From Parcubacteria bacterium C7867-008 (lineage in GTDB: Bacteria > Patescibacteriota > Minisyncoccia > Phycocordibacterales > Phycocordibacteraceae), in assembly GCA_001189215.1 (NCBI GenBank), contig LFCR01000004.1, positions 162,244 to 226,243 of the forward strand: a DNA stretch of 64,000 nt, in the 5' to 3' direction. Shown one piece after another: positions 1 to 64,000 of this stretch. The notes below the pieces were generated by a model, which was given only the letters and a program-made list of their open reading frames with translations, had not been told where the DNA came from and ran no database searches. The position numbers and the translations under genes are program-made. The number at the start of each line of letters is the position of its first letter. Position 1 is the stretch's first letter.

Positions 1-288
1 CCCATTCGAGTTCTCTATGATTTGGTCTGTGATCAAAACCAGAAAAGGCTCTCTTGTCATCAAGCGCATCTCGCTTGTCAGACGGCGTGTTAGCTCAGGC
101 GCTAATTCTGGTCTGGTTGTGCAATCGAGAATGATTACACGATAATCGTCGTGAGGAAGCATGCACAAAGCATGCGGTACCCCATCTACCACATCGTGTG
201 TGTAGCCTCCTTGAATAATCGCGCTACGAACGGTCCCCAGGTGCACCGCCTTATGGATCGGTCCCTGGTGAATTAGAAGAACTTTCAT
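1..288 (-). CDS. hypothetical protein, 5' portion only (runs off window start). Begins MKVLLIHQGPIHKAV
   Basis: Reverse-complement of 1-288 reads an uninterrupted frame. ATG at 286-288. Not in the ORF track because there is no stop in the window. Backbone-type GC. Confidence 0.4.
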   Translation of the reverse strand, partial: MKVLLIHQGPIHKAVHLGTVRSAIIQGGYTHDVVDGVPHALCMLPHDDYRVIILDCTTRPELAPELTRRLTSEMRLMTREPFLVLITDQIIENSNG

Positions 289-320
289 GTGCTTCCCCAA
301 AATCTGTTTCTAGGATCTGA

Positions 321-908
321 ATGCAGATAATCACAGAACCCAATTTGGGTCAAAAGGGGTATGGCATACTTAGAGAAATGGATGCCGTAAACAACATTGG
401 ACTGCAGGTAACAAACTTTGCTTCAAGCGGCGCAGCAAGCGCTCAGGTATGGGCAGGTAACTTCTTGGCGCTCCTCATCTTGTTCGGGATTATGATTGGG
501 TTTTCCTATAAAGCTGGGCGAGGCGGTATTATCTCGCTTCTTGTAGCGTTTTATGCTGGCTATGCGATTTACTCGCTCTTTCCCTTCACCTCAGCAATCG
601 TGAATGCTGGAGGCACTCCTATCATGAAAGCGATAATCAGTATCGTGATCTATAGCATCTGCACCTATATTCCATTCCATTTCATTCAGCGCCTTACGAC
701 CGGTGGCTTCGGGGTCCTCTCATTTGTCCCACGCTTCGTACTCTCATTCCTTGGCGCAGCATTTCTGCTCGCACTCGGCTATCACGTATTCCACGTGAGT
801 AACATCTATAGTTTCCCAGAACCACTTAATACCGTGTTTGGTCCTGACCAGTATTTCTTCTGGTGGTTCATTGCACCACTCATAGGACTTATATTCCTCG
901 TTCATTAA
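321..908 (+). CDS. polytopic membrane protein, function unknown
   Basis: 195-aa ORF with several hydrophobic helices. Backbone GC. Confidence 0.55.
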   Translation: MQIITEPNLGQKGYGILREMDAVNNIGLQVTNFASSGAASAQVWAGNFLALLILFGIMIGFSYKAGRGGIISLLVAFYAGYAIYSLFPFTSAIVNAGGTPIMKAIISIVIYSICTYIPFHFIQRLTTGGFGVLSFVPRFVLSFLGAAFLLALGYHVFHVSNIYSFPEPLNTVFGPDQYFFWWFIAPLIGLIFLVH

Positions 909-939
909 GACAGGTCTACTGTGGTATAGTCGTCCGTAT

Positions 940-2190
940 ATGGACCTTGCTCAGGAACTCACCGCACGAGGACTCGTTGAACATACTTCAGCGGATCTAA
1001 AGGAAATTCTTGGTACAAAACGTACGGTGTACTTTGGTGTAGATCCAAGCGCTGATTCGATGCAAGCCGGAAATCTTGTGGGCGTATTACTTATGAAGAG
1101 ACTTGCTGACGCAGGACACAAGATTATCTTGCTGGTTGGTGGTGGTACAGGCATGATTGGTGACCCACGAGAAAAGGGTGAACGTCATCTATTAGACCTA
1201 AAGGTTATAGACAAAAACAAAAAAGCAATTAAGGCCCAGATGCAGCAAATCATTGGAAAGAAAGTTTTGCTTGTCGATAATGCTGATTGGTTGTTAAAGG
1301 TAAAGTTGTTTGAATTCCTTCGTGACATAGGTAAGCACTTTACTGTAAACGATCTTATAAAACGAGACATCATAAAACGTCGTCTTGATACGCCAGACGA
1401 AAGTATATCTTTTACTGAATTTACATATGCATTGCTCCAAGGATATGACTACCTCATCTTGAATCAGAAATATAAGTGCGACCTGCAGATTGGTGGCACG
1501 GATCAATGGACGAATATCCTATCGGGAGTAGACCTTATTCGAAAGAAAACTGGTACACAAGCATTTGCATTCTCTACGCCACTAGTAACAGACGCAAATG
1601 GAAAAAAGTTTGGTAAGTCCGAGGGTAATGCGGTATGGCTGGATGCACGAAAAACAGCTCCGTATGCTTTCTATCAGTTCTGGCTCAATCAACCAGATGA
1701 AGTTGTCGAGCGATACTTAAAATCGTACACATTCATGCAAGTGTTAGAGATTGATGCGCTATGTGAGCTACATCGCCGCAACCCAGGACGTCGAGAAGCA
1801 CAGAAGATGCTTGCCCATCAGGTTACTGAAATCGTACATGGTAAAGATGCAGCACTTCGTTGTATTGCGGTATCTGAAGCACTATATGGAGAACGGGAAC
1901 TAAAAACTCTTTCTAAAGAAGAGCAGGCAATGGTACTTGAAGAAGCTCCGAGCCTTTCCATTTCATCTGCAGATCTTTCTTACGGATACACAGTCATTGA
2001 TGCTTTGGTAAATAGCACACTGGCAACTTCTAAATCAGAAGCACGACGTCTCATCGAGGCAAAGGGAGTGACCTTAAACGATGAAAAGATTGATTCAGTT
2101 GAGGCAAAGCTATCCGCAAGCAGCTTCCAGAATGGGTTGGCAATGCTTAAGCGCGGGAAGCAGATCTGCATCCTCACAATTGATAAATAG
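940..2190 (+). CDS. tyrS: tyrosyl-tRNA synthetase (class I). KFGKS motif and C-terminal S4-like domain. HIGH motif degenerate (QAGN)
   Basis: Colinear with bacterial TyrRS over its length (FGVDPSADS..GDP..FLRDIGKHF..LQIGG[TS]DQW..KFGKS..WLD). Confidence 0.9.
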   Translation: MDLAQELTARGLVEHTSADLKEILGTKRTVYFGVDPSADSMQAGNLVGVLLMKRLADAGHKIILLVGGGTGMIGDPREKGERHLLDLKVIDKNKKAIKAQMQQIIGKKVLLVDNADWLLKVKLFEFLRDIGKHFTVNDLIKRDIIKRRLDTPDESISFTEFTYALLQGYDYLILNQKYKCDLQIGGTDQWTNILSGVDLIRKKTGTQAFAFSTPLVTDANGKKFGKSEGNAVWLDARKTAPYAFYQFWLNQPDEVVERYLKSYTFMQVLEIDALCELHRRNPGRREAQKMLAHQVTEIVHGKDAALRCIAVSEALYGERELKTLSKEEQAMVLEEAPSLSISSADLSYGYTVIDALVNSTLATSKSEARRLIEAKGVTLNDEKIDSVEAKLSASSFQNGLAMLKRGKQICILTIDK

Positions 2191-2216
2191 AAGCCTTCCC
2201 GCTATAGTAGGGGAAT

Positions 2217-2303
2217 TGCGTCGGTGGTAGAGTGGTCAATTACAACAGGCTGTAAACCTGTCGGCTTCGGCCTACGAAGGTTCGAATCCTTCCCGGCGCA
2301 CCA
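2217..2303 (+). tRNA. tRNA-Tyr (anticodon GTA), type II with long variable arm, CCA encoded
   Basis: Acceptor gcgtcgg/ccggcgc. Anticodon loop ctGTAaa. T-arm gaagg-ttcgaat-ccttc. Long variable arm. Discriminator A then CCA. Confidence 0.85.
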
Positions 2304-2419
2304 AAAATTAATGAAGAGTGGTAAGCCAAAAGCTTGCCATTTTTCAGTTATATCCTATTATGAATAAGCGACCAGAGGGGTCGTTTTTAGTTGTTTATTT
2401 TGTTCTGGGGAGAACAGCT

Positions 2420-2962
2420 GTGAAGGATGCGTTGTATAACACCAAAGAAGGCCGGACCCGTCTGCTCGATGAACTGACGGCCATCGGCGCCAAACGTGTC
2501 GAACTCGAACGCAAGCGGGGTGAAAATCGTCAGCATACCGGAAGAGGCCATGCTGATGATGATGAGTGTGGTGACCTCGATAACCTGCTCATCTCCTGTA
2601 TCGCCAGACAGGGTGAGATCCAGGACATCTTCAGTGTGACCGGCGGCAATGTTGCTCCGCCGCCGACCAACACCCTGAGCGTCCAGCTCGGCAGTGTCGT
2701 CACGGTGAGGAGGTTTGCCAACGACAGCGACAACAAAGGGGAACTGTACACGTTCCAACTCGTTGGACACGGCGAGGGCATGGCGACCGGTAACGGAGCC
2801 GGCCTGTCTCCGAAGCTTCCGCTGATCAGCTACACTTGTCCGCAAGGTGAAGCGGTCCTGCGGAAAGAAGTTGGGGACGAAGTCGTCGTCAACGGAAAAG
2901 ATCAGGAGATTGTGGCCATACAGCTCCTGAACACCTATCAGGAGCTGCCAATGGCAGCCTGA
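2420..2962 (+). CDS. GreA/GreB-family (Rnk-like) transcription factor paralog, GC-rich foreign-looking cassette
   Basis: C-terminal pattern G..VTV...D....LVG..E....LSP...LISYTCPQGEAVLRKEVGDEVVV matches the GreA C-terminal FKBP-like domain. GTG start 7 nt after GGGGAG. GC visibly higher than neighbours. The in-frame ORF could start as early as 2318. Confidence 0.55.
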   Translation: MKDALYNTKEGRTRLLDELTAIGAKRVELERKRGENRQHTGRGHADDDECGDLDNLLISCIARQGEIQDIFSVTGGNVAPPPTNTLSVQLGSVVTVRRFANDSDNKGELYTFQLVGHGEGMATGNGAGLSPKLPLISYTCPQGEAVLRKEVGDEVVVNGKDQEIVAIQLLNTYQELPMAA

Positions 2963-2984
2963 ACCGCCCAGAAGGGCACTATGT

Positions 2985-3027
2985 GCGCCGCAGATTCGTT
3001 GGGGATCTGCGGCGTTCACTTTTTACT
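2985..3027 (+). terminator. intrinsic terminator after the GreA-like cassette
   Basis: Stem cgccgcagat/atctgcggcg followed by ttcacttttta. Confidence 0.65.
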
Positions 3028-3061
3028 CCATTCTTTATATAGCCTGTGCTATCGTAGATTC

Positions 3062-4015
3062 ATGAACGAAGACAAGCCCGTCCTCCTCTCAGGCATAAAG
3101 CCCACGGGAGAGATCCATATTGGTAACTATTTTGGTGCAATTAAACAGTTCGTTGAACTCTTGAATGATGATTCTCGTCAGGGCTTCGTCTTTATCGCGG
3201 ATTATCACGCACTTAACTTCATACAGGATGCTTCTGAAATGAAGCGTCTCACACGAGATCTTGCACGTGCATACATTGCGTGTGGTCTAGACCCTGAGAA
3301 GGTAGTGTTGTTTAAACAATCTGATGTATCTGCGCACACAGAACTTGCATGGATCTTCGATACCATCACTACCATGCCGTATCTCATGCGTGCACATGCA
3401 TTTAAAGACGCTGAAGCAAAGAATAAAGAAATCGTTGTTGGCACCTTCAACTACCCAATGCTTATGGCAGCAGACATTCTTCTATACGATGCATCGGTGG
3501 TACCGGTAGGGCAGGATCAGAAGCAGCATATTGAGTACGCACGTGATACTGCAGAGAAGTTCAATCGTATCTTTGGTGAGACATTTAGACTCCCTGAACC
3601 GCATATTCTTTCCGACGTTGCGGTAGTACCTGGTACTGATGGTCGCAAGATGAGTAAGAGTTATGGGAACACCATTCCGCTCTTTGCTTCTCGTGAACAA
3701 CTTGCCGACTGCGTCATGGGTATTGTTACAGACTCCGGCAATGATCGCCCTGAGAACGTATATGCCATTCATCGCCTCATTAAGACCGAGGAGGAACTCG
3801 CTCCTGTATACGAAGAACACAAAGGGAAGTACAAGGCATTGAAGGAAGCACTTATCGATGATCTTGATGCGTTCATTGCGCCTATGCGTGACCGTTTTGA
3901 ATCTCTAACAAACGATACAGAGATAGACGAGATCCTTGAAAAGGGTGCTCAGGTTGCGCGCAGCCACAGTGAGCATAAGATGGACACAGTCCGTCGAGCA
4001 ATCGGCGTCCGTTAG
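3062..4015 (+). CDS. trpS: tryptophanyl-tRNA synthetase
   Basis: PTGEIHIGNY and KMSKSYGN motifs. Start set at ATG 3062 (MNEDKPVLL) because the ORF-track start at 2981 lies inside the upstream terminator. Confidence 0.85.
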   Translation: MNEDKPVLLSGIKPTGEIHIGNYFGAIKQFVELLNDDSRQGFVFIADYHALNFIQDASEMKRLTRDLARAYIACGLDPEKVVLFKQSDVSAHTELAWIFDTITTMPYLMRAHAFKDAEAKNKEIVVGTFNYPMLMAADILLYDASVVPVGQDQKQHIEYARDTAEKFNRIFGETFRLPEPHILSDVAVVPGTDGRKMSKSYGNTIPLFASREQLADCVMGIVTDSGNDRPENVYAIHRLIKTEEELAPVYEEHKGKYKALKEALIDDLDAFIAPMRDRFESLTNDTEIDEILEKGAQVARSHSEHKMDTVRRAIGVR

Positions 4016-4028
4016 AAGGAGGTCTTTC

Positions 4029-4250
4029 GTGCCCCAAGAAACATTCACCGGTGAAGACCGGTACAAGCAGCTGGAGCGGTGGCGTGCCGTGATGGCAACG
4101 CGATCTGAAAAGTTCGCCATCCTCGAACACCGCAACAAAGCGGGGACAAGTGATGCTGAACCGACGGTAACCGTCGACTACTTCTTCCCTGAAGATGCCC
4201 CTGTCTCAGACATGCCCTGTCCCACGTGCGGTGGGAGACCCGAAGCCTAG
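4029..4250 (+). CDS. small GC-rich protein (74 aa) with a CPTCGG half zinc-ribbon, unknown function
   Basis: GTG start 7 nt after the strong SD AAGGAGG (4015-4021). GC-rich codons. Own terminator. Confidence 0.5.
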   Translation: MPQETFTGEDRYKQLERWRAVMATRSEKFAILEHRNKAGTSDAEPTVTVDYFFPEDAPVSDMPCPTCGGRPEA

Positions 4251-4272
4251 CGGTTTCGGGTCTTACTTTTAC
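4238..4272 (+). terminator. intrinsic terminator overlapping the stop codon of the small ORF
   Basis: Stem acccgaagcc/ggtttcgggt, loop tagc, then cttacttttac. Confidence 0.65.
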
Positions 4273-4290
4273 ATGCTATTTTAGGAATAT

Positions 4291-5622
4291 ATGGAACGAA
4301 CGCTCATAGGAGAGCTTAGTAGCTCGGCAGGAGAAACAGTCACTATCCAGGGATCGGTAGATGTGCGCCGCGATCAGGGTAAGCTCGTATTCTTTGATTT
4401 CAGAGATCGCACTGGTTCAGTACAGGGAGTGGTCCTTCCTGGGGATGAGGCACTCATGGAGATCGCTAAGTCGGTACGTAACGAGTTCATCGTTAGTGTT
4501 GATGGAATTGTTAACAAGCGTCCAGAAAAGAATATTCAAACAGACAAGCAAAATGGAGACATCGAGCTTGAAATCAAAGGCATCACGGTACTTGCTGCTG
4601 CAGAAGTACTTCCGTTTGAGCTAGACACGGAACTTAATCTCGATACCTATCTCGACTATCTCCCTCTTACTCTTCGCACCAAGCGCGCTCGCGCTATCTT
4701 CAAAGTGCAGTCTGAGATTGCCCGTGCATACCGTGCATTCCTCAATAGCGAAGGATTCACAGAATTCCAGGCACCAAAACTTATTGGTGATGATGCAGAG
4801 GGAAGCGGTGAAGTATTTGAAGTTCCATACTTCTATGGAAAGACAGCACACCTCGCAACAAGTCCCCAGCTCTATAAGCAGATTATGGTGGGTGCCCTTG
4901 AACGAGTATTTAGCATCGGTATTGTATTTCGTGCAGAGAAGCACAGCACCGCTCGCCACCTAAACGAATACACGTCGATGGATGTGGAGATGGGATACAT
5001 CACTGATCATCGAGATGTGATGAAGATGGAGAATCGTCTCATGCAGTTTATCGCTGCTGAACTTACGAAGACCTGTGCAGCAGAGTTCGCTCTTCTTGAA
5101 GCAGAAGTGCCTGTGGTTCCAGATGAAATTCCTTCTATGAAACTCCGTGCAGCACAGGAGCTTATCTTCAAAGAAACTGGGAAGGATAATCGCAATGAAC
5201 CTGATTTAGAGCCTGAAGATGAACGTTGGCTCTGCGAATGGTCTAAGAAGGAGCATGATTCTGATTTCGTGTTTGTTACGCACTACCCAGTATCCAAGCG
5301 CCCAATGTATACGATGGAAGACGAGGCGGATCCTGGCTTCACTAATGGCTTCGACCTACTCTTCCGTGGTGTTGAAATCACCACCGGTGGTCAACGTCGC
5401 CATGAGTACCAGAACCTCGTAGACGGTATCAAGATGAAGGGTCTTGATCCTGAAAAATTCTCGTACTATCTCCAAGCTTTCAAGTACGGCATTCCTCCGC
5501 ACGGCGGATGGGGTATGGGTCTTGAACGTCTTACCGCTAAATTCCTTGGTCTTGCTAACGTAAAGGAAGCAACACTCTTCCCTCGTGACATTAACCGCAT
5601 CGACACTCTACTTTCCGAATAA
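4291..5622 (+). CDS. class IIb aspartyl/asparaginyl-tRNA synthetase (AsnS / archaeal-type AspS-like)
   Basis: N-terminal OB fold. Motifs FRAEKHSTARHLNEYTSMD and GIPPHGGWGMGLERL. Confidence 0.8.
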   Translation: MERTLIGELSSSAGETVTIQGSVDVRRDQGKLVFFDFRDRTGSVQGVVLPGDEALMEIAKSVRNEFIVSVDGIVNKRPEKNIQTDKQNGDIELEIKGITVLAAAEVLPFELDTELNLDTYLDYLPLTLRTKRARAIFKVQSEIARAYRAFLNSEGFTEFQAPKLIGDDAEGSGEVFEVPYFYGKTAHLATSPQLYKQIMVGALERVFSIGIVFRAEKHSTARHLNEYTSMDVEMGYITDHRDVMKMENRLMQFIAAELTKTCAAEFALLEAEVPVVPDEIPSMKLRAAQELIFKETGKDNRNEPDLEPEDERWLCEWSKKEHDSDFVFVTHYPVSKRPMYTMEDEADPGFTNGFDLLFRGVEITTGGQRRHEYQNLVDGIKMKGLDPEKFSYYLQAFKYGIPPHGGWGMGLERLTAKFLGLANVKEATLFPRDINRIDTLLSE

Positions 5623-5625
5623 CAT

Positions 5626-7047
5626 ATGAAACTCGTCTTCTCAAAGAAATCAATAGACGGAGCTCCTAAAACACATATTCGCATTCGTCTTACAGAAGAA
5701 GCACGTGGCACTAAATGTCTCGTGCGCGAAGGAGACCTAACTATTCTTGAGATTGGTGCAGGTAAGGGAAGTGAGATGGATCTGCACAAGTTTGTGACAC
5801 TGTGTCGTGCGATTGTGAACGGAGCAAAACAGCAGAAAGCAAAGAAGATTGTTCTTCAGTTCGATCGAACGCCAGAACTATTTAAGAATCTTCACCACCT
5901 CACACCAGAACAGATCTCGCAGATCGCTGCAGAGAACTTTGAGATGGCTAACTTTGAGTTCCGTACTTTCAAAACAAAACCAAAAGAAGGATGGAGCGAT
6001 ATTGAAGAGATTCTGTTGTGTGGAAAGTCTTCACCTTCGATCGAAGCTGCTGCAAAGCGTGGTCAGGTAATAGGCCAGGAAGTAAATGGATGTCGTGCAC
6101 TCTCAAACACACCCGGAGGTAGCATGACTCCTCGTGGACTCGCTAAGGCAGCGAAACAAGCCGTAACGGATCTTCCGGTAACCGTTCAGACCATGGGACG
6201 CGCTGAAATTGAAAAGTTGGGTATGGGACTACTTGCAGGAGTGGGTGCGGGTTCAAACAATGAGCCAACCTTTACTGTCATGACATACAAGGGAGGTGCT
6301 GCATCTGCTAAGCCAATAGTTCTTGCAGGTAAGGGTATTACGTTTGATTCAGGAGGTCTCAATCTCAAATCTTCAGGAGGTATATATGAAATGCACATGG
6401 ATATGTCTGGTGCTGCATCAGTTATCCATACCGTTGCACTCGCAGCAAAACTTAAGCTGAAGAAGAACGTCATTGGTCTTATTCCTGCCGCGGAGAATAT
6501 GCTTGGAGCGAATGCAACACGCCCAGGTGATATTCATACGTCACTCTCGGGAAAGACCGTGGAGGTTACCAACACTGATGCAGAAGGACGTCTGATACTG
6601 GCTGATGCGATCACGTATGCAAAGAGACTTAAGCCAGCAATTGTAATTGACGTTGCAACCCTTACGGGTGCCGTGATGGGAGCTCTTGGGCTTTATGCCA
6701 GTGGTGTTATGACACGGGATGACAAATTGAGTGATCAATTTAGAAAGCTTGGGGAAGTAAGTGGAGACTACGTGTGGCCACTACCACTGTGGGATGAATA
6801 CGAGGCATGCGTTAAAGGGACGTTTGGTGACCTGCAAAATGTTGAGCTGGGTGGAACTGGACGATACGGTGGTGCAACAACTGCAGGTATGTTTCTGTGG
6901 CAGTTTGCAAAAGAACTTGATTGTCCGTGGGTGCATCTCGACATTGCATCTCGCATGACGAGTGCTCCAGGAGATGAGTTAGCCAAGGGAGCTGCTGGTG
7001 CTCCGGTCCGTCTCCTCATATCATTTATTGATACATGGAACCCGTAA
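5626..7047 (+). CDS. pepA: leucyl aminopeptidase, M17 family
   Basis: NTDAEGRLILADA signature. 473 aa. Confidence 0.85.
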   Translation: MKLVFSKKSIDGAPKTHIRIRLTEEARGTKCLVREGDLTILEIGAGKGSEMDLHKFVTLCRAIVNGAKQQKAKKIVLQFDRTPELFKNLHHLTPEQISQIAAENFEMANFEFRTFKTKPKEGWSDIEEILLCGKSSPSIEAAAKRGQVIGQEVNGCRALSNTPGGSMTPRGLAKAAKQAVTDLPVTVQTMGRAEIEKLGMGLLAGVGAGSNNEPTFTVMTYKGGAASAKPIVLAGKGITFDSGGLNLKSSGGIYEMHMDMSGAASVIHTVALAAKLKLKKNVIGLIPAAENMLGANATRPGDIHTSLSGKTVEVTNTDAEGRLILADAITYAKRLKPAIVIDVATLTGAVMGALGLYASGVMTRDDKLSDQFRKLGEVSGDYVWPLPLWDEYEACVKGTFGDLQNVELGGTGRYGGATTAGMFLWQFAKELDCPWVHLDIASRMTSAPGDELAKGAAGAPVRLLISFIDTWNP

Positions 7048-7775
7048 CGGATGTTCGTGCACCGTTCACCATTCAAGCTAGTGGTCATGAAGGACCTCTG
7101 GAGTTGATCCTTGAACTTATTGAGAAGCGTAAGCTGCAGGTGAATGAACTCTCACTTTCACAAGTCACGGATGACTTCATTACGTATGTCCGCTCCCATG
7201 AAGCATTCCCCATGGAGGACGCTTCAAACTTCATTGGTGTTGCAGCAACCTTACTCCTGATAAAGTCTCGTTCACTCATTCCTGAACTCGAGCTTTCGAC
7301 TGACGAAGAACAAGATGTAGATGACCTTAAACGTCGTCTTGAGCAGTACGAAAAAGCCCGTGAGGCATCTCGTGTACTTGGCCAACTATTTGGTAGAAAC
7401 GTGATGGTCTCTGCAGGGGATCGTGTGCCTGAAGTTATGTTTGCTCCAAGCCGTGACCTCACCCTTGAGGCGCTGCAGGTGGCACTTGGCAACGCACTCA
7501 ATGCACTTGAGAAAGAAGAGAAGCTACCCGAAGTACGCGTAAAACCAACTATCTCACTTGAAGACATGATGGATAGTCTGAAGCGCCGTGTTGAACATGC
7601 GATGACCATGTCTTTCAAAGAGTTCACGGGAGACAAAGCAGAACGTGTAGAGATGATCGTTTCATTCCTTGCACTACTTGAACTCGTGAAGCAGGGTCAT
7701 GTTGAAACAGAACAGTTTGGCACCTTTGGGGACATTCGTATCACTAATACCAGTTCAAACGTACCGCGGTATTAA
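7035..7775 (+). CDS. scpA: segregation and condensation protein A
   Basis: N-terminus LELILELIEKRKL..LSLSQVTDDF is typical of ScpA. Sits upstream of scpB. Confidence 0.8.
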   Translation: MEPVTDVRAPFTIQASGHEGPLELILELIEKRKLQVNELSLSQVTDDFITYVRSHEAFPMEDASNFIGVAATLLLIKSRSLIPELELSTDEEQDVDDLKRRLEQYEKAREASRVLGQLFGRNVMVSAGDRVPEVMFAPSRDLTLEALQVALGNALNALEKEEKLPEVRVKPTISLEDMMDSLKRRVEHAMTMSFKEFTGDKAERVEMIVSFLALLELVKQGHVETEQFGTFGDIRITNTSSNVPRY

Positions 7776-7822
7776 ATGAAGGTCCCGGAACTCACCGAGT
7801 TCCGGGCCTACTCCTCACATTG

Positions 7823-8071
7823 TTAGTGAGGCTTCTTAGTGATATCGGATGAAGCGGTTACTCCAGACCCAAGTTCATACACTTTCCAGCACACCACTTC
7901 TGGTTTTTCCGGGACCAGGCGCTGTGTGGAACACACAATGCCTTTGGGTGGATTTGTGGCGTCGATGACCTCCGCGTGAGGATCATCGAGACGAATGGAC
8001 ACCACCCGCCCTAGGCTTGGTGGGGTCACCACCGTAGCAGCTAGTGCAGCGGCGAGAAGGAACTGATACAT
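7823..8071 (-). CDS. small secreted protein (82 aa, signal peptide), GC-rich cassette
   Basis: N-terminal MYQFLLAAALAATVVT. SD AAGAGG on the - strand. Hairpin 7784-7806 downstream. Confidence 0.45.
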   Translation of the reverse strand: MYQFLLAAALAATVVTPPSLGRVVSIRLDDPHAEVIDATNPPKGIVCSTQRLVPEKPEVVCWKVYELGSGVTASSDITKKPH

Positions 8072-8177
8072 GATTGAACCTCTTGGATGACTTGCTGCAC
8101 TATACGTGTATACCGTGATATTTCAATGAACACAGACTGGACATTCCCCCAAAATATAGCTTTCCAGTAGGTACCGA

Positions 8178-8750
8178 GTGCGGTATTCTAAGCTCTATAT
8201 GGCGCTTTCCCCTGCAGCCACTCTGGAGGCCGTACTATTTGCGTCCGGTGAGTCCATGAGTAAACAACGTCTAGCAGGCATGCTAGGTGTTTCTCACGAT
8301 CTCCTTGAGGCAGGTCTTGCCGAGCTCACCAAAAACCTCCACGGCAGGGGTCTTGCGCTGATTGATTCTGGAGACGAGGTGGAGCTACGCACCGCTCCTG
8401 AAGCAGCAGATATCATTCGCAAGCTTCGTGAGAGTGAACTATCCCGAGATCTTGGTAAGGCAGGGTTGGAGGCACTGGCACTTATTTTGTATAAAGGTGG
8501 AGCAACACGAAGTGAAGTGGATTGGGTACGTGGCGTAAATTCAACAGCTGCTATTCGATCACTTCTCATGCGTGGACTCATTGAACGCTGTGAAGATACG
8601 AGTGATCGTCGTCGTGCACGATACACTGCAACCGTTGATGCGCTCGCACATCTCGGTATTCGTACCAAGGAAGAGCTCCCTCAGTTTGAAGAGATGCAGG
8701 CTGCCTTTGCAACGCATGAAGCTGCTCACGTTACGGAAGAGAACTCATGA
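8178..8750 (+). CDS. scpB: segregation and condensation protein B
   Basis: LEAVLFASGESMS and winged-helix ScpB pattern. Follows scpA. Confidence 0.8.
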   Translation: MRYSKLYMALSPAATLEAVLFASGESMSKQRLAGMLGVSHDLLEAGLAELTKNLHGRGLALIDSGDEVELRTAPEAADIIRKLRESELSRDLGKAGLEALALILYKGGATRSEVDWVRGVNSTAAIRSLLMRGLIERCEDTSDRRRARYTATVDALAHLGIRTKEELPQFEEMQAAFATHEAAHVTEENS

Positions 8751-9709
8751 ACCCGAACGAAACATCATTCCTCAAAAAGCATGGTGACCTCTTACAATCC
8801 GGAGGCGTGTTGCTCGTAGGGTCGGTGTTGCTATCAGGTGCTGCATTCGCCGCACTTTCGTCATTTGATGTAGTACCTGAAGAAGTACAGACGGCTATTG
8901 CCATTAATGCAATTCCCGCACCTAACGCATATGAGAACATTCGTCTCATTGGTGAATCTGCCATTGTGTATGACCTCGTAACAGGCGAGACGCTGTATGC
9001 ACAGGACGCAGATCGCGCACTTCCGCTTGCTTCTATTACCAAACTTCTCACCATGTATGCCGCTACCGGTACCCTTCAGGATGCTTCACCGGTTTCCATA
9101 ACTCCAGAAGCTCTTGCTCAAGAGGGTGAAAGCGGATTTACAGAAGGTGAGACGTTTGCCTTCAAAGACCTTGCACGCCTTACACTCGTTGCATCTTCTA
9201 ATGACGGTGCTGCGGCAATTGCAGACGCTGCAGCGATAAGTAAGAACATGGATGATGCTGAGCTCCTTCAAAGGGCAGCAGCTCTCGCAGGACTAAGTCA
9301 CACACGTGCAGAGAATGCTACTGGTCTAGATATAAGCACCACCGAAGCAGGTGCATACGGTTCAGCACGTGATGTTGCTACTCTTGCCGGGAAGTTGCTC
9401 GCAAAAGCACCAGCGATAGCCGGTAGTACCGTTGCACGATCTATTACCGTTCGCTCACAAGACGGTACCGTACACACCCTTCCTAATACCAACCAAGATG
9501 TAGTGCATGTGTCAGGTATCTTACTTTCAAAGACAGGGTACACCGATCTGGCAGGTGGCAATCTTGTCGTGATTTATGATGCGGGATTCGGACATCCGGT
9601 GGCCGTTGTAGTACTTGGCTCAAGCAAACAAGGTCGATTCATTGATGTAGAGAATCTGATACGCGCTACGGGGGCGCACTTTGCAGGCGTAAGCGATAGT
9701 TCTATCTAA
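8747..9709 (+). CDS. D-alanyl-D-alanine carboxypeptidase (serine-type, PBP5-like)
   Basis: SITKLL (SxxK), SSND (SxN) and KTGYT (KTG) motifs. Signal/TM at N-terminus. Confidence 0.75.
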   Translation: MNPNETSFLKKHGDLLQSGGVLLVGSVLLSGAAFAALSSFDVVPEEVQTAIAINAIPAPNAYENIRLIGESAIVYDLVTGETLYAQDADRALPLASITKLLTMYAATGTLQDASPVSITPEALAQEGESGFTEGETFAFKDLARLTLVASSNDGAAAIADAAAISKNMDDAELLQRAAALAGLSHTRAENATGLDISTTEAGAYGSARDVATLAGKLLAKAPAIAGSTVARSITVRSQDGTVHTLPNTNQDVVHVSGILLSKTGYTDLAGGNLVVIYDAGFGHPVAVVVLGSSKQGRFIDVENLIRATGAHFAGVSDSSI

Positions 9710-9710
9710 T

Positions 9711-10775
9711 ATGATTATCTTCGACGCAGCCCGTGTACTCATCCCATTTGTCATCTCGTTCGCCGTAGGTATAGCGGCAGCACCCCTTCTTACGCACTAT
9801 CTATATAAGTACAAGGCGTGGAAGAAGAAAGGGGGGAAAGGGAAGGGTATGGGAGATGATACCGGCACTCCACTCTTTGATGGTCTCCATAAAGAACGGG
9901 AAGTCTCAACACCACGCATGGGTGGCATCTTGGTCTGGGGAACGGTGCTCGCAACCGTACTTGGCCTTGCCATTCTTGGGTGGCTCGTACCTGAACCATT
10001 TGCTGCATTAGACTTTGTTAATCGTGGACAGACCTGGCTACCACTCTTTGCCCTTATCGTAGGAGGTCTTGCCGGTCTTGCTGATGATGTTCTTGAGGTA
10101 ACAAAGAGTGCTGGAGGTCTTTCCCTTAAGTGGCGTCTCCTTATTGTTGCGACCTTTGGTCTCTTTGCTGGTTGGTGGTTCTACGCAAAGCTCGGTGTAT
10201 CTGCAGTTGGTCTGCCGTTCGTTGGTGCGATACCGCTTGGTCTCTTCTTTATTCCATTCTTCGTGATAGTGGTACTCGCTATTTATGCGAGTGGTGTGAT
10301 TGATGGTATTGATGGCCTGGCTGGAGGCATCTTTGCCATTATCTTTATGGCGTATGCTGCTATCGCCTTTGCACAGAACCAGGTAGCACTTGCGGCACTT
10401 GCTGCCAGTATCTCTGGGGCAACCTTTGCCTTCCTTTGGTTTAATATTCCGCCTGCTCGCTTCTATCTTTCAGAGACCGGTAGCATGGCACTCACTATGA
10501 CCCTTGCCGTTATAGCGTTCTCGGCAGACGTACTTGGTGATGGTGTTGGTGTTGCCGTGCTACCAATCATTGCCTTTCCTCTTTTCATAACCGTGGTAAC
10601 AAGCATGCTTCAGGTATTCTTCAAGAAAGTATTCAAACGAAAGCTTTTCCACATTGCACCTATTCATCATCACTTTGAAGTTCTTGGGTGGCCTGCGTAT
10701 AAGGTGACGATGCGATATTGGGTTATTACCATTATCGCGAGTATATTTGGTATTGCTATCGCATTACTTAAGTAG
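9711..10775 (+). CDS. mraY: phospho-N-acetylmuramoyl-pentapeptide transferase
   Basis: Polytopic. TPRMGG motif. Adjacent to ftsW and murG. Confidence 0.85.
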   Translation: MIIFDAARVLIPFVISFAVGIAAAPLLTHYLYKYKAWKKKGGKGKGMGDDTGTPLFDGLHKEREVSTPRMGGILVWGTVLATVLGLAILGWLVPEPFAALDFVNRGQTWLPLFALIVGGLAGLADDVLEVTKSAGGLSLKWRLLIVATFGLFAGWWFYAKLGVSAVGLPFVGAIPLGLFFIPFFVIVVLAIYASGVIDGIDGLAGGIFAIIFMAYAAIAFAQNQVALAALAASISGATFAFLWFNIPPARFYLSETGSMALTMTLAVIAFSADVLGDGVGVAVLPIIAFPLFITVVTSMLQVFFKKVFKRKLFHIAPIHHHFEVLGWPAYKVTMRYWVITIIASIFGIAIALLK

Positions 10776-10813
10776 GGGATAGGGATGTTCGCACAAATGC
10801 TACAGTAGGTAGC

Positions 10814-11935
10814 ATGAAAGCACTGCGCTTTAGTCTTTCTGGTGATCGTATCTTCGCCAGCATTGTTTTGATACTCGTTGTTACGGGTATCGCTATCTTT
10901 GCCAGTGCTGCTCTCGGTCTCCTTGCTCGTGCGGGTGCCACTCCAGGCAAACTAGCGGTCACTCAGATTCTTCTTGGTTTAATACCAGGCATCATTGCAC
11001 TACTTGGTCTGCGATTTGTACCACCCAAGATGCTCTTGAAGCTCGTGGTGCCCGTGTATGTGCTCACCATTATCCTGACGCTCCTTACCTTTACACCGCT
11101 CGGTGTAACGATTAACGGTGCGCGTCGCTGGATTGAACTTGGATTCACTACGGTACAACCGGGGGAATTCCTTAAAGTATCGGTAATCCTCATGATGGCG
11201 GTATACCTTGCTCATGCAAAACAGAAGATCACTGAATATAAACATGGACTCATTCCATTTGCTGCGATCGTGGGTATACCAAGTGCGATACTTCTTCTTC
11301 AGCCAAACACCTCTACGGTTCTTATTATCGGCGCTGCCTGTGCGGTAATGTATTTCCTTGCTGGAGCTCCCTGGAGAGACTTTGCCATTATTGCAGCCTG
11401 CAGTATTGCTGCGCTAACGGCTCTTGTATTCATGCGCCCCTATCTCATGAACCGTGTTATGACATTCATGCATCCTGCACATAATGCACACACCAGTGGA
11501 TACCAGATCCAACAGTCTCTTATTGCTATTGGTTCAGGTGGACTACTGGGTAGAGGGTTTGGACAGAGTGTTCAGAAGTTTAACTACCTACCTGAACCCG
11601 TGGGTGACTCAATATTCGCCGTCTTTGGCGAAGAGTTTGGATTCCTTGGTACCGTGTTACTCATTCTATTGTTCGTTGCCTTTGCTATGCGTGGACTCAT
11701 GATTGCAGCTGAAGCCTCGACACAGTTTGGTGCACTTGCGGTTACTGGCCTTACCCTCCTCATAACCTTCTCTGCATTCCTTAACATTGGCGCCATGTTG
11801 AGTATCTTGCCCCTAACCGGTCTACCATTGCCGTTTATTAGTCATGGTGGAACGGCACTTATGTCTGCACTAGCATCGGTGGGTATTATTCTGAACGTGG
11901 CTGCGCATCGTACAAAGAAGCGTGCTGCACTATAG
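10814..11935 (+). CDS. ftsW: SEDS-family peptidoglycan glycosyltransferase FtsW/RodA
   Basis: PEPVGDSIFAVFGEEFGFLG motif. 10 TM helices. Position between mraY and murG. Confidence 0.85.
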   Translation: MKALRFSLSGDRIFASIVLILVVTGIAIFASAALGLLARAGATPGKLAVTQILLGLIPGIIALLGLRFVPPKMLLKLVVPVYVLTIILTLLTFTPLGVTINGARRWIELGFTTVQPGEFLKVSVILMMAVYLAHAKQKITEYKHGLIPFAAIVGIPSAILLLQPNTSTVLIIGAACAVMYFLAGAPWRDFAIIAACSIAALTALVFMRPYLMNRVMTFMHPAHNAHTSGYQIQQSLIAIGSGGLLGRGFGQSVQKFNYLPEPVGDSIFAVFGEEFGFLGTVLLILLFVAFAMRGLMIAAEASTQFGALAVTGLTLLITFSAFLNIGAMLSILPLTGLPLPFISHGGTALMSALASVGIILNVAAHRTKKRAAL

Positions 11936-11937
11936 CT

Positions 11938-12375
11938 ATGGAAGGTTGTCGAAAAGGAATAGATTACACGGGCATCTGCGTTGTGTTTTCTTGCCACGAT
12001 GGGAAAGGGAACTATCTGCTCTGCAAGCGCACCGAGCAATGTCGCGACGAACATGGGGCATGGGAGCCAGGTAGTGGGGCAGTGGATATTGGAGAGGATG
12101 TGGTTGAAACTCTTGAAAAAGAGATTAGGGAGGAATACGGTACTGAACCAATTGAATATGAGTTTATGGGATTCCGAGACATGCACCGTGAACATAATGG
12201 TGAACAGACGCATTGGCTCGCTATGGATTACAAAGTACTAGTGGATCCCGCAACCGTAGTTAATGGGGAACCCCACAAACATGACGAAATAGGGTGGTTC
12301 AAAATGGGAGCCTTTCCAGAACCACTGCACTCCCAATACCCAGCCTACTTGAAGAAGTACAAAGGAATCCTATAG
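11938..12375 (+). CDS. NUDIX hydrolase
   Basis: Nudix box GSGAVDIGEDVVETLEKEIREEYG. Confidence 0.7.
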   Translation: MEGCRKGIDYTGICVVFSCHDGKGNYLLCKRTEQCRDEHGAWEPGSGAVDIGEDVVETLEKEIREEYGTEPIEYEFMGFRDMHREHNGEQTHWLAMDYKVLVDPATVVNGEPHKHDEIGWFKMGAFPEPLHSQYPAYLKKYKGIL

Positions 12376-12406
12376 ACCCTATATGGTATAGTCCTTATAA
12401 CTACTT

Positions 12407-13573
12407 ATGAAAATCGTGTTTACGGGCGGAGGTACCGGCGGACATTTCTATCCTATTATTGCGGTCGCTGAAGCGGTCCAGAAGATTGTTGCAGAAGAAC
12501 GACTCCTTCCTCCGAGTCTCTATTACATCGCACCTACTCAATACGACGAGCAGGCACTCTTTGAGAACGATATTCAATTCATCAAGTGTCCAGCAGGGAA
12601 GGTTCGACGGTACTTCTCGGTATCCAATTTCACGGATGCGTTCGTAACACTCTCAGGTACCTTCAAGGCTTTTTTCACACTCCTTAAGATCTATCCGGAC
12701 GTGGTGTTCTCTAAGGGTGGTTTTGCTAGCGTACCGACCGTACTTGCGGCACACCTCCTACGAATCCCGATCATCATTCATGAGTCTGATTCAAAACCAG
12801 GGAAGGCAAACCTTCTTGCAGCAAAGTATGCCTATCGCATTGCAGTAACCTTCAACTCTTCGATACCAATGTTCCCCGAGAAGACTCGTGCAAACATCGC
12901 ACGTACGGGTATACCGATTCGTGCGGCGCTTGCTATGCCCCTACCGGCAGGAGCAGCACAAGAACTAGGACTGGACGCAAACATTCCAACTATATTCATC
13001 CTTGGAGGCTCAACCGGTTCAAAGAAGATTAATGAGGTCGTACTTCAAGCACTTCCTGACCTTACAAGCTTTGCTAATGTGATACACCAGACCGGTAAAG
13101 ATAACTTCACTGAGGTTGAAGCAACCGCAAAGGTTATTCTTGGTTCGAGCGAACATGCTAACCGATATCATGCGTTCCCATTCTTGGGACGTGATGCAAT
13201 GCGCATGGCAGCAGGTGCCGCATCACTCGTTGTGTCTCGTGCAGGCGCAACCTCTATCACAGAGATTTCTCTTTGGCACAAGCCATCTATTCTTATTCCA
13301 ATTCCTGAATCAGTGAGTCACGACCAGAGAACTAATGCATACGCGTATGCACACACTGGTGCTGCCGAGGTACTTGAGGAGCATAATATGACGCCACACA
13401 TTCTTGCGTCTGAAGCGCGTCGCATCACGAGTGATCAGAACGTATGGCAAACCATGGCAAATGCCAGTATGACCTTTGCCAATGCAGATGCTGCTGCCCT
13501 TATTGCTAAAGAACTCATTCGTATTGGTATGTCTCATAACCCCACGGAGGCAGCATCGGCTCCCATGGTATGA
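12407..13573 (+). CDS. murG: UDP-GlcNAc:undecaprenyl-PP-MurNAc-pentapeptide GlcNAc transferase
   Basis: MKIVFTGGGTGGHFYP N-terminus. Confidence 0.85.
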   Translation: MKIVFTGGGTGGHFYPIIAVAEAVQKIVAEERLLPPSLYYIAPTQYDEQALFENDIQFIKCPAGKVRRYFSVSNFTDAFVTLSGTFKAFFTLLKIYPDVVFSKGGFASVPTVLAAHLLRIPIIIHESDSKPGKANLLAAKYAYRIAVTFNSSIPMFPEKTRANIARTGIPIRAALAMPLPAGAAQELGLDANIPTIFILGGSTGSKKINEVVLQALPDLTSFANVIHQTGKDNFTEVEATAKVILGSSEHANRYHAFPFLGRDAMRMAAGAASLVVSRAGATSITEISLWHKPSILIPIPESVSHDQRTNAYAYAHTGAAEVLEEHNMTPHILASEARRITSDQNVWQTMANASMTFANADAAALIAKELIRIGMSHNPTEAASAPMV

Positions 13574-14880
13574 ACGTAAAGACTCGCATTGCACCCAGTC
13601 CCACAGGATGGCTCCATATCGGTACCGCACGTACTGCACTCTTCTGCTATCTCTATGCAAAGCACCATGGAGGAACCTTTGCGGTTCGTAGTGAAGACAC
13701 AGACCGCGTGCGTAGCCTACCAGAATATGAAGAGGAGATTCTTGCAGGTCTCAAGTGGTTAGGACTAGAACATGATGAGTTTGTTCGTCAGAGTGAGCGC
13801 GTATCTCGTCATAAAGAACTGCTTGAAACGCTTGTTGCAGAAGGAACAGCCTATATCTCTGAGGAAGAGAGCAAGAGTGAGGCAGGGAAGACAGTACAAG
13901 TCGTACGTCTCAAGAACCCAGGCAAGAGTGTAACCTTCACAGACCTCGTTCGTGGAGAGATTACCTTTGATACCGCAGATCTAGGGGACTTTGTTATTGC
14001 ACGAGCTATTGATGATCCTCTCTATCACTTTGCGGTGGTAGTAGACGACATGGATATGGAGATCACGCACGTCATTCGTGGTGAAGATCACATATCTAAT
14101 ACACCTCGTCAGATACTTATTCAGGAAGCACTTGGTGCTCCTCGTCCTAAATATGCACATCTTCCCCTTATCTTGGCAGCAGACCGTACGAAGCTTTCAA
14201 AGCGTCATGGAGCGACATCTATTGCAGACTATCGTAACGAAGGATTCCTTCCAGAAGCAATGGTTAATTTCATCGGTATGCTTGGATGGAATCCCGGTAA
14301 CGATAGGGAAGAGTACTCACTCGCAGAGTTTGTTGAAGCCTTTGAACTAGATGGCGTACAAAAGCATGGTGCTATCTGGAACCGTGAGAAGCTGTTGGAT
14401 GTTAATCAGCAATGGATGCGTAAACTGTCTGATGAAGAGTTTATTGCACAAGGAAGCCTCAGTTCTCCAGACAATTCAAAACTTCAGAAGATCGTACCTC
14501 TTCTAAAAGAGCGCGCTAAGACATTTGCAGAAGCTCGTGACATGATCACCGGAGAACTCAACTGCCTATTTACCGCACCAACGCTAGACCTTGCTTTGCT
14601 CACATCTAAATCTGATGCAACGGCAGTACACCTTCGTGCACTTCTAGAACTTCATGAAGGTCTTGCAGATGATATGACTCCTGACGAAATAAAAGCGCTA
14701 TTAATGCCCTATGCTGATGGTATTTCTAAAGAAGAGGGTGGCCGTGGCGCTGCACTATGGCCTCTACGCTACGCACTTTCGGGTGAAGAACGATCACCAG
14801 ACCCGTTTACACTCATTTCTATACTTGGTCTAGAAGAAAGCCGCGTGCGCATACAAAACGCCCTTGATATACTAGGGTAA
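13570..14880 (+). CDS. gltX: glutamyl-tRNA synthetase
   Basis: PSPTGWLHIGTARTALF and KLSKR motifs. Confidence 0.9.
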   Translation: MNVKTRIAPSPTGWLHIGTARTALFCYLYAKHHGGTFAVRSEDTDRVRSLPEYEEEILAGLKWLGLEHDEFVRQSERVSRHKELLETLVAEGTAYISEEESKSEAGKTVQVVRLKNPGKSVTFTDLVRGEITFDTADLGDFVIARAIDDPLYHFAVVVDDMDMEITHVIRGEDHISNTPRQILIQEALGAPRPKYAHLPLILAADRTKLSKRHGATSIADYRNEGFLPEAMVNFIGMLGWNPGNDREEYSLAEFVEAFELDGVQKHGAIWNREKLLDVNQQWMRKLSDEEFIAQGSLSSPDNSKLQKIVPLLKERAKTFAEARDMITGELNCLFTAPTLDLALLTSKSDATAVHLRALLELHEGLADDMTPDEIKALLMPYADGISKEEGGRGAALWPLRYALSGEERSPDPFTLISILGLEESRVRIQNALDILG

Positions 14881-16250
14881 TGAGTTCCTTAGGCGATATC
14901 CTCTCAAAAAAGAATATTAGCCGTGGCATTATTGCCACATTATGTTTGCTCGTACTTGCGAGTGCTGCGCCAGAACATCCTGCATTTGCCCAGACTGCGG
15001 TTGAAGTACAAGCACAGATTGATGAGCATAATGCAAAAATCAAAGCACTCGATGCTGAGATTGCTGCCTATCAACAACAGTTGAATGTACTGGGTGGTCA
15101 GAAGCAAACACTTACTTCTGCTATTAAAACGATTGATGTCTCACGCCAGCAGACCAGTACACAGGTGAAAGTAACGGAGAACAAGATTGGCGCGACCGAT
15201 CTTGAACTCTCACAAATCCGTAGGGACATCGCTACTAAACAAGATCTAATTGAACTTGATCGTGATGCCGTTGCTCGAGCTATACGTAACCTACAAATGG
15301 CAAATGAGACAACGCTTGTGGAGCAGATCTTTGCTGCAGATACCCTTACTGACGCATGGACGGATGTTGATCGTTCCGCCAGCATCACTGATGCACTGCG
15401 CGCACAAGTAGATGCGCTGTCTGGGGCTAAAATTGCACTCGCAGGTCAGGAGAACACCGCAGCATCAACACGAGACAAACTTGCTTCTCTTCAGAAGGAG
15501 CTTGTGACACAGCAGAAAGCACTTGATGCAAACAAAGCAGCAAAGGCAGCACTGCTTGCACAAACCAAGAATCAGGAGGGAACGTATCAGAGCCTTATCG
15601 CAAAAAAACGTGCAGAGCAGAAAGCGTTCGAATCTGAACTCTCTGCACTGGAAGACAGTTTGAAGGTTACCGTTAACACCGGAAGTATTCCACACGTAGG
15701 AAGTGGTGTGCTTGCATGGCCATTCTCTTCAACCTTCGCACAGAGTTGTCTCGGGAAGGCAGGAGTACTTGGCAATAACTTCTGTATTACACAGTACTTT
15801 GGTACAACGCCTTTCTCAACGGCTAACCCACAGGTATATAATGGCTCTGGTCACAACGCGATTGATATTGGTATGCCTAGTGGAACACCCGTGCTTGCCG
15901 CACTATCCGGTACAGTTCTTGGTACTGGCAACACTGATGCAGTTCCTGGTTGCTACTCCTTTGGTAAGTGGGTATTGGTACAACATGCGAACGGTTTGGA
16001 TACCCTATATTCTCACTTGTCTCAAATTTCTGTATCACCGGGCCAGGGAGTCTCAACAGGGGACGCTGTTGGGTATTCTGGTATGACTGGCTATGCAACC
16101 GGTCCACATCTTCACTTTGGTGTGTATGTATCTCAAGCAACACAGATTATGACGCTTCAAGCGTATCGTGGTGCAACCTCACCATGTGCAAATGCTCGTA
16201 TGCCTGTGGCACCAAAGGATGCGTATCTAAACCCGATGTCGTATCTATAG
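14880..16250 (+). CDS. M23 (LytM) peptidase with N-terminal signal and coiled coil (EnvC-like)
   Basis: Coiled-coil region then GHNAIDIG..HLHFGVY M23 motifs. Confidence 0.75.
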   Translation: MSSLGDILSKKNISRGIIATLCLLVLASAAPEHPAFAQTAVEVQAQIDEHNAKIKALDAEIAAYQQQLNVLGGQKQTLTSAIKTIDVSRQQTSTQVKVTENKIGATDLELSQIRRDIATKQDLIELDRDAVARAIRNLQMANETTLVEQIFAADTLTDAWTDVDRSASITDALRAQVDALSGAKIALAGQENTAASTRDKLASLQKELVTQQKALDANKAAKAALLAQTKNQEGTYQSLIAKKRAEQKAFESELSALEDSLKVTVNTGSIPHVGSGVLAWPFSSTFAQSCLGKAGVLGNNFCITQYFGTTPFSTANPQVYNGSGHNAIDIGMPSGTPVLAALSGTVLGTGNTDAVPGCYSFGKWVLVQHANGLDTLYSHLSQISVSPGQGVSTGDAVGYSGMTGYATGPHLHFGVYVSQATQIMTLQAYRGATSPCANARMPVAPKDAYLNPMSYL

Positions 16251-16254
16251 AATT

Positions 16255-16899
16255 ATGACTACCGATGATTCTGCAAAAAAGATCTGGGAGTATATGCAGC
16301 TTCATCATGAGCTTGAGAAAGCAGATGCCCTCTTTGTGCTTGGGAGTAGCGACCTTCGTGTTGCAGAATACGCTGCCGACTTATATCTAGCTGGGTGGGC
16401 ACCACTCATTATATTTTCTGGAAAGGAGGGTCGAGCGAAGACTACACGTGAGTGGACCGGTCTTACCGAGGCTGAAAAGTTTGGTGAAATTGCACTCGAA
16501 CGAGGTGTACCTGAAGATGCAATTCTTCTTGAAAAGGAAGCAACCAATACCGGAGAGAACATTATTTATACAAAACGATTACTAGAAGAAAGTAACATAG
16601 CACCAAAGAAACTTATCTTACTGCAGAAGCCGTACATGGAGCGTCGCACCTATGCGTCTTTTATGAAGCAGTGGCCAGGTATGGATTTTATCGTTAGCTC
16701 TCCGAATCTTACCTTTGAAGAATATCCCTTTGGGACAAAGACTAAAGAATATTTGATCAATATGATGGTTGGGGATCTCCAACGAATTAAAGAATACCCA
16801 GCTCTTGGGTTCCAAATCGAGCAAGAAATTCCAAGTGGTGTTTGGGAAGCATATGAGCAATTAGTTGCAGAAGGGTATACGAGCCACTTGATCCACTAG
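16255..16899 (+). CDS. DUF218/YdcF (ElyC-like) family protein
   Basis: ALFVLGSSD...TNTGENI pattern. Confidence 0.6.
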   Translation: MTTDDSAKKIWEYMQLHHELEKADALFVLGSSDLRVAEYAADLYLAGWAPLIIFSGKEGRAKTTREWTGLTEAEKFGEIALERGVPEDAILLEKEATNTGENIIYTKRLLEESNIAPKKLILLQKPYMERRTYASFMKQWPGMDFIVSSPNLTFEEYPFGTKTKEYLINMMVGDLQRIKEYPALGFQIEQEIPSGVWEAYEQLVAEGYTSHLIH

Positions 16900-16956
16900 A
16901 TAAAAAGGTAGGGGACCGACGCTCGGACGAAATAGTATCGTCGTTGCGTCGGTCCC
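16899..16956 (-). terminator. intrinsic terminator for the - strand cassette
   Basis: Perfect stem gggaccgacgc/gcgtcggtccc. A-run on + strand upstream gives a T-run on the - strand. Confidence 0.65.
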
Positions 16957-16964
16957 GTGTCGGC

Positions 16965-17204
16965 CTATTCGGCCGTGTGCCAGACGATGGTCGCGTCCTC
17001 GAGGTCGAGGAAGCCGCCGACCATGCTGTTGAAGTTCATCATCCTGCTGGGGTCGATCTCGATCTCGTAGACGAGGTCGACCTTGGTGAACCTGATCGCC
17101 TCCGAGCACTGGAGGGCCTCCAGGTTCTTCGGCAGCTGCCCGTTGGGCTTGGTCAGGGTCAGGGTGACCTTGGTCCAGGGCTTGGTGGCGGTTTGCGTGT
17201 TCAT
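16965..17204 (-). CDS. 79-aa GC-rich protein of unknown function
   Basis: ATG preceded by AGGAG on the - strand. GC visibly high in 16900-17210. Terminator immediately downstream. Confidence 0.5.
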   Translation of the reverse strand: MNTQTATKPWTKVTLTLTKPNGQLPKNLEALQCSEAIRFTKVDLVYEIEIDPSRMMNFNSMVGGFLDLEDATIVWHTAE

Positions 17205-17306
17205 CAGAACTGCTCCTCTGCTTGCGTTCTGGATATACTAATAACATAGTATAGTTATTTTGTCAATATCAGGGGATTTTAGCCCAATCTGTGGATACCT
17301 CTGATC

Positions 17307-17888
17307 TTGTATACTCAACGTATGCGAACCACGAAGTATACCCGTGCACTCAAACATCTTGAGTGGGATGCAATCATCATCGTTTTCAGCGTCCTCCTTG
17401 CACTCTTCTTAGTTGAGATTGGGGCCTTTGAACGATTCCTAAACTTTGCCCAAGGAATTGATCTTGTTGCAGCATTCATTGCGGGTATTTTCTTCACCTC
17501 AACGTTCACCATTGCACCTGCGTCCATTGCCTTCGTTGAAATAGGGAATGCAAGCAATATGATTCAGGTTGCCGTTGCAGGAGCACTCGGTGCGGTGTGT
17601 GGAGACATGATTCTCTTCTTTTTTATACGCGACACAATCATGGAAGACTTGAAGACCGTGCTTCGGAAAAAGAACTACCACAAGATCATTGCGTTTACAC
17701 ACGGAGGAATTATGCGCTGGCTGTCACCCGTAATAGGTGCACTTATCATTGCTTCTCCACTACCTGATGAAGTTGGTCTTACGATCATGGGCATGTCTAA
17801 GATACGTTCAACGTATCTTATACCTATTGCCTTTGTTATGAACTTCCTAGGTATCTGGGCAATTATTTCTATTGCCGTTGCACTTTAA
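17307..17888 (+). CDS. membrane protein (193 aa)
   Basis: Hydrophobic. Backbone GC. Confidence 0.55.
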   Translation: MYTQRMRTTKYTRALKHLEWDAIIIVFSVLLALFLVEIGAFERFLNFAQGIDLVAAFIAGIFFTSTFTIAPASIAFVEIGNASNMIQVAVAGALGAVCGDMILFFFIRDTIMEDLKTVLRKKNYHKIIAFTHGGIMRWLSPVIGALIIASPLPDEVGLTIMGMSKIRSTYLIPIAFVMNFLGIWAIISIAVAL

Positions 17889-18532
17889 GTTTTAGTGTCT
17901 CGAACTCGCCAAAGCACTCTGCTTGCGAAGGTACGATGCGGAGACCATTTAGCTGCAATAATTTCTAATTCTTTTATGGGTACGTCTTTAGGGAGATTGT
18001 AGAGTTGCTCAATAGAACGACGTAGGCCGAGATCACCGGGAGAGAACACGTCCTCTCGTTCAAGAGCGAACATGAGAAACATCTCAGCAGTCCAGCGGCC
18101 AATACCCCATACAGAACTTAGGGCAGCTATTGCTTCTTCTTCGGGAATATTTTTTAACTTCTCCAGCTTTAATTCACCAGAGAGTATCGCCTTAGAGAGT
18201 TCCTTAAGAGATTTTGCCTTTGCTGCAGATAGTCCCGCTTTGCGTAGAGTGGGGGTGCGGAGCTTGGTAATAGCTTCCGGAGTAACCTCACCACCGCAGG
18301 TAGTTTTAAGGCGTTCCCATATAGTATCTGCTGCTTTGGTGGAGAGCTGTTGGCCCACAATTGCTCCTGCCAGCGCTTCAAATAGCTTCTTATACGAACG
18401 ACGATGGCCCTTTCGATTCAGGATCTCCTGCGCATGTGGTAGGGAAGCTGCATAGAGTATCGGGTCAACCTTTCGTAGGTGCAGAAGTGGGATGGCTTCC
18501 TTTTCCCCCACACGTGCTTTCACAGGCTTCAT
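17885..18532 (-). CDS. HhH-GPD base-excision DNA glycosylase (AlkA-like)
   Basis: LAGAIVGQQLS and WGIGRWTAEMFLMFAL...GDLGL motifs. Confidence 0.75.
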   Translation of the reverse strand: MKPVKARVGEKEAIPLLHLRKVDPILYAASLPHAQEILNRKGHRRSYKKLFEALAGAIVGQQLSTKAADTIWERLKTTCGGEVTPEAITKLRTPTLRKAGLSAAKAKSLKELSKAILSGELKLEKLKNIPEEEAIAALSSVWGIGRWTAEMFLMFALEREDVFSPGDLGLRRSIEQLYNLPKDVPIKELEIIAAKWSPHRTFASRVLWRVRDTKT

Positions 18533-18764
18533 GGGGCCAGTATACTGGTATTTATATGGTACGTCTTATTGTCTGGATTGTTGTGGGGCTACTCGCCTTA
18601 TCGTTCTTCGGGGTATCTCTACGCAATCTTGTTGATTCTCCAACAAACCAGGAGAATATTTCCTTTCTCTCACAACTTCTCCAGCAGGGCTGGGGATCTA
18701 TTAGTATGTGGCTCCATGGGGTGATTGATCCGATCATGAAGCTATTACACTTGCCGATGTAAGT

Positions 18765-19013
18765 ATGGAGGAACGACCTATTTCAATCACCATACCGAGA
18801 GACGCACACCCTTCTTTCTCTAATGCTACCCAAGTAACGGTTTCCGATGATTCGGTGATCTTGCAGTTTGCATACGTGCGCCCAGACCACACCACGGGAC
18901 AACTCATTTCTGAAGTGGTGCTTTCTCCTAAGCATGCGATCGATTTCAGTCGAGCCCTTGATGCAACCATCAAACAACATTTCACGAGACACTTGAAGGA
19001 TTTGGGGATGTAG
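18765..19013 (+). CDS. hypothetical protein (82 aa)
   Basis: Backbone-type codon usage. Preferred over the overlapping antisense ORF 18734-19195. Confidence 0.4.
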   Translation: MEERPISITIPRDAHPSFSNATQVTVSDDSVILQFAYVRPDHTTGQLISEVVLSPKHAIDFSRALDATIKQHFTRHLKDLGM

Positions 19014-19113
19014 TGAGGCCGTTTCTGGTCTTCATGAAATACACAGCCCGTATTAGGTATAAGGTATGTAGTCAGTAGCAACTCACTGACACTCATTAAC
19101 CTTACTGATAGAT

Positions 19114-19347
19114 ATGAAAACGCTACTTTTCGGTGCAGTCGCATTAGCTGCCGTGGTCGCCGTCCCGGGCGTCTCCCTCGCGCAGACCTATGCATACGTT
19201 AACCAGAGCGGAGAAGTGATGACCACGGATGCACCCAATGCAAACCAGGCCATTATGACCGCTCCAAATATCGGCCTACATAGCGGAGTAATGCTGCTCC
19301 AAGACAGCTCTGATCCCGTTGTGGGCGATACGGTGAACGGCGTCTAG
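19114..19347 (+). CDS. small secreted protein (77 aa, signal peptide), GC-rich cassette
   Basis: N-terminal MKTLLFGAVALAAVVAVPGVSLA. Perfect 14-bp terminator downstream. Confidence 0.5.
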   Translation: MKTLLFGAVALAAVVAVPGVSLAQTYAYVNQSGEVMTTDAPNANQAIMTAPNIGLHSGVMLLQDSSDPVVGDTVNGV

Positions 19348-19367
19348 CTCTTTGCTCTTTCGTTCAG

Positions 19368-19410
19368 CATACAGGGACGGCTTTCGCCGTCCCTGTATGC
19401 ATTTACTTCA
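19368..19410 (+). terminator. intrinsic terminator
   Basis: Stem catacagggacggc/gccgtccctgtatg, loop tttc, T-rich tail. Confidence 0.65.
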
Positions 19411-19457
19411 TGAAGAAAATGTTTCCTTATTTGCACACCTTGATACACTTATACTTA

Positions 19458-20533
19458 TGAAATATGCACCTTCACTTCTCATAGCACTGATGCTTGTCGT
19501 ACCGTTTAGTACGCATGCGGCATCCAAAAAACCATCTTGTGATTTAAGTGTCATGACCACACGTGGTGAAACTTCTTTTAGTAAGAGTGGTACTATCTTC
19601 GCTCTAGAAGGAGAAGATGTAACTCTTAGTTGGGAAAGTTCTAATGCCACAAAAGCAAAGAACATAGATGGTGATTCACTCTCACTATCTGGATCGAAAC
19701 ATGTCTTTCCTAAAGAAAATACCACCTATTCCTATACCTTCACGTCAGGAAGTAAAAAGGTAGTGTGTAAGGTTGATGTAGTTATCGCAAACGTAGCAAT
19801 TGATACGAGCTCGCTTTCAAATGCAAGTACAAAGCCAACTATTACTGGTACTGCATCAGGTACTAAGGTGGTGCGTGTAGTTATTAGTGACAAGAATGGT
19901 GACGATACGATCTTCACCAGCAAGGATGTAAAGGTGAAGGGAGGGAAGTGGTCTCTAAAACTTACAAAGAGTCTTGATACGGGCACCTATTCCATAGCTG
20001 TGTATGGCGAAAAACGATACAAGCTGAATATGCTTGCAAAAGGAACGCTTGGTGTAGGGGTGAAAGGTTCATCTGGAACAGTGAGCGGTACAAGTACTAT
20101 TTCTGCTTCGATGCTTCCACTTCTCACAGGAGGCTCAACGGGACCTACAAGCTCCGTGCCCGTAGCCTATCTGAAATTGGTTAATACTGGCAGTGCACCC
20201 GCAACACTTTCTGGTGTGTCATTGAGACAGAATGGTAGTGCTCCAACAGCAAGTGTTGTTGGGTTTACCACCGTGGATGATAAAGCACTTAATCGCACAA
20301 CGGTTGGTGGCACTGAAGGCAGCGCGGTGTTTAAGAATGGTCTTGCGTACGTACCACTCACCGGAACCATTGCACCAGGCCAGATCCGTATTTACACCGT
20401 AAAAGCATTACTTTCACGTACTTTGGTTGCAGGATCTACCCTTATGCTTGATGTGCAGTCTGTGGATACTTCAAGCACGGTGAATGGAGCACTCCCAATT
20501 CGGGGTGTTACCTGGTATCTCCGTGCATATTAG
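19458..20533 (+). CDS. secreted protein, probably with Ig-like/beta-sandwich repeats
   Basis: Start taken at MKYAPSLLIALMLVVPFSTHA (signal peptide) downstream of the terminator. The ORF-track start at 19352 overlaps the terminator. Confidence 0.55.
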
Positions 20534-20600
20534 GCGTTGTACGGAGTGCGATTAGGATTTATCCTATAGGTACACATTACTCATCGCTAGCTCTTTACTC

Positions 20601-21845
20601 ATGACTCGTACTAGTATTTCTTCTGCAGCAGGCATCATGTTCTTTACGATTGCTGCTGTGGTATCGGCACCAACCGGTGCACAGGCAGCAACCAGCTGCA
20701 CATTCTCACGTGATCTCTCCGTTGGCACAGAAGGAGAAGATGTGCGCTGTCTTCAGAAGTATCTGAACGAGACAGGATTCACTATCGCTGCAAGTGGCGT
20801 AGGTTCTGCAGGTCATGAGACAACACAACTGAAAGATCTAACGGTGAAGGCACTCATGAAGTGGCAGGAAGCAAATAGTATTTCTCCGGCAACGGGTGCT
20901 TTTGGTCCAAAGTCACGTGCAGCATATGCAGCCCTCAAGGGTGGGGCACCTAATCCTCCCACCTCAACACCCGCTCCTTCTACCGGAGCTGATGCAGATG
21001 CCAAAGCCAAGCTTGAAACACTCCTTCTACAGCTAAAGGCGCTTCAAGCTGCACAGGGCAATACCGGAAACACGTCTACCACACCAAAACCAACCACGAG
21101 CTCAAACAGCACTAGTGTACAGCGTACGATTCTCGAGACACTTGAGATGATCGATGATGCAGAGGATCAGATAAGTGATACCGGAAGTGATACCGTCAAC
21201 GCTAAAGAAGAACTTGCTGATGCAAAGCAAGATCTCTTTGACGCTATTAAGGCGTATTTCCGTGGTGATACGGCACGTGCAGCAAAGGATGCAGAGAACG
21301 CACTAGATAATGCACGTGATGCCTTTAAGGATGCAGGGGGTAAGACTAAAGACGATAAGGTAGAGGGTCAGCTCGATGCGGCTCAAGATCTTATTGATAA
21401 CGTGGATGACGATATCGAAGACGCTGCAGATGACGGTAAAACTGTTACTGAGGCCCGTAAAATACTTAAAAAAGCACAGGCTACCCTTGATAAAGGATTC
21501 GAAGCCTTTGACGATGAGGACTTTGACAATGCGAAAGAGCTAGCTGCGGACGCAAAGGACTTTGCAAATGATGCAAAGGATGAAATCGGCAGTGGTTCAG
21601 GAGATAAGACAGATGCAAAGGATGAAATCCGCAATGCAAAGGATGCAATCAGCAACCTTGAAGATGATATTGATGAGGCAGAAAATGACGATGATGATAT
21701 CGGGGATGCCAAGTCATTCCTAAGCAAGGCAAAGAAAGCACTCACCAAGGCTGAGGATAGCTATGACGACGAAGAATATGACGACGCCATCGAATCTGCA
21801 CAGGATGCACAGGACTATGTCGATGATGCAGAAGACGAACTTTAG
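20601..21845 (+). CDS. secreted peptidoglycan-binding-domain protein with long acidic D/A/K-rich repetitive C-terminus
   Basis: Signal peptide. PG_binding_1-like motif (DVRCLQKYLNETGF...GAFGPKSRAAY). Tandem DAKDEI-type repeats. Confidence 0.6.
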   Translation: MTRTSISSAAGIMFFTIAAVVSAPTGAQAATSCTFSRDLSVGTEGEDVRCLQKYLNETGFTIAASGVGSAGHETTQLKDLTVKALMKWQEANSISPATGAFGPKSRAAYAALKGGAPNPPTSTPAPSTGADADAKAKLETLLLQLKALQAAQGNTGNTSTTPKPTTSSNSTSVQRTILETLEMIDDAEDQISDTGSDTVNAKEELADAKQDLFDAIKAYFRGDTARAAKDAENALDNARDAFKDAGGKTKDDKVEGQLDAAQDLIDNVDDDIEDAADDGKTVTEARKILKKAQATLDKGFEAFDDEDFDNAKELAADAKDFANDAKDEIGSGSGDKTDAKDEIRNAKDAISNLEDDIDEAENDDDDIGDAKSFLSKAKKALTKAEDSYDDEEYDDAIESAQDAQDYVDDAEDEL

Positions 21846-21859
21846 AGTATGCTGGACTA

Positions 21860-22069
21860 ATGCCAGAAGTGGTCCACAACGTGGTGAGTGAATACCGTGC
21901 TAAAACAAACGTAACCCAGGAAGAACTGGCAGTGGCTGTTGGCGTAAGTCGTCAGACAATCATTGCTATTGAGAGGGGTAACTACACACCATCGGTATTA
22001 CTTGCACTTAAGATCGCTGCATACTTTAAGAAACCGGTTGAAACCATATTCACTCTCCACCATGCCTAA
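21860..22069 (+). CDS. XRE-family helix-turn-helix transcriptional regulator
   Basis: TQEELAVAVGVSRQTIIAIERG is a Cro/C1 HTH. Confidence 0.75.
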   Translation: MPEVVHNVVSEYRAKTNVTQEELAVAVGVSRQTIIAIERGNYTPSVLLALKIAAYFKKPVETIFTLHHA

Positions 22070-22427
22070 TGCCATGACACTGCAACTAATTTCTAGCCTT
22101 GTTCTCGTTGCGCTCGGAATTATATTCCTCAATCCGCTTCATCTCTGGATGACGACTATGGCACATATGGTGATCCTCGGATTCATTGTTGCTGCCTTTG
22201 GTGTATTTGCTGCACTCTTACTGCGTGAGCAATCTGGCGACGAACGAGAAACCATACACCGTATGCTCGCAGGGCGTGCAGCCTTTCTAACGGGTGCCAC
22301 CATTCTGCTTGTTGGTATTGTCTGGCAGGCATTCACAGGCACAGTAGACGCATGGCTCATTCTTACGCTTTGCGGCATGGTTCTGGCGAAAACAGCCATT
22401 CGGTTCTACGGAGAACACCGAATGTAG
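22062..22427 (+). CDS. small membrane protein translationally coupled to the HTH gene
   Basis: ATGCCTAA start/stop overlap. Three or four TM helices. Confidence 0.55.
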   Translation: MPNAMTLQLISSLVLVALGIIFLNPLHLWMTTMAHMVILGFIVAAFGVFAALLLREQSGDERETIHRMLAGRAAFLTGATILLVGIVWQAFTGTVDAWLILTLCGMVLAKTAIRFYGEHRM

Positions 22428-22438
22428 CTGTGGATAAG

Positions 22439-22460
22439 CATGTAAAGTGCACTTTACATG
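22439..22460. promoter_or_regulatory. 22-bp perfect palindrome (putative operator) over a promoter-like AT box
   Basis: CATGTAAAGTGCACTTTACATG. Followed by tatcatatatt 45 nt before the Met-rich ORF. Confidence 0.5.
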
Positions 22461-22506
22461 TCGTGGTAAAGGGATATCATATATTCATTAGCTACTAAGC
22501 AATTTT

Positions 22507-22788
22507 ATGATGAACAAGCACGCAGTGTGGATCGCAGTGATTATTGTCGTTCTTCTAGCAGGTGGAGCAGCATACGCTATGAATGAGAACTCCAAGATGG
22601 AAAAGATGGAGGCAGACAAAATGATGATGGAAAACAAGGACGCAATGATGAAGGGCGACGATAAGATGATGCAGCCTGGTGACTCTATGATGAAGGCCGA
22701 AGACACCATGATGAAAGGAGAAGACAAAATGATGAAGGATGACGGCGCCATGATGAAGGCAGAGGGCGGTGCAATGATGGCTCAGTAA
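22507..22788 (+). CDS. Met-rich small exported protein (putative Cu(I)/Ag(I)-binding)
   Basis: N-terminal anchor then repeated D/E-K-MM-K units. 26 Met in 93 aa. Confidence 0.6.
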   Translation: MMNKHAVWIAVIIVVLLAGGAAYAMNENSKMEKMEADKMMMENKDAMMKGDDKMMQPGDSMMKAEDTMMKGEDKMMKDDGAMMKAEGGAMMAQ

Positions 22789-22792
22789 TACC

Positions 22793-24532
22793 ATGACGCT
22801 TCTCTTCATATCGTTTATAGCGGGGTTGCTTACGGTGCTCGCACCTTGCATTCTTCCGCTCTTGCCGGTAGTGGTGGGAAGCTCAGCAGCAGGGCGTAGC
22901 CGCCTCACCCCCTTCGTGGTGGTGGGGTCGCTCGCTGTATCCGTGATCTTATTCACGTATCTGCTTAAGGTATCAACTGCATTCATCACCATTCCTCCCT
23001 ACGTATGGACGGTGATATCAGGTGGTGTGCTGGTATTCTTCGGTCTTACCCTTGTGTTTCCTGCACTATGGGAAAAGATTCCTGGTGTTGCGAAACTGTC
23101 TATCGAAGGTAACAAGTTAGCAGGGAAGGGGTACCAGAAAAAGAGCTTTGCGGGAGACATTCTCATCGGTGCAGCTCTTGGCCCCGTATTCTCTAGCTGC
23201 TCGCCAACATACTTCGTAATTCTTGCATCAGTGCTTCCTGCAAGCTTCGCGCTCGGTTCTCTCTACTTACTCGCGTATGTTGTTGGTCTATCGATCTCGC
23301 TCCTTGCCATTGCAATGCTTGGACAACGGTTCGCCGATAAACTCACCGGTGTAGCGGATCCTAAGTCTTGGATAAAGCGAAGTATTGGTATCCTGTTCAT
23401 CGTATTAGGGGTCTTGATTATTTCAGGTCTCGAGAAAAAGATTGAGGCAGGTATTCTAACCGGTGGATTCTTCGATGTAACAAAGGTTGAGCAATACCTA
23501 CTTCAGTCTTCAGACGGTATGGGTATGGCCAACAATGGCTTGTCTATTGGCATGCTTACTGAAACAGAGAAGGCTATGAGATACCAGAAAGAACCTGAGC
23601 TGGTTACTCCTGACGCATACTTAAACACTAATGGTGAGGCAATTAATCTTGCACAGTACAAAGGCAAGAATGTTGTTCTTCTAGACTTCTGGACATACAG
23701 CTGTATTAATTGCCAGCGCACACTTCCGTACATCACTAAATGGTATGGGAAGTATAAGGATCAAGGGTTGGTGATCATTGGGGTGCATACTCCTGAGTTT
23801 GCCTTTGAGCATAAGCAGGAAAATGTGCAGAAAGCTCTAAAAGAATTTGGTATTGAGTATCCCGTGGTACTCGATAACGAATATAAGACCTGGAATGCCT
23901 TTGGAAATCGATTCTGGCCACATAAGTATCTGATCGATATTGATGGCTATATTGTCTATGACCACGCAGGGGAAGGGGAGTACGACGTGACAGAGAAGGC
24001 TATACAAGCTGCTCTTGCAGAACGAGCTACTCGTCTTGGTGAATCAACCGATGGTATTAGGTCAGATACTGTATCAATTGATACTCAAGATTCTGAAGCA
24101 CGTAGTCCAGAAACATACTTTGGTAGTGCACGTAATCAGTACCTCGGTAACGGGGCGCCGAAGAAGCAGGGGATACAGACACTCACCTTTCCCAAGAGTC
24201 TTGTACTGAATACACTCTACCTGCAGGGAACATGGAACTTCTCTTCTGAGTACGCAACAGCAGCAAATGAGGCTCGCATCCGATATACGTACAATGCGAA
24301 AGATATATACTTTGTCGCCAGCGCAGCACAACCGGTGACGATAACCGTCTTGCGTGACGGTGAACCAGTTGGACGTTTTGCTGGTAGCGATGTGGATCCG
24401 AAAACTTCCACAGTCACGGTTAGTCGAGATGGCTTATACAAACTCATCCATGACGACTCAGCGGGAGTACACACTATTGAGCTCATTATTAAAGGGGACG
24501 GCTTAAACGCATTCACCTTCACGTTTGGATAA
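22793..24532 (+). CDS. CcdA/DsbD-type transmembrane electron transporter fused to a TlpA/ResA-like thioredoxin domain and a C-terminal domain
   Basis: APCILPLLP (CcdA Cys motif). Thioredoxin LDFWTYSCINCQRTLP (CxxC). Confidence 0.75.
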   Translation: MTLLFISFIAGLLTVLAPCILPLLPVVVGSSAAGRSRLTPFVVVGSLAVSVILFTYLLKVSTAFITIPPYVWTVISGGVLVFFGLTLVFPALWEKIPGVAKLSIEGNKLAGKGYQKKSFAGDILIGAALGPVFSSCSPTYFVILASVLPASFALGSLYLLAYVVGLSISLLAIAMLGQRFADKLTGVADPKSWIKRSIGILFIVLGVLIISGLEKKIEAGILTGGFFDVTKVEQYLLQSSDGMGMANNGLSIGMLTETEKAMRYQKEPELVTPDAYLNTNGEAINLAQYKGKNVVLLDFWTYSCINCQRTLPYITKWYGKYKDQGLVIIGVHTPEFAFEHKQENVQKALKEFGIEYPVVLDNEYKTWNAFGNRFWPHKYLIDIDGYIVYDHAGEGEYDVTEKAIQAALAERATRLGESTDGIRSDTVSIDTQDSEARSPETYFGSARNQYLGNGAPKKQGIQTLTFPKSLVLNTLYLQGTWNFSSEYATAANEARIRYTYNAKDIYFVASAAQPVTITVLRDGEPVGRFAGSDVDPKTSTVTVSRDGLYKLIHDDSAGVHTIELIIKGDGLNAFTFTFG

Positions 24533-24602
24533 CACTGTTTGGTCCTGACTTTGTACACACCGCGCCTCAGGGCGTGGTGTGTACATGCTATAGAATGAGA
24601 CT

Positions 24603-24842
24603 ATGAAGAACACTAAACGGAAAGAAAACCGTACTGCAACGATGTTGAAGAGGTTGGTTTCCCCAAAGACTCCCCTTGGTGGCGCACTTGTGGGCGGGGC
24701 CTGCGTATTTCTATTATTTATATCGTATTCACTTATCAGTGGTCAGACACCCGAACAATCTCGTACCCGATTTGTTGAAAAGTATCAATCGGTTAATCAG
24801 ACCGCATACCGTGTTCCGGTGAAAGCAAAGAACACTCGCTAA
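24603..24842 (+). CDS. small membrane protein (79 aa)
   Basis: Single TM. Directly upstream of the pilin gene. Confidence 0.35.
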   Translation: MKNTKRKENRTATMLKRLVSPKTPLGGALVGGACVFLLFISYSLISGQTPEQSRTRFVEKYQSVNQTAYRVPVKAKNTR

Positions 24843-24846
24843 TTCT

Positions 24847-25584
24847 ATGAAAACAAAATTACAGACAAAGCGTGGCTTCACTCTCATTGAGTTGCTTGTG
24901 GTGATTGCAATCGTTTCCTTGGTATCCAGTCTTACCTACGCAAATATCGCTAGCGCTCGAACAAAGGGTCTTGACTCGCGCAAGAAGGCTGACCTTTCAT
25001 CGGTTCGTACTGCTATTCAATCCTATACGCTTGATAAAGGTCGTCCTCCGCATAACTATGACTGTTCTGGTGGCTGTGTTGTGAATGATTCACGCACAAC
25101 ACTCGCTATTGAAGATGCGCCTGGTACAGCACCAACAGAAAGTGGTAAGGCATATAACGCATCCATGCAGGAGCTTGTTGCTGGTAAGTATCTCCCTGCA
25201 GTTCCTCGTTCTCCTGGTGGAGCTGGCTACGCATACTACAACTATGGTGCAGGCACTGCTGCAGGTGCAATTATTGGAACCTCACTTGATGCAGAAAAAT
25301 CTAGTGCCACTGGATCAACTGGAACCTGCCGTCCATTCCCAGGTGGAAGCGGTGGTGATTCTGGCGGTGGAGAAATTGGTGGCGGAGGAGGCGGTCTACT
25401 TGATGTATTTGATCTTGGTGGGGGTGCTGGCCCTGGAGGTGTTGGTGTGTGGTTAAACTGCACCTATGTTGATGCTGGTGGCCTGACCTACGAGGCGCCG
25501 TGTCCTCCAGGATTTGATGGAGATACGCCAACCCTTTGTTCCGCAAGCGACTCAAAAGACTTCTGCTTCTGCAGTCCGTACTAA
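24847..25584 (+). CDS. type IV pilin / pseudopilin with prepilin N-terminal methylation motif
   Basis: KRGFTLIELLVVIAIVS. Gly/Cys-rich C-terminus. Confidence 0.8.
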   Translation: MKTKLQTKRGFTLIELLVVIAIVSLVSSLTYANIASARTKGLDSRKKADLSSVRTAIQSYTLDKGRPPHNYDCSGGCVVNDSRTTLAIEDAPGTAPTESGKAYNASMQELVAGKYLPAVPRSPGGAGYAYYNYGAGTAAGAIIGTSLDAEKSSATGSTGTCRPFPGGSGGDSGGGEIGGGGGGLLDVFDLGGGAGPGGVGVWLNCTYVDAGGLTYEAPCPPGFDGDTPTLCSASDSKDFCFCSPY

Positions 25585-25600
25585 AGAAGATTCTGTAAGA

Positions 25601-25640
25601 AGAAAGACCTGACGTACGTCAGGTCTTTCTGTTTTTGTTC
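25601..25640 (+). terminator. intrinsic terminator after the pilin gene
   Basis: 30-bp perfect palindrome agaaagacctgacgt/acgtcaggtctttct then gtttttgtt. Confidence 0.7.
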
Positions 25641-25865
25641 CCATGATCTGCTATGGCATACTCTAATACTTTTGGATAGGAATTTTCATGTCCACCAGCC
25701 GGAGACGGCGTCCATATTGACTCATTAGGAATTTACTGACAGGCTCTTTTTAGATACCCAGTAGTGAGCAGCTGTATGTGCCTGATGTTGTTCAGACGTA
25801 TACAGCTGCTTAAGGCAGCTACTGTAAGGATGTTCCTTACGGTGCACTCCTCAAGGGAGAGCGAG

Positions 25866-26336
25866 ATGAAACGACCGATTACCCTTACCCGTGGACAGCT
25901 GACGGGAATGATCTCAGCCCAGAACGCGGTCTCGTACATGCTCCTAGACACCCAAGATGGGAAAGTCGTGGGAGCCACCCGGAGACAGGTCTGCTGGGTA
26001 GAGCTAAAGATCAGACGCTTTGACGACGTCGCCATGGACCAGAGCGTCCATCACAAACATGTGATGCGCGGCACGATGGCGTATCAGGAACCCGACGGCA
26101 CGTCCATCGAGTTTCGGGTCCTTTCCATCTACACCACCCAGAATCCAACCGGAAAAGGACGGCGTCACAACTGTCCAACGAGTCTGCGGGTTCGAATCAC
26201 CTCACCCTTCGGCAAGCCGGTGGAACGAGGTTTCGAAGCGGGAATGGTCGAAATTTTCAGGACCGGACGCAACTACGAACAGCATCTCGCTGAAGTCCGG
26301 GACATGAGACCCACACCCGAACCAGATAGCTATTAG
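25866..26336 (+). CDS. 156-aa GC-rich protein of unknown function
   Basis: SD AAGGGAGAG before the ATG (MKRPITLTRGQL). GC-rich codons. Terminator 110 nt downstream. Confidence 0.5.
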   Translation: MKRPITLTRGQLTGMISAQNAVSYMLLDTQDGKVVGATRRQVCWVELKIRRFDDVAMDQSVHHKHVMRGTMAYQEPDGTSIEFRVLSIYTTQNPTGKGRRHNCPTSLRVRITSPFGKPVERGFEAGMVEIFRTGRNYEQHLAEVRDMRPTPEPDSY

Positions 26337-26445
26337 ACTACTAAACCGCAGAAAAGGTCCGATCCCTTCCTGCGATTGAGCAAGAAGAATTGCATCTAAC
26401 TGTTCAACCCCAAGGACAAAAGTCCGGGCACTTAATCCCAAACTG

Positions 26446-26480
26446 GCACCGCCCACAAGGCGGTGTCTTTATTATTTACT
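26446..26480 (+). terminator. intrinsic terminator
   Basis: caccgcc-cacaa-ggcggtg then tctttattattt. Confidence 0.55.
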
Positions 26481-27022
26481 CTTTAAAATTGCAGTACTCA
26501 CTGTGGCCCAAAACAGGGAAGTAACCTCCCCTGTCCGAGATAAAATATGGCCCACTATATAAGTAGAATTAAGAGGGGAGCTGATCTCGGATAGACGTTC
26601 CGTGCATGAATACAAATAGACTTGATAGGATTGATACATTAAGCGAAGGAAGAATAAGTCGTGGGGAACACATACCCAAAGACAACAATCTGGAGCGATC
26701 AATTCAGCCCCAATACATGGTTTGCTATATGTATAAGTCGTAAAAGATATATTGTACGACGTACTAGTATCAAAGGCCCCTACTGATTCAACAAAGAAAT
26801 TCACTCCGAACAACTTGTCTACTTTGGATCCTTCTCTTCCCTCTTAATGGATGCGACTATCCAGACTCGCTCGCTCCTATACCTGCAGAAATTATTTCTC
26901 CAGTACTAATTTTAGGAAATGGACCACTTCCCCGAAAATCACTTTTTATCGATGGGGAACACCTTATGGGTACTTTATCTATAAATGAAGAAAGGGGCTC
27001 CGGCCCCTTTTCTTCCCTGCTC

Positions 27023-27460
27023 TTATTCGTGAAATAGTTTTCCTTGAACGAATCCTTCGATTAACTTCTTGTGTCCAATGAAAAGTGGTTCGGGTAGTGC
27101 ATCTAAGGTAAACCATTCCCAGCTGTAGCACTTGTCTGGTTCAGTATTCACGACTTCTCCTTTTACATCTTCAGCACGGAATCCAAAGTGCACATAATGA
27201 TTCCCGTCATCACGAGGATCATTCTCTGCGATAACAAAGGTCATGGATCCTGCATCAAGATTTGTTTCTTCTTTAAGTTCACGCGTTGCGGCTTCCATCA
27301 TCATCTCTCCATGTTCAAGATGTCCTCCTGGAAGTCCCCATTCACTATCGTGGTAGCTAGACTTACGCTTTCCTAACAAAAGCTTTCCGTCTCGAATAAC
27401 AAAGACATTAATACCGGCCGGAAATTGTGGTCGGGTGCTGTTGATGTTTTGATTTTCCAT
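27023..27460 (-). CDS. NUDIX hydrolase
   Basis: Nudix box GGHLEHGEMMMEAATRELKEETNL. Confidence 0.75.
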   Translation of the reverse strand: MENQNINSTRPQFPAGINVFVIRDGKLLLGKRKSSYHDSEWGLPGGHLEHGEMMMEAATRELKEETNLDAGSMTFVIAENDPRDDGNHYVHFGFRAEDVKGEVVNTEPDKCYSWEWFTLDALPEPLFIGHKKLIEGFVQGKLFHE

Positions 27461-27462
27461 AG

Positions 27463-28254
27463 TTAGCAGCTCGTAACGTTCTTCTGAATGTACGCCATCG
27501 CATCATCCACACTATCCGTGAGATAGTAGAGATCTAGATCAGCTGCATCGATAGCACCGTGCTCTGCAAGAAGCTTTGTCTTGAAGAACTCAATAAGTGG
27601 CTGCCAATACTCAACCCCAAAGAGAACTATTGGAATAGGTCGAATCTTCTTAGTCTGCACGAGAGTTATGATCTCGGTGAACTCATCAAGGGTTCCATAT
27701 CCTCCTGGGAAGAAGATGTATACGTCTGAAGAGTATGCGAGCATCACCTTACGCACGAAAAAGTGATCAAAGGAGACACTGTCGGTGAGGTACTGATTCA
27801 GTCCCTGCTTCATACCAAGATTGATGTTGAGACCAACAGAAGCGCCTCCTCCATCGTGGGCACCTTTATTAGCAGCCTCCATGATGCCTGCACTTCCACC
27901 AGTGATAACGGCATATCCCGCCTTGGCGAGACGACTCGCTAGGTCTGTTGCTGCTTCATAGAACACCGGTTCAAAGGTCTGACGAGCGGTACCGAAGAAG
28001 CTTGCTGCAAGACCATACTTTCCAATGAGTTCGAAACCACTTACGAACTCCGCCATGATCTTAAAGACTCTCCAGCTCTCAAGCTGTGCCGGCTTACACA
28101 CCAACGGCTGATGTACCTCAGGTACTTCCCTCTTCCCTGTTTGAATTGCTTGTATAAGTTTCTGCCCCATCACTTCGTGATGTTCTTCAAGCAACGGTAA
28201 AACAGGCGGAACGACGCTCGGCTGCGTTTGTTCAGGAACTAGGTGGTCGTCCAT
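27463..28254 (-). CDS. LOG-family (TIGR00730) nucleotide hydrolase with N-terminal extension
   Basis: GGSAGIMEAANKGA and PGGYGTLDEFTE motifs. Confidence 0.75.
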   Translation of the reverse strand: MDDHLVPEQTQPSVVPPVLPLLEEHHEVMGQKLIQAIQTGKREVPEVHQPLVCKPAQLESWRVFKIMAEFVSGFELIGKYGLAASFFGTARQTFEPVFYEAATDLASRLAKAGYAVITGGSAGIMEAANKGAHDGGGASVGLNINLGMKQGLNQYLTDSVSFDHFFVRKVMLAYSSDVYIFFPGGYGTLDEFTEIITLVQTKKIRPIPIVLFGVEYWQPLIEFFKTKLLAEHGAIDAADLDLYYLTDSVDDAMAYIQKNVTSC

Positions 28255-28835
28255 GGTATCGAATACGTTTCAAACTCCGGTAATAGAGTTTTAGTATACG
28301 CCATACGTGAGAACACTTCGGCATGGGATAACGCACCAGTGAGTGCATTGTGTGGTTTTGGTTCTTCAGGGATACCACAGTACTTAAGTACCGCATCTAA
28401 ATTAAGTGCTGAGTGATTATGCGCCATTGGAGGTACGCTTCCTGTTAACGTCATATGCATCCAGGCGAGGGTGTGTACGTCGAGTGTACGCTGCGCAAAA
28501 GCAGACTCTACCCCAGCTCGACTAGCAGCCGCACGAATGAAGGAGGCATCGAAAGCAACATTCTGTGCTAGAAGTGTTCGATTCTCTGGCCTATCCATCG
28601 CCCATGAGATAAAAGCAGTAATGAGTTCTGCTTCAGATTTCTTGGAAGGGTCAGTTGCTTCTTCTTTAGTAAATCCATTCACTGCAAGTGCTTCGTCTGT
28701 TATGTGAGCACCATCCCATATACGACACTCGTCGTAGAACTGATTAGACGGGTTATCGGTATCAACGGCTCCGATAGATAGAATGGATGCCTTGGCAGGG
28801 TCAATGCCGCTTCCTTCAATATCAACGGCGATCAT
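28239..28835 (-). CDS. DEDD-type 3'-5' exonuclease (DnaQ-like)
   Basis: MIAVDIEGSGIDP Exo I motif. Later H/D motifs. Confidence 0.65.
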   Translation of the reverse strand: MIAVDIEGSGIDPAKASILSIGAVDTDNPSNQFYDECRIWDGAHITDEALAVNGFTKEEATDPSKKSEAELITAFISWAMDRPENRTLLAQNVAFDASFIRAAASRAGVESAFAQRTLDVHTLAWMHMTLTGSVPPMAHNHSALNLDAVLKYCGIPEEPKPHNALTGALSHAEVFSRMAYTKTLLPEFETYSIPWTTT

Positions 28836-28856
28836 GCCATCAGTATACCAATCCCT

Positions 28857-29348
28857 CTAGAGTCCTTTGCAATTCTTAGCTGCTCGATATCCGGCTGCTT
28901 CAGCTTCCGCACGTGACGTGAACGATACAAGTTTTTCAGGAGTGATCCGTTTTGCTGCTGTACAGGTTGGCAGGTAGTAGACCTCCCCTGTTTTGGAAGC
29001 CACCACAATCCCATCTACGGGAGTAGTCGGTACCTTAGGAGTTATGGCAGTCGCCGCTGCTGCAGCTTGGTTTGAGACCTGGATCGCGGCTGCAGGGGTT
29101 GGCACTATTCCCTGCTGTTCTGAGGTTAGATTTTCGATCCAAAGTTGATCCTGCGGAGTCTTATTTTCTCTTTCAATGAGGACTCCCAGACCAATACCGC
29201 ATAGAACCCCTAGAATAAGGGCCACACCCCAAAAGGCATCCCTAGGTATCATATGGACTGTCTCCCCTACCCTCTCAGCCAGGGAGACCTTTGAACCCTT
29301 GTCTGGTACCGTTGGTTCTGCTATAGTCATGAGACTAAAGAATAGCAT
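28857..29348 (-). CDS. membrane-anchored protein with Cys-containing C-terminal domain
   Basis: N-terminal TM. C-terminal YYLPTC...AAGYRAAKNC. Confidence 0.45.
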   Translation of the reverse strand: MLFFSLMTIAEPTVPDKGSKVSLAERVGETVHMIPRDAFWGVALILGVLCGIGLGVLIERENKTPQDQLWIENLTSEQQGIVPTPAAAIQVSNQAAAAATAITPKVPTTPVDGIVVASKTGEVYYLPTCTAAKRITPEKLVSFTSRAEAEAAGYRAAKNCKGL

Positions 29349-29350
29349 CT

Positions 29351-29632
29351 ATGGCACATACAAAGGCTGGAGGATCAACAAAGAACGGACGCGACTCAAA
29401 CCCTAAATTCCTAGGAGTGAAGCTTGCTGCGGGCCAGGCAGCACGTCCAGGCATGGTTCTCGTACGTCAGCGCGGTACCAAGGTTATGGCAGGTCAGAAC
29501 GTTAAGGTCGGAAAAGACCATACACTTTACTCGATGGTTTCGGGAATCGTCTCGTTCCGTGACAAGCGAAAGACCAATTTTGATGGTCGTGTTGTACGCC
29601 GTAAGGTGGTAGACGTAGTTGCTGCAGCATAA
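29351..29632 (+). CDS. rpmA: 50S ribosomal protein L27
   Basis: MAHTKAGGSTKNGRDS N-terminus. Confidence 0.9.
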   Translation: MAHTKAGGSTKNGRDSNPKFLGVKLAAGQAARPGMVLVRQRGTKVMAGQNVKVGKDHTLYSMVSGIVSFRDKRKTNFDGRVVRRKVVDVVAAA

Positions 29633-29656
29633 GGAAAAGCTGGAGTTTTGGTCAAA

Positions 29657-29700
29657 AAGGGCCCTGTCTCAATACGAGACAGGGCCCTTGACCTTTTGTC
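29657..29700 (+). terminator. intrinsic terminator after rpmA
   Basis: aagggccctgtctc/gagacagggccctt then gaccttttgtc. Confidence 0.7.
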
Positions 29701-29778
29701 AAGTATGTGATACTGTGTGTCCGGAACCCGGAATGTGCGATTCCGCGGTACTTCTTTCAAACCGAATAGGTGTTTGTG

Positions 29779-30999
29779 ATGGAAAAGATACTGAACTGGA
29801 TGAAGTTGGCACCCTGCCTACTCATCCTCGCTCTGACGGTCCTTGTGGCCACAGGCGCTCAGGCCAAGGACCTCGGTCCCAATGGCCTGACCAACGCCTG
29901 CACCATCGGGCTGCGGACGCAACTGAACCTCTCCGAGGAACAGGCGCGACAACTGCCCGACGGCTTCGCCGGGAAATACCTCGGCTACGACTTCACGCTC
30001 GGCAAGACACCACCCACCACGTTGTGGGGGTTCTGCGAGATCCTCGTCAAAGATGGGAGATTCTCGCAGGCCAACGTCGGACAGACTTCCGAGCCTGCTC
30101 CGACTCCGGAACCTGCAGCTGCCCTTGAGGCTGCTGCACCGGCTGCCGACCCGCCTGCTCCGGCACCTGAGGTGAAAGCCCCAGCTGCTGAAGCGAAGAG
30201 TGGTGGGGTGACCGTCGAGCTCGAACGGCGTGATCCGGCTCCCGTCTACGGGAAGCCAAACATCTTCGACAAGATGTGGTTTGCCACGCGGGACTTCTTC
30301 GGGTGGGCACGCAACGTGATCGTCAAGCACGAGGTGGTCAGTTCGCTGATTGCCACTCTGATCGCGGTTGCGATCGTGATCATGCTGCTCGCTCTTCGGC
30401 GACCTACGGCACAGTCCGACAATGACGAGCCCGAACCACAAGAAGACAAAGCTGATGGGCAATCCGGACCGATTCCGGCGCGCATCAGCGCTCCAGGCAG
30501 GTTCGCTGGCTTCAGCTACGATGACCTGGCCAGCTATGGCAAACGGTTCAAGAACGTCAAGCCGAAGGGCTTGTTCGAATCCTACGAAAGTCACCTGCGC
30601 CGTCTTCAAGCTGCCGGCCTCGACGTCTCTCACCTCCTCGACGAGGAAGAAGACGGAGATGATGATGCCGACGAGCAACCGCAGGACGATCCCGCTCCCA
30701 CCGCGAGCGACGCTGATCAAGCGCCTCCGGAAGAACCCGGACCCGCAGCACCTGCCACCGCGGCAGATGTACCCGACATGGTAGTGCCACCACTTCCGAT
30801 CGGGCGCCGCTCCAACCTTCCGCTGAGCTCTGAAGATGCAAAAGCGATCAAGGAGCTGAAGGCTATCCATGCCCAGCTGCAAGGCGAGAGCGACCGAGCC
30901 TACACAAACCGTCTTCGGGCGTTGGGTGTCGGCACCGGCCCTCTGGTGGGTACCCACGTCGCGGAACAAATTTCCGACGCCAAGACCTACCGTCCATGA
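29779..30999 (+). CDS. 406-aa GC-rich exported bitopic protein (signal peptide, Pro/Ala-rich linker, one TM, acidic cytoplasmic tail)
   Basis: AGGTG 7 nt before the ATG (MEKILNWMKL). The ORF-track start at 29770 is GTG. GC-rich throughout. Terminator follows. Confidence 0.5.
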   Translation: MEKILNWMKLAPCLLILALTVLVATGAQAKDLGPNGLTNACTIGLRTQLNLSEEQARQLPDGFAGKYLGYDFTLGKTPPTTLWGFCEILVKDGRFSQANVGQTSEPAPTPEPAAALEAAAPAADPPAPAPEVKAPAAEAKSGGVTVELERRDPAPVYGKPNIFDKMWFATRDFFGWARNVIVKHEVVSSLIATLIAVAIVIMLLALRRPTAQSDNDEPEPQEDKADGQSGPIPARISAPGRFAGFSYDDLASYGKRFKNVKPKGLFESYESHLRRLQAAGLDVSHLLDEEEDGDDDADEQPQDDPAPTASDADQAPPEEPGPAAPATAADVPDMVVPPLPIGRRSNLPLSSEDAKAIKELKAIHAQLQGESDRAYTNRLRALGVGTGPLVGTHVAEQISDAKTYRP

Positions 31000-31058
31000 G
31001 CCCTGGCTCATCACACACCCTATTCTGTAGCTGAATAAGCTGCATTCGCACATACAAG

Positions 31059-31100
31059 AAGGCGCCGCTCCCCCGTGGGACGGCGCCTTTTCTTATTGTC
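31059..31100 (+). terminator. intrinsic terminator (also sits downstream of the convergent rplI)
   Basis: aaggcgccg...cggcgcctt with inner tccc/ggga, then ttcttattg. Confidence 0.65.
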
Positions 31101-31109
31101 TTGTGAAGC

Positions 31110-31535
31110 TTATTCGGCCTCTACTGAAATGGTGATGGAACCAAAGTTCTCACCGTATGCCACAGGAATCTGGAATGCACCGAGTTCCTTGATTGGCTTC
31201 TCAAGCTTGATTGCTTCAAGAGGAAGCTTTGCCTCTTCAGCGATCTCCTTAGCATCAACCGCATCGTATAGGTGACCCTGCTCGTTAGCCTTCTTGATGA
31301 TTGAGATACGAGTCTCAGCAAGTGCTGAAAGGCGCTCCTCAATGAGCTTTGCTTCAACAGAACGTTTCTCATCAGACTGCTGCTTCATACCTTCAGCGCG
31401 CTTAATAGCCGTAGGGGTAGCAAGTACGGCAAGACCGCGTGGGATAAGCATGTTAAGACCGTGTCCATCAGACACGTCTAGTACAGTTCCTGCACGGCCC
31501 ATATCACGAACATCTTTCAGTAGGACAACTTTCAT
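31110..31535 (-). CDS. rplI: 50S ribosomal protein L9
   Basis: MKVVLLKDV..G..G.V..V..GY..N.LIP pattern. Confidence 0.85.
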   Translation of the reverse strand: MKVVLLKDVRDMGRAGTVLDVSDGHGLNMLIPRGLAVLATPTAIKRAEGMKQQSDEKRSVEAKLIEERLSALAETRISIIKKANEQGHLYDAVDAKEIAEEAKLPLEAIKLEKPIKELGAFQIPVAYGENFGSITISVEAE

Positions 31536-31655
31536 ATAGAGCTATCCTAGCCTGTTATGCCTCATATCGCAACCAGGTCTTTTTGACATTATATATTTAT
31601 ATACTACTATTCTTTTGAAGTTCGTAAGTTCAATTCTTTGGGAGAAACCGCAGGG

Positions 31656-31877
31656 ATGTTCATCGCTACCCTGCTAGCTTCCCCGGTTGACTTGATTATC
31701 CTCGTGAATCGAGGGGCGACTGAGCAGAAAGAGCGCGAGCAGAAAACAGCCTTCTTTGTGGAGCGAGCCTGCAACACGGTCCCGCTCAGCATCTGTCGGG
31801 TGAGGCCACCGTCTTCAATCGCAGAAACGGCGCAGAGCAGTACTACCGCGTCGCAAATGCACGTTTGTACCGCATGA
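31656..31877 (+). CDS. 73-aa GC-rich ORF (unknown function), first of a coupled pair
   Basis: ATG after gggag..gcaggg. Its stop overlaps the next ATG as ATGA. Confidence 0.35.
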   Translation: MFIATLLASPVDLIILVNRGATEQKEREQKTAFFVERACNTVPLSICRVRPPSSIAETAQSSTTASQMHVCTA

Positions 31878-31978
31878 ATACCGATGGCACGATCACAGGA
31901 GAACCAGCGACACTTCCAGCAGGATGCTTCAACGGACAACTCTTCTGCTCGAGCGAATTCAATCCGTTTGATCTGTGA
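31874..31978 (+). CDS. 34-aa GC-rich ORF coupled by an ATGA overlap
   Basis: ATGA start/stop overlap. Terminator 25 nt downstream. Confidence 0.3.
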   Translation: MNTDGTITGEPATLPAGCFNGQLFCSSEFNPFDL

Positions 31979-32006
31979 CGAGAGTCGGCATGATAAATAC
32001 GGAGTG

Positions 32007-32038
32007 GGGGCGGCCTTTTATGGGGCCGCCCTTTCTCG
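32007..32038 (+). terminator. intrinsic terminator
   Basis: gggcggcc-ttttatgg-ggccgccc then tttctcgtat. Confidence 0.65.
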
Positions 32039-32042
32039 TATC

Positions 32043-33356
32043 TTATGATCCTGTCGTTAGGAATTGAATCGCGCGATCCATCTGGGGATCTTTCTTAGCA
32101 ATGAAGTCTTCTTGTGTGCGATCGGCCTTAATATCTGGCTGTACGCCGTCATTGGAAATTGAGCGACCGGATGGTGTGAGCCAACGCGCCACAGTAACCT
32201 TGAGTGATGCTTTGCCAATCTTAACGAGCTCCTGTACGGAACCCTTTCCGAATGATCGTGTGCCAATGATAGTAGCCACTTTCTCATCCTGAAGTGCTCC
32301 TGCAAGAATTTCTGATGCTGAAGCTGATCCCTGATTCATGAGAACCACGGTCTGAAGACCAGCAGGGATCCCACCTGACCCACTACTCTTGTGTACGATG
32401 TTCTCCTCATTACCCTTATAGTCTTCAGTAACAATAGCGGTACCGCTTGGAAGGAAGTGGCTACCAATCGCTACGGCGGCATCAAGATAGCCACCGGGAT
32501 TGCCACGTAGGTCGATGATGAGCTTCTTTGCTCCCTTAGCACGCATCTCTTCAAGTGCATCATCAAACAGATCTGCAGAGTTAGCGGTGAATGTATAGAG
32601 CGCGATGGTAAAGATACCGGTCTTTGTATCGTACTCAGTATTGATGGTTGGTACGTTGATAACATCTCGCACCACGGGTATCTCAAGGGTCTTTTCACCA
32701 CGATAGATCGTGAAGGTTACGGTGGTACCCTTCTTGCCACGAATTTGCTGCACTGCCTCTTCAACAGAAATGTTCTCCGTTGATTTGCCATTAATACTAA
32801 GGATAAGATCTCCCGGTACTAGACCTGCGCGTTCTGCTGGAGACTCCTTGAGTGGTGCTATGACCGTAAGAATAGCGTCTTTGGTTAGACCGATCTCCGC
32901 ACCAATACCATCAAAGTTTCCAGCAATGTCTTCCTGAAAGACCTTTGCTTCTTCTGGCGGAAAGAAAGTGGTGTATGGGTCACCGTATGCAGAAGTGAGA
33001 CCTTGAATAGCGCTCCATACAATTTCCTGCTTCGTTGGAGGACTACTTGTTGAGTGTGTTTGTACGAATCGCGTATTGAGTACGTTGTATGCCTTCCAGA
33101 AATCAGCGAAATCTAGCGATTCATCAGGTTCTGCACTGAGTCCGTCTCCGATAAGGGGGATATTCGAGAACACACGAGTGCCACCAGACGCACCCACGGT
33201 GAGACCCGCAGCAAAACCTACTCCAAGAATAAGTACAAAGATAAATGCACGCTGCATCGTACGCGTGAATTTCTTTTGTGCTACTGGAGCAGCATCGAAG
33301 GCAGATTCGTCTTCGGTAAACGGCACTTCATCCATAGCGGCAATGGTAGCATGCAA
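32043..33356 (-). CDS. ctpA: S41 carboxyl-terminal processing protease with PDZ domain
   Basis: PDZ followed by the S41 catalytic region (GNPGG...). Confidence 0.8.
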   Translation of the reverse strand: MHATIAAMDEVPFTEDESAFDAAPVAQKKFTRTMQRAFIFVLILGVGFAAGLTVGASGGTRVFSNIPLIGDGLSAEPDESLDFADFWKAYNVLNTRFVQTHSTSSPPTKQEIVWSAIQGLTSAYGDPYTTFFPPEEAKVFQEDIAGNFDGIGAEIGLTKDAILTVIAPLKESPAERAGLVPGDLILSINGKSTENISVEEAVQQIRGKKGTTVTFTIYRGEKTLEIPVVRDVINVPTINTEYDTKTGIFTIALYTFTANSADLFDDALEEMRAKGAKKLIIDLRGNPGGYLDAAVAIGSHFLPSGTAIVTEDYKGNEENIVHKSSGSGGIPAGLQTVVLMNQGSASASEILAGALQDEKVATIIGTRSFGKGSVQELVKIGKASLKVTVARWLTPSGRSISNDGVQPDIKADRTQEDFIAKKDPQMDRAIQFLTTGS

Positions 33357-33416
33357 CTAACCAAATCGTGTGTGAATTGAGTCCGCACATTTACAGACAC
33401 GAGCTATACTAGAAAC

Positions 33417-34334
33417 ATGCTTACTCGTCACACACGCAACGGCGTCATCTGGGTGGATCTGGAATCCCCCACACGTCAGGAGTTGCAGAGCGTGGTCTCA
33501 GAGTTTGATATTGATACTCGTATTGAAGAGGAGATCATAACCCCTACCGCATATCCCCTTATTGTTGCGTCAGAGAAATATGTGTATCTCATCCTCCACT
33601 TCCCCACTATGGATCCGCGTGGTGGTGCTAAGAATCAGGAGATCGATTTCATTGTTGGAAAGGACTTCATGGTTACCGCGCGGTATGAAGTTATTGATTC
33701 CATTCATAACCTTCAGAAGGTATTTGAGTCTGAGGAACTCCTTGGTCTTCCTGAGAAGCATGTAAATGCGGAGAGTCTCCTTGAACGCGTGCTTCGTCAC
33801 CTGTATGCAGCACTGGGTGAAGAGACAGAACAGGTAGCACGTATGCTTGAACGTATTGAACAGGACATCTATTCAGGAAAGGAGCGACAGACAGTGCTGA
33901 ACCTTTCTAAGGTGAGTCGTATTCTCTTGCGTTTCGATACGGCTCTTGCACGCCACGAAGATGCACTTGCGAGTTTCTTAAGTGAACTCACCGCACCTGC
34001 ATTCTTTGGTAAAGGATTTAAGGAACACATCAATCATATTGAAGCTGAGCGTATGCATGCAGCAGGATTGGTTGGAAACTATCGTGCCGTTACCACAGAA
34101 CTTCGTCTTACGAACGACTCGCTCCTTTCTACTAAGCAAAACGATATTATTACGCGTCTCACCATTATGGCGTTTGCAACCTTCCCGCTCACGGTTATTG
34201 CCGGTATTTTCGGCATGAACACACCAAATATGCCTCTCGTTGAATCTCCGTACGGTTTCTGGATGATATTGGGAATCATGGCACTTACGGTACTTGGGTT
34301 TGTTTCCTTCTTTAGGTTTAGAAAGTGGCTGTAG
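33417..34334 (+). CDS. corA: CorA-family Mg2+/Co2+ transporter
   Basis: C-terminal two TM helices with the GMN motif (IFGMNTPNMP). Confidence 0.8.
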   Translation: MLTRHTRNGVIWVDLESPTRQELQSVVSEFDIDTRIEEEIITPTAYPLIVASEKYVYLILHFPTMDPRGGAKNQEIDFIVGKDFMVTARYEVIDSIHNLQKVFESEELLGLPEKHVNAESLLERVLRHLYAALGEETEQVARMLERIEQDIYSGKERQTVLNLSKVSRILLRFDTALARHEDALASFLSELTAPAFFGKGFKEHINHIEAERMHAAGLVGNYRAVTTELRLTNDSLLSTKQNDIITRLTIMAFATFPLTVIAGIFGMNTPNMPLVESPYGFWMILGIMALTVLGFVSFFRFRKWL

Positions 34335-35017
34335 GCATGAGTAAGAAAGTAGTGTGGATAATTGGTATCGCTATTGCGGTAATAGGTCTTCTTTTTTGCA
34401 TTGAGCAGTTCTTAGCAGCAAGTTATGTAGTGAAGACAGGTTTGAAAATAATGCTCTTCTTAGTTTTGCCGCTTATATGGGCACTTAGGTATGAACGTAC
34501 ACAAATAGCAACAATCCTCGGATTGAAAGGATTTACGTACAAAGGTCTTGTTCCGGGAGTGCTTATCGGTGCCGGTTCATTTCTAATAATTCTCGCCGCA
34601 TATGCAATACTCGGAACATTTATTGATTTTCCAGCAATCGCACATAACCTCCAGTCTAAGTTAGGAATAACACCAGCAAACTTCTTGTGGGTTGGGTTAT
34701 ATGTAATTGGTATCAACTCATTACTTGAAGAATTCTTCTTTAGAGGATTCGTCTTTCTAAACCTGCGAGGTAATACTCCCGTGTGGTTTGCTTATGTATT
34801 CTCTGCTGGATCATTCGCGCTCTACCATATGGCGATCATTGCCGGATGGTTTAACCCAATACTTATGACGTTGGCTCTCACCTCCTTGTTTGTGGTGGGT
34901 CTCGTATTCAATATGCTTAATAGGAAGTCTGGTCATTTCCTTAACTCATGGGTCGCACACGCTATGGCAGACAGTGCCATTATTCTCGTCGGTTGCAGAG
35001 TGTTTAATATTCTCTAA
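34325..35017 (+). CDS. CPBP-family (CAAX) intramembrane metalloprotease
   Basis: LLEEFFFRGF motif. Polytopic. Confidence 0.7.
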   Translation: MAVGMSKKVVWIIGIAIAVIGLLFCIEQFLAASYVVKTGLKIMLFLVLPLIWALRYERTQIATILGLKGFTYKGLVPGVLIGAGSFLIILAAYAILGTFIDFPAIAHNLQSKLGITPANFLWVGLYVIGINSLLEEFFFRGFVFLNLRGNTPVWFAYVFSAGSFALYHMAIIAGWFNPILMTLALTSLFVVGLVFNMLNRKSGHFLNSWVAHAMADSAIILVGCRVFNIL

Positions 35018-35124
35018 GAGCGAGAAATTGACATTTTAGCAAATCATGATTATATAGCATTGCGTCAATGATGGCGCTCTATGACCTGACTTCGTAACCC
35101 GAAGCAGAGTGAAAGGACCGCTCT

Positions 35125-35586
35125 ATGAAAATTATGCGTTTGAGTGCCACCGATGGCTCGCCATGTGGGGTGATCAATCTGGCTTTCGTACTGGACAACG
35201 TCGATCTGCAAGACGGTCAATACGTCCTGAGTATGCGAGATGAATACCCTTTGGCCTACGTTTCCTACAAAGACGGGACTAAGGCCCATGGTGAAATCTT
35301 CGGGAGTTTCTCCCTGCGCGATGCCCGCGCTCGTCTGCGACCCACGGTTCATAAGGACGGCAGACACATGGTGGAGATCGGGGTCGAAAGCCCGAATGTT
35401 CCTGACTTCCTCGCCCTGTCTGCCAAGATCTATGGTGAGGTTCTTCGGATCCCGATCAGGACCTTCGAGAAGGACCAGGAATTCCCCGGAAACCTAACCT
35501 TCATCGACGGTATCCGGAACGCTCTGGGTCGACTCCGTCGCTACATCGCGGAGCAACTCAAACGCATGCGGCTCATCAGAGCCTAA
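35125..35586 (+). CDS. 153-aa GC-rich protein of unknown function
   Basis: SD AAAGGA 8 nt before the ATG. GC-rich. Own terminator. Confidence 0.5.
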   Translation: MKIMRLSATDGSPCGVINLAFVLDNVDLQDGQYVLSMRDEYPLAYVSYKDGTKAHGEIFGSFSLRDARARLRPTVHKDGRHMVEIGVESPNVPDFLALSAKIYGEVLRIPIRTFEKDQEFPGNLTFIDGIRNALGRLRRYIAEQLKRMRLIRA

Positions 35587-35601
35587 CGCCATCCAACGGA
35601 G

Positions 35602-35638
35602 AGCCGCCCGCTCCCCCGCGGGTGGCTTTTCGTTTTTA
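35602..35638 (+). terminator. intrinsic terminator
   Basis: agccgcccgc-tccccc-gcgggtggct then tttcgttttta. Confidence 0.65.
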
Positions 35639-35666
35639 CCCCTAGCACATATGATACGGTGTATCT

Positions 35667-37148
35667 ATGTGGCCATTTCGTTCAGGTAAGGAGCGTTCTC
35701 TGCTTGAGACACCCATCTTTTTCACAAACACACTCAGTGGCAAGAAGGAACTCTTCGCTCCCCTTCGCCCAGGAAACGTAACAATGTATTCCTGTGGACC
35801 AACGGTATATAACCGTGCGCACATTGGTAACCTTCGTCCCTACGTATTCTCTGATCTTATTGCTCGTGTTCTTGAACAGCGGGGCTTTCGAGTACGTCGT
35901 GTAATAAACATTACTGATGTGGGTCATTTGGTTTCTGATGCAGACGATGGCGAAGACAAGATGGAGAAGAGTGCCCGTGAGACCGGAGAATCTGCAGAAG
36001 ATATTGCTGCAAAATATACGACTCTCTTTCAGGACGATATTACTGCACTCAATATTGATGCACCGAATATTCTGTTTCCACGCGCAACACAGTACATCCC
36101 AGAACAGATCGCTATCATCCAAACGCTTGAACAGAAAGGTCTTACCTATCGTATTGCTGACGGTATCTATTTCGATACGAGTAAGTTCCATGGATACGGG
36201 AAGCTCGGTGGTATTCCCGTCTCACATATAAAGGATGGCTCCGCAGCCTCACTTGAAGATCGTATTGACCTGGCATCTCGCGGACGTATTGCAAAGAATG
36301 ACCAGAAGCGTAACCCTGCAGACTTTGCACTATGGAAGTCATCACCTGCCGGTATGCAGCGTAGACAGCAAGAGTGGTCGAGTCCATGGGGCGTTGGGTT
36401 CCCAGGTTGGCATATTGAGTGTTCTGCAATGAGCAAGGCACTGCTGGGTGAACAGATAGATATTCATACCGGTGGTATGGATCATATACCGATCCATCAC
36501 AACAATGAGATCGCGCAGTCTGAAGCAGCAAGCGGACGATCATTTGCGCGCTTCTGGATGCATAATGCATTTCTCACCATGGAACATGAGAAGGTTTCAA
36601 AGTCCTTAGGAAATGTTATCTATCTCTCAGAAATTATTGAGCGCGGATATGACCCTCTAGCGCTTAGATACCTATTCCTTCAGGCGCATTATCGTAGTCC
36701 TGTTTCCTTCACATGGGATTCTCTGACCGCGTCTAACGAAGCATTGATACGTCTTCGTAAGGGAGTTGCTGAATTAAAAGAAGCAGCAAAGGGTGTGAGC
36801 GTACATTCTGATATTCAAGATCGCGTCATTACACTTCTCCGTGATGATCTCGCTACCCCACAAGCACTTGCCCTTCTCTGGGAGACCGTACGCGATGAAG
36901 ACCTCCCACCTAAGCAAGCATGGGGAGTGGTTGAGGCTGCAGATGCGGTTCTTGGACTTAATCTCATTGAAGGCGGCAATACGCAAATTATTCCCGAGGA
37001 AATCAAAGATTTAGCTCAAAAGCGCCTACATGCACGCCTTTCCGGTGATTATGCTGAAGCAGACCGTATTCGTATCCACATAGAGAACAGTGGATATCTT
37101 GTGGATGACACCCCTTCTGGGCCGGTGTTGACGAAGAAGCTCCGGTGA
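35667..37148 (+). CDS. cysS: cysteinyl-tRNA synthetase
   Basis: MYSCGPTVYNRAHIGN and KVSKSLGN motifs. True start may be slightly downstream of 35667. Confidence 0.85.
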   Translation: MWPFRSGKERSLLETPIFFTNTLSGKKELFAPLRPGNVTMYSCGPTVYNRAHIGNLRPYVFSDLIARVLEQRGFRVRRVINITDVGHLVSDADDGEDKMEKSARETGESAEDIAAKYTTLFQDDITALNIDAPNILFPRATQYIPEQIAIIQTLEQKGLTYRIADGIYFDTSKFHGYGKLGGIPVSHIKDGSAASLEDRIDLASRGRIAKNDQKRNPADFALWKSSPAGMQRRQQEWSSPWGVGFPGWHIECSAMSKALLGEQIDIHTGGMDHIPIHHNNEIAQSEAASGRSFARFWMHNAFLTMEHEKVSKSLGNVIYLSEIIERGYDPLALRYLFLQAHYRSPVSFTWDSLTASNEALIRLRKGVAELKEAAKGVSVHSDIQDRVITLLRDDLATPQALALLWETVRDEDLPPKQAWGVVEAADAVLGLNLIEGGNTQIIPEEIKDLAQKRLHARLSGDYAEADRIRIHIENSGYLVDDTPSGPVLTKKLR

Positions 37149-37160
37149 TAGAATGAGGTA

Positions 37161-38522
37161 ATGCCCGACCACCTCGTACGCATCCCGCCCCAAAGCCTCG
37201 ATGCAGAACGAGGTCTCCTTGGCTCCCTTCTCCTCAAGCCTGACGCAATTCATGATGTCTCGGACATCGTTAAATATGATTCTTTTTATGCAGAGAAACA
37301 CCGCATCATCTTTGAAGCGATGCGCGAGCTCTCTGATCGTGGAGATCCGATAGATATTCTTTCGCTATCAGAACGACTTGTTGCAAAGAGCGCACTAGAA
37401 CGTGCTGGTGGACGTGCATACATCGCAGAGCTTGCGAACAATGCACCGGCTCCTGGCAACTACTCGCACTATGCAGAGCTTGTTTCAAAGAAGCATGTCA
37501 TGCGTGCTCTTATTGATACCGCACATGAGATCACTGAAGCCGCGTATGACGAGGGCCAGGAGACAGCACAGGTTCTTGATAACGCAGAGAAAGCTATCTA
37601 TGCGATTGGTAACTCATCCTCCGCACATAAGTTCGTAGCGATTGCTGATAAGTTGGATGCAACCTGGGAACGTATTGAAACACTGTCTAAGAGTGATGGT
37701 GCTATACGTGGTACCCCAACTGGATTCCCAGAGCTTGATAATCTTCTCTCGGGTCTTCATCCGTCAGATCTCATTATTCTTGCAGCACGTCCTTCCGTTG
37801 GTAAGACGACACTCGCACTTGATATCGCACGCAACACCGCGATACGTCATGGTACGCCCGTTGGTATCTTCTCTCTTGAAATGAGCTCTGAGCAACTTAT
37901 TGATCGTATGCTTTCTGCGGAGTCGTACGTTAATGCATGGAAGATTCGTACCGGTACCGTTAAAGCAGAGGAAGACTTTGCACGTATTCGTGACGCTCTC
38001 GAAGCACTTTCAAAAGCACCTATCTATATTGATGACAAAGCTGGTAACAACATCCTTTCTATGCGAGCCGTTGCACGACGTCTGAAACGCGAACGTGGTA
38101 TTGGTCTCATTGTGGTGGATTACCTTCAGCTCATGGCACCAACCAATACCAGAAACTCAGATTCTATGGTGCAGCAAGTTACAGAAATCTCTCGTTCCTT
38201 GAAGTCTCTCGCACGAGAACTTGAAGTACCGGTGCTTGCCCTCTCACAGCTCTCTCGTGCTGTGGAACAGCGTGGTGGCAAGCCTCGTCTTTCAGACCTT
38301 CGAGATTCCGGTTCTATTGAGCAGGACGCAGACGTTGTTATGTTCATTCATCGTGAAGACAAGACGAATAAAGACAGCGACCGACCAGGTATCGCTGAGA
38401 TTCTGGTTGAAAAGCATCGTAATGGTCCAACCGGTATGGTGGAGCTCTTCTTTGATGACAAGCGTTCAACCTTCCAATCTATTGATAAGTCTGGATACGG
38501 AGAGTTTGCGAACGAATTCTAG
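37161..38522 (+). CDS. dnaB: replicative DNA helicase
   Basis: N-terminal DnaB domain (PPQSLDAERGLLGSLL). Walker A GKTT. RecA-like C-terminal region. Confidence 0.9.
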   Translation: MPDHLVRIPPQSLDAERGLLGSLLLKPDAIHDVSDIVKYDSFYAEKHRIIFEAMRELSDRGDPIDILSLSERLVAKSALERAGGRAYIAELANNAPAPGNYSHYAELVSKKHVMRALIDTAHEITEAAYDEGQETAQVLDNAEKAIYAIGNSSSAHKFVAIADKLDATWERIETLSKSDGAIRGTPTGFPELDNLLSGLHPSDLIILAARPSVGKTTLALDIARNTAIRHGTPVGIFSLEMSSEQLIDRMLSAESYVNAWKIRTGTVKAEEDFARIRDALEALSKAPIYIDDKAGNNILSMRAVARRLKRERGIGLIVVDYLQLMAPTNTRNSDSMVQQVTEISRSLKSLARELEVPVLALSQLSRAVEQRGGKPRLSDLRDSGSIEQDADVVMFIHREDKTNKDSDRPGIAEILVEKHRNGPTGMVELFFDDKRSTFQSIDKSGYGEFANEF

Positions 38523-38523
38523 T

Positions 38524-39123
38524 ATGGATAGAGTTGATGATCTTGCACGTGCCTTCGAGCGATTCCCGGGTATTGGCCCCCGGCAAGCTAAGCGCTTTGT
38601 ATATCACCTGCTCAGCACGAATGTGAATGATCGTAATCGATTAGCAGATCTTATCGCTCGTATAGGAGACAGCGTTGCCCAGTGTCAGGAGTGCATGCGG
38701 TACTGGAGTGGGTCAGGTGACCTCTGTATTTATTGTGCAGATCGTTCTCGTGACGACTCCATACTTATGGTGGTGGAGAAGGATCAGGATCTTGCAGCTA
38801 TTGAACGTACCGGCGCATATCGTGGGCGCTATTTTGTACTTGGTGGTGTACTTACTCTTTCAGGCAAAGGAGCAATACGTGAAGCTGATCTTATTCAGCG
38901 TGTAGAGCGACGAAGTCATGAGGGACTACAGGAAATCATTCTTGCACTCTCTGCTACCAGTGAAGGCGAGCATACTGCAGATCATCTACGGGAACGACTC
39001 TCACCACTACGTGAGCATGTGAAGTTAACGGTGCTTGGTCGGGGTCTCGCTACCGGTTCTGAGCTTGAATACGCAGACTCTCCTACCCTCTCAAGTGCGT
39101 TACAGAATCGTAAGGAAACCTAG
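38524..39123 (+). CDS. recR: recombination protein RecR
   Basis: FERFPGIGPRQAKR HhH. C4 zinc finger CQECMRY..CIYC. Toprim. Confidence 0.85.
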   Translation: MDRVDDLARAFERFPGIGPRQAKRFVYHLLSTNVNDRNRLADLIARIGDSVAQCQECMRYWSGSGDLCIYCADRSRDDSILMVVEKDQDLAAIERTGAYRGRYFVLGGVLTLSGKGAIREADLIQRVERRSHEGLQEIILALSATSEGEHTADHLRERLSPLREHVKLTVLGRGLATGSELEYADSPTLSSALQNRKET

Positions 39124-40007
39124 TGGCGAGTAGGAAACTGCTCGCGTGTTTGATTAAAGATTTCTAGACGCACCGGATCATCTATAAGTCCTCGAGGTGG
39201 TATGCCTTGTTTCTCAACCTGTACTCGTTGAATAGCTGCATACGCTTGTTTGTATACCTGAGCTGTTTCAAATTTCCCAAGATGGACCGCGTATTGTTGC
39301 ATTCTGAATAACTGGAAACCAATCTGATCAACAATAGCTCGTTGCACAGGATGTATGCCAAGCGCTTTATTATTGTTGGCCATCCAGAGTCCTGCTAACT
39401 CCTCCACTACGGGTTGGCCAATACCTACCACCGTTCGTGCAACATTTAGCCGAGGAGCCAGGTCCGTTGAATCCTGATTTCGGTAGTAATCAATAGAGCC
39501 TAACTTGCCTCGTTCTATTTCATTTCGTATAGCAGTTATCTTCTTATCTATTCCGCTGGTACCAAATGTAACGTCCACAGCGAGAGCAAGTACTTCTGAA
39601 TCTTGGCCTGGCATATTCCACTCCACAACCATATCTACCTTGTTTACGAAGTCATCGTAGCGTGCACTACGCAGCGTGCTCGCGTTACTCCCCAACCACT
39701 CGCCCAGTTCTGACTGCATAAGCATAATTGCCTCAAAGGTATCCGCAATCTTCTTAGAATTAGCTTCGGTAACAGATCGTTCACTATTGAATTTGCGTTC
39801 AAGACGATCGGCGAGTGCAATATCACTTTGTACACGCGCTGTACCATACTTCTGTATGAAATCTTTCTCCTGAATTACATATTCGGGGCTAGTTAGGACT
39901 TCTGCTTGCGCACGCTCATAGGCGCTTTCCATGAGTGGAGAAAGTTCAACGCGTCGCTCGCGTTTAGCATCAATTGCATGTATGAGCCTAGCCTCAGGGT
40001 TATACAT
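39120..40007 (-). CDS. hypothetical protein (about 295 aa)
   Basis: Start moved to MYNPEARL because the ORF-track start overlaps the rplU terminator. Confidence 0.45.
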   Translation of the reverse strand: MYNPEARLIHAIDAKRERRVELSPLMESAYERAQAEVLTSPEYVIQEKDFIQKYGTARVQSDIALADRLERKFNSERSVTEANSKKIADTFEAIMLMQSELGEWLGSNASTLRSARYDDFVNKVDMVVEWNMPGQDSEVLALAVDVTFGTSGIDKKITAIRNEIERGKLGSIDYYRNQDSTDLAPRLNVARTVVGIGQPVVEELAGLWMANNNKALGIHPVQRAIVDQIGFQLFRMQQYAVHLGKFETAQVYKQAYAAIQRVQVEKQGIPPRGLIDDPVRLEIFNQTREQFPTRH

Positions 40008-40026
40008 GGTTGTAGTATACGGCACA

Positions 40027-40064
40027 AAGAAAGAAGCCCGCATCTCGCGGGCTTCTTTCTTTTA
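40027..40064 (-). terminator. intrinsic terminator after rplU (bidirectional-looking)
   Basis: agaaagaagcccgc-atctc-gcgggcttctttct flanked by T/A runs. Confidence 0.65.
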
Positions 40065-40065
40065 A

Positions 40066-40392
40066 TTATCCGATCGAATCGATCTTAACTTTCACGTGTG
40101 GCTGACGATGACCACGACGCTTGAGGTATCGACTCTTTGCCTTGTATTTCACGACGTCTACTTTCTTTGCGCGTCCTACTACGGAAACGGTTCCTGTTAC
40201 AGAAGCACCCTTTACGAGTGGTGCACCGACGTTCGTAGTCTTACCATCATCCGTAAGGAGGACCTGGTCGAATACGATAGAATCGCCTTTCTTGGTATCT
40301 ACCGGTCCACGGGCAAGCTTCTCAATGGTAATGACGGAGCCTGGGGCAACGACATACTGCTTCCCTCCGGTCTTAATAACGGCGTACTGCAT
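40066..40392 (-). CDS. rplU: 50S ribosomal protein L21
   Basis: MQYAVIKTGGKQY N-terminus. Confidence 0.9.
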   Translation of the reverse strand: MQYAVIKTGGKQYVVAPGSVITIEKLARGPVDTKKGDSIVFDQVLLTDDGKTTNVGAPLVKGASVTGTVSVVGRAKKVDVVKYKAKSRYLKRRGHRQPHVKVKIDSIG

Positions 40393-40418
40393 ATAAAGGC
40401 CATACTAGGCTATTTTCC

Positions 40419-40452
40419 ATAAAACGCAAGGCCGCCCGGGAACCGGGCGGCC
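40419..40452 (-). terminator. intrinsic terminator
   Basis: ggccgcccgg-gaa-ccgggcggcc with a T-run on the - strand. Confidence 0.6.
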
Positions 40453-40461
40453 AATCAGGCC

Positions 40462-40674
40462 TTAGGCGAGCTTGCAGACATGGATTCGGTAGCAAGAGGT
40501 GGGCGAAACCTGAATAACCGGCCTATCTAAAGCGCGTATAGGGTGTACTTCCTGGGAGACATGGGGATGCGGTGGTCCCATTTTAACCAGCAGGAAGATG
40601 AGGCACACGGCCCCTAAAGCAAGGGCCAGGACCGTAAGTAGCGGCGTGAAGTCACGCCTTACTTTTTTGATCAT
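40462..40674 (-). CDS. 70-aa small membrane protein, moderately GC-rich
   Basis: GGAG 9 nt upstream of ATG (MIKKVRRDFTPLLTVLALALGAV). The ORF-track version is extended upstream. Confidence 0.35.
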   Translation of the reverse strand: MIKKVRRDFTPLLTVLALALGAVCLIFLLVKMGPPHPHVSQEVHPIRALDRPVIQVSPTSCYRIHVCKLA

Positions 40675-40753
40675 GACGAGGTACTCCAACTTGAGACGCG
40701 GCAAGCCGCAGACACTCCCTTCTTCCTTAACTGTATACCCCTTTGAACTATGT

Positions 40754-41818
40754 TCAATCCTCGTCGGTGCCTGGCTTATCAAGTACGAGTGGCTCCAACC
40801 CTATCTTTACACCATCTATTCTAAATACATCTTTCTCTATCTTTCCAAGTTCCTTAGAACCGGCGTTGTAATGGGAGACAGCAGTACCCAGTGCGTTACC
40901 AAGCTTCTTATAGAATTCCTCGTACGAACCAATGTGCTTACCGAGCTCACCCACACGCTTCTGAATCTCTACTGCTTTTTGTTCGATCTCTAGAGCTTTA
41001 AGTCCTTGAAGTACGGTCTGAAGATACGCAAGGAATGATGTTGGAGAAACAATGATGACCTTGTATTTGGACGCGGCGCGTTGAATGAGATTCTCTTCAT
41101 CTCCCCCTCCAACACTGTTAACCAGGAGATCGTAATAGATACCTTCTGATGGAATGAACATAAAGGCAAAATCCATAGTTCCCTCTGCGGGGCGAATGTA
41201 TTTAGCCGTCTCCGTGATACGAAGCTTGAGATCATTCACAAAGGCTTTTTCAAGATTGATACGCTCGGTACTTCCCTCTTTGGCATGGATGAAACGGTTG
41301 TAATTCTCAAGAGAGAATTTTGAGTCTACCGGCACTATCTTGTCGTTTACGAAAATAACGGCATCTACGATCTCACCATTTGCAAATGGATACTGAATCT
41401 TATACATACCTGGTGCCATCACATTCTTGAGCACTGCTTCAAGATAGTACTCACCGAGCACACCACGCTGCTTTGGATTCTTGAGCACATCTTGAAGAGA
41501 TTGAAGCTGCTCTGCAAAGCTCTGAGTTTGTCGTCCGATCTCCTTTACTGAAGTGATCTCCTCAGTGATTTCACGTATGAGTTTGGAAGATTCTCCGAGC
41601 TGTACACGCATAGTCTCATGTACCTGCTTAGAAGATTCATTCATGCGCGCATCAAGGGTACGTTCCATCTTCTCAAGTTGGTTCTGAAGAAGGAGCATGC
41701 CAGAGGTGTCATCTTTTGGAAGACGATTCTTTTCGTTCTGACGCATGCTGAGCCAGAGTCCGATTCCTTGGATAAATACGAGCGCGAGCACAATGAGGCC
41801 AATAGCGAGTGGGTCCAT
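40754..41818 (-). CDS. rmuC: DNA recombination protein RmuC
   Basis: N-terminal TM. Long coiled coil. C-terminal FMFIPSEGIYYDLL motif. Confidence 0.75.
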   Translation of the reverse strand: MDPLAIGLIVLALVFIQGIGLWLSMRQNEKNRLPKDDTSGMLLLQNQLEKMERTLDARMNESSKQVHETMRVQLGESSKLIREITEEITSVKEIGRQTQSFAEQLQSLQDVLKNPKQRGVLGEYYLEAVLKNVMAPGMYKIQYPFANGEIVDAVIFVNDKIVPVDSKFSLENYNRFIHAKEGSTERINLEKAFVNDLKLRITETAKYIRPAEGTMDFAFMFIPSEGIYYDLLVNSVGGGDEENLIQRAASKYKVIIVSPTSFLAYLQTVLQGLKALEIEQKAVEIQKRVGELGKHIGSYEEFYKKLGNALGTAVSHYNAGSKELGKIEKDVFRIDGVKIGLEPLVLDKPGTDED

Positions 41819-41884
41819 GGAGTAATTATACGATGGTGTCCCTAGAGTACGCTATCGAACAGGTGGCTATGCTACACTCTCCCC

Positions 41885-42340
41885 ATGACCCTCCACGAAA
41901 CACTTAAAAAAGGTATTCCTGATGCACTTCGCGCTAAGGACGAAGTACGCCTCCGTACCCTTCGTTCTGTTGTTACCCTTATGACCAACGAAGTGGTTGC
42001 GAAGAAGCGTAAGCCAGATGAATTTCTTACTGATGAGGAAGCCCTTACCGTACTGAAGCGTGCAGCAAACCAGCGTAAGGATTCTATTGAGCAGTTCACG
42101 GCAGGTGGACGTACCGAACTTGCTGAGCCTGAGATAGCAGAACTTGAAGTGATCAACTCATTTCTCCCCACCCTCATGACTCGTGAGGAGATCGAACCGA
42201 TTGTAAAAGCAAAGATTGCTGAGCTAGGAGTATCTGATAAATCAGGTGCAGGAAAACTCACTGGTTCCCTTATGCAGGAACTTAAAGGTAAAGCAGACGG
42301 TGGTGATGTGAAGGCAGTGGTAGACGCACTCCTTTCATAA
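41885..42340 (+). CDS. GatB/YqeY-domain protein
   Basis: Length and pattern of the YqeY family. Confidence 0.65.
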   Translation: MTLHETLKKGIPDALRAKDEVRLRTLRSVVTLMTNEVVAKKRKPDEFLTDEEALTVLKRAANQRKDSIEQFTAGGRTELAEPEIAELEVINSFLPTLMTREEIEPIVKAKIAELGVSDKSGAGKLTGSLMQELKGKADGGDVKAVVDALLS

Positions 42341-42406
42341 TCCTTTGACTTTCAGTGCACGGGCACTATGATACCGACAGGTACCCACAGTAATGGAGAG
42401 TGAAGG

Positions 42407-42778
42407 GTGACCAGGTTCATTTCGTTCAATGAAGTCGCTCGATACGAGATTCAAGTTGGCATCAAACACGCAAGCACAAGGCATCGTCTGTTATTTAGCT
42501 TGGACGAAGACAAAGTCCGCAGAATCGCGAACCGAGCCGGCAAGAACATGCACGACAGGCACTGGGAGGCCAGACGTGCAATACCGGAAGCGATTGAAGC
42601 AGTACTGGCACCTGAATCACGCCGTGGTGCATATGCAACCGCATATAGCTCCGCCGTGTCGAAGATCTTCAGTGATAGGAGCGCAAAAGCGCGAAGACAG
42701 GCTGCACAGCGGCGACGGGAAGCCAACATGCCTGTTCGACCCGCACAACAACTCCACTTCCGATTCGTTCTGGACTGA
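42407..42778 (+). CDS. 123-aa basic GC-rich protein of unknown function (GTG start)
   Basis: GGAGAG upstream of GTG. Arg-rich. Terminator follows. Confidence 0.4.
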   Translation: MTRFISFNEVARYEIQVGIKHASTRHRLLFSLDEDKVRRIANRAGKNMHDRHWEARRAIPEAIEAVLAPESRRGAYATAYSSAVSKIFSDRSAKARRQAAQRRREANMPVRPAQQLHFRFVLD

Positions 42779-42798
42779 CGCATGCGAGGGGAGAATTG

Positions 42799-42833
42799 AG
42801 GGCCGCTGTCTTTTGGACGGCGGCCTTTCTCGT
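42799..42833 (+). terminator. intrinsic terminator
   Basis: ggccgctgtc-ttttg-gacggcggcc then tttctcgt. Confidence 0.6.
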
Positions 42834-42847
42834 ACTAGAGTGGAGTA

Positions 42848-43663
42848 ATGCAGAAGTATGTAGTGCTAAATAAGAAGATTGGGCAAACCCCACTTGAAAC
42901 CATTCAGGCGTGGAAGATGTCTAATCCTACCTATATAGATACCCCAGCAACCTATGCTGGTCGCCTGGACCCTATGGCAAGTGGTCTCCTATTGGTTCTT
43001 TTTGGAGATGAGTGCAAGAAGAAAGATGCATACCTAGGACTCGATAAGGAGTACGAAGTAGAGATTGTTCTTGACCTCTCTAGTGACACAGGAGATGTGC
43101 TCGGTCTTATCTCTGAGACTGATACATACACCACTCCGTCATCTGTAGAAGTACAGGCTTCATGTGCAAAAGAGATTGGTGCACACACCCTTCCCTACCC
43201 CTCATACTCTTCCAAAACTGTAGACGGAGTTCCTCTGTTTCTCCATGCACTGCGAGACACATTGAACACCATTGATATCCCTACCCATACAGAAACTATT
43301 CATTCCATAAAACTGAAATCTGTTTCAACTATCTCAAGCGTAGACTTACATAAACGAATTAAGGAAATACTTACTGCTGCACCTCATTCAGATGAACCAT
43401 CTAAAGAACTGGGCGCTGATTTCCGGATTCATGCCGTACGGAATTCTTGGGGTACGGTATTCGTTAAACCTGAAAGATCGTTCACAGTGATTCATTTGCG
43501 TGTGGTTTGTGGATCAGGTGCATATATGCGTACTCTCGCTGAACGCATTGGCACTTCATTGGGTACACACGCCCTAGCACTTTCTATACATCGCACTAGT
43601 GTTGGTATCTATAAAAAGATTGGCCCCCTAGCATTTTGGACAAAGAACTTCAAACTTCCCTAG
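42848..43663 (+). CDS. truB: tRNA pseudouridine(55) synthase
   Basis: GRLDPMASGLL catalytic motif. Confidence 0.85.
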   Translation: MQKYVVLNKKIGQTPLETIQAWKMSNPTYIDTPATYAGRLDPMASGLLLVLFGDECKKKDAYLGLDKEYEVEIVLDLSSDTGDVLGLISETDTYTTPSSVEVQASCAKEIGAHTLPYPSYSSKTVDGVPLFLHALRDTLNTIDIPTHTETIHSIKLKSVSTISSVDLHKRIKEILTAAPHSDEPSKELGADFRIHAVRNSWGTVFVKPERSFTVIHLRVVCGSGAYMRTLAERIGTSLGTHALALSIHRTSVGIYKKIGPLAFWTKNFKLP

Positions 43664-43728
43664 TATTGACAATTTAAGTAATTGTTGTTAATATAGTTTC
43701 AGAATATTCCTCCTGTAGAAAGAACCGT

Positions 43729-43884
43729 CATGAGCATAGTGCCTCAAGGAATGGTTTCTCTCGACGACTGGCTGACGCGATTCATTATCGCAATTGGCTG
43801 CATCGCCCTCGTGTGGACTCCAATATATCTATGGGGTGCATACAAAGAATATCGAGAGCGTGTTCGAAAGAGACCCTCGAAGAA
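43729..43884 (+). CDS. 51-aa single-TM micro-protein (below ORF-track cutoff)
   Basis: MSIVPQGMVSLDDWLTRFIIAIGCIALVWTPIYLWGAYKEYRERVRKRPSKKL. Own terminator. Confidence 0.35.
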
Positions 43885-43900
43885 ACTCTAACCGCCCACC

Positions 43901-43938
43901 GCCCCCGGACATCTGTCTGGGGGTTATCGTTTGTCTTT
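43901..43938 (+). terminator. intrinsic terminator
   Basis: cccccgga-catctg-tctggggg then ttatcgtttgtctttt. Confidence 0.6.
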
Positions 43939-43965
43939 TGACCAACCATACAAATAATTGTATAT
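43937..43965 (+). promoter_or_regulatory. sigma70-like promoter: TTGACC, 17 nt spacer, TATATT
   Basis: Consensus-like -35 and -10 with ideal spacing. SD GAGGA 8 nt before ATG 44004. Confidence 0.55.
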
Positions 43966-44003
43966 TCACAGCGGACGTTTTTCACAACCAGAGGATATGG
44001 TCC

Positions 44004-45875
44004 ATGAGACTCATAGCAATCATCGTGATGCTTCTGTCCATGGTCAACGTGGATGTGAGCTGGGCAAAAGACAAGCCAATCGGCGGCCTCTGTGGAGGCG
44101 CCTATGTCGGCTCCAACACCTGCGTATGGAATGAGGACACTCATGAGTGGACCGAAACATACGTGGGCTGGGACAACTGGGAGTGGCAGACTATCGCCAA
44201 CCAGCCAGAACTTGCTCCGGCTATCCGTCGGATGCATCTCCCCCGGCAGGTGCCGGTTGAGAAGAGATACTCGATCAGTCTGAATACCAAAGCGTGTTTG
44301 AAGCCGGAGTATCATCTCCTTCTCGGCGCTGCGGTTATGCCTTCGAACCGAAAGCCAATTGCGACCACGCGTCGTGTGGTGATCATAAATGTTGAAGGCG
44401 GAGACTGGCCTGAAGAATCCCGCATCTGGCCGCATCTGGGTATCAATTACGTGGGGACGGTCGCAAAACAGGAAGGCTTCGACGTCGTTCTGTACGACGA
44501 GCTTATTCAGAGGCGCAAGCCGCTGGAAGAACTTATTCGTCCCGGCGACATCGTCGGCCTCAGCCTTGTCAGCACCGGCATCGAACGTGGCGTCCTCGTC
44601 GCGCAAGAAGCTAAGGCACTTGGTGCCCGCTACGTTATCGCTGGAAACGACTCGGCGATGTTCCGTGCCCGGCAGCTCCTCGAGCTTCCTGACCGGCCCA
44701 TCGACGCCGTCTTCACCAGCAACAGCGTCGTGACACTCCGGGAGTTCTTCCGAAATGCAGACGCGGTGATCGCAGGTTCGATGCAGATCGAGCAAGTGGC
44801 AACCGCACCTGAACAAGTGCCGTACGTCTCCAACGAACACGCAGGTGTTGCGGTGGAGCGTAAGGCATACACCGAAGAAGACTTCTTCTTGGTCCCAAAC
44901 CTCTCACTCTTCAGCGACGAGTACTGGGAGCTGGTTCGAACTGCGTATCGTTCGCAGTTCGGACACAAGCACCAAGACCCTGCCAACGTCCGTAATGCCA
45001 TCGCGCTTCTTGCGCAAGGCTGTGGACGCGCCGGAATGGGCGATATCTGCGACTACTGCACCATCCGCCATGTGGCGAATGTGGTGCAGCCGCCCCCGGG
45101 GTATCTAGAGGAGACTCTCGCCACCTATCGGGCACAGGGTGTGAATACCTTCTTCAATGTGACGGACTCAGCCTTTGAGATGGGAGTGCTCGCAAAACAG
45201 CTCGAAGAAGCTGGTCCGGTGGACACACTCATCATCTACGGTAGAGCGCAGGCAATCGCGCAGCGTCCAGACCTCCTTGAACGGTGGAAAGGATGTGTGA
45301 CCGAACGTCTGCTCATCAATTGCGGTATGGACTCAGGAAGTGAGCGTATCCTGCAAACCGGCATCAATAAGTCCGGAAGTAAGGTGGGTTCAAGGCTTGA
45401 AGAGAACTATCGGGCGCTGGCCAACATCAAGGCGGCGGGCCCCAAGGTTCACTTGCACTTCTCTGTTATCTTCGGTTCACCGGGAGAGACGCATGAGTCG
45501 TGCGAGGCTACACTGCATTTCGTGCAGCATGCGATCGACACGCTCGGTGAGCAGCTCGACGTCGTCGAGGGCGATATTTTCTGGGTTAACTTCGGAGCAC
45601 CGTGCAGTGAGATCTTCACGGACTACAAAGCAGCACAGAAGCGCGCTCTGCTTGCTGGGAAGAGTATATCCCGGGACGAGTGGCACCAGTACTTCGCCCG
45701 TCACGCTGATGAGCTTGCCGTGCCGGAGGAATCCCAGCACGCCTGGTACACCTTCTTTACGAGCATCACCATCAAAGAGGCGTGGGCGTACAATGCTCAG
45801 GTCCGTGGCATGCTCGAACAACTACCTGGCCACATCACCGGTCGGAACTATGCGTTCAAGCCACCTACGGTGTGA
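44004..45875 (+). CDS. B12-binding-domain radical-SAM-like protein with N-terminal hydrophobic/Trp-Cys-rich extension
   Basis: Rossmann-like B12-binding region (RRVVIINVEGGDWPE..GDIVGLSLVS). Cys cluster CGRAGMGDICDYC (CX8CX2C). GC-rich. Start set after the internal terminator and promoter, not at 43794. Confidence 0.55.
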   Translation: MRLIAIIVMLLSMVNVDVSWAKDKPIGGLCGGAYVGSNTCVWNEDTHEWTETYVGWDNWEWQTIANQPELAPAIRRMHLPRQVPVEKRYSISLNTKACLKPEYHLLLGAAVMPSNRKPIATTRRVVIINVEGGDWPEESRIWPHLGINYVGTVAKQEGFDVVLYDELIQRRKPLEELIRPGDIVGLSLVSTGIERGVLVAQEAKALGARYVIAGNDSAMFRARQLLELPDRPIDAVFTSNSVVTLREFFRNADAVIAGSMQIEQVATAPEQVPYVSNEHAGVAVERKAYTEEDFFLVPNLSLFSDEYWELVRTAYRSQFGHKHQDPANVRNAIALLAQGCGRAGMGDICDYCTIRHVANVVQPPPGYLEETLATYRAQGVNTFFNVTDSAFEMGVLAKQLEEAGPVDTLIIYGRAQAIAQRPDLLERWKGCVTERLLINCGMDSGSERILQTGINKSGSKVGSRLEENYRALANIKAAGPKVHLHFSVIFGSPGETHESCEATLHFVQHAIDTLGEQLDVVEGDIFWVNFGAPCSEIFTDYKAAQKRALLAGKSISRDEWHQYFARHADELAVPEESQHAWYTFFTSITIKEAWAYNAQVRGMLEQLPGHITGRNYAFKPPTV

Positions 45876-45898
45876 TTCGATTCTCTATTAGTTCCTTG

Positions 45899-45932
45899 TC
45901 CCGCGTCTACATGGCGCGGGATTTTCTTTTTA
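45899..45932 (+). terminator. intrinsic terminator
   Basis: tcccgcg-tctacatgg-cgcggga then ttttctttttat. Confidence 0.65.
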
Positions 45933-45940
45933 TACTGAAC

Positions 45941-45967
45941 GCAAAAACCGCCTTTCGGCGGTTTTGC
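45941..45967 (-). terminator. hairpin terminating tRNA-Glu transcription
   Basis: gcaaaaaccgcc-tttc-ggcggttttgc immediately 3' of the tRNA on the - strand. Confidence 0.55.
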
Positions 45968-45972
45968 TCGTG

Positions 45973-46044
45973 TGACCCTACGGGGAATCGAACCCCGATT
46001 TCCTGCGTGAGAGGCGGGCGTCCTAACCGTTAGACGATAGGGCC
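45973..46044 (-). tRNA. tRNA-Glu (anticodon CTC), no encoded CCA
   Basis: Cloverleaf GGCCCTA..TCGATTCC..TAGGGTCA. Anticodon loop ctCTCac. One C-A mismatch in the anticodon stem. Confidence 0.75.
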
Positions 46045-46070
46045 ATGCCTATGGTTATACCAGAGATGAG

Positions 46071-46108
46071 GGTACAAGAAAAGCGACGCGCTCCCGGGCG
46101 CGTCGCTT
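46071..46108 (-). terminator. intrinsic terminator
   Basis: aagcgacgcgc-tcccgg-gcgcgtcgctt with a T-run on the - strand. Confidence 0.65.
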
Positions 46109-46128
46109 ACATCTCCTCAAATTGGTGT

Positions 46129-46437
46129 CTAGTTAATCTTGACCACCTGGATGGGCGATACAAAGTACGGGAATCCTTCGAGCCGTAAGGTCCAGGTAGA
46201 AGTTACTTCCAGGATCTTGTGGTTGGTATCTGGCTTTCCCTCGAACGCCACCAGATCCCCAACAGCAAGAGCCTTTCTAATAACGGCGTTATGCCGCTTC
46301 TCATCCGAGGAATCCCCAATGAAGTGTTTGGGAACATTTGCTGCACGCACAACGCTCGTGTGCACTTTCAAACCGAAATTGTGCGATCGACCATTGTCTC
46401 TTCGTACTCTTCGTGCGCCAGAACTCCAGCCTGCCAT
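46129..46437 (-). CDS. 102-aa protein of unknown function, moderately GC-rich
   Basis: AGGGGAG before the ATG (MAGWSSGARR). Terminator downstream. Confidence 0.45.
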   Translation of the reverse strand: MAGWSSGARRVRRDNGRSHNFGLKVHTSVVRAANVPKHFIGDSSDEKRHNAVIRKALAVGDLVAFEGKPDTNHKILEVTSTWTLRLEGFPYFVSPIQVVKIN

Positions 46438-46500
46438 TGTGAAATTCTCCCCTACTAACCTAAAGCGCACTATACTCCCCTTTTTCTGTTTGTATAGAAG

Positions 46501-47793
46501 TTATCTACTCTTCCATTGCAGGCTCTGACGAACCAACAGTTCCTGATCTTCAGGTGCACTTAGGAGTGCTTCAGTGATGCGTTCCGTACGAATAGACTGA
46601 GATCCCTTAATGAGGACTGCATCACCCTTACCAATGAGTTCAGTGAGGGCGGTAGCAGCTTCCTCTGACGTACTAAATTGTTGAATGGAGGTTTCGGACA
46701 TTCCTGCCTCTAGTGCTGCTGCTGCAATGCCACGTGCACGAATACCCACCGTCACAAGAAGATCTGTCTGGCGAGCAGCTAGGGTGCCAATGCGCTCATG
46801 CTCTTCGTGTGAGTAGCGACCAAGTTCGAGCATATCTCCGAGTATGGCAATACGGCGTAGGTTTTGTTCACCTGCAACGAGATTAAGCGATGCAAGTGCT
46901 TCAACGGTTGCCGTTGGTGATGAGTTATAGGAATCATCGATTAGGACAGCACCATCCTTACCACTTAAAATACGTGCACGACCAGGAGGTGGTGCAAAGG
47001 CCTTCAATCCTTCAAGCGCGTCTTCAACAGAAAGCCCGAGCGCTACCGCTGTTGCAACTGCCGCAGCTGGTGCATAGAGTGCTGGTTGTCCGACGGTGTC
47101 ATATACCGTAAGTGGAGATTCTTCGTCTGAGACTTTTAGTATCGCTTGCATACCTGACACACGACCACCTTCTACAAACACCTTTGGGTGTGTGATCCGA
47201 ACATCCGCTTGTTCGCCCACGCCAAACGTAAACGTACGCGCCGTGAGACGCGCACTCATAGCAATAGCATATTCATCTTCTGCATTCATGATGAGTGGCA
47301 TGCCTTCATCAAGTGCATACGCTGGATAGAACTCTTCTTCACGTACGGCTGCTGGTGTTGGATACGCTTCAACATGTACGGGCACTTCAGGAAGCTTTGT
47401 TACCACCACCGCGTCTGGTAGTGCGATCTTCATAATCTTAGCCAAATCACCAGGACGGTCGGCTCCCACCTCAAGTACCAGAAGATTTGGATAGTGGGTT
47501 GGGAAAAACCGTACTGCAAATGCTTCACCAAATACTCTAAGCCATGCAGCGGGGCTTGCCCACGGACTACCCACACCAATTATCGTGAGAGGAACACCAA
47601 ATTCACTGTTAAAACTCTTTTCACTTCTGCGGACATAATAGCCAGTTGAAAGAGCTGCAGCCACCGCATCTTTCGTAGAGGTCTTTCCCACACTTCCCGT
47701 CACCATCACAATCTTCGGCTTGTACTTCCGCACTATGCCAGCAGCAAGCCAGCCAAGTACTAGTGCGAAGAGGGTGCGGAGAAGTGATTTCAT
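46501..47793 (-). CDS. murF: UDP-MurNAc-tripeptide D-Ala-D-Ala ligase
   Basis: VTGSVGKTSTKD P-loop. Mur ligase domains. Confidence 0.85.
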   Translation of the reverse strand: MKSLLRTLFALVLGWLAAGIVRKYKPKIVMVTGSVGKTSTKDAVAAALSTGYYVRRSEKSFNSEFGVPLTIIGVGSPWASPAAWLRVFGEAFAVRFFPTHYPNLLVLEVGADRPGDLAKIMKIALPDAVVVTKLPEVPVHVEAYPTPAAVREEEFYPAYALDEGMPLIMNAEDEYAIAMSARLTARTFTFGVGEQADVRITHPKVFVEGGRVSGMQAILKVSDEESPLTVYDTVGQPALYAPAAAVATAVALGLSVEDALEGLKAFAPPPGRARILSGKDGAVLIDDSYNSSPTATVEALASLNLVAGEQNLRRIAILGDMLELGRYSHEEHERIGTLAARQTDLLVTVGIRARGIAAAALEAGMSETSIQQFSTSEEAATALTELIGKGDAVLIKGSQSIRTERITEALLSAPEDQELLVRQSLQWKSR

Positions 47794-47799
47794 AAATAG

Positions 47800-49527
47800 T
47801 TATCGAGTGTATGTTGCCCGATCTGGTGGCACATCATAATAATTGATCAAGAAGTGCGTAAGATCAATGAAGGGGTGGGTGAGAGTTTCAGATGCATACT
47901 GCACACCTTGAGGCTTTTTCGTATAGAGTAGAATGATGTACTTAGGATCTGAGGCTGGGAAATATCCGAAGAATGAGTGGAAATAGAGATTTTCGTAGTA
48001 TTTTCCATCAGGTCCTGCAATCTGTGCGGTACCCGTCTTTGCGGCTACGCTCATCTCAGGAATCTTCACGGTGCCGTTTCCAAGCTTATCGTCCACCACT
48101 TTCACCAGCATGCGAGTAGTGTCATCCACCGCAGTGGCACTAAAAACTTGCTGAGCATCACCCCACGAAAGTTTCTTGATCACCCCAGACTCCAATCGTA
48201 TACCGGTTGCGAGATGCGGGGTAACAATCTTTCCATGGTTTGCGAGTGCCCCCAAGCCTCGAATCGTCTCCACGGGCGTGGTCGCAATACCCTGCCCGAA
48301 GGAGGCCGTATCATACTCCACATCGCGAGGACTTTCCAAGTTATGGATATCACCCCGAATCTCACTAGGTAAGTCTATGCCTGTTTCAGTACCAAAGCCA
48401 AGTTTGGTGAAATAGGTCCGGAATCCAGAGTGCCCTACCTTAGTAGCAATAAACGAAGCACCGACGTTAAGGGACTGGGAGAGGATCTCCTGCATTGGTA
48501 TGGTACCGCGCGCCTTGAGGTCGTAGTTACAAATACGCTTCTTGTTCACTTCAATACACCCCGTATCGTTATACACCGTCTCTGGGGTTATTACTCCGGC
48601 GTCCAGACCAGACGCCATGGTGAGTGCTTTGAATATAGAACCAAACTCATAACGACTCTCTACCAAGTGATTACTAAAATGATTACTATCCTCCCCTTGG
48701 AAGTTATTGGGATCAAATGATGGATACACATCCATAGCAATGATCTCTCCGGTGGCAGGGTCCATGATGATGCCACCCGTTTCCTCACTTCCATACTGAT
48801 CATTAATTGCCTTAAGAGTCTGGTCTAGTTTCTCTAGCACAATTGGCTCAATCGATGTGATGACATCTCCCTGCCGTGCGGTCTTAGGATCTGATACGAC
48901 GCTATCAAGGTTTGCAAAGAGTTCAGCAAAGAAGTTGCCGAAGGCACCATCTCCCTGCTGATGAAGTACATCATCGTAGTACCGCTCAAGCCCGAATCGT
49001 CCTGCGATGGTGTTGTCGTCAAGGTATCCCGTGAAGCCAATAGACTGTGCTGCTTTCTCTTTTGCGGGATAGGTACGCCAACGCTCACGTTCAACGATTA
49101 CACCTGGAATATCTTTGGCAGAGAGTGCACGTCCCACTTCATCATCCACATGGTGCCCGATAACTTCATAGGGATCTTCCTTCTTCTGTGCCGAAGCAAA
49201 GAACTCATCTCTATTTGCATCCGGTACTGCTTCAAGAATTGCAGCATAGGCTGCTTCTGGATCCTTAAGGTGTGATGGATCAATAGCAACCAGGAAACCT
49301 GTTGCGACAGTCGCTGCTGAAAGATAGGTACCATCCTTACGAGTAAAGAGAATAGAGCCGCGATCATAGAGTTCCTGACTCGAGCTCACATACTGACGCT
49401 CTGCACGAAGAGAATATTCCTGAGCGTGTACGATCTGTACGAAATAGAGGCGCAGTACGAGAAAGAGCGCCAAGAAAATGATGACGCCAGAGACGATACG
49501 TAATCGCAATCTGAACGCCCTTCGCAT
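47800..49527 (-). CDS. ftsI: class B penicillin-binding transpeptidase (FtsI-like)
   Basis: SIFK (SxxK), SLN and KTGTA motifs. dcw-cluster position. Confidence 0.8.
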   Translation of the reverse strand: MRRAFRLRLRIVSGVIIFLALFLVLRLYFVQIVHAQEYSLRAERQYVSSSQELYDRGSILFTRKDGTYLSAATVATGFLVAIDPSHLKDPEAAYAAILEAVPDANRDEFFASAQKKEDPYEVIGHHVDDEVGRALSAKDIPGVIVERERWRTYPAKEKAAQSIGFTGYLDDNTIAGRFGLERYYDDVLHQQGDGAFGNFFAELFANLDSVVSDPKTARQGDVITSIEPIVLEKLDQTLKAINDQYGSEETGGIIMDPATGEIIAMDVYPSFDPNNFQGEDSNHFSNHLVESRYEFGSIFKALTMASGLDAGVITPETVYNDTGCIEVNKKRICNYDLKARGTIPMQEILSQSLNVGASFIATKVGHSGFRTYFTKLGFGTETGIDLPSEIRGDIHNLESPRDVEYDTASFGQGIATTPVETIRGLGALANHGKIVTPHLATGIRLESGVIKKLSWGDAQQVFSATAVDDTTRMLVKVVDDKLGNGTVKIPEMSVAAKTGTAQIAGPDGKYYENLYFHSFFGYFPASDPKYIILLYTKKPQGVQYASETLTHPFIDLTHFLINYYDVPPDRATYTR

Positions 49528-49528
49528 A

Positions 49529-49822
49529 TTAGCGGCCAGCGAACGTCAGCCCGTCTGGAAGGTTTGCTGCAGCTACATATTGCACATGTGCAGGACGTAC
49601 GAATCCAAGAGAATAGGGGTTCGTGGAATCAAGAGTACTGATTGATGCATAATACTTGGTTTCAAGCGTACCAATTGCTGCCTGCGCATCACGAATGGAA
49701 CTCAGTGCCTGTGTTTGCCAGGTGGCAAAGAGGATCGTAGTGACGATCAGTCCCAGATAGACCATCACCAACGCGCCGGCAGAAACGGTAAGGACAGGAA
49801 TGAAACGAGTTGGCATGGTCAT
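49529..49822 (-). CDS. ftsL: cell division protein FtsL-like (small bitopic)
   Basis: 97 aa. Single TM. Between rsmH and ftsI. Confidence 0.55.
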   Translation of the reverse strand: MTMPTRFIPVLTVSAGALVMVYLGLIVTTILFATWQTQALSSIRDAQAAIGTLETKYYASISTLDSTNPYSLGFVRPAHVQYVAAANLPDGLTFAGR

Positions 49823-49827
49823 ACAGG

Positions 49828-50775
49828 TTATACAAGTGATAATGCGGATCGATCGAACGCTTCAGTGCAGGCAGCTTGTCCGTTGCAGCGTTCAAAGACA
49901 CGGAGCTTCGCACTGCGTGAGCGCGGATTCTTCGTCATCTCTGCAGTGGTTGGTACGAGTGGTTTCTTGTTAACGAGCTTCCCAGTTCCCTGGTACACCG
50001 CATCACGGAACATTCCCTTTACGATGCGGTCTTCAATGCTATGGAAGGTAATAACAGCAATACGACCACCAGGAGCGAGATGTGTGAGTGCACCAGTGAG
50101 CCCAGCGCGCAGTGCACCAAGCTCATCGTTCACAGCAATACGAAGTGCCTGGAAGGTTTTTGTTGCAGGGTGTAGGCGGCGATGCTGATACCAGCTTGGT
50201 GTTCCTGCAGTTACTGCCTCTGCAAGTTCAGATGTGGTGAGGATAGGGCTGTTCTTACGGGTCGTCACAATAGAACGAGCAATACCTCGTGAGAACCGTT
50301 CTTCGCCGTACGTAAAGATAATGTCTGAGAGTTCTTCCTCAGTTGCTGAATTAACAAGGTCGGCTGCAGTCTTCCCTTCTTCAGGAGAACCGTAGGTCAT
50401 GTAGAGAGGCTCTTCTGCTTTAAATGAGAAACCTCTGCCAGCAGTTAAGTGGAAGCTACTCCACCCAAGATCAAAGAGTGCTTTGTCTATAGTCTCAATA
50501 CCTTCGTGCTCAAGAATAGCTTCCAGGTTTCGGAAGTTGTCGTGAGCAAGTATGGTGCGTGGACCTTCTGAATCTTGTACAACGAGAGCTGCTCGTTTGA
50601 TTGCGTCTTCATCTGCATCAATACCAATAAGGGTGCCTTCTGCACCAAGGCGACTGCGTAGTTCACGGAAGTGCCCTGCTCCACCAATGGTTCCATCTAC
50701 AACAACGTCATCAGCCTGTATATCAAGACTTTCGAGACACTCGTTCAATAGAACACTTTCGTGGACCTGTTCCAT
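49828..50775 (-). CDS. rsmH: 16S rRNA (cytosine1402-N4)-methyltransferase
   Basis: HESVLLNE..VDGTIGGAGH N-terminus. Confidence 0.85.
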   Translation of the reverse strand: MEQVHESVLLNECLESLDIQADDVVVDGTIGGAGHFRELRSRLGAEGTLIGIDADEDAIKRAALVVQDSEGPRTILAHDNFRNLEAILEHEGIETIDKALFDLGWSSFHLTAGRGFSFKAEEPLYMTYGSPEEGKTAADLVNSATEEELSDIIFTYGEERFSRGIARSIVTTRKNSPILTTSELAEAVTAGTPSWYQHRRLHPATKTFQALRIAVNDELGALRAGLTGALTHLAPGGRIAVITFHSIEDRIVKGMFRDAVYQGTGKLVNKKPLVPTTAEMTKNPRSRSAKLRVFERCNGQAACTEAFDRSALSLV

Positions 50776-50777
50776 AC

Positions 50778-51197
50778 CTATGCAAGCGTTTCCGCTAGTT
50801 CGTCAGCAGTGCTTTCAATCTCCTTTGTGTAGGACTCCCATGCGGCTTCGTCCCAAATCTCAACACGCTCGTTCACTCCAGCAATAACACTCTTCACACC
50901 GAGCGTTGCAAAGCTCTTGAGATAATCCGGAACAAGAATGCGTCCTGCAGAATCAACATCTGCTTCGTTAGCACCGGCAAGCATGAGGCGGGAGAGTCCG
51001 CGTCCTGCCTTACTGCCAGTAGAGTGTGCTGCCAACTTCGCTGCTTCTTTCTTCCATGCTGTTTTTGGATAGACAAACAGACAGTGATCAAGACCGCGTG
51101 TAACGATAACGGAGCCACCAAGTTCCTTCCGAAACTTAGCCGGAAGTGATATGCGATTCTTCGCATCAAAGGTGTGACGGTATTCTCCGATGAACAT
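50778..51197 (-). CDS. mraZ: transcriptional regulator MraZ
   Basis: Two tandem MraZ repeats (DAKNRISLP... / DSAGRILVP...). Confidence 0.85.
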   Translation of the reverse strand: MFIGEYRHTFDAKNRISLPAKFRKELGGSVIVTRGLDHCLFVYPKTAWKKEAAKLAAHSTGSKAGRGLSRLMLAGANEADVDSAGRILVPDYLKSFATLGVKSVIAGVNERVEIWDEAAWESYTKEIESTADELAETLA

Positions 51198-51321
51198 TAG
51201 TGAGTGGCAGCGGTTTGAGAGGAATGTGATTCATTCCCACTTCATCCCACTAGTTAGTAAGTATATGACACAACTTCCCACCATGCCCTATTTATCCCCA
51301 CAACTAAGGGTTATTTGTCCT

Positions 51322-51351
51322 TTGACAGGTACGCTTCATACCCTGTATGCT
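51322..51351 (+). promoter_or_regulatory. candidate sigma70 promoter (TTGACA, 18 nt spacer, TATGCT) upstream of an orphan hairpin
   Basis: Reads + strand in the mraZ-upstream spacer. No ORF follows before the hairpin. Confidence 0.25.
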
Positions 51352-51467
51352 TGGAGGACATGGTTTCTTACGTCCGCTACTTTATCTTCAAGCATATCTT
51401 CGGCCTTACCCCGGTCGAGGTTTCGATTGAGATTTCTAAGTAGCAGGACTTCCCCACAGAAATTTGA

Positions 51468-51508
51468 ATCGAGGCTTTGACCGGTAGTCAAAGCCTCGAT
51501 TTTCGTTT
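51468..51508 (+). terminator. orphan intrinsic terminator-like hairpin
   Basis: atcgaggctttgac-cggta-gtcaaagcctcgat then tttcgttt. No + strand CDS upstream. Confidence 0.45.
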
Positions 51509-51540
51509 AGTCCTTTCACTGTAGAAGAAGAGGGAGAGAT

Positions 51541-52032
51541 ATGCGTACGTCTATGAAAGTTTCCTACGGCGTTTTCCCGGGAGATACCTACGCCGTCAAT
51601 GCGCTTACACGACTCCGTGAACTGATCAGCACAGGAACCAGCGAAGGCTCTGCTGCACATCTGTCGGAGTGTCTCATCACAGATTCCGACGACGTCACCC
51701 CAGATATGGTGGTCTTCCTGACACCGAAGAAGCTGGAATTTGCGGGACGATATTTCCGTGTCCTGCAGCTTGCAAACAAGCAATCACAGAATCGGGGACG
51801 ATTCCTGGACCTCGTCCCTGAACACGCACATATAGCAACACGGTTCGTCTTCGTGAACCAGGGAGCCAATCAACTGCAACGCGATCAGCGGACAGGCACC
51901 CTGAAGGCAGATATAGCACTCATGGGTGTTCATGGGACCTTCGGGGGATGCCAGTTGCGACGATCAGCAGTAGCGTCAATGGTAAAGGGTCAACACGACC
52001 GCATGCGACCTCCCTATTTCGTAAGCGTCTGA
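51541..52032 (+). CDS. 163-aa moderately GC-rich protein of unknown function
   Basis: AGGGAGAG before the ATG. Own terminator. Confidence 0.45.
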   Translation: MRTSMKVSYGVFPGDTYAVNALTRLRELISTGTSEGSAAHLSECLITDSDDVTPDMVVFLTPKKLEFAGRYFRVLQLANKQSQNRGRFLDLVPEHAHIATRFVFVNQGANQLQRDQRTGTLKADIALMGVHGTFGGCQLRRSAVASMVKGQHDRMRPPYFVSV

Positions 52033-52051
52033 TTCGTACACGCTTCAAAGC

Positions 52052-52088
52052 GATGGCGCCCCTTGTGGGCGCCATCTTCTTTTATATT
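52052..52088 (+). terminator. intrinsic terminator (between convergent genes)
   Basis: gatggcgccc-cttgt-gggcgccatc then ttcttttatatt. Confidence 0.65.
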
Positions 52089-53556
52089 AGTCAGTACGAG
52101 GCCGCATGAGTGGGAAGATCTGTCCCTCTCGGATTGAAACTCCTTCCATAACACTGAAGAGTCTTTCTGAGACACCAAAACCAAATGCTGGTGGCATACC
52201 ATACTCAAGTGCCTCTACATATGAGGTGTCATTCATCTGCGCTTCGTCATCTCCTTGATCACGCAGTTCTTGCTGGTGCGCAAAGCGTCCTGCTTGATCG
52301 ATTGGATCATTGAGTTCGGTAAAACCCTTACCCATCTCTGAACCTCCGAGGATCACTTGGAAGCGCTCCACCACTCGGTTGTCTTCTTTGCTACGCTTAG
52401 CCAGCGGCTCCATGTATGCAGGAACCCCAATGAGGAAACCAGGTCCAGAGAGTCCTTTGCGAATCTGCTTCCAGAGAAGATCAATACCGCGTTCTTTATT
52501 AAATCCATCTTCTGGTACTGGAATATGTGCCTTCTCCATTGCCTTAGCAACTGCATCTGCATCTGTCTCAAGAGGATCAACACCGTATGCCTCCTTGATG
52601 AGTGAGCAGTAGTCATAGGTGTGCCATGCAGCACCGAAGTCTACTTCTACATCCTTGATCATGAATACACGAGTGCCGTACACCTCGTCGGCAATGGTGC
52701 GGTACATATCAGTGATCATGTTCATACCGTGACGATAATCTTCGAATGCTTCGTAGAACTCGAGTTGTGTGTAGTCCTGCGCGTGCTCGAAAGACATTCC
52801 TTCATTACGGAAGATACGACCGATCTCAAACACCTTAGGGAGACCAGCAACCATGAGTCTCTTCTGCCATAATTCTCCTGCTGAGATGCGAAGATATACA
52901 TCGATATCCAGTGCGTTGTGATGGGTTACGAACGGACGTGCGTCTGCACCTCCCGTGGTAGTTTCAAGTACTGGTGTCTCAACTTCAATAAATCCTTTCT
53001 TCAGGAGGTACGTACGGATGACATTCCAGAACATTGATCGGCGACGAATACGATCTGCAGTTTCTTTCGAAAGAAGAATATCCAAGTATCGCTTACGGAA
53101 GCGCTCGTCCTCATCTTTGATGCCATAGAATTCATCGGGTACCGGCGTGAGGGATTTGGCGAGCATGCGCCATCCTGCTGCTTGGAGTGAGCGCATACCG
53201 CGCTTGGTGGTAAATGCGAAGCCCGGCACCTCAATGATGTCTCCGGTATCTACGGCCTGTTTGAAGAGATCAAACAATTCCTGCTTCAGATCTGCATCCT
53301 GCTGGAATACCACTTGTGCCTTTTCAGTACCATCAAAGAGATCCACGAACATAACTCCTCCTTGATCACGAATGCTCATGATACGCCCGGCAAGGTTTAT
53401 AAGCGCATGTTCACGTTCAAGCGCTTGATGCTTAAACATGAAATCACTGATCGTATGTGACCGATTACTCTGCGCTGGATATGCTTCCATACCTGCCTCT
53501 TTGAGTATTTCTATCTTAGCGAGCCGCTCTTTGCGGATCGTTTCTACATCTGCCAT
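52087..53556 (-). CDS. lysS: lysyl-tRNA synthetase, class II
   Basis: N-terminal OB fold. Class II motifs (..FRNEG.S..H..EFT.LE.., GGxGxGIDR). Confidence 0.9.
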   Translation of the reverse strand: MADVETIRKERLAKIEILKEAGMEAYPAQSNRSHTISDFMFKHQALEREHALINLAGRIMSIRDQGGVMFVDLFDGTEKAQVVFQQDADLKQELFDLFKQAVDTGDIIEVPGFAFTTKRGMRSLQAAGWRMLAKSLTPVPDEFYGIKDEDERFRKRYLDILLSKETADRIRRRSMFWNVIRTYLLKKGFIEVETPVLETTTGGADARPFVTHHNALDIDVYLRISAGELWQKRLMVAGLPKVFEIGRIFRNEGMSFEHAQDYTQLEFYEAFEDYRHGMNMITDMYRTIADEVYGTRVFMIKDVEVDFGAAWHTYDYCSLIKEAYGVDPLETDADAVAKAMEKAHIPVPEDGFNKERGIDLLWKQIRKGLSGPGFLIGVPAYMEPLAKRSKEDNRVVERFQVILGGSEMGKGFTELNDPIDQAGRFAHQQELRDQGDDEAQMNDTSYVEALEYGMPPAFGFGVSERLFSVMEGVSIREGQIFPLMRPRTD

Positions 53557-53648
53557 ATGTCCCTACATTACCACATATTGCTCTTTGAAGGTTTAGTAGT
53601 ATGGTGCGAATAGGATGTGGTATCACACCACACAAACGCGGGAGCAAT

Positions 53649-53834
53649 GCCATGCTTGTGGTGTCCTTTTGTCTTTCAACGATTCTGATGTTCGGGTCAC
53701 TCGCAATGTGGATATACACCTCTTTTGCGGACCCTGATCATCCGAACTCATACTGGATAGCGATGCTCAGCTTCGCAGCCATAACCTTCGTACTATCAGT
53801 TGCGCTGAGTCTTCGACGGGGCAGGCGCGCTTGA
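53649..53834 (+). CDS. small membrane protein (about 61 aa)
   Basis: Two hydrophobic helices. Hairpin plus T-run at about 53855-53895. Confidence 0.3.
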   Translation, partial: AMLVVSFCLSTILMFGSLAMWIYTSFADPDHPNSYWIAMLSFAAITFVLSVALSLRRGRRA

Positions 53835-53891
53835 TGATGGCGGTCCGAAAGAAAAACCTCCGCGGCGACGCGGAGGACTTTCTATTTCTAC

Positions 53892-54365
53892 TTACGCTAC
53901 CTTCTCTACGTGATACGTTTGTTTTCCGTTTGGCGTTTCAAAGGTGAAGCTATCTCCCTTCCTCTTTCCCATAAGTGCAGCACCAAGTGGTGATACATGT
54001 GAGAGTTTGTGTGCACGCATGTCTGCTTCTTCAGAGCCGACAATCATGTACTCGTGCATATCAGAACCACCATCTTTCTTGATGACTACTGAAGAACCGA
54101 ATCCCACAACATCCTTCTTCTTACCGTCAGTGACGATCTTTGCACGCTTTACGAGCTCTTCGAGTTTACGAATACGTTCTTCTGTTGCCGCTTGGAGATC
54201 GCGCGCCTCCTGATACTCTGCGTTCTCAGAGAGATCTCCAAGTGAACGAGCGTATTCAAGATTTTTTGCAATTTCAGTACGACGAACGGTCTTAAGGTTT
54301 TCGAGTTCCTTAACCATCTCGTCGAACTTCTCTTGGCTGACCATTGTTTCTTGTTCAGTCATCAT
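53892..54365 (-). CDS. greA: transcription elongation factor GreA (backbone copy)
   Basis: Canonical GreA N-terminal coiled coil (GDLSENAEY) and C-terminal domain. Backbone codon usage. Confidence 0.85.
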   Translation of the reverse strand: MMTEQETMVSQEKFDEMVKELENLKTVRRTEIAKNLEYARSLGDLSENAEYQEARDLQAATEERIRKLEELVKRAKIVTDGKKKDVVGFGSSVVIKKDGGSDMHEYMIVGSEEADMRAHKLSHVSPLGAALMGKRKGDSFTFETPNGKQTYHVEKVA

Positions 54366-54420
54366 GTGAAATTAATATGAAAGTACCCGTATTGTACGTG
54401 GCGCAGCTGGCGCGTCAACA

Positions 54421-54456
54421 AGTGAAAAAGAGGGCCCCCATGCTTGCGCATGGGGG
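54421..54456 (-). terminator. intrinsic terminator
   Basis: gcccccatgc-ttgc-gcatgggggc with a T-run on the - strand. Confidence 0.65.
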
Positions 54457-54475
54457 CGAGATAATCCGGATTCTA

Positions 54476-55183
54476 TTATTGAGGGTTGGCGAAGGCCAGC
54501 AGCTTCCGCTCGTCGAGGTTTCGAACGACGAAAGTCATATCGTCGGGACCAATCGGTCCCGTGCCGGCAATCTTCTTCACGATAATATTCCATTTCCCTT
54601 CGTAGGGTCGGAGAATGCCGATACAGTCTTCATCCTTCCCTGTGTCGAGAAAGAAGTACGTCGGCTCGTCCGTCGTGTTGATCGAGAGAGGCAGGTCGCC
54701 GGTCAGAGCATGCAATGCCATCGCTTCGGCTTGCGCGAGCGTGAGCGTATAGCCGAGAGCTCGCACCGTCTGTCCAAACGGCATATGAAAGGAAAGCTCT
54801 CGAAACCCGGGAAGCTGTTCGGCGATCTGACGAAGATTGGATCTCTCCGTCAGACGCAACTTTGTGCCGATGCAGACGTTTGAACTCGACTGGCGTCCAG
54901 AGAACTGGGTTGCGGAAATCGATCGCTGCAGCCATGAATCTCCCACGCAGCATTCGGCGGTGTCCTTCTCCACGGTGTCAGGAATATAGAAACATCCCTG
55001 AGTCGTGAAGCGAGACGGTTCACGATATTTCTCGATCAGCCGTTCGAGCTCCACATCGAAGCCGTTCTTCCTTCGGCGAATGTGGTCCCCTTGGCGTTTG
55101 TTCAGGCCCTTGAGAAGTTTGGTCAGGGTGTCATGAAGCTCGCGCTTCGTGTTTCCGGACGCATTAACCTTACGTTCAAGCAT
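54476..55183 (-). CDS. 235-aa GC-rich protein of unknown function
   Basis: GGAG 9 nt before the ATG. GC-rich. Terminator downstream. Structured leader upstream. Confidence 0.5.
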   Translation of the reverse strand: MLERKVNASGNTKRELHDTLTKLLKGLNKRQGDHIRRRKNGFDVELERLIEKYREPSRFTTQGCFYIPDTVEKDTAECCVGDSWLQRSISATQFSGRQSSSNVCIGTKLRLTERSNLRQIAEQLPGFRELSFHMPFGQTVRALGYTLTLAQAEAMALHALTGDLPLSINTTDEPTYFFLDTGKDEDCIGILRPYEGKWNIIVKKIAGTGPIGPDDMTFVVRNLDERKLLAFANPQ

Positions 55184-55236
55184 GGTAGTCTCCAGCCCGG
55201 TTATTTAACGGCAGGGCGCGCCTTCTCCCCTCTCTG

Positions 55237-55285
55237 TGAGGTGAGCTCTCTAGCGCCTAGATAAGGCGCCACAGAGCTCACCTCA
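55237..55285. repeat. nested inverted repeat (13-bp outer stem, 5-bp inner stem) in the leader of the GC-rich gene / 3' of mrdA
   Basis: tgaggtgagctct...gcgcc..ggcgc...agagctcacctca. Confidence 0.5.
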
Positions 55286-55350
55286 AGAATCCATAATCAA
55301 AGAGCAGCAAGTACTATAATACATATATTACGGTATTTGTCAATTTGTCG

Positions 55351-57015
55351 TTACTGAAAGAATTCAGGTTTTGTTGCGTGGAGGTTGGTGAAGAAGTGGT
55401 GCATAGCATAGATACCTCCGATACTTGTTCCTGCAGGGCCCTTCTCCATCACCACGGTGTATACATACTTCGGATTATCGTACGGGAAAAATCCAACAGC
55501 CCAGGTGTTATAGAACTCGTTATGGAACCCGAGCTGTGCAGTACCGGTCTTTCCTGCAATCTTTGTGAAAGAAAGATCATTGAGCCCAAGAGAGGTACCT
55601 TCGGTGGCACCTATGCGCATACCTTCGCGTGCAACCTGTAGTGCTGCCTGACTTACAGGAATACTCTGTCCTGCAAGTGGTGGATCTTTTATGAGGGTTG
55701 GCTTCACTAACTTGCCACCGTTAGCAATAGCAGCAATGGCCCGAGCAGCTTCAAGGGGCGTTATCTGCACTGCGTACTGTCCGATACCCGTATGATACGT
55801 GTCGCCGATACGCCATGGCTCTTTAATGGTTTGTTCTTTCCATGCGGGTGATGGTACAAACCCACTCTTCTCACCGGCTAATTCAATACCGGTTGCTTTA
55901 GTTAATCCATAGGTCTCATACCAGTACTTAAGACGTTCGATACCCAGTCCTTTCTGACCACCGAAGCCACCTGTCACGGTATAGAAATAGACGTCTGAAG
56001 ACCACGCAATAGCGTGGCGCATATCCATAGCACCAAGTGCCTTCCAGTCTTTGAAAATGCTTGGATGTTCAGGATCGTATGGGTTTGGAAGTGAGATTGA
56101 ACCACTGGAGTATATGGTAGTTTCAGGTGCAATGATGCCATCGGTCATGACACCGGTTGCGATAAGTGGCTTCACTATGGATCCAGGTGTGTACAGACCA
56201 TTCACGGGACGATCGAGGTATGGCTGACGGGTGTCTTGAGAATAGCTGCCAATGATATCTGATGGACCGCCACTTGAAAGAACATTGGGGTCATATTCAG
56301 GATATGAAACCAGTGCAATCACTTCACCCGTGTTCACGTCCATTATTACTCCTGCCCCACCTTGATACGGAACCTTATCTGCTGTTTCCTTTATTGCGTC
56401 ATACAGTGCTTTTTGTGCAGCTGCATCGATAGAGAGAGTCAGTGACTGTCCATTCTGTGCAGGCTTCACACTTCCCTGACTCTGCACATGTCCAAGCGCA
56501 TCTTCTTCAACAAGAAGCGTACCGTTTGTACCTGAGAGTGTTTCATTAAATGCTGATTCAACACCGGCAAGACCCGTGATAACGGTGTCGTAATAGCGTC
56601 CAGCAGAATCTTTCTTTGGATACGATACATATCCGAGCAGGTGTCCGAAACCTGGAGATGCATAGGTGCGCTTCACTGAACCATCTTCGGTTTCAATGTT
56701 AGAAACAAGCGGTGTGCCTGTACGGTCAAGAATGGCTCCCCGTTGCGCAAACAATACTTCTGGACGCAGACGATTACGCTCACTCTGATTTGCAAATGTT
56801 GTTCCTTGAAGGAGTTCGAGATTCGCTGCCTGAGCAACAAGAGCACCAAATATAAGAAATGATACGAGAAAGAGTCCGAAGTATGTGGAACGTCCTATCG
56901 GCTTTTCGAGACGACCTTCAAGACTATTCTGATTAAACTCAGGTAAGTTAGAGGCATCCAGGAAGATGTCATCCGGATTGAGTTCTGGATCCTTGTATCG
57001 TCGTTTGCCGAACAT
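55351..57015 (-). CDS. mrdA: penicillin-binding protein 2 (elongasome transpeptidase)
   Basis: SIVKP (SxxK), SSD and KTGTA motifs. Downstream of mreBCD. Confidence 0.85.
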   Translation of the reverse strand: MFGKRRYKDPELNPDDIFLDASNLPEFNQNSLEGRLEKPIGRSTYFGLFLVSFLIFGALVAQAANLELLQGTTFANQSERNRLRPEVLFAQRGAILDRTGTPLVSNIETEDGSVKRTYASPGFGHLLGYVSYPKKDSAGRYYDTVITGLAGVESAFNETLSGTNGTLLVEEDALGHVQSQGSVKPAQNGQSLTLSIDAAAQKALYDAIKETADKVPYQGGAGVIMDVNTGEVIALVSYPEYDPNVLSSGGPSDIIGSYSQDTRQPYLDRPVNGLYTPGSIVKPLIATGVMTDGIIAPETTIYSSGSISLPNPYDPEHPSIFKDWKALGAMDMRHAIAWSSDVYFYTVTGGFGGQKGLGIERLKYWYETYGLTKATGIELAGEKSGFVPSPAWKEQTIKEPWRIGDTYHTGIGQYAVQITPLEAARAIAAIANGGKLVKPTLIKDPPLAGQSIPVSQAALQVAREGMRIGATEGTSLGLNDLSFTKIAGKTGTAQLGFHNEFYNTWAVGFFPYDNPKYVYTVVMEKGPAGTSIGGIYAMHHFFTNLHATKPEFFQ

Positions 57016-57017
57016 GC

Positions 57018-57278
57018 TTACATAATACGTGTTTTCACAAAGGTACGCACGAGTGCGGCAACAATACACAATACTAAGCCAATTATGCTCCCTATCGGTA
57101 GGTATCCGCTTGGTTCATAGAGTAAATCGGTAAGCATTCCTATGGCAATGGCTATAGGCGGAAATATAAATGCTGCACCAAATGCGAGTACCACCGTTAT
57201 GGCCGCAGGAAAAATGAAGGGCGAAACACAGGCAAGGAGAATAATGCCAACACGTGTAGACAGTGGCAGTTGGATCAT
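57018..57278 (-). CDS. mreD: rod shape-determining protein MreD (small polytopic)
   Basis: Hydrophobic 86-95 aa between mreC and mrdA. Confidence 0.55.
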   Translation of the reverse strand: MIQLPLSTRVGIILLACVSPFIFPAAITVVLAFGAAFIFPPIAIAIGMLTDLLYEPSGYLPIGSIIGLVLCIVAALVRTFVKTRIM

Positions 57279-58078
57279 GGATTTGATCGAGACACCGTTA
57301 CCCAAACAAGTGAGAAAGGATTTACATACGGATGAACATGAAGCACAACGTTTGGAGATGATGGGTCACTATCGATACGCGCCACCGACCCAATAGGAAG
57401 AGCCCCCGCTCCCGCAATGTATACTCCCTGTCCTTCTGTTACTCCTGCTGCTTTAGGAAGTTCAGCGGTAAAGGCACCTGAGCCTGATCCTTTTACCATG
57501 ACGGGTGTACGTGCTTCACCTACCCATGCAGCAGTCTCAAGACCGGGATTTGAATAAAGAGTGATGCGAGAAGATTTAGCAGCAACGCTTGCAACCGTGC
57601 CCACTGGTGTTCCACCCGGACCATAGGCGGTTGATCCAAGACTTACTCCAGATTCAGTACCCTGATCAATAATAAGAACATCGTATGGTGCTACCGGCGG
57701 TCGAGCGAGTACCGCAGCAAGAATACCGGGTGCTGCTTCTGTGCGTGAACCAAGTAGTGCTTCGAGATCATGTATGCGAGTGCTTAGCCTCAAATTATCT
57801 GCTTGAAGCACTACGTTTTCGGTAACAAGCTGATCACGCTCATTCGCAACAATGACGGAATTCTTAAATCCCTTAGTAACATATTCAATACCGTTACCAA
57901 CAAGTGAGCCTGTTCCCCATAGTGGTGATGCAATAGCTATAAATACCCCAGGTGCTGCAAACCGTATGATTGCAAGCACGATCATTATAAAAATAAGTAC
58001 GCCGGCAATAGCTTGCCCTGGCGTTATAAGCGCATTACGAGTGCGTGCACTAGTTCTGTGTAAGTACGGCCTCTTCAT
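57275..58078 (-). CDS. mreC: rod shape-determining protein MreC
   Basis: N-terminal TM. Coiled coil. C-terminal beta domain. Follows mreB. Confidence 0.7.
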   Translation of the reverse strand: MKRPYLHRTSARTRNALITPGQAIAGVLIFIMIVLAIIRFAAPGVFIAIASPLWGTGSLVGNGIEYVTKGFKNSVIVANERDQLVTENVVLQADNLRLSTRIHDLEALLGSRTEAAPGILAAVLARPPVAPYDVLIIDQGTESGVSLGSTAYGPGGTPVGTVASVAAKSSRITLYSNPGLETAAWVGEARTPVMVKGSGSGAFTAELPKAAGVTEGQGVYIAGAGALPIGSVARIDSDPSSPNVVLHVHPYVNPFSLVWVTVSRSNP

Positions 58079-59105
58079 GCATGAATGATTCCTGCCACGC
58101 ACGCGGATTCTCGGTAACAATACCGGTACCACGGACCACAGCAGTAAGTGGGTCGTCTGCAACGAACACAGGTACTCCAAGCATCTTTGCAAGAAGTTCA
58201 GGAAGTCCGCGCAGGAGTGCACCTCCTCCGAACACGGTTACTCCTCGCTCCAGCACATCAGAAAGAAGTTCTGGCGGAGTCCGTTCAATCACATCCTTCA
58301 TGGCTTCCATAAGACTATCCATGGATGGTGCGAGTGCTTCACGAACATGTGCGTCAGTGAGAATAACCTCGCGTGGTAGACCGGTAGCAAGGTCACGTCC
58401 ACGAATCGGTCGCTCAAGTACTTCATCAAGAGGTAGTACGGCACCAATGGCTATTTTGGCATCTTCTGCGGTGCGTTCACCAATGGCGAGCGAGAACTCA
58501 CTACGTACAAAATCAATGATGTTCTCATTCAAGCGATCACCTGCTATTTGAGAACTCTTTCCGGCAACCGTACCACCAAGTGAAATTACGGCGATGTCTG
58601 TGGTGCCCGCACCAATATCAAGAACCATGGTACCAATCGCTTCGTTGATAGGAAGCTTTGAACCAATTGCACCTGCCATCGGTTCTTCAAGAATGTATAC
58701 CTCACGGGCACCGCTAGTGAGTGCAGCGTCACGTACCGCACGACTCTCGACGTTAGTAACACCGGTTGGGACACCCACCACCACACGGGGACCAAATAAT
58801 CGGGTACGACCACTCTGTGCCTTATGGATGAGATAGGAGAGCAATTCTTGAGTAACTTCAAAGTCTGAAATCACCCCATGAGAAAGGGGGCGGACAGCCT
58901 TGATATGTCCTGGCGTTTTCCCAAGCATTGCCTTAGCAGCATTACCGACTGCTACGACCTGACCGGTCTTTTCGTTCACGGTTACCACCGATGGTTCATT
59001 GATCACAATTCCACGACCACGCACATACACAAGTGTGTTGCCGGTGCCGAGATCGATACCAATATCGCTCGAGAAAAGTGAACTAGTGCTAAAACGATTT
59101 GCCAT
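58050..59105 (-). CDS. mreB: rod shape-determining protein MreB
   Basis: DIGIDLGTGNTLVYV actin-fold N-terminus. Confidence 0.9.
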   Translation of the reverse strand: MANRFSTSSLFSSDIGIDLGTGNTLVYVRGRGIVINEPSVVTVNEKTGQVVAVGNAAKAMLGKTPGHIKAVRPLSHGVISDFEVTQELLSYLIHKAQSGRTRLFGPRVVVGVPTGVTNVESRAVRDAALTSGAREVYILEEPMAGAIGSKLPINEAIGTMVLDIGAGTTDIAVISLGGTVAGKSSQIAGDRLNENIIDFVRSEFSLAIGERTAEDAKIAIGAVLPLDEVLERPIRGRDLATGLPREVILTDAHVREALAPSMDSLMEAMKDVIERTPPELLSDVLERGVTVFGGGALLRGLPELLAKMLGVPVFVADDPLTAVVRGTGIVTENPRAWQESFMHEEAVLTQN

Positions 59106-59110
59106 ACGTA

Positions 59111-60373
59111 TTATTGAGAAACGGAGCCCATATGCGCCACTAGATCTGCACGGGAGACTTTCTTCACTTCCCCCGTAGCGCGATCTACCACCTCAACAAG
59201 ACCAGTTGAAATTGTATCTTTTCCAATAAGAATACGTGTTGGAATACCAATGAGATCACTGTCTGCAAGCTTCTCTCCTGCTCGTGCATCACGGTCGTCA
59301 TAGAGCACTTCTACCCCAAGCGCTGTTAGTTCTTCGTAGAGAGAGTCTGCATACGCAACGATAACCTCGTCATTTGATACCAGCGAAAGGAGGTGAATAC
59401 CAAATGGAGCAACCGATGCAGGCCACACTATACCCTTCTCATCAGAAAGGAGCTCAACGATTGTTCCCATCAAGCGACCGATACCAATACCGTAGGCACC
59501 AAAGACTGCTGGTTTATCAATACCATCCTCATCCTTGAAGGTTACGCCAAGTTCCTTGGTATAGCGTGTTCCATACTTGAAGATGTTTCCAACCTCTATA
59601 GACTTTGCTTCTCGTAGCGTCTCCCGAGTAACCCCAAGCCCTTCAAGAATGTCATCTTTGAGTACTTCCTCATTTACGGCGATATTCTTCGCATCATCAA
59701 TATAGACAATATCTTCGCCAGCATCACAAACAGTCTGGAACTCGTGACTGAATTGAGAGAACATGCCGCCTGAAGCGAATGTGACAAATGTCTTATCTCC
59801 AATACCTGCACGATCGTAGACATTCTTGTATGCCTGAATTGCTTTTTCGTAGAAGGCATCGAGTTCTTCTTCAGTACGATTGAAAGAATACATGTCCTTC
59901 ATCATGAATTCGCGACCGCGCATGATACCACTCTTCGCACGTAGTTCATTGCGGAACTTTGTCTGGAACTGATAGGTATATTTTGGAAGATCACGATATG
60001 AGTTCACGTGATCACGCATCATGCGTGCCATCGGTTCTTCATGGGTGCATCCAAGACCAAGTTCCGTATCATTCTTGAGTTTAGTCTTAAACCATACATC
60101 CACTTTCTCGTCGTCCCAACGATCTGTTTGCTTCCAGATCTCTGGGTCCTGCAGTGCTGTAAGTGACACCTCCTGACCACCTATTGCATTCATTTCCTCA
60201 CGAATAATGCCCTTGATCTTATCGATGACACGGAGACCCAGTGGTAGATAATCGTAGGCACCTGCCATTTCCTTGTGCACATATCCTGCACGGATTAAGA
60301 GCTGGGCGTTTTTAGAGACTTCATCAGCGGGAGCCTCTCGACGAGTCTTTGTAAAAAGGTGGGTTTGTCGCAT
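59111..60373 (-). CDS. proS: prolyl-tRNA synthetase (short, archaeal/eukaryote-like type)
   Basis: Class II motifs and C-terminal domain. Start set at MRQTHLF. Confidence 0.8.
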   Translation of the reverse strand: MRQTHLFTKTRREAPADEVSKNAQLLIRAGYVHKEMAGAYDYLPLGLRVIDKIKGIIREEMNAIGGQEVSLTALQDPEIWKQTDRWDDEKVDVWFKTKLKNDTELGLGCTHEEPMARMMRDHVNSYRDLPKYTYQFQTKFRNELRAKSGIMRGREFMMKDMYSFNRTEEELDAFYEKAIQAYKNVYDRAGIGDKTFVTFASGGMFSQFSHEFQTVCDAGEDIVYIDDAKNIAVNEEVLKDDILEGLGVTRETLREAKSIEVGNIFKYGTRYTKELGVTFKDEDGIDKPAVFGAYGIGIGRLMGTIVELLSDEKGIVWPASVAPFGIHLLSLVSNDEVIVAYADSLYEELTALGVEVLYDDRDARAGEKLADSDLIGIPTRILIGKDTISTGLVEVVDRATGEVKKVSRADLVAHMGSVSQ

Positions 60374-60439
60374 TCCCCCCAGTATACGGCTCTTGCTTCC
60401 CTTCGCAAAAGCTATTTGCAAAAGTTAAGAAATAAGTTC

Positions 60440-61531
60440 TTATGCGAACAACTTAAAGACATCGTGTGTGCTGACAATGATCATAAGGAGAATAAGGAAC
60501 GCGAATCCAACCGTGTTTACCGTCCTTCCTACTGCAGCATTAATTCGTCTTCGGGTTATTGCTTCAATAAGGACAAATAGTAGACGACCACCATCAAGTG
60601 CAGGGATTGGTATGAGGTTTATGAGCGCTAGGTTAATAGAAATGATTGCCGTTATGGTCAGCAAAGAGGTAAAGCCATTATCTGCCGCACTCCCTATCGC
60701 TCCCGCAATACCGATTGGCCCGGTCACCTGTGCAAGATCAGTTGAGAGCGTGAAGATACCTCCAAAGAAGTGCGCGAGTCCGATGGCTGTTTGTTTGGTG
60801 AGTTCCCACGTGAGTTCTGCTGCTTGGACAGGAGCCTCATACCAAGACACGGGAATAGTACCCACAGACGATACCGCTATACCAAGTCCAATGCGCCAAG
60901 GCTCTGCTGCAATAACACCACTCTTAGGCGTTGCAACAATTGTTATGTCTTCATTGTTTCGCTCAACCTTGAACGTGAGTGGCGTAAGCGTACGATCGTC
61001 CCCCACGAAGGTAGTGAAGCTATCCGTTCCAGCACCTGTGAATGTTCCATTCTTGCCCTCCACTGAATGGATCAGATCACCTGGCATGAAGCCGGCCTCT
61101 GCTGCGGGGCTTCCTGGAAGAACATTTGCTACCGCTATAACCGCATCGGGATCACGCGTTGCTTCTGCGTCGGTGAGAGCACGCTGCGTGCCAATACCAA
61201 GTGCCACAGTAATAAGGACGTATGCAAAGAGCAGGTTCATAACAATACCCGCTACCAAGGTTAGTGCCTGGAGTATCTTAGGACGTGAGCTGAATGCATC
61301 TTTTCCTGACGCATCAGTTTCATCTTCTCCATAGATACGCACAAATCCACCAAACGGAAGCCAATTCAAGGTGTACTCGGTTCCTCCTTTCTTAAAACCC
61401 CAGGCACGTGGAGGATACCCAACACCAAACTCGTCCACACGCATACCAGAAAGCTTTGCGACGATAAAGTGCCCAAACTCATGGGCCACAATGAGTGCCA
61501 CGAGTACGATTATGAAAAGGATTGCTGACAT
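60440..61531 (-). CDS. rseP: RseP-type site-2 zinc metalloprotease (M50)
   Basis: HEFGHFIVAK (HExxH). PDZ domain. Four TM helices. Confidence 0.85.
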   Translation of the reverse strand: MSAILFIIVLVALIVAHEFGHFIVAKLSGMRVDEFGVGYPPRAWGFKKGGTEYTLNWLPFGGFVRIYGEDETDASGKDAFSSRPKILQALTLVAGIVMNLLFAYVLITVALGIGTQRALTDAEATRDPDAVIAVANVLPGSPAAEAGFMPGDLIHSVEGKNGTFTGAGTDSFTTFVGDDRTLTPLTFKVERNNEDITIVATPKSGVIAAEPWRIGLGIAVSSVGTIPVSWYEAPVQAAELTWELTKQTAIGLAHFFGGIFTLSTDLAQVTGPIGIAGAIGSAADNGFTSLLTITAIISINLALINLIPIPALDGGRLLFVLIEAITRRRINAAVGRTVNTVGFAFLILLMIIVSTHDVFKLFA

Positions 61532-61543
61532 TTCTTTAGTGTA

Positions 61544-62095
61544 CTACAGCGCGATCTCGTCTTGCTTTCGTTTCATCTGCGCCTCTAGCGTCTCAACACC
61601 TTTATCAATAAACTTCTGTACCTCTTCTTTGAGACGCTTGAGATCATCGGTACCCATACCCCCTTCCTTTTCAGCAGCATCAAGTTCTTTAAGTGCATCG
61701 GTTCGGTGACCTCGTAGGGTAACTTTTGCTTGTTCAGACTTCTCACCTGCAAGCTTCTGAAGAAGGGTGCGGCGTTCTGCAGTAAGCATGGGGAAGATAA
61801 CGCGAAGTCCCCCGTCATCAACAGCAACAGAGACGCCAAGGTCAGCATCATTAATCGCTCGCTCAATATCCTTAGTTATTGATTTATCCCAGGGCACAAT
61901 ACGAAGAGTTCGAGCATCTTCAATAGTCACGCTCGCAACAGATGGGATCGGGGTTCGAGATCCATAAATCTCAGGCTTTATCGAGTCAAGGAGGGTTGGT
62001 GTTGCGCGGCCAGTGCGAATGTTAGACATCTCCCGTTGAAGCCATTCCTCGGTCTCCTGAATATTCGCTTTTAGCGTTGAAAAGTCATATGCCAT
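61544..62095 (-). CDS. frr: ribosome recycling factor
   Basis: 183-aa RRF pattern (..RTGRATP.LLD.I.....P..Q.A.V.......). Confidence 0.85.
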   Translation of the reverse strand: MAYDFSTLKANIQETEEWLQREMSNIRTGRATPTLLDSIKPEIYGSRTPIPSVASVTIEDARTLRIVPWDKSITKDIERAINDADLGVSVAVDDGGLRVIFPMLTAERRTLLQKLAGEKSEQAKVTLRGHRTDALKELDAAEKEGGMGTDDLKRLKEEVQKFIDKGVETLEAQMKRKQDEIAL

Positions 62096-62305
62096 ATAGG
62101 AGGAGTGTATCAGATGGATTGTTGGTACAAAAGGCTGAAATGGCACATCAAATTCTTCTGGATACGACATGCGGAAACACTGTTGATACTTTACGGTCTC
62201 TCATGCAAAGCGTACCTTTTATGAAGGTATCTTCATGAAGCCTTCATGCCCAAACAAGGATACTTCGTGGACATTACCCGCACACCGTAGTAATTCCAGA
62301 ACTGT

Positions 62306-62983
62306 ATGAGAATACTCATTGTTGAAGACGAAGCTAAACTTGCAGAAGCCTTGAAGAAGGGCCTTGAATTGAAGGGCTACACCGTAGACTGGCTTTCAGA
62401 CAGCGAGAAGGCACGTACACGTATAATGTTATACCGCGATGAGTATGATCTCATTCTCCTTGATCTTATGCTTCCAGGAATTGATGGAGCAACTATTTGT
62501 AAGGATGTCCGCGCTGAAGGTGTTACTACTCCTATTATTATCCTCACCGCACGTGATGAGACTGAACAGAAGATCAATCTCCTAAACCTGGGTGCAGACG
62601 ACTATATTGCAAAGCCATTCTCCTTCGATGAAGTGGTGGCGCGCATGAATGCGGTTATGCGTCGCCCAACAGAAACACTTCCAACCACGCTTAGCGTTCG
62701 TGATATCGAACTTGATCCCGGAAAGCATACCGTTACCAAAGGAGGCAAACCGGTTGCTCTTACTCTTAAAGAATTCTCACTCCTTGAATTCTTTATGCGT
62801 CACCCAAATGAAGCATTGAAGCGTGAGCAGGTACTGGATCACGTGTGGAGTTTCGACTTCCCCGCATTCAGTAACGTACTCGATGTACATATGAAGAACC
62901 TCCGTAAGAAACTCGACGACTATGCAAATGCCGACCCCCTCTTCGAAACGATTCGAGGTATTGGGTACCGACTTAACGGATAA
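62306..62983 (+). CDS. OmpR/PhoB-family response regulator
   Basis: Receiver domain (DLILLDLMLPGIDG). Winged-helix C-terminal region. Confidence 0.85.
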   Translation: MRILIVEDEAKLAEALKKGLELKGYTVDWLSDSEKARTRIMLYRDEYDLILLDLMLPGIDGATICKDVRAEGVTTPIIILTARDETEQKINLLNLGADDYIAKPFSFDEVVARMNAVMRRPTETLPTTLSVRDIELDPGKHTVTKGGKPVALTLKEFSLLEFFMRHPNEALKREQVLDHVWSFDFPAFSNVLDVHMKNLRKKLDDYANADPLFETIRGIGYRLNG

Positions 62984-63014
62984 GTACCGAAACAATCCGT
63001 ACGTAAAAAGTACG

Positions 63015-64000
63015 GTGCACATAATTGCCCTTCAGATTGTTCTTACCATCCTAACGATTGCGGTCTTTGGTTGGGGTTTGCAGTACTCGCAGACACAAAT
63101 TGTTGGGTCTATTAGTGAACACATAGCAGAAGCAATGCGTGGTGGCATCACTAATAGCAATACACTCAGTCATACAATAACTGAGGTCCGTACAGACACG
63201 ATTGCGTATGTATTCGTGATACTTATCCTATTGACCGTTGTGTTCGGCTTCCTAGCTGCACGCTTCGCACTACGTCCTACACGAGATTCACTTCAATTCC
63301 AGAAACGTTTCATTGGCAATGTTGCTCACGAGATTCGTACACCGCTTGCCATAATTAAAACAAGTACTGAAGTTGCATTGATGGATCCTCGTGTATCTAC
63401 AGATATTCGAGAGACTCTTACACAAACCATTACTGAACTCGATAGGATTTCTGAGACTATCAATAATCTCCTTTCCTTCGATAACCTTATACGGCCTGGT
63501 CGGATAAAGTCTGAGTGTGTTGATGTGGCTAGTCTTATACGCACGGTCTCCGAAAGACATCACGCACTCGCAGACTCTAGAGGCGTTATGTTACGCATAC
63601 ATATTCCCGATGGCGAGTATATGGTGTTGGGTAACGCGGTTGCACTTGATCAAGTACTCACCAACCTTATTAAAAATGCCATCAACTATACACCAGAAAA
63701 TAAAGGTGGCTCTGTATCGGTATCAATAGAAGCGGATTATCGTGGACGAATTATTATATCAATCGTAGATACCGGTATTGGTATTGCACAAAAGGATCTG
63801 TATCACATATTTGAACCATTTTATCGTGCAGAAACATCACGCAATCGCGGCGTGGGCGGTGGAACTTCTGGACTTGGACTTGCAATTGTAAACGAAATCG
63901 TACGGTTACATCGTGGCACCATCACCGTTCGCAGTGCGGTAGGCCACGGGACAACCATGGAGCTATGTTTTCCAAATGTTAATGATCCATCAAATAAACG
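63015..64000 (+). CDS. sensor histidine kinase, 3'-truncated at the window edge
   Basis: Two TM helices. HisKA H-box NVAHEIRTPLAII. HATPase N/G boxes. No in-frame ATG near the start, so 63015 (GTG) is a guess. No stop in the window. Confidence 0.65.
   Translation, partial: MHIIALQIVLTILTIAVFGWGLQYSQTQIVGSISEHIAEAMRGGITNSNTLSHTITEVRTDTIAYVFVILILLTVVFGFLAARFALRPTRDSLQFQKRFIGNVAHEIRTPLAIIKTSTEVALMDPRVSTDIRETLTQTITELDRISETINNLLSFDNLIRPGRIKSECVDVASLIRTVSERHHALADSRGVMLRIHIPDGEYMVLGNAVALDQVLTNLIKNAINYTPENKGGSVSVSIEADYRGRIIISIVDTGIGIAQKDLYHIFEPFYRAETSRNRGVGGGTSGLGLAIVNEIVRLHRGTITVRSAVGHGTTMELCFPNVNDPSNK

Follow-up and report, generated by a model that had tools for sequence, protein, structure and literature searches.

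A divergent second Gre-type gene between tRNA-Tyr and trpS in a Parcubacteria genome

Gene Organization of the tyrS-trpS Region

The window analysed here is a stretch of 64,000 nucleotides from the genome of Parcubacteria bacterium C7867-008, and all positions are counted from its first letter. Near its left end, the + strand carries tyrS (940-2190), a tRNA-Tyr with anticodon GTA (2218-2303; found by ARAGORN and matching Rfam RF00005 with 59.6 bits), the gene under study, named GreL below (2420-2962), and trpS (3047-4015, counted from an extended -10 element, TGC TATCGT at 3047-3055, that ends 6 nt upstream of its ATG start codon at 3062). The GreL frame opens with GTG, closes with TGA at 2960-2962 and encodes 180 amino acids; its aligned homologues open with MKG or MSK at the matching position, in support of this start. 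Both the presence of this frame and its adjacency to a tRNA, as claimed in the original prediction, were borne out, the tRNA being the upstream neighbor.

The codon composition had also been called foreign-looking, and it does set the gene apart. The GC content of GreL is 0.573 and its GC3 is 0.66, compared with 0.43/0.37 for tyrS, 0.47/0.46 for trpS, and 0.48/0.45 for aspS. A canonical greA with backbone composition was found where it had been placed, at 53892-54365, on the - strand. It encodes 157 amino acids with the tip motif GDLSENAEY, its GC3 is 0.43, and it matches both Gre domains (PF03449 with 79 bits and PF01272 with 81.5 bits).

Predicted Transcription Unit of GreL

The tRNA-Tyr gene, nearly identical in the related locus L001, is followed on the same strand by a 15-bp hairpin and a U run (2312-2346; -20.2 kcal/mol, z -6.3) that would terminate its unit. 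An equivalent hairpin of other sequence folds in L003 (fold z -7.6), and by reading, unfolded, similar inverted repeats can be recognized there in L001 and L013 too. The 3' arm of the window's hairpin contains TTGCCA, the -35-like hexamer of a promoter-like site on the + strand, TTGCCA-16-TATTAT (2334-2361, with the -10 at 2356-2361), which a consensus scan retrieved with 10 of 12 matches. Each of the 14 related leaders has a -10-like hexamer, picked by eye, at the matching site.

Five nucleotides after the predicted -10, and so at or near the predicted 5' end of the mRNA, begins a leader hairpin of 8 bp with a loop of 5 (2366-2386, + strand; -10.0 kcal/mol, z -3.2), which was flagged as terminator-like and is directly followed by a U-rich tract (2387-2406). 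In 14 of 14 loci a GC-rich hairpin is placed in the same way relative to the gene, although the stems are unrelated in sequence, and the Stouffer z for these leader hairpins, taken over hand-picked windows in the 14 loci, is -10.6. Neither the leader nor the trailer of GreL matched a known RNA family in Rfam, GraL and the T-box included. We also considered that the inverted repeat of the leader might be a DNA operator, but an RNA element fits better because the loop length varies (3-12 nt) and the stems are unrelated.

Translation would start from the Shine-Dalgarno sequence GGGGAG (2407-2412, + strand), 7 nt before the GTG, and the relatives likewise have GGGGA or GGGAG there. Past the stop codon lies a small hairpin, GCCC-AGAA-GGGC (2966-2977, + strand), identified by alignment and folding and conserved in L001 and L003. 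It is followed by an intrinsic-terminator-like hairpin of 13 bp, 8 of them G-C, and then by TTCACTTTTT (2985-3015, + strand; -33.5 kcal/mol, z -4.8). A hairpin of other sequence folds at this position in L003, and inverted repeats are readable there, unfolded, in L005, L015, and L083. The 2985-3015 hairpin is predicted to end the GreL transcription unit. The Shine-Dalgarno sequence and the terminator had both been anticipated for the gene and both were recovered, the terminator with a T run after its stem. With its promoter-like site, leader hairpin, Shine-Dalgarno sequence, and terminator, GreL is by prediction a stand-alone transcription unit.

Evidence That GreL Is a Selected Gene

We weighed whether the gene could be a decaying or spurious reading frame that arose from a GC-rich stretch. 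Long frames do occur on both strands, the antisense strand holding one of 210 amino acids (2387-3019), and GreL diverges very fast and is missing from several relatives. However, the Pfam match of GreL (described below) falls on the + strand, its start codon and Shine-Dalgarno sequence are kept in relatives, undamaged orthologues exist in many lineages, and the structure model is a confident one. In addition, pN is below pS (0.34 and 0.63) in the + frame when the window is compared with L003, and dN/dS against two homologues is 0.33-0.43, with dS close to saturation. GreL is under purifying selection, and the notion of a spurious frame is effectively refuted. The dN of the gene is about 3 times that of neighboring housekeeping genes, and in the family as a whole it is the N-terminal domain and the tip that evolve very fast.

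Family Assignment and Predicted Fold

The pattern of a GreA-type C-terminal domain that had been noticed in the translated sequence was confirmed by a profile search. PF01272 (GreA_GreB C-terminal domain) matches residues 87-163 of GreL with 31.9 bits, above its gathering threshold of 26.9 (E 1.4e-7), and it matches the relatives with 22-41 bits. By contrast, PF03449, the Gre N-terminal domain, gave no match in GreL (E<=1) nor in 9 relatives (E<=0.1). We rejected the idea that GreL is a GreA or GreB equivalog, as the NCBIfam models for these proteins score it at only 14-27 bits with curated cut-offs of 139-188; the best score was 27.4 bits, for the GreA model NF004973 (cut-off 159), and the GreB model TIGR01461 reached 14.2 bits (cut-off 171). 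A DksA/TraR identity was also set aside. Those proteins combine a coiled coil with a globular domain built on a C4 zinc finger, GreL has no Pfam match of that kind, and the Gre beta domain forms its C-terminal part.

More sensitive comparisons extended the similarity over the whole protein. A search of the PDB sequences with GreL as a single sequence gave spurious matches only, but a family profile built from 20 divergent members aligned E. coli GreA (1grj) over its full length (residues 2-163, E 6.6e-18), Gfh1 (E about 1e-16), and GreB (E 2e-13). Rnk was matched in the C-terminal domain only (E 3.7e-5). In hhalign, GreL aligned with 18 canonical GreA sequences over residues 2-169 with a probability of 99.5, and the residues conserved in GreL were those conserved across Gre factors, including the C-terminal motif (I/L)S..(S/C)P.G.A(L/V)..K..GD. 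The family is rare: 22 of 1.84 billion representative proteins were found at E<=1e-3, and 3 at E<=1e-10. With some 20 representatives among that many proteins, the subfamily is essentially missing from annotation.

AlphaFold returned a model with pLDDT 91 and pTM 0.83 from an alignment that contained canonical GreA sequences, and therefore its Gre-like fold is partly expected. The model has helices at residues 9-40 and 48-74 followed by a beta domain, from which we predict an antiparallel coiled coil over residues 9-74 (2444-2641, + strand) and a beta-rich C-terminal domain over residues about 84-168 (2669-2923, + strand). A run on a two-sequence alignment was poor (pLDDT 41.6) and still gave a helical hairpin; it was left out of the fold comparison. 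With Foldseek, the confident model was superimposed on GreA 1grj with a TM of 0.80 and an rmsd of 2.9 A, on GreB 2p4v with a TM of 0.77, and on the RNA polymerase-bound form of Gfh1 (3aoh/3aoi) with a TM of 0.75-0.76, but on free Gfh1 (2EUL/2F23/2ETN) with a TM of only 0.36-0.40. The original prediction of a divergent N-terminal coiled coil is in keeping with these results, since PF03449 finds no match and yet a coiled coil equal in length to that of GreA is modelled.

The proposal that the gene is Rnk-like did not hold. E. coli Rnk (3BMB), which also binds in the secondary channel, resembles GreL in having a C-terminal domain of the Gre type, but it is a protein of about 136 amino acids whose much shorter coiled coil cannot reach the active site. 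Foldseek aligned the GreL model with Rnk 3bmb over 111 columns only (TM 0.35), in line with the profile match confined to the C-terminal domain, and the coiled coil of GreL is modelled at full length. Judging from the profiles and the model, GreL is a highly divergent second paralogue of the GreA-type RNA polymerase factors; it is a real, selected gene and would have a complete two-domain Gre architecture.

The Remodelled Tip of the Coiled Coil

From the hhalign columns and the model, the tip of the coiled coil was assigned to residues 41-49, G-R-G-H-A-D-D-D-E (2540-2566, + strand). GreL E49 aligns with GreA E44, and R42 with GreA D41 in hhalign, an alignment that is uncertain at the tip as HMMER and hhalign set the loop gaps differently; the D41 column holds Asn in the family member P0002. 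The motif GDLSENAEY, present in the window's canonical GreA, is absent. In the tip loop, the SENAEY context has given way to an acidic insertion of 5 residues, HADDD, and N45, A46, and Y48 have no retained equivalents (C/G/L). The modelled loop comprises residues 41-47, with a mean pLDDT of 74 over residues 41-50. The check for the acidic pair D41/E44 that had been suggested for this gene thus gave a divided answer: the E44 equivalent is kept, E49 being invariant together with D54 across the 5-member close subfamily, and D41 is replaced by Arg or Asn, followed by the acidic insertion. D46-D48 in the inserted loop might substitute for the missing acidic residue, as far as the alignment goes.

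These features bear on whether GreL could be a bona fide transcript-cleavage factor, GreB-like and with a specificity differing from that of GreA. The full-length fold with a coiled coil as long as that of GreA/GreB in the model, the invariant E49 with at least 2 acidic residues immediately before it in every close member, and the retained C-terminal binding motif would all fit such a function. However, Arg or Asn stands at the D41 position, the equivalents of N45, A46, and Y48 are not retained, the tip loop is 5 residues longer, PF03449 finds no match, and the best score of 27 bits compares with a GreA equivalog cut-off of 159. An acidic tip is also insufficient for cleavage, as Gfh1 and Rv3788 illustrate: both have kept acidic tips and yet are inhibitory (PMC4598747). 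We therefore regard a genuine cleavage factor as a possible but rather unlikely identity for GreL.

GreL Is a Long-Standing Resident of the tRNA-Tyr/trpS Slot

The original prediction described the gene as inserted after the tRNA, which is an interpretation and not something observed, and as possibly acquired horizontally, and the neighborhood of its relatives speaks against this as a recent event. A TyrS search recovered the locus in relatives; a search of the species-representative genomes with a two-sequence GreL alignment found none, its peptide patterns being too specific. The gene tyrS is the upstream anchor of a conserved block (tyrS - tRNA-Tyr - Gre-like - trpS - aspS - M17 peptidase - ScpA), and tRNA-Tyr follows tyrS in 20 related loci. 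At least 11 other related Patescibacteria loci have a GreL-type gene of 20-55% identity in the corresponding slot (tyrS - tRNA-Tyr - X - trpS - aspS). The family is found between tyrS/tRNA-Tyr and trpS in L001, L003, L005, L013, and L015, as a tandem pair in L083, and also in L085-88, L089/90, L091, and L092/93, and the slot holds open reading frames with the C-terminal domain only in L006 and L008 (PF01272 33 bits). Wherever the neighborhood is readable, trpS is the constant neighbor of GreL, as seen by tblastn synteny and in the gene tables of L083, L085, L089, L091, and L092, and extra cargo separates GreL from the tRNA, not from trpS. In 9 other relatives GreL is absent from the site and tblastn finds no remnant, and the gene is therefore dispensable.

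Several observations could still be taken to favor a foreign Gre-type cassette recently integrated beside tRNA-Tyr. The GC3 of 0.66 exceeds the 0.37-0.46 of the flanking genes. The site beside the tRNA is a variable hotspot, where relatives have large serine recombinases (in L019 and L021), a subtilase gene, or genes for MurA/MurB. Between the window and L003, the pS of GreL (0.63) is lower than that of tyrS (0.85) and trpS (0.81), and five more GC-rich, mostly orphan islands are present in the window. Pairwise identities of GreL and TyrS are also uncorrelated (Spearman 0.02; for instance, L005 and L092 share 0.81 in TyrS and 0.29 in GreL), a comparison that is uninformative on vertical versus lateral descent as TyrS spans only 0.64-0.81 and GreL is near saturation.

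On the other side, at least 11 related lineages have a member of the divergent family in this slot, in each case next to trpS, and the leader and terminator architecture is kept in relatives. Of 16 family genes, 14 exceed their flanking genes in GC3, members from other genomes among them, and the raised value is therefore a family trait rather than a sign of recent foreign origin. No integrase, recombinase, or transposase frame was found within positions 1-6000 of the window, no repeat of the tRNA-Tyr 3' end occurs downstream of GreL, PHROGs and PADLOC gave no phage or defence family match for GreL, and the viral structure library held no match to its model. We consider recent acquisition improbable. 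As related Patescibacteria have a fast-evolving copy just upstream of trpS, the gene has long occupied the slot in this clade. Because its identities do not track those of TyrS, allelic replacement by homologous exchange among related lineages at the locus is possible. For genome scanning, the case is a caution that a GC-rich gene beside a tRNA need not be a recent insertion.

Proposed Role of GreL as a Secondary-Channel Factor

Secondary-channel factors form a small toolkit that tunes the catalytic center of RNA polymerase. GreA/GreB and DksA aside, it is not yet clear what the paralogues Gfh1, Rv3788, and Rnk do. In bacteria with small genomes, GreA is often the sole factor of its kind (PMC4598747). 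A group of Patescibacteria with small, streamlined genomes keeps a remodelled second Gre paralogue at one fixed position despite 20-55% identity, and this retention through deep divergence argues for a useful and distinct function of the protein. A literature search on GreA in Patescibacteria was swamped, its matching presumably also counting words such as "great," and there was nothing relevant among the matches listed.

Compared with E. coli GreA/GreB (1GRJ, 2P4V; PF03449 + PF01272), GreL has the same two-domain plan and coiled-coil length, a size within the same range of 160-180 amino acids, Glu at the E44 position, and a largely retained motif IS..SP.G.AL.GK..GD. It differs in having no PF03449 match and no GDLSENAEY, a tip loop longer by the 5 residues of the acidic insert, 9 extra residues within the C-terminal domain in its closest subfamily, an Ala-Ala tail, and scores far under the equivalog cut-offs. 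Gfh1 and Rv3788 are Gre homologues that inhibit catalysis by RNA polymerase and compete with GreA, and a pH-dependent domain flip belongs to this type of inhibitor. Like Gfh1 of Thermus/Deinococcus (2EUL, 3AOH) and Rv3788 of M. tuberculosis, GreL combines a full-length Gre fold with an acid-rich, non-canonical tip and coexists with a canonical GreA in one genome, and its family profile gives Gfh1 a match comparable to that of GreA. However, in sequence GreL is no closer to Gfh1 than common family membership implies, its model has the GreA-like domain orientation and not the flipped one of free Gfh1, and its lineage is Patescibacteria, with a fixed genomic slot. A similar logic, that of a paralogue with an altered tip beside the canonical cleavage factor, is found in archaeal TFS4, an inhibitory paralogue of TFS1 (PMC5715097), although TFS4 belongs to an unrelated family (TFIIS-type zinc ribbon) in another domain of life and serves as an analogy only.

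Taken with the preceding results, GreL is probably a lineage-specific, fast-evolving Gre-family secondary-channel paralogue that acts beside canonical GreA as a modulator or competitor at RNA polymerase. By homology to GreA, GreB, and Gfh1, its C-terminal domain would dock on the rim of the secondary channel, and the 65-residue coiled coil would then reach the active site. The tip presented there would keep the E49 carboxylate and carry Arg at the D41 position and the extra acidic loop HADDD, outside the SENAEY context. Because the tip is remodelled, GreL would be expected to alter catalysis or to compete with GreA in the manner of Gfh1/Rv3788 rather than to act as a plain GreA duplicate. Within the Gre-factor reading, our rough estimate is that a modulator or inhibitor is somewhat to be favored, an altered cleavage factor is conceivable, and some other role at the polymerase is unlikely. 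An anti-Gre or regulatory role, as first suggested, is possible from the sequence. The family also offers natural tip variants, forms with the C-terminal domain only, and tandem pairs in which the determinants of cleavage versus inhibition could be sought.

The strict linkage to trpS within a block of aminoacyl-tRNA synthetase genes raises another explanation, in which Gre-type domains were recruited for translation, for example for TrpS/TyrS or tRNA metabolism, and GreL is not a polymerase factor. Such a role would account for the linkage, and the very fast evolution of the N-terminal domain and tip and the lineages in which the C-terminal domain alone is kept would be consistent with it. However, co-transcription of GreL and trpS is unlikely, given the promoter-like site of GreL and the strong terminator that precedes trpS, the conserved residues of GreL are those of the Gre factors, gene order is widely conserved in small genomes without functional meaning, and literature searches gave no known precedent. 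This explanation is very improbable, and we retain the secondary-channel factor as the preferred function of GreL.

Putative Control of the GreL Level

The leader of GreL recalls that of E. coli greA, where GraL is a promoter-proximal terminator upstream of the gene (PMC2836576, PMC6829880). In both, a hairpin and a U-rich tract lie between the promoter and the start of a Gre gene. Unlike GraL, the GreL hairpin would start at about +1, the predicted RNA would be ~25-30 nt long, and there is no sequence or Rfam similarity. By analogy with the E. coli greA leader, the hairpin may be a promoter-proximal attenuator, and a stem-loop that stabilizes the 5' end is an equally good reading.

At the other end, the protein closes with Ala-Ala (...ELPMAA; 2954-2959, + strand), the last residues of a tail that does not otherwise align. 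An AA ending is found in 11 of 17 family genes at the locus (MAA, NAA, KAA, LAA, VAA, AAA), compared with 2 of the 49 comparison proteins P0030-P0078, mostly canonical GreA-like matches. Its resemblance to ssrA-type tags, familiar from work on E. coli ClpXP, makes it a possible degron. An S41/PDZ tail-specific protease encoded in the window (32043-33356) was set aside as the reader of this tail, since the known proteases of this kind work outside the cytoplasm.

Being traits of the family, the leader hairpin and the Ala-Ala tail suggest that the GreL level would be under tight control, through the hairpin with its U-rich tract and through the tail. A bolder extension, which we consider doubtful, is a clade-wide anti-Gre or DksA-like regulator in ultra-small Patescibacteria that is set by attenuator and degron and couples transcription to tRNA charging or amino-acid supply; if true, the place of GreL in the tyrS - tRNA-Tyr - trpS - aspS block would reflect this coupling, and its extreme divergence would reflect co-evolution with the polymerase or conflict.

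The Gre-Like Protein as a Member of the Gre Superfamily

The Gre-like protein scored 31.9 bits against the GreA/GreB C-terminal domain (Pfam PF01272; gathering score 26.9), and a family profile made from 20 of its divergent relatives matched E. coli GreA over its full length (E 6.6e-18), Gfh1 (E about 1e-16) and GreB (E 2e-13). Against 18 canonical GreA sequences, profile-profile alignment gave a probability of 99.5 over residues 2-169. The profile search thus returned the significant Gre-family match expected of a second Gre-type paralog with a GreA C-terminal domain. An AlphaFold model (pLDDT 91, pTM 0.83) was obtained from a 47-sequence alignment that included canonical GreA sequences, a two-sequence alignment giving a poor model. 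It places helices at 9-40 and 48-74, with a loop (41-47) between them and a beta-rich domain after them, and Foldseek superposed it on GreA 1grj (TM 0.80, rmsd 2.9 A) as well as on GreB and RNA-polymerase-bound Gfh1. By its domain and modeled fold, the protein is a member of the Gre superfamily. The suggestion that it could be Rnk-like was not borne out, as Rnk matched the family profile in the C-terminal domain only and was alignable over only 111 columns of the model. A DksA-like identity was also ruled out.

The canonical greA of the window was found where it had been predicted (53892-54365) but on the minus strand, the only factual point of the original description to need correction; it encodes the GDLSENAEY motif and matches both Pfam domains at ~80 bits each. 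The Gre-like protein did not match the Gre N-terminal model (PF03449) in the Pfam scan and, on NCBIfam models for GreA and GreB that require 139-188 bits, reached only 14-27. At the tip of the coiled coil, hhalign placed G41-R42-G43 opposite the canonical G-D41-L, a five-residue insertion (H44-A-D-D-D48) is present, and canonical N45, A46 and Y48 are aligned with C, G and L. E49 stands opposite canonical E44 in the alignment; the five closest members all have this Glu, each with at least two acidic residues immediately before it. Of the two acidic tip residues singled out in the original prediction, the E44 equivalent is therefore kept, but the D41 carboxylate is displaced and the GDLSENAEY motif is gone. 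The C-terminal motif (I/L)S..(S/C)P.G.A(L/V)..K..GD is kept. Judged by its tip motif, N-terminal model and equivalog scores, the protein fails as GreA or GreB proper.

In the mechanism that we propose, the C-terminal domain would dock on the secondary-channel rim and the coiled coil would reach the active center, where the remodeled acidic tip may alter what happens. Acidic tips are also retained by Gfh1 and Rv3788, both of which nevertheless inhibit and compete with GreA (PMC4598747). Because of this precedent and of the canonical GreA encoded in the same genome, we lean modestly toward a role as a modulator or anti-Gre factor. An altered cleavage factor ranks below this and seems rather unlikely. 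The poorly understood Gfh1/Rv3788 group is closest in presumed working, with no specific sequence tie. No phage or defense connection of the gene was found; it is relevant to work on RNA polymerase secondary-channel factors or on Patescibacteria, and is otherwise ordinary.

The Gene and Its Neighbors

The Gre-like gene (2420-2962, plus strand) has 180 codons, a GTG start (2420) and a TGA stop (2960-2962). As predicted, it is adjacent to a tRNA, with tyrS (940-2190) and tRNA-Tyr(GTA) (2218-2303) upstream; trpS (ATG at 3062) follows directly and aspS (4291-5622) lies beyond. The GTG is backed by homologues starting at the aligned codon. A Shine-Dalgarno sequence of its own (GGGGAG, 7 nt before the GTG) and a terminator-like 13-bp hairpin with a T run (2985-3015) had been proposed, and both are present. 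With dN/dS values of 0.33-0.43, the gene is on sequence grounds real and under selection, and its signals predict an independent transcription unit.

Promoter-like elements were also seen at the neighboring genes. Within 2180-2218, a TTGATA-17-TATAGT element, conserved in two loci from related Patescibacteria (L001 and L004), overlaps the tyrS stop codon; its -10 ends only 9 nt ahead of the mature tRNA-Tyr 5' end, so this tRNA would be left with hardly any 5' leader. At trpS, which has no Shine-Dalgarno sequence, an extended -10-like element (TGC TATCGT, within 3047-3064) ends 6 nt before the ATG and recurs at the equivalent place in L003, L005, L013 (gap of 7 nt), L015 and L083. The conserved spacing and sequence suggest a leaderless trpS mRNA. 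The trpS-aspS spacer (4016-4290) is GC-rich (about 0.55), with a small ORF (3936-4250 frame) ending ...DMPCPTCGGRPEA; L089 and L083 have small genes at this position that are unrelated to it.

A Conserved Slot Upstream of trpS

By its TyrS relatives, the organism is a Patescibacterium of the Parcubacteria/Paceibacteria type. The best match of the window TyrS is 75% identical ("Parcubacteria group bacterium RYN_391"), and the order tyrS, tRNA-Tyr, gap, trpS, aspS is kept in about 20 relatives. Genes of the Gre-like family fill this gap, immediately 5' of trpS wherever the downstream neighbor is readable: in L003 (49% identical), L005, L013 and the contigs of the homologs P0004, P0005, P0021 and P0008, as well as in L001 (55% identical), where the contig stops just past the gene and leaves trpS outside. 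Tandem pairs precede trpS in L015 (11188-11748 and 11953-12462) and L083 (265-819 and 1021-1539), the first copy ending in Ala-Ala and diverging strongly in its N-terminal half, the second lacking the tail. In the same gap, L006 (10118-10363) and L008 (9839-10123) have ORFs of 81-94 aa with the C-terminal domain only, above the PF01272 threshold. These truncated forms end in AAA and retain the leader hairpin; if functional, they are predicted to bind at the polymerase rim yet fall short of the active site. In nine relatives the gene is absent, with no detectable remnant.

Searched exhaustively, 1.84 billion representative proteins yielded only 22 matches at E<=1e-3, and the non-canonical ones that were looked up are positional orthologues. 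Neither an integrase nor a repeat of the 3' end of the tRNA occurs in the window. With related genes at the same slot in relatives, the proposal of an inserted, horizontally acquired gene is not confirmed as a recent event; the comparison of loci shows instead a long-term resident of a fixed locus.

At L091, the locus of P0021 (2306-2845), the start in the public gene call is probably 42 nt too far downstream, as the GTG at 2306, with GGGGG ahead of it, brings back the family N-terminal G-R-x-x-L motif.

Where extra cargo is present, such as a subtilase or HTH-MurA plus MurB, it lies on the tRNA side of the Gre-like gene, which still adjoins trpS. The region downstream of tRNA-Tyr, in most of these relatives the gap up to trpS, is a cargo hotspot in L006 (7597-9696), L011 (8486-10027, minus) and L017 (7788-9965, minus), and in two further relatives with a large serine recombinase, L019 (9692-11098, minus) and L021 (7347-8912, minus). 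Its other contents are an S8 subtilase that also has a peptidoglycan-binding domain and, beside MurB, an unusual HTH(XRE)-MurA fusion. Another ORF, of 200-270 aa and absent from the window, lies between tyrS and tRNA-Tyr in L003 (7312-7965), L009, L010, L011 and L018; the one copy scanned, that of L003, had no Pfam match.

Base Composition

The codon composition is atypical, as first noticed: the gene has a GC of 0.573 and a GC3 of 0.66, against 0.37-0.46 in adjacent genes and 0.34-0.51 in most long ORFs of the window. Across the family, 14 of 16 genes had a higher GC3 than their flanking genes (mean excess +0.10), most so in lower-GC genomes (+0.23 in the window, +0.24 in L013). From these sequences, raised GC3 is a family trait, so GC content does not argue for a recent arrival of the gene from a foreign source; the anomaly itself is real, and being a family trait does not account for it. 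Candidate causes are allele exchange between related lineages, weak selection on the codons of an accessory gene, or mRNA selection. We leave room for allele exchange, since the window and L003 differ less at synonymous sites in the Gre-like gene (0.63) than in tyrS (0.85) and trpS (0.81), and Gre-like pairwise protein identities do not track those of TyrS, both comparisons being near saturation.

Five to six other GC-rich islands of the window (GC3 0.55-0.70; backbone 0.34-0.51) encode mostly orphan proteins. Those at 25764-26336, 29770-31053, 35125-35586, 51541-52032 and 54476-55183, the last adjoining canonical greA, have no Pfam match; 43794-45875, adjoining tRNA-Glu, has weak B12-binding and radical-SAM matches.

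C-Terminal Tail and Leader Hairpin

Eleven of 17 family genes, counting the two truncated forms, encode a C-terminal Ala-Ala (...PMAA, ...ANAA, ...QLAA, ...KVAAA, ...GLAA) on an otherwise unalignable tail, compared with only 2/49 in the mostly canonical GreA-like set P0030-P0078. The tail, a possible degron, resembles the ssrA-type C-terminal degrons that are recognized by ClpXP in E. coli. The window also encodes an S41 peptidase with PDZ domains (32043-33356, minus) of the tail-specific or C-terminal processing type. Such proteases read non-polar C-termini; this one probably lies outside the cytoplasm and has no relation to the Ala-Ala tail.

In 14 of 14 Gre-like loci, a GC-rich hairpin comes 1-9 nt after a -10-like hexamer and is succeeded by a U-rich tract, Shine-Dalgarno sequence and start codon, the stem sequences being unrelated between loci. 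In the window, these are TATTAT (2356-2361) and a hairpin at 2366-2386. Folding was more stable than in dinucleotide shuffles (combined z of about -10.6), for fold windows picked by eye, and no Rfam family matched the leader. The hairpin would be at the extreme 5' end of the mRNA, where it could act as a 5' stabilizer or, like the element reported in the greA leader of E. coli (PMC2836576, PMC6829880), as a promoter-proximal attenuator. Together, leader hairpin and Ala-Ala tail suggest tight control of the protein level. In the window only, and not conserved in relatives, the U-rich tract can pair with the Shine-Dalgarno region (2388-2420; AGUUGUUUA ... GAGAACAGCU), which could form a second leader structure masking the ribosome-binding site.

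Follow-up and report, generated by a model that had tools for sequence, protein, structure and literature searches.

GC-rich single-gene units at operon boundaries of Parcubacteria bacterium C7867-008: flexible accessory genes with an excess of GC3

Units of the locus

Parcubacteria bacterium C7867-008 is a groundwater genome (Hanford) of 48% GC, published in 2015. In the window, the 64,000-nucleotide stretch of contig LFCR01000004.1 that was analysed, the GC-rich "cassettes" do exist. They are accessory genes without relation to one another, which lie at operon boundaries and are transcribed separately: each unit has a promoter, an SD, a single ORF and an intrinsic terminator of its own.

Unit 1, 2334-3015, plus strand: promoter-like site 2334-2361, ORF 2420-2962 (180 aa, GTG start, GC3 0.66), terminator 2985-3015
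Unit 2, 4029-4264, plus strand: ORF 4029-4250 (73 aa, AGGAGG SD, GC3 0.64), terminator 4235-4264 overlapping the stop codon
Unit 3, 7784-8126, minus strand, between scpA and scpB: promoter-like site 8126-8099, ORF 8071-7823 (82 aa), terminator 7806-7784
Unit 4, 16905-17265, minus strand: upstream TTGACA box, ORF 17204-16965 (79 aa, GAGGAG SD, GC1/GC2/GC3 0.49/0.38/0.97), long-loop terminator ~16955-16905
Unit 5, 19114-19400, plus strand: ORF 19114-19347 (77 aa, signal peptide, no SD), terminator 19367-19400
Unit 6, 25866-26467, plus strand: ORF 25866-26336 (156 aa, GGGAG SD, GC3 0.65), terminator 26445-26467
Unit 7, 29779-31095, plus strand, L27/L9 slot: ORF 29779-30999 (406 aa, GC 0.61, GC3 0.67), bidirectional terminator ~31058-31095 in common with rplI
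L9/S41 slot, 31583-32040, plus strand: promoter-like site 31583-31610, terminator ~32005-32035
Unit 9, 35012-35640, plus strand: TTGACA-type promoter region, ORF 35125-35586 (153 aa, GC3 0.65), terminator 35608-35625
Unit 10, 40430-40674, minus strand, L21/RmuC slot: ORF 40674-40462 (70 aa), terminator 40452-40430
Unit 11, 42345-42824, plus strand, YqeY/TruB slot: promoter-like site 42345-42372, ORF 42407-42778 (123 aa, Arg-rich), terminator 42805-42824
Extra unit, 43666-43924, plus strand: promoter-like site 43666-43694, ORF 43730-43891 (GC3 0.50), terminator 43901-43924
Unit 12, 43938-45922, plus strand, adjoining tRNA-Glu (45972-46044, minus strand): promoter-like site 43938-43966, ORF 44004-45875 (623 aa, GC3 0.66), terminator 45898-45922
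Unit 13, 46081-46496, minus strand: promoter-like site 46496-46469, ORF 46437-46129 (102 aa, basic, GC3 0.54), terminator 46108-46081
Unit 15, 51322-52076, plus strand: promoter-like site 51322-51351, leader/sRNA, ORF 51541-52032 (163 aa, GC3 0.55), terminator 52052-52076
Unit 14, 54425-55345, minus strand: promoter-like site 55343-55316 (11/12 consensus positions), 5' UTR with a long inverted repeat (~55228-55285), ORF 55183-54476 (235 aa), terminator 54457-54434

Regarding their architecture, the uniformity described in the first-pass annotation was mostly borne out: a GGAG-type SD lies 5-10 nt 5' of about 12 of the 14 ORFs, the exceptions being 19114, which has none, and 29779, in which it is weak; a strong GC-stem/T-run terminator occurs, as described, at all in-frame ORFs, and a near-consensus sigma-70 promoter at at least eight ORFs. 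Terminators of this type also close backbone operons (25601-25630, 27010-26991 and 29657-29689, among others), so that this packaging is the normal gene architecture of the genome. As for the coordinates, 31656-31978 does not form an ORF, as a stop occurs at 31877 and the length is no multiple of 3, and 43729-45875, initially read as one gene, contains two, encoding a membrane protein of 53 aa (43730-43891) and a protein of 623 aa (44004-45875).

Gene products

The set is a mixture of gene kinds: genes present in C7867-008 and absent from its sister genome C7867-007, slot residents that are diverging, a B12/radical-SAM-like gene, a small secreted protein and a GreA-like paralogue. The claim that no ORF has a recognisable homologue fails for 2420-2962 and 44004-45875. 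The former, directly 3' of tRNA-Tyr (2218-2303) and 200 aa long in its GenBank version (KND49643.1), matches the Pfam GreA_GreB C-terminal domain with 31.9 bits (cut-off 26.9) and has only 24% identity with the GreA of the same genome (53892-54365); its product is predicted to be a distant GreA/Gfh-like paralogue. The latter encodes a protein with a hydrophobic N-terminus and Pfam matches to B12-binding and Radical_SAM, both under the cut-offs; it has 174 homologues (42-88% identity), the named ones from Patescibacteria lineages, and the protein encoded at the same site in C7867-007 is 88% identical. In the relatives L175 and L177, the homologue (GC3 0.72 and 0.67) is found in another conserved neighbourhood, within DNA of 52-54% GC. 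From these matches, 44004-45875 is a predicted B12/radical-SAM-like gene of a family wide in Patescibacteria, with a lineage-specific location here.

ORF 19114-19347 was ruled out as an orphan by its positional orthologue in GCA_028286615.1 (L173 14079-14312), which is 73% identical over 60 aa and is flanked by the same DUF3467 and Big_13 neighbours, with a GC3 of 0.44 vs 0.62 in C7867-008; it is a conserved small secreted protein gene. The 406-aa product of 29779-30999 has a signal peptide, a Cys-containing N-terminal domain, Pro/Ala/acidic-rich regions and one transmembrane helix; its positional orthologues in the same slot of L005 and L006 (BLASTP E = 3e-5) have in common the motifs EEQARQLP and TLWGxCE and two conserved Cys.

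The 73-aa protein of Unit 2 ends in CPTCGG and has a weak, sub-threshold match to DUF7559; none at ≥90% identity was found outside C7867-008. The product of 8071-7823 has a hydrophobic N-terminus by hydropathy, and this ORF is only marginally atypical (GC3 0.53, log-likelihood ratio ~0). Homology searches gave no homologue of the 79-aa protein of Unit 4, where public annotations place off-frame ORFs of 128 aa (minus strand) or 101 aa (plus strand); its single-sequence AlphaFold model (pLDDT 72.8) has a beta-alpha-beta-beta-alpha-beta fold, with generic ferredoxin-like structure matches only. ORF 25866-26336 has no match in Pfam, PHROG, PADLOC or NCBIfam, and a stop-free frame of such length would arise by chance with a probability of 0.003 at that composition. 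In the L9/S41 slot there are only weak ORF candidates (73-79 aa, plus strand, ending at 31877; 110 aa, minus strand) and no Rfam match; in relatives, GC-rich ORFs occupy this slot, such as L009 5520-6119 (GC3 0.78). Finally, the 235-aa protein of Unit 14 has only seven weak homologues among 1.84 billion representatives.

Synteny and comparison with C7867-007

The units lie where one operon of the backbone gives way to the next, and the backbone gene order is conserved family-wide: LOG...L27/L9/S41-CorA/CysS-DnaB-RecR/L21/RmuC/YqeY/TruB/Mur-PBP is kept in dozens of species of Paceibacteria relatives, and the same inter-operon slots vary among them in length and content. The CorA-CysS spacing is 7-90 bp in most relatives. 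The absence of Unit 9 from C7867-007 is seen in L087, where only 38 bp separate CAAX from cysS and the aligned DNA has a clean indel of ~610 bp with no flanking repeats. The L21/RmuC slot is empty in many relatives, or holds an unrelated-looking small membrane/secreted ORF.

Backbone identity between C7867-008 and C7867-007 is 72-98%. The whole units of 35125-35586 and 54476-55183 are missing from C7867-007; for the latter, gain in C7867-008 and loss in C7867-007 are both possible. Five units have positional orthologues there, with ~25-67% amino-acid identity, and these slot genes are likewise GC3-rich (0.56-0.65). The 70-aa product of 40674-40462 (GC3 0.59), with one transmembrane helix and a C-terminal CYRxHxCKL, is 41-48% identical to its orthologue (GC3 0.60). 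In Unit 11, the gene callers chose a 139-aa frame (42429-42848), which was rejected, because it is 32% identical to C7867-007 vs 67% for 42407-42778; the latter is the conserved frame, with a GC3 of 0.53 in C7867-008 and 0.57 in C7867-007. The 53-aa product of 43730-43891, with one transmembrane helix and a basic tail, is weakly similar to a 65-aa ORF at the same place (0/500 shuffles reach the score). Unit 13 faces a 101-aa ORF in the same slot, and the protein similarity is significant (score 61 vs shuffles 24.6 ± 4.6); its DNA identity is ~80-100% in the flanks and ~50% in the ORF. Similarly, the Unit 15 protein has a 173-aa orthologue, ~27% identical (score 91 vs shuffles 31.8 ± 5.8, significant), with DNA identity of ~50% in the ORF, 87-100% upstream and 90% downstream; the upstream part includes a conserved, structured candidate leader or sRNA of ~150 nt, with a 3' end of a 16-bp stem and T-run (51466-51510). 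For 40462, 42407, 43730, 46129, 51541 and 29779 the slot is kept and the flanking regulatory DNA is conserved, while the protein has diverged at a roughly neutral rate.

Composition

The GC richness of the 14 in-frame flagged ORFs was confirmed (GC 0.51-0.61, GC3 0.53-0.97, mean 0.64): backbone GC3 is 0.42 (sd 0.047, n = 53 genes), and the flagged set, which was chosen by GC, differs from it with a Mann-Whitney p = 8e-9. The codon preferences also agree with those first noticed, with CTG 0.34, GCC 0.31, CGG 0.21 and GGC 0.37 in the cassettes and CTT 0.39, GCA 0.49, CGT 0.46 and GGT 0.43 in the backbone. GC1 and GC2 are close to the backbone values, which places the shift almost entirely at synonymous sites; the pooled cassettes also deviate in their GC-normalised dinucleotide signature (delta* 0.075 vs null 0.029 ± 0.009, z = 4.9). 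The GC3/codon shift is limited to the ORFs, and none of the neighbouring genes tested had a significant GC3 spill-over. Unflagged accessory genes of the same slots (39120-40043, 34325-35017, 27023-27460) have a backbone-like or lower GC3. The description "compositionally foreign" holds only in part, as several GC3-rich genes are long-standing residents of their slots.

Origin of the GC3 excess

The excess most likely comes from the DNA of GC-richer members of the same family. Such DNA would have been imported as new genes or replacement alleles, presumably through natural transformation, with recombination in conserved flanking DNA and no dedicated mobile element, and would then have undergone partial amelioration. 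Backbone GC3 ranges from 0.27 to 0.87 among relatives, and potential donors exist at 0.83-0.87 (L019, L049, L050). Orphan GC3 regressed on backbone GC3 has a slope of 0.51 and crosses at ~0.5, in a data set contaminated by spurious or wrong-frame ORFs, and the composition of the radical-SAM-like gene matches its homologues in Paceibacteria of 52-54% GC. GC3 is highest (0.64-0.97) in the units only in C7867-008 and in the 79-aa ORF, and is 0.50-0.60 in those common to both sisters, the radical-SAM-like gene excepted, a gradient that amelioration predicts. According to published work, the individually transferred genes detected in Patescibacteria mostly originate from other Patescibacteria (PMC12455944), Saccharibacteria were shown to be naturally competent (PMC10187176), and a large set of single-genome-unique genes was described in these very genomes (PMC4508563).

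Alternatively, the high GC3 may be due to recombination-driven GC bias, and several observations fit import poorly. The 29779 orthologues of L005 and L006 (GC3 0.80 and 0.74) are also ~0.2 over their own backbones (0.58 and 0.57); the 77-aa gene 19114 matches backbone genes in its conservation, yet is GC3-rich in C7867-008; and the slot GC elevation is lineage-dependent, being absent in L026, L013 and L010. In addition, GC3 of 40462, 42407 and 44004 is high in both sisters with synonymous sites saturated (pS 0.5-0.8), a pattern not expected of a simple, single acquisition with later amelioration. Finally, the searches yielded a donor for none of the orphans, nor any viral-contig, phage or plasmid relative.

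Common origin and artefact

A common origin or insertion mechanism, as proposed in the first-pass annotation, is not supported: the cassettes have no protein or DNA similarity to each other, no shared or flanking repeats, att or TSD-like duplications or recombinase were found, and their ages clearly differ, with two absent from C7867-007, five shared but hyper-divergent, one of a family wide in Patescibacteria and two with positional orthologues in other species. A mobile cassette system is likewise rejected; the absence of integrase, transposase and attC was confirmed, no TR/VR was found with the cassettes, their ORFs gave no phage or defence family match, and the orphans have no PHROG or PADLOC match. 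Nor is an artefact of assembly or chimerism supported: the window shows 100% identity to the JGI and Logan re-assemblies, in which each cassette that they cover is internal to a contig, and the sister genome has diverged versions of several cassettes at the corresponding sites.

The suggested accessory gene set, instead, is supported by the synteny of relatives and the homology searches. A tblastn comparison of the cassettes at 27-48 kb with ~80 syntenic loci from related species gave no match at E ≤ 1e-4, and the nine cassette proteins present in a collection of 15 billion proteins had no member at ≥90% identity outside C7867-008.

Conclusion

In conclusion, the initial observation was partly confirmed and its interpretation partly supported: the flagged units are flexible, fast-turnover genes of Parcubacteria bacterium C7867-008 and not one system, and the cassettes of the window belong to the ordinary flexible genome, from which their unusually high GC3 sets them apart. 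The explanation as a whole, flexible accessory units with GC3 from GC-richer relatives, is given an even chance of being correct. Regarding function, the products can be sketched in outline as five probable small membrane/secreted proteins, one transcription-factor paralogue and one enzyme, protein kinds that would suit an episymbiont, with roles at the surface, in interaction with the host or in conflict.

Source Genome and Conserved Backbone

The GC-rich single-gene ORFs flagged in the window (cassettes or units hereafter, named by the start of the ORF) are independent accessory transcription units that lie at operon boundaries, differ in age and are unrelated in sequence. Their genome, C7867-008 (LFCR00000000), is a metagenome-assembled genome (MAG) of 808 kb and 48% GC that originates from Hanford 300-Area groundwater, and it was described by Nelson and Stegen in 2015 (PMC4508563); the proteins of the window correspond to the GenBank entries AB203_00990 to AB203_01300. 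The window aligns without gaps and at 100% identity with contigs from JGI (metagenome 3300001199) and from Logan (SRR2043728). The backbone, that is, the conserved housekeeping genes around the cassettes, comprises the following:

tRNA synthetases: TyrRS, TrpRS, Asx/Lys-type, GluRS and CysS
Ribosomal proteins: L21, L27 and L9
Cell-envelope cluster: mraZ-mraW-ftsL-PBP-Mur
Other genes: ScpA/B, MraY, FtsW, MurG, DnaB, RecR, TruB, GreA, MreB/C, RRF and others

Composition of the Cassettes

Regarding composition, the whole window has a GC content of 0.484, and the backbone has a GC at third codon positions (GC3) of 0.42 ± 0.047 (n = 53 genes); the flagged ORFs instead have a GC of 0.51-0.61 and a GC3 of 0.53-0.97 with a mean of 0.64 (Mann-Whitney p = 8e-9 versus the backbone), which bears out the atypical composition claimed by the first-pass annotation. 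The codon contrast that it had described is likewise correct on codon counts, with CTT/GCA/CGT/GGT preferred in the backbone and CTG/GCC/CGG/GGC in the cassettes; GC1 and GC2 are nearly the same in both. In a leave-one-out log-likelihood comparison against in-frame backbone genes, the cassette codon model was favored for 12 of the 14 flagged ORFs, and the two others, 7823 and 46129, scored about zero. The extreme case is the 79-aa ORF at 16965-17204 (-), which has a GC3 of 0.97 and draws on all the G/C-ending codons, AGG, GGG and TCG among them.

The GC-normalized dinucleotides of the pooled cassettes also deviate from those of the backbone (delta* 0.075, z = 4.9), with TA depleted and both CG and GA/TC enriched. 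Atypical composition, codon usage and oligonucleotide signature, the parametric marks of horizontal acquisition, are all found in the cassettes. As for the neighboring genes, GC3 spill-over or recombination tracts were not detected, the proximal 60 codons having a GC3 of 0.44 and the rest 0.41, a difference that is not significant (p = 0.09).

Architecture and Reading Frames

The cassettes had been described as uniformly packaged, and this holds in so far as most of them carry an SD and a strong intrinsic terminator, often together with a near-consensus promoter; none of this is special to the cassettes, because the backbone operons end in the same type of terminator, and the uniform packaging is the way in which this genome builds any monocistronic gene.

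Two of the proposed ORFs had to be revised. The first, 31656-31978, contains a stop codon at 31877, and no convincing ORF exists in the region 31583-32040; the second, 43729-45875, resolves into a 53-aa membrane ORF with its own promoter and terminator (43730-43891) and a 623-aa gene, here called the radical-SAM-like gene, at 44004-45875 (+). The frame proposed for 42407-42778 (123 aa, GTG start) stands: it is 67% identical to its counterpart in the sister genome C7867-007, versus 32% for the public call at 42429-42848 (139 aa).

The frame at 16965-17204 (-) possesses an SD, a promoter box and a terminator, and its exact 79-aa product was not found in the gene catalogues searched. At 16861-17249, JGI and Logan annotate either an ORF of 128 aa on the minus strand or one of 101 aa on the plus strand, both off-frame to the 79-aa ORF; these calls translate as low-complexity sequence and cross the terminator. 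Gene callers thus picked the wrong frame at two loci, 16965-17204 and 42407-42778.

For ORFs of at least 100 codons, a stop-free frame has a low probability of arising by chance (P <= 0.006); for those of 53-82 codons, length alone is not individually significant (P 0.04-0.11). Structured RNA in place of genes was considered and rejected, as Rfam searches, run with the gathering threshold and with E <= 1, returned two tRNAs and terminator-like noise only.

Comparison with the Sister Genome C7867-007

C7867-007 comes from the same sample, and its contig LFCQ01000003 (locus L087) is the equivalent of 33.4-56.7 kb of the window. For the region at 3-25 kb, a metagenome scan with GluRS for the C7867-007 copy gave only distant loci (<= 51% identity), and the cassettes compared are those within 33.4-56.7 kb. 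The backbone proteins of the two genomes are 72-98% identical and their synonymous sites are saturated (pS 0.44-0.79). The cassettes compare with C7867-007 as follows:

35125-35586: whole unit absent; the CAAX to cysS gap is 38 bp
54476-55183 (-), 235-aa gene: whole unit absent; the greA to PBP2 gap is 63 bp
44004-45875 (+), radical-SAM-like gene: 88% identical, at the same site, GC3 0.60
42407-42778, 123-aa ORF: 67% identical
40462-40674: 41-48% identical
51541-52032, 163-aa ORF: about 27% identical
46129-46437 and 43730-43891: no tblastn match; weak local alignments only

At least two units are thus found in C7867-008 and not in C7867-007. For 40462, 51541, 46129 and 43730, the protein similarity to C7867-007 is significant, as none of 500 shuffles reached the observed score. 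In the slots (the gaps between operons) that hold 46129 and 51541, the flanks with promoter and terminator are 80-100% identical at the DNA level, but identity falls to about 50% across the ORF, no higher than between unrelated sequences; both genomes nonetheless retain frames that are open over a comparable length, with a stop-free chance at that composition of 0.001-0.006. Several cassettes evolve at an approximately neutral rate, yet their frames are open and their regulatory flanks conserved. The slot genes of C7867-007 are GC3-rich as well (0.56-0.65 versus 0.36-0.50). Homology searches badly under-call orthology in this setting, five to seven apparent orphans being positional orthologues.

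Two further accessory genes occupy the same kind of slot: 34325-35017, a CAAX-protease-like gene of 226-230 aa, and 39120-40043, of 307 aa and with no Pfam family; both are present in C7867-007 and absent from about 80 related loci of other species (tblastn, E <= 1e-4). They are under purifying selection (dN/dS 0.07 for 39120-40043), and their GC3 of 0.39-0.40 equals that of the backbone or is lower, so that GC-richness is not common to all slot genes.

Two noncoding stretches are also conserved between the sisters. The first, 51198-51540 (L087 17195-17538), runs from mraZ to the 163-aa ORF and is 92% identical, reaching 97-100% over about 230 nt, in contrast to the saturated synonymous sites of the sister genes. 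Repeated motifs of TCCCAC type, probably operator repeats for MraZ, occur in it; after them comes a promoter-like site at 51322-51351 and then an RNA of about 150 nt that is predicted to be structured (fold z = -4.5; no Rfam match) and that ends at 51466-51510 in a perfect 16-bp stem and a T-run; the stem is kept between the sisters and its loop differs. This RNA upstream of 51541 may be an sRNA or a transcription attenuator. The second, 40026-40062 (L087 6047-6083), is a palindromic hairpin between the 307-aa orphan gene and rplU, 97% conserved, with weak sub-threshold matches on either strand to the Rfam family Thr_leader; most likely it serves as a terminator in both directions.

Slots in Related Species

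A scan with DnaB retrieved 80 loci of related Paceibacteria species (DnaB identity 62-81%), and dozens of them keep the backbone genes between the LOG-family gene and Mur/PBP in the same order. The loci L003-L082, which have one conserved gene order, span a backbone GC3 of 0.27-0.87, very wide for one syntenic family.

The seven cassettes between 27 and 48 kb had no tblastn match at E <= 1e-4 in about 80 related loci. The inter-operon slots vary among the relatives, some being empty (gaps of about 50 bp) and others holding mostly species-specific ORFs: no match elsewhere was found for 31 of 34 ORFs in the slot between L21 and RmuC and for 11 of 11 in that between CorA and CysS, counts that include some spurious, mechanically called ORFs.

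The slot between L21 and RmuC (window 40393-40753; L003-L082) contains in many species an ORF of 60-150 aa with an N-terminal transmembrane helix or signal peptide; these ORFs have no detectable sequence similarity between species, and in other species the slot holds no ORF and spans about 50 bp. Either an extremely fast-evolving, positionally conserved small membrane protein or repeated gene gain would account for this slot.

A separate observation regards 16255-16899, which encodes a DUF218/YdcF protein and has backbone composition. Its best non-self match (73% identity) lies on the L170 contig, whose gene content is unlike that of Patescibacteria and includes an ECF sigma factor, ApbE, an FMN-binding protein, a DHFR-like protein and an aminotransferase; further matches, at 57-59% identity, are named Blastocatellia, and the search with this protein gave no C7867-007 orthologue. 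The gene may derive from an inter-phylum transfer.

Identities of Single Units

The cassette ORFs had been said to have no recognizable housekeeping homologue, which is incorrect for 2420 and 44004. As to ORFans, that is, genes with no homologue beyond a narrow lineage, 16965 (none found) and, apart from seven weak matches, 54476 are of this kind, and 44004 (174 homologues), 19114 and 2420 are not. Nine cassette proteins have no cluster mates at >= 90% identity outside this genome, and a signal peptide or a transmembrane helix is predicted in five (7823, 19114, 29779, 40462 and 43730).

The product of 2420-2962 contains the GreA/GreB C-terminal domain PF01272 at residues 87-163 (31.9 bits, cut-off 26.9), and it is only 24% identical to the GreA of the same genome; the N-terminal coiled-coil PF03449 was not detected by the Pfam search, and the NCBIfam GreA models score far under their cut-offs, one of them aligning over residues 4-168 with E = 3.5e-4.

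The protein encoded by 44004-45875 is B12-binding/radical-SAM-like: both Pfam matches are below threshold (PF02310 with 26.2 bits, cut-off 32.1; PF04055 with 19.4, cut-off 29.5), and its cysteine motif is C-x9-C-x2-C (GCGRAGMGDICDYC) and not the canonical CxxxCxxC. Its 174 homologues are 42-88% identical, the named ones come from Patescibacteria lineages, and some have precomputed PF04055 and PF02310 matches. Elsewhere in Paceibacteria the homologues occur in the order CCA-adding enzyme, radical-SAM-like gene, Exo_endo_phos, Xer-type recombinase and S15, with a GC3 of 0.67-0.72 in DNA of 52-54% GC; given this different conserved neighborhood, the position between TruB and tRNA-Glu is specific to the C7867-007/C7867-008 lineage.

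As for 19114-19347, it has a 73%-identical positional orthologue with the same neighbors in GCA_028286615.1 (locus L173), where its GC3 is 0.44, like that of the backbone. The ORF that occupies the corresponding slot, between L27 and L9, in the loci L005 and L006 is homologous to the N-terminal domain of 29779-30999 (BLASTP E = 3e-5); these orthologues have in common a signal peptide, the motifs EEQARQLP and TLWGxCE and a pair of conserved Cys, and the L005 and L006 copies have a GC3 about 0.2 above their own backbone.

The seven homologues of 54476-55183, found among 1.84 billion representatives, are weak (26-31% identity) and share clear common motifs; its modeled fold gave no structural match. 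At 55184-55345, the 5' UTR of this 235-aa gene is about 130 nt long and contains a long inverted repeat at ~55228-55285, CTCTGTGAGGTGAGCTCT...AGAGCTCACCTCA, located between a near-perfect promoter (55343-55316) and the SD; the repeat may act as a regulatory hairpin. Finally, the 79-aa protein is predicted by a single-sequence model to fold into a compact beta-alpha-beta-beta-alpha-beta domain, and its structural matches are generic ferredoxin-like only.

Search for Mobile-Element Features

The first-pass annotation had proposed a common origin or insertion mechanism while noting that integrase, transposase and attC-like features were lacking. The latter is confirmed for the window, and the former is not supported: the cassettes have no protein or DNA similarity to each other, no common flanks and no flanking repeats. 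An all-against-all blastn of the cassettes with 150-nt flanks revealed neither attC nor any common sequence, and their downstream hairpins are only GC-stem/T-run terminators whose sequences are unrelated. Among the called genes of the contigs covering ~6-64 kb and among the genes scanned, neither Phage_integrase nor another recombinase family of Pfam occurs. Direct repeats of at least 9 nt flank no unit, save for one chance 9-mer; no tRNA-derived repeats were found at the units, and only 2420 and 44004/46129 adjoin tRNA genes. Direct repeats of at least 30 nt, sought in the window as a TR/VR test, were limited to a 34-nt match within two PBP paralogues, and the called genes of the public contigs include no reverse transcriptase family.

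Compared with the defining traits of known elements, the cassettes have neither the attC of integron cassettes nor their intI/attI/Pc with a promoterless one-way array, being instead dispersed over 53 kb on both strands with their own promoters; the reverse transcriptase plus TR/VR pair of about 100 nt of a diversity-generating retroelement is lacking; and the recombinase, att/TSD repeats and multi-gene block of a genomic island or integrative element are missing, the units being single genes. PHROG and PADLOC families gave no match in the 10 largest cassettes, IMG/VR viral contigs contained no relatives of four cassette proteins, and tblastn of the cassettes tested against GenBank phages and plasmids returned nothing.

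Origin of the GC3 Excess

Two simple causes were rejected. High expression is at odds with the GC3 of the ribosomal protein genes, only 0.03-0.08 above the mean, and with the G-ending rare-type codons of the 79-aa ORF; a GC-rich neutral equilibrium is at odds with the intergenic GC of 0.47, terminator stems included, which indicates that unconstrained DNA is not GC-rich.

The favored explanation is that new genes or replacement alleles would have been imported from GC-richer relatives, via transformation and flank-mediated recombination, and then partially ameliorated. It is preferred because the units present only in C7867-008, together with the 79-aa ORF, have the highest GC3 (0.64-0.97), those common to C7867-007 being lower (0.50-0.60); because the dinucleotide signature of the cassettes differs; because the radical-SAM-like gene is similar in composition to its homologues in GC-richer genomes; because relatives with a backbone GC3 of up to 0.87 exist; and because published studies place most gene transfers of Patescibacteria inside the phylum (PMC12455944) and report natural competence in Saccharibacteria (PMC10187176). 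Regarding phylogenetic signs of transfer, 35125 and 54476 are patchy with respect to C7867-007, and the radical-SAM-like gene is found in a different context elsewhere; protein searches gave no donor lineage for any orphan.

The main rival, rather unlikely in our judgment, is that the cassettes are resident fast-evolving genes whose GC3 was raised in place, by GC-biased gene conversion or by some selection for G/C-ending codons: hypervariable loci that often recombine among strains would gain synonymous G/C, or codon selection would act in short, strongly signaled transcripts. If so, composition would say nothing about foreign origin. Positional orthologues are indeed available for 19114 (L173), 29779 (L005 and L006) and, in C7867-007, for 40462, 42407, 43730, 46129 and 51541; those of 29779 are enriched in GC3 as well, 19114 is conserved and yet GC3-rich in C7867-008, and GC3 holds at 0.53-0.66 in both sisters although dS is saturated. 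The confinement of divergence to the ORF, with promoter and terminator flanks conserved, and the failure to find donors point the same way, and recombining bacterial genes reportedly tend to a higher GC3 (Lassalle et al. 2015). Against GC3 raised in place stand two whole units that are present in one sister and absent from the other, a GC3 of 0.97 in the 79-aa ORF, far above any offset of the resident genes, and the different dinucleotide signature; moderately fast backbone genes (TruB, CAAX and 39120-40043) are not GC3-rich, the ribosomal protein genes have only a modest offset, the L173 orthologue of 19114 is not GC3-rich, and slot GC is not elevated in several relatives.

A bolder and more doubtful proposal is that Paceibacteria hold fixed single-gene "sockets" at operon boundaries, in which a conserved shell of promoter, leader and terminator would enclose an ORF that remains open while it either evolves at a neutral or higher rate or is exchanged for divergent alleles, and that is held GC3-rich in several lineages; such ORFs would encode a dedicated class of small, hyper-evolving proteins, often membrane-bound or secreted and perhaps engaged in an episymbiotic arms race, and the GC3 excess would be the footprint of unusually frequent recombination at these loci.

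ORFans are often ascribed to phage, and the promoter-ORF-terminator build of the cassettes resembles that of morons, so remnants of phage or mobile-element cargo, left after integration and decay of Patescibacteria-infecting elements, were considered as well. The poor sampling of Patescibacteria phages and the tRNA genes next to 2420 and 44004/46129 leave some room for such an origin, which is nonetheless improbable: 64 kb of sequence contain no integrase, att repeats or other phage genes, the PHROG, IMG/VR (four cassettes) and GenBank phage and plasmid searches were negative, and several units are old positional orthologues.

An artefact, whether a chimera from assembly or binning or a set of spurious ORFs within noncoding DNA that is GC-rich, is very improbable. 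The genome is a MAG, the reassemblies probably derive from reads of the same sample and are not fully independent, the short ORFs of 53-82 codons lack individual significance in length, 31583-32040 has no convincing ORF, and gene callers chose wrong frames at two loci. Against this, three assemblies are 100% identical across the junctions and C7867-007 has diverged copies at the same sites, which rules out assembly error as the cause of the GC3 excess and speaks against the assembly or chimeric artefact raised by the first-pass annotation; the ORFs of at least 100 codons exceed chance length, three have Pfam matches or remote homologues, and open frames of similar length persist in both sisters despite sequence saturation.

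Lastly, a single cassette-type system with a common insertion mechanism, integron-like or novel, which was the initially preferred view, is scarcely credible: packaging appears uniform, and the units lie on both strands, in intergenic slots only, with the same slots reused across the family, but they have no attC-like or other common sequence, no flanking repeats and no recombinase gene in the window, they carry their own promoters and are dispersed rather than arrayed, their ages are heterogeneous, and their SD and terminator style recurs in the backbone operons.

Relation to Known Systems and Significance

Replacement-type flexible islands keep the same position between conserved genes and have different or divergent content, presumably exchanged by flank-mediated recombination; those known, among them the O-antigen and capsule loci, are clusters of several genes. 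The cassette slots are similar in having different or highly divergent content between conserved flanks, and differ in that each locus is one small gene in a conserved promoter/terminator shell. Integron gene cassettes are also single-ORF units of foreign-looking composition and unknown function; unlike them, the cassettes of C7867-008 have no attC, IntI or array, and they are dispersed on both strands with their own promoters and terminators.

The transferred genes and islands of Patescibacteria (PMC12455944) are comparable as compositionally atypical accessory DNA in streamlined genomes, and most of the transfers detected there are between Patescibacteria, the donor pool proposed for the cassettes; by contrast, the cassettes are single genes without island features, no donor was identified for them, and several are resident positional orthologues, not recent arrivals. 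With ORFans such as those of E. coli (PMC3514957), they share short length, lineage restriction, lack of homologues, fast evolution and atypical composition; classical ORFans are reported there to be AT-richer than their genome, whereas the cassettes are GC-richer at synonymous sites.

The same genome is treated in the Parcubacteria flexible-genome paper (PMC4508563), which describes a large gene set whose members each occur in one Parcubacteria genome only; both the genes and the existence of this set are thus already public. In that genome the flagged ORFs AB203_00990, _01015, _01090, _01170, _01195, _01245, _01255, _01285 and _01300 are annotated as hypothetical, and the 79-aa ORF is not annotated in the right frame. 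The passages searched have no mention of "GC content" or "horizontal", and the GC3 excess, the single-gene unit architecture, the slot reuse and the hyper-divergence versus C7867-007 were not found in them.

In conclusion, the cassettes belong to a well-known kind, that of lineage-specific ORFans or flexible genes, partly horizontally acquired; what is unusual is the bias to GC, the restriction to single genes in fixed slots and the extreme divergence of the ORFs within conserved regulatory shells; the cassettes are not regarded as a new system. Even a conspicuous compositional pattern in a MAG does not have to stem from contamination or a mobile-element system. If it merely reflects the amelioration of occasional transfers, this would be ordinary pangenome biology; if the GC3 excess of the slots instead results from repeated import or recombination, these loci would mark gene-content renewal without mobile elements in streamlined, host-dependent Patescibacteria, and their small membrane or secreted proteins would become candidates for host or phage interaction.

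Follow-up and report, generated by a model that had tools for sequence, protein, structure and literature searches.

The locus described here raises the question of why, in a Parcubacterium, a regulator gene coupled to a membrane-protein gene stands directly ahead of a perfect palindrome, an exported methionine-rich protein and a thiol reductase, and whether this arrangement serves copper handling or protection of the cell surface from oxidants. The window, i.e. the whole stretch of DNA analysed, is 64 kb long, and the main elements that a first-pass annotation had named in it are all present at or near the places where it had put them. The parts of the locus are of known kinds. It is rather probable that they form a module against envelope oxidative stress, conserved in Patescibacteria and equipped with a transcriptional switch of its own, in which an XRE repressor and a membrane sensor control a MrpX-like methionine sink and an outward-facing thiol reductase. 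Judged by sequence, the circuit of regulator pair, operator, Met-rich element and reductase appears to recur across many uncultured Patescibacteria.

The reductase is a fusion protein of 579 aa (22793-24532, + strand; named DipZ protein by NCBI, KND49669), and it is a DipZ by predicted architecture. Residues ~3-210 constitute a CcdA/DsbD transmembrane domain (Pfam DsbD_2 at aa 37-208, 28.5 bits, cutoff 24.9) with the membrane cysteines C19 (in LAPCILP) and C136 (in SSCSPTY), and aa 274-404 a TlpA/Redoxin domain (Redoxin 55.7 bits, AhpC-TSA 53.2 bits) with the motif C304-I-N-C307; the protein has these four cysteines only. A match to a ResA-subfamily NCBIfam model (1.8e-21) is under the whole-protein cutoff of that model. 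The fusion of a CcdA/DsbD conduit with a TlpA-like CxxC domain had been recognised in the first pass and is borne out, and the C-terminal region whose homology was to be checked (~330-579) consists of two pieces, the Redoxin/TlpA-like domain and, at aa 438-579, Thioredoxin_10 (PF17991, carbohydrate-binding-module-like; 116.7 bits, full length 1-142/142). The same series of CcdA TM, TlpA-like CxxC and Thioredoxin_10 domains makes up DipZ of Mycobacterium tuberculosis and M. bovis (Rv2874; PDB 2HYX, 5CYY), and the window protein matches the M. tuberculosis chains 2HYX_A and 5CYY_A over aa 268-527 with E=4e-62. In mycobacteria dipZ belongs to the SigK/RskA regulon and is thus also under a regulator paired with a membrane protein (PMC10540498); that pair is an ECF sigma/anti-sigma couple, whereas an XRE HTH and a 4-TM protein are found here, and the neighbours there are the MPB70/83 fasciclin proteins, whereas here the neighbour is a Met-rich protein and the host a Parcubacterium. 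In one related locus (L004) DipZ is paired with a fasciclin protein. The window's DipZ would carry cytoplasmic reducing power via C19/C136 to the outward CINC domain, which may restore oxidised thiols of the envelope and, where relatives encode them, feed extracytoplasmic thioredoxins and MsrA/MsrB.

The dipZ start codon lies 4 nt past the stop codon of the Met-rich gene, and a G+C-rich 15-bp hairpin (24552-24585, + strand) begins 20 nt past the DipZ stop codon. RNA folding of 24533-24610 gave -35.6 kcal/mol (15-pair stem, 4-nt loop), and the hairpin, which is without a U-tract, is the likely 3' end of the operon; it was missed by the consensus terminator scan because it has no T run. A search of Rfam near the locus matched no RNA family, which excludes a known riboswitch.

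The Met-rich gene (22507-22788, + strand) encodes an exported protein of 93 aa with 22 Met (24%), rather than the 26 first counted. Its N-terminus is a hydrophobic signal or anchor with a possible cleavage site between AYA and M, and in the mature part 29% of the residues are Met and 39% are charged, with eight MM doublets at a period of 7 residues. The ORF behaves as a coding sequence when compared with that of locus L001: differences are distributed 7/7/25 over the codon positions, and indels are in-frame units of 7 aa. A homology search with the protein gave no match at E<=0.001, which is expected because of its biased repeat, and conservation was therefore judged by position and composition. 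Standalone positional equivalents exist in four related loci (L001, L002, L024, L043), and 18 of the 23 anchored Trx proteins of relatives hold a Met-rich linker. The ORF, which might have turned out not to be conserved, is thus conserved as a compositional element, either standalone or as a Trx linker. MrpX of Azospira suillum, encoded with SigF/NrsF and YedY (MsrP), is likewise small, exported, and rich in Met (20%) and charged residues (44%); HOCl oxidises it, and its control lies with a membrane anti-sigma factor (PMC4436054). The likeness is one of composition and context, since the gene of each lies next to those of an envelope reductase system and next to a regulator gene that shares its transcript with a membrane-protein gene. 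The two systems differ in the reductase (the thiol conduit DipZ here, the molybdoenzyme MsrP/MsrQ there) and in the regulator (a repressor-type HTH here, a sigma factor there). By analogy with MrpX, a derepressed cell would export the Met-rich acidic polypeptide as a sacrificial oxidant sink. A screen of the 64-kb window for MsrA and MsrB found neither. Nothing here thus supports recycling of the protein after oxidation, and the sink would be sacrificial unless a distant gene serves it.

In the related loci, the genes downstream of the regulator pair are almost always those for an anchored Trx with CcdA/TlpA, or for DipZ. The genes msrA/msrB follow directly after DipZ in L005, L012 and L016, and L015 encodes a CcdA-MsrA-MsrB fusion with an anchored Trx ahead of it; the complete set of CcdA, extracytoplasmic Trx and MsrAB is thus present in L015, whereas the window has the fused CcdA-Trx only. 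No obvious signal peptides were seen in MsrA and MsrB of L012 and L005. Further companions are VKOR, DM13, FMN reductase and a disulfide oxidoreductase (Pyr_redox), and the co-occurrence of Msr, VKOR and flavin reductases upholds the description of the locus as an envelope redox stress module. In the pneumococcus, the CcdA-Etrx-MsrAB2 pathway passes electrons from CcdA to surface thioredoxin-fold proteins and on to surface MsrAB (PMC3914529). The relatives' loci share its parts (anchored Trx, CcdA and TlpA-like proteins, adjacent msrA/msrB, the L015 fusion); the window differs from the Streptococcus pneumoniae pathway in its fused CcdA-Trx, its lack of Msr and its regulation, and the Met-rich element is without a described pneumococcal counterpart. 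A literature search combining Patescibacteria, thioredoxin and Msr found no paper.

In most relatives the Met-rich stretch links a membrane anchor to a WCPxC thioredoxin domain, a position that would also suit a flexible, hydrophobic-faced client-binding arm or a wall-spanning spacer, helping envelope thiol reductases to catch unfolded substrates and acting as no redox sink; the standalone 93-aa protein would then be a remnant or accessory. The heptad MM doublets might place a Met stripe on one helix face, as such an arm would have, and the missing Msr near the window's copy is in line with it. A passive spacer, however, could do without so many Mets, yet their proportion is kept as the remaining sequence drifts. 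Standalone versions, moreover, arose in at least two lineages and kept all their Mets, and several relatives have a linked or fused Msr. A role as arm or spacer is considered improbable, and the Met-rich protein continues to be treated here as a sink.

Met-rich stretches of several known proteins bind Cu(I), among them those of CopC, CusF, PcoE/SilE and Ctr1, and the 93-aa protein had at first been read as Cu(I)/Ag(I)-binding. In a copper/silver module, it would sequester Cu(I)/Ag(I), DipZ would mend copper-made non-native disulfides in the manner of the Cu-induced Salmonella ScsB/C/D, and the membrane partner would sense the metal. The outer turn of the window's membrane partner holds H27, W29, M30 and M33, as a metal sensor might; H27 and M33, however, are not family-wide, and only P25 and M30 are conserved. 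The Salmonella ScsABCD system (PMC10907172), likewise an inducible envelope stress operon of a DsbD-superfamily reductase and thioredoxin-fold partners, ties DsbD-type reductases to copper stress, and another report (PMC9302797) describes periplasmic Met as oxidised by copper stress itself. Scs is induced by copper via CpxR/A, and ScsB/ScsC bind Cu+, whereas no copper link was found here. The metal-binding motif analysis recommended in the first pass gave one MxM, one MxxM, no His and no Cys in the mature Met-rich region, where the Mets are adjacent MM doublets on a heptad rather than MxM/MxxM sites, and the 18 Met-rich Trx linkers follow the same pattern. Genes for a P1B-ATPase, CopZ, CsoR/CopY, cupredoxin, CopC/D or SCO were found neither in the window nor among the annotated neighbours in 52 related loci, and the companion genes are those for Msr, VKOR and flavin reductases. 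The Cu(I)/Ag(I) reading of the protein was not sustained, and a copper/silver module is unlikely; the function is most likely protection of the cell surface from oxidants rather than from copper.

The perfect 22-bp palindrome CATGTAAAGTGCACTTTACATG that had been reported ahead of the Met-rich gene was found at 22439-22460. It is single-copy in the 64-kb window with up to three mismatches allowed, and none of 100 shuffles gave a match; a search for a second operator copy within three mismatches found only one chance-level match, at 13094. Its conserved core (22440-22459) is a 20-bp dyad, aTGTAAAG-N4-CTT(T/G)ACAt, present in the window in the CTTTACAt version. Far from being absent from orthologous promoters, the core was found in 50 instances (44 distinct) in 304 kb from 53 related loci, where ~0.1 would be expected by chance, and the dedicated operator that had been proposed is in this sense conserved. 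All five DipZ-anchored loci whose HTH pair is intact have it, as against none of the seven that lack such a pair (Fisher p=0.0013), and 35 of the 40 loci fetched only via the membrane partner have at least one site within one mismatch. Core sites are always located at the XRE HTH and 4-TM pair or ahead of its targets; where gene order is permuted, as in one distant subgroup, the operator still stands ahead of the Met-rich Trx gene. In many loci a second copy precedes the HTH start codon by 45-60 nt, a position consistent with autoregulation; this HTH-side copy is absent from the window and from L001. By sequence comparison, the dyad co-occurs strictly with the HTH gene, autoregulatory positions included. 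The left arm TGTAAAG shows no more variation than the right, of which alone the -35 hexamer is part, and the central 4 nt vary freely; these features point to a dimeric DNA-binding protein. Boxes of the Rex and CRP/FNR types have a half-site spacing unlike that of the dyad and were set aside as its identity, the motif tracking the local HTH gene.

The palindrome might instead act mainly as a hairpin and not as a protein operator: in RNA it would terminate or stabilise the HTH-membrane transcript at its 3' end, in DNA it would form a cruciform. It lies 3-141 nt past the stop codon of the membrane gene, folds as RNA at -11.6 kcal/mol, and has arms extended by 7-10 complementary, non-conserved bases in L010, L012, L033 and L044; in L012 the A and T tracts that flank it recall a bidirectional terminator. 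The 7+7 core, however, is invariant even between loci with only 28-50% identity in their proteins, a constancy that a stem does not need; the stem is rich in A+T, and a U-tract is lacking in most copies. Copies are also found ahead of the HTH gene and of the Trx genes of permuted loci, where no transcript ends, and a spacing of 16-17 nt always separates the right arm from a -10 hexamer. As an intrinsic terminator the window's palindrome was rejected, its A+T-rich stem being followed by TCGTGG and the terminator scan giving no report. The hairpin explanation is very improbable, and the palindrome is taken in what follows as a protein-binding operator.

The candidate to bind it is encoded immediately upstream. 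The XRE-family HTH regulator of 69 aa (21860-22069, + strand; KND49666, named putative transcriptional regulator by NCBI) has a Cro/C1-type domain (Pfam HTH_3, PF01381, 50.7 bits, cutoff 23), and the ATG of the membrane protein of 121 aa with four TM helices (22062-22427, + strand) overlaps its stop codon, in agreement with the coupled pair first described. The recognition-helix region [ST]RQT[IV]I[AS]IEKGNY.PS is invariant in all related loci, as is the operator. The membrane-partner family comprises 445 representatives, nearly all of ~120 aa, with D60-E61-R62 invariant and P25, M30, R72, G78, W98, M106 and K110 at least 90% conserved. Pfam and NCBIfam searches with the partner gave nothing above threshold, only noise (Bax1-I, DUF2157, SdpI). 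Its AF2 model is a 4-helix bundle (pLDDT 87.6), for which Foldseek against the PDB returned generic or de novo 4-helix bundles only and no match at E<=0.001. The DER motif is predicted to be on the cytoplasmic face, and the conserved NPxxxWM turn and W98 on the outer face. The pair is linked to the module in ~45 loci, permuted gene orders included, which supports its functional membership in the redox module on genomic grounds. It is proposed that the HTH protein is the operator-binding repressor and the 4-TM partner a sensor or anti-repressor, which may perceive an extracytoplasmic signal and lift repression by analogy with SdpI/SdpR, NrsF/SigF and RskA/SigK. In the autoregulated SdpR/SdpI system of Bacillus subtilis, the gene of a DNA-binding regulator is transcribed together with that of a small polytopic membrane protein, by which the availability of the regulator is controlled. 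The resemblance is one of logic, an analogy only: SdpR is of the ArsR type, SdpI is an unrelated 6-TM immunity protein, and Pfam SdpI matches the membrane partner at the noise level (E=0.93), with no homology. An XRE oxidative-stress regulator of S. mutans (PMC13532258) was considered as being of the same kind and set aside, having 136 aa and no membrane partner.

The palindrome had been placed over a -10-like box; instead, it overlaps the -35 hexamer of a predicted sigma-70-type promoter (22453-22480, + strand), which is TTTACA (22453-22458) in the right arm, and the -10 hexamer TATCAT (22475-22480) lies downstream. With a spacer of 16 nt and 10 of 12 consensus matches, this is the best promoter in the region, and the geometry of -35, 16-17 nt and -10 is repeated at nearly all operator sites of the related loci. 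By sequence comparison, the 20-bp dyad covers the predicted -35 of the promoter of the Met-rich gene and dipZ, and a dimer of the adjacent HTH protein may bind it, block the -35 and repress. The HTH protein could also be an activator or dual regulator here, the weak TTTACA needing a bound dimer and/or a factor at the TTATCCACA box. The -35 is this weaker hexamer at 20 of 24 target-side sites and the consensus TTGACA at 12 of 13 HTH-side sites, an extra conserved element stands at about -50 to -60 of target promoters only, and RskA is reported as a dual activator-inhibitor (PMC10540498), so that simple sequestration models can be wrong. Against activation, the dyad is centred at about -38.5, and every one of the six -35 bases falls within its right half-site, a geometry in favour of occluding sigma region 4. 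XRE proteins of this small, single-domain type usually repress when their site overlaps the -35. Activation is considered distinctly unlikely, and repression is the preferred mode.

The regulator pair, the operator and the adjacent DnaA-box-like element appear to be undescribed so far. A speculative and rather doubtful extension is that the HTH protein and its 4-TM partner are an undescribed one-step transmembrane signalling system, widespread in Patescibacteria, whose oxidant sensor would be the nearly invariant, outward-facing M30 of the NPxxxWM turn. The thioredoxin/Msr pathway that the system controls would reset this residue and so close a feedback loop, and the target promoter would be co-regulated via the conserved DnaA-box-like site; if true, the candidate phyla radiation would gain one of its first regulons defined at operator level. 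To our knowledge, almost nothing is known of transcriptional regulation in these Patescibacteria, most of which cannot be cultured, and the locus yields a regulator pair, a 20-bp operator, a promoter geometry and a small coherent regulon that are testable in vitro or in a heterologous host. As far as we know, Patescibacteria are generally without cytochromes c, and the module offers a reason why such organisms retain a CcdA/DipZ reductant conduit. It would also extend the sacrificial methionine idea of MrpX from Proteobacteria to a distant phylum, of which the Met-rich linkers inside anchored thioredoxins would be a new form, and it makes the 4-TM family, for which no Pfam model exists, a candidate envelope stress sensor.

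The DnaA-box-like element is left unaccounted for by the model of a repressor and a sink. At 22429-22437, 1 nt upstream of the palindrome, the - strand carries a perfect match to the DnaA-box consensus TTATCCACA (+ strand reading TGTGGATAA), and the site is a candidate DnaA box by its 9-mer sequence. Such 9-mers are neither clustered nor enriched in the window overall, and a general genome feature was rejected (17 found, 14.4 expected). None of the 13 HTH-side operators has such a box, whereas one with at most one mismatch stands 2-9 nt upstream of 17 of the 24 target-side operators, in either orientation, against a background of 1.1% of 45-nt windows.

The palindrome-controlled operon described in the first-pass annotation is real, and the case for it extends beyond the two points on which that annotation had staked it, the recurrence of the palindrome in orthologous promoters and the conservation of the Met-rich ORF. 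Sequence reading and the ORF listing place five closely spaced genes on the + strand in the region 20800-25200 of the window. The first (20601-21845) encodes a PG_binding_1/acidic-repeat protein of 414 aa, in which a signal peptide and a PG_binding_1 domain are combined with an extended repeat region rich in Asp, Ala and Lys. The XRE-type HTH regulator (69 aa, 21860-22069) begins 14 nt past the stop codon of this gene, and its own stop codon is overlapped by the ATG of a membrane protein of 121 aa (22062-22427), its membrane partner. After a gap of 79 nt follows the gene of the Met-rich protein (93 aa, 22507-22788) and, 4 nt beyond it, that of DipZ (579 aa, 22793-24532), with a G+C-rich hairpin of 15 bp at 24552-24585, 3' of the latter. 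The NCBI names for the proteins of the locus are 'putative transcriptional regulator', 'hypothetical protein' and 'DipZ protein'. Just 3' of the operon, at 24847-25584, lies the gene of a type IV pilin-like protein whose N-terminus has a methylation motif (N_methyl, 33.3 bits) and whose C-terminal region is Gly-rich.

The perfect palindrome upstream of the Met-rich gene, CATGTAAAGTGCACTTTACATG, is located at 22439-22460. It is the single such site in the window even at ≤3 mismatches, and 0/100 shuffles gave a match. It had been placed over a -10 box; instead, the best promoter-like site of the region takes its -35 hexamer from the right arm of the palindrome, TTTACA (22453-22458), and has the -10-like TATCAT 16 nt downstream. 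Among 12 related loci retrieved via DipZ, exactly one copy of TGTAAAG-N4-CTTTACA follows the membrane gene, ahead of the next one, in all five that have an intact HTH pair (regulator plus membrane partner), vs 0/7 of those lacking the pair (Fisher p=0.0013). A second set, free of dependence on DipZ, comprised 40 more loci retrieved via the membrane partner alone (28-56% identity), and at least one site with ≤1 mismatch is present in 35 of them. This operator was found in a total of 50 instances (44 distinct) across 304 kb, vs about 0.1 expected by chance, with the consensus a-TGTAAAG-t..a-CTT(T/G)ACA-t. At nearly all sites a -10-like hexamer lies 16-17 nt beyond TTKACA. Conservation of the left arm equals that of the right (43-44/44 at most positions), while the central bases vary. 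Since sigma-70 recognition accounts for the right arm only, the equal conservation of the left arm argues for a dimeric DNA-binding protein at the operator.

The parsimonious candidate for this protein is the local HTH regulator, because the motif tracks its gene and because of a second, HTH-side operator copy, an invariant recognition helix and a group of permuted loci. This second copy is found in many loci, 45-60 nt ahead of the HTH start codon and usually with the consensus TTGACA as its arm; such an arrangement is typical of repressors that control their own gene. All loci share an unchanged recognition-helix region, [ST]RQT[IV]I[AS]IEKGNY.PS, in keeping with the invariance of the half-sites. 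In a distant subgroup (L046/48, L050-52) the order is operator, Met-rich thioredoxin (Trx), CcdA, TlpA, HTH and membrane gene, so the operator still stands in front of the Trx gene. The HTH-side copy is absent from the window and from its closest relative, L001. Because of this absence and the spacing of only 14 nt, the HTH gene may in this genome be co-transcribed with the upstream PG_binding_1 gene. The dyad centre is at about -38.5 and the right half-site coincides with the -35 hexamer, for which reason an HTH dimer would most likely repress by occlusion of the -35 region.

An adjacent DnaA-box-like element, the TGTGGATAA box, gives the perfect DnaA-box consensus TTATCCACA on the - strand at 22429-22437, 1 nt upstream of the palindrome. 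The TTATCCACA box is present in the same position in L002, L010, L012, L023, L026, L035-L037, L039, L041, L051 and other related loci. Allowing ≤1 mismatch, such a box lies, in either orientation, 2-9 nt upstream of 17 of the 24 target-side operators (those before Met-rich, Trx or DipZ genes) and at 0/13 HTH-side ones, the background rate being 1.1%; no other enrichment of these 9-mers was detected in the window. The element could be an activator site, bound by DnaA or another factor, because the target-side -35 hexamers are mostly the weaker TTTACA.

The membrane partner matched no Pfam or NCBIfam family. A full-library search gave 445 cluster representatives, almost all of about 120 aa. Across 40 diverse members D60-E61-R62 is invariant, and P25, M30, R72, G78, W98, M106 and K110 are ≥90% conserved. 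The AF2 model is a four-helix bundle (pLDDT 87.6; helices 2-23, 32-54, 62-92 and 97-120), and a fold search with it matched only generic helical bundles. The DER motif is on the face bearing most Lys/Arg, which from the model we infer to be cytoplasmic; an NPxxxWM turn and W98 are on the opposite, outer face. The His and second Met of this turn in the window protein are not conserved, which weakens a metal-site reading. A role of the single outward-facing Met as an oxidant sensor is appealing but speculative.

The Met-rich protein contains 22 Met, rather than the 26 originally counted. Its N-terminus forms a hydrophobic signal or anchor, with a putative signal-peptidase site AYA|M. In the mature protein Met makes up 29% of the residues and charged residues 39%, and 8 MM doublets recur on a 7-residue period. 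No homologue was detected by sequence search; the ORF is conserved as an element, by slot and composition, rather than as a sequence family. Standalone anchored Met-rich proteins occupy the same slot in L001 (92 aa, 79% identical), L002 (73 aa), L024 (85 aa) and L043 (75 aa). In other loci its place is taken by a WCPxC thioredoxin anchored in the membrane. Among 23 distinct proteins of this type, 18 have a Met-rich linker, in which Met accounts for 12-25%, MM doublets occur and His and Cys are all but absent. Between the window and L001 the Met-rich genes differ 7/7/25 by codon position, every Met is kept, and indels are whole in-frame 7-residue units; from this pattern the ORF is judged a real gene, selected for its methionines.

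The 579-aa protein is DipZ by its sequence, a known family under which it is already annotated. The proposed fusion of CcdA to a TlpA-like thioredoxin was borne out: Pfam assigns a DsbD/CcdA transmembrane domain, a Redoxin/TlpA-like domain (aa 274-404) and, in the C-terminal part, a full-length Thioredoxin_10 domain (aa 438-579, 116.7 bits), and the solved C-terminal domains of Mycobacterium tuberculosis DipZ (2HYX, 5CYY) match with E=4e-62. It has exactly four Cys, C19 and C136 in the membrane domain and the pair C304-I-N-C307.

The Met-rich protein had been read as Cu(I)/Ag(I)-binding and the locus as a copper/redox module. DsbD-type reductases can be copper-linked, as in Scs (PMC10907172), but a copper-linked module is improbable here: the Met-rich protein lacks His and Cys and has a single MxM and a single MxxM, the window shows no P1B-ATPase or CopZ-type signature, and no copper families are among the annotated neighbours in 52 related loci. 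The copper reading failed every test applied; the redox and envelope part of the label stands, and the assigned function should change to envelope oxidant defence, by a methionine sink plus a thiol reductase. In relatives, DipZ is followed by msrB (L005) or by msrA and msrB (L012/L016). One 613-aa ORF (L015:4491-6332) fuses a CcdA/DsbD transmembrane domain, MsrA and MsrB, and has the operator and an anchored thioredoxin rich in Met upstream of it; as predicted from these domains, it would be a membrane-tethered, self-fed extracytoplasmic Met-sulfoxide reductase. VKOR, a DM13 electron-transfer protein and an FMN reductase also occur as companions, as does, in the distant subgroup, a fusion of a pyridine-nucleotide disulfide oxidoreductase with a VTT/DedA membrane domain (689 aa, L046:3863-5932, also in L047 and L048, directly after the membrane partner). 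No Msr genes were found in the 64-kb window, a real weakness of the oxidant model. By analogy, that model fits three precedents. In Azospira suillum the exported MrpX (Met 20%, charged residues 44%) is a sacrificial target of oxidation by hypochlorite, and NrsF, an anti-sigma factor in the membrane, controls it (PMC4436054). In the pneumococcus, surface methionine is repaired by the CcdA-Etrx-MsrAB2 pathway (PMC3914529), and mycobacterial dipZ is one of the few genes under SigK and its anti-sigma factor RskA (PMC10540498). The effector parts are thus of known kinds (DipZ, MrpX-like, CcdA-Trx-Msr). The literature searchable here seems to hold no description of the regulator pair (XRE plus four-TM protein), of its operator and promoter architecture or of the Met-rich thioredoxin linkers.

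Several features of single loci were also recorded. In L004 (2022-5127), where the HTH pair is missing, a MarR-family regulator and a PG_binding_1/fasciclin-domain protein stand upstream of DipZ. This echoes mycobacterial mpb83-dipZ-mpb70, MPB70/83 being fasciclin proteins. VKOR-family (DsbB-like) genes lie near DipZ at L005:2961-3350 and L006:8155-8616, so that envelope functions for making and for reducing disulfides are found together. A stretch of 39 nt that starts shortly before the -10 box and runs to the start codon (22468-22506 in the window, L001:3677-3715) is 100% identical between the two, while the coding sequence on either side shows many synonymous differences, so the short 5' leader may be under extra constraint. 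At L010:3947-3978, L012:3003-3036, L033 (~3812-3847) and L044 (~3099-3136) the operator arms are lengthened by 7-10 complementary, non-conserved bases, which suggests an added hairpin function in those few genomes; in L012, A and T tracts flank the palindrome, much as in a bidirectional terminator. Operator-like sites (1 mismatch each) occur at the atypical positions L029:1839 and L036:830, 400-550 nt upstream of the HTH gene. The former precedes the gene for a 100-aa exported protein of unassigned role, a possible extra regulon member. In L003 an apparent frameshift after RQTI joins the HTH and membrane genes into a single ORF of 189 aa (2637-3206); an operator copy lies upstream at 2591, and the target-side operator is replaced by another AT-rich palindrome, ATCATTAAATTTAATCAT. 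This contig is binned as Gammaproteobacteria, probably by mis-binning.
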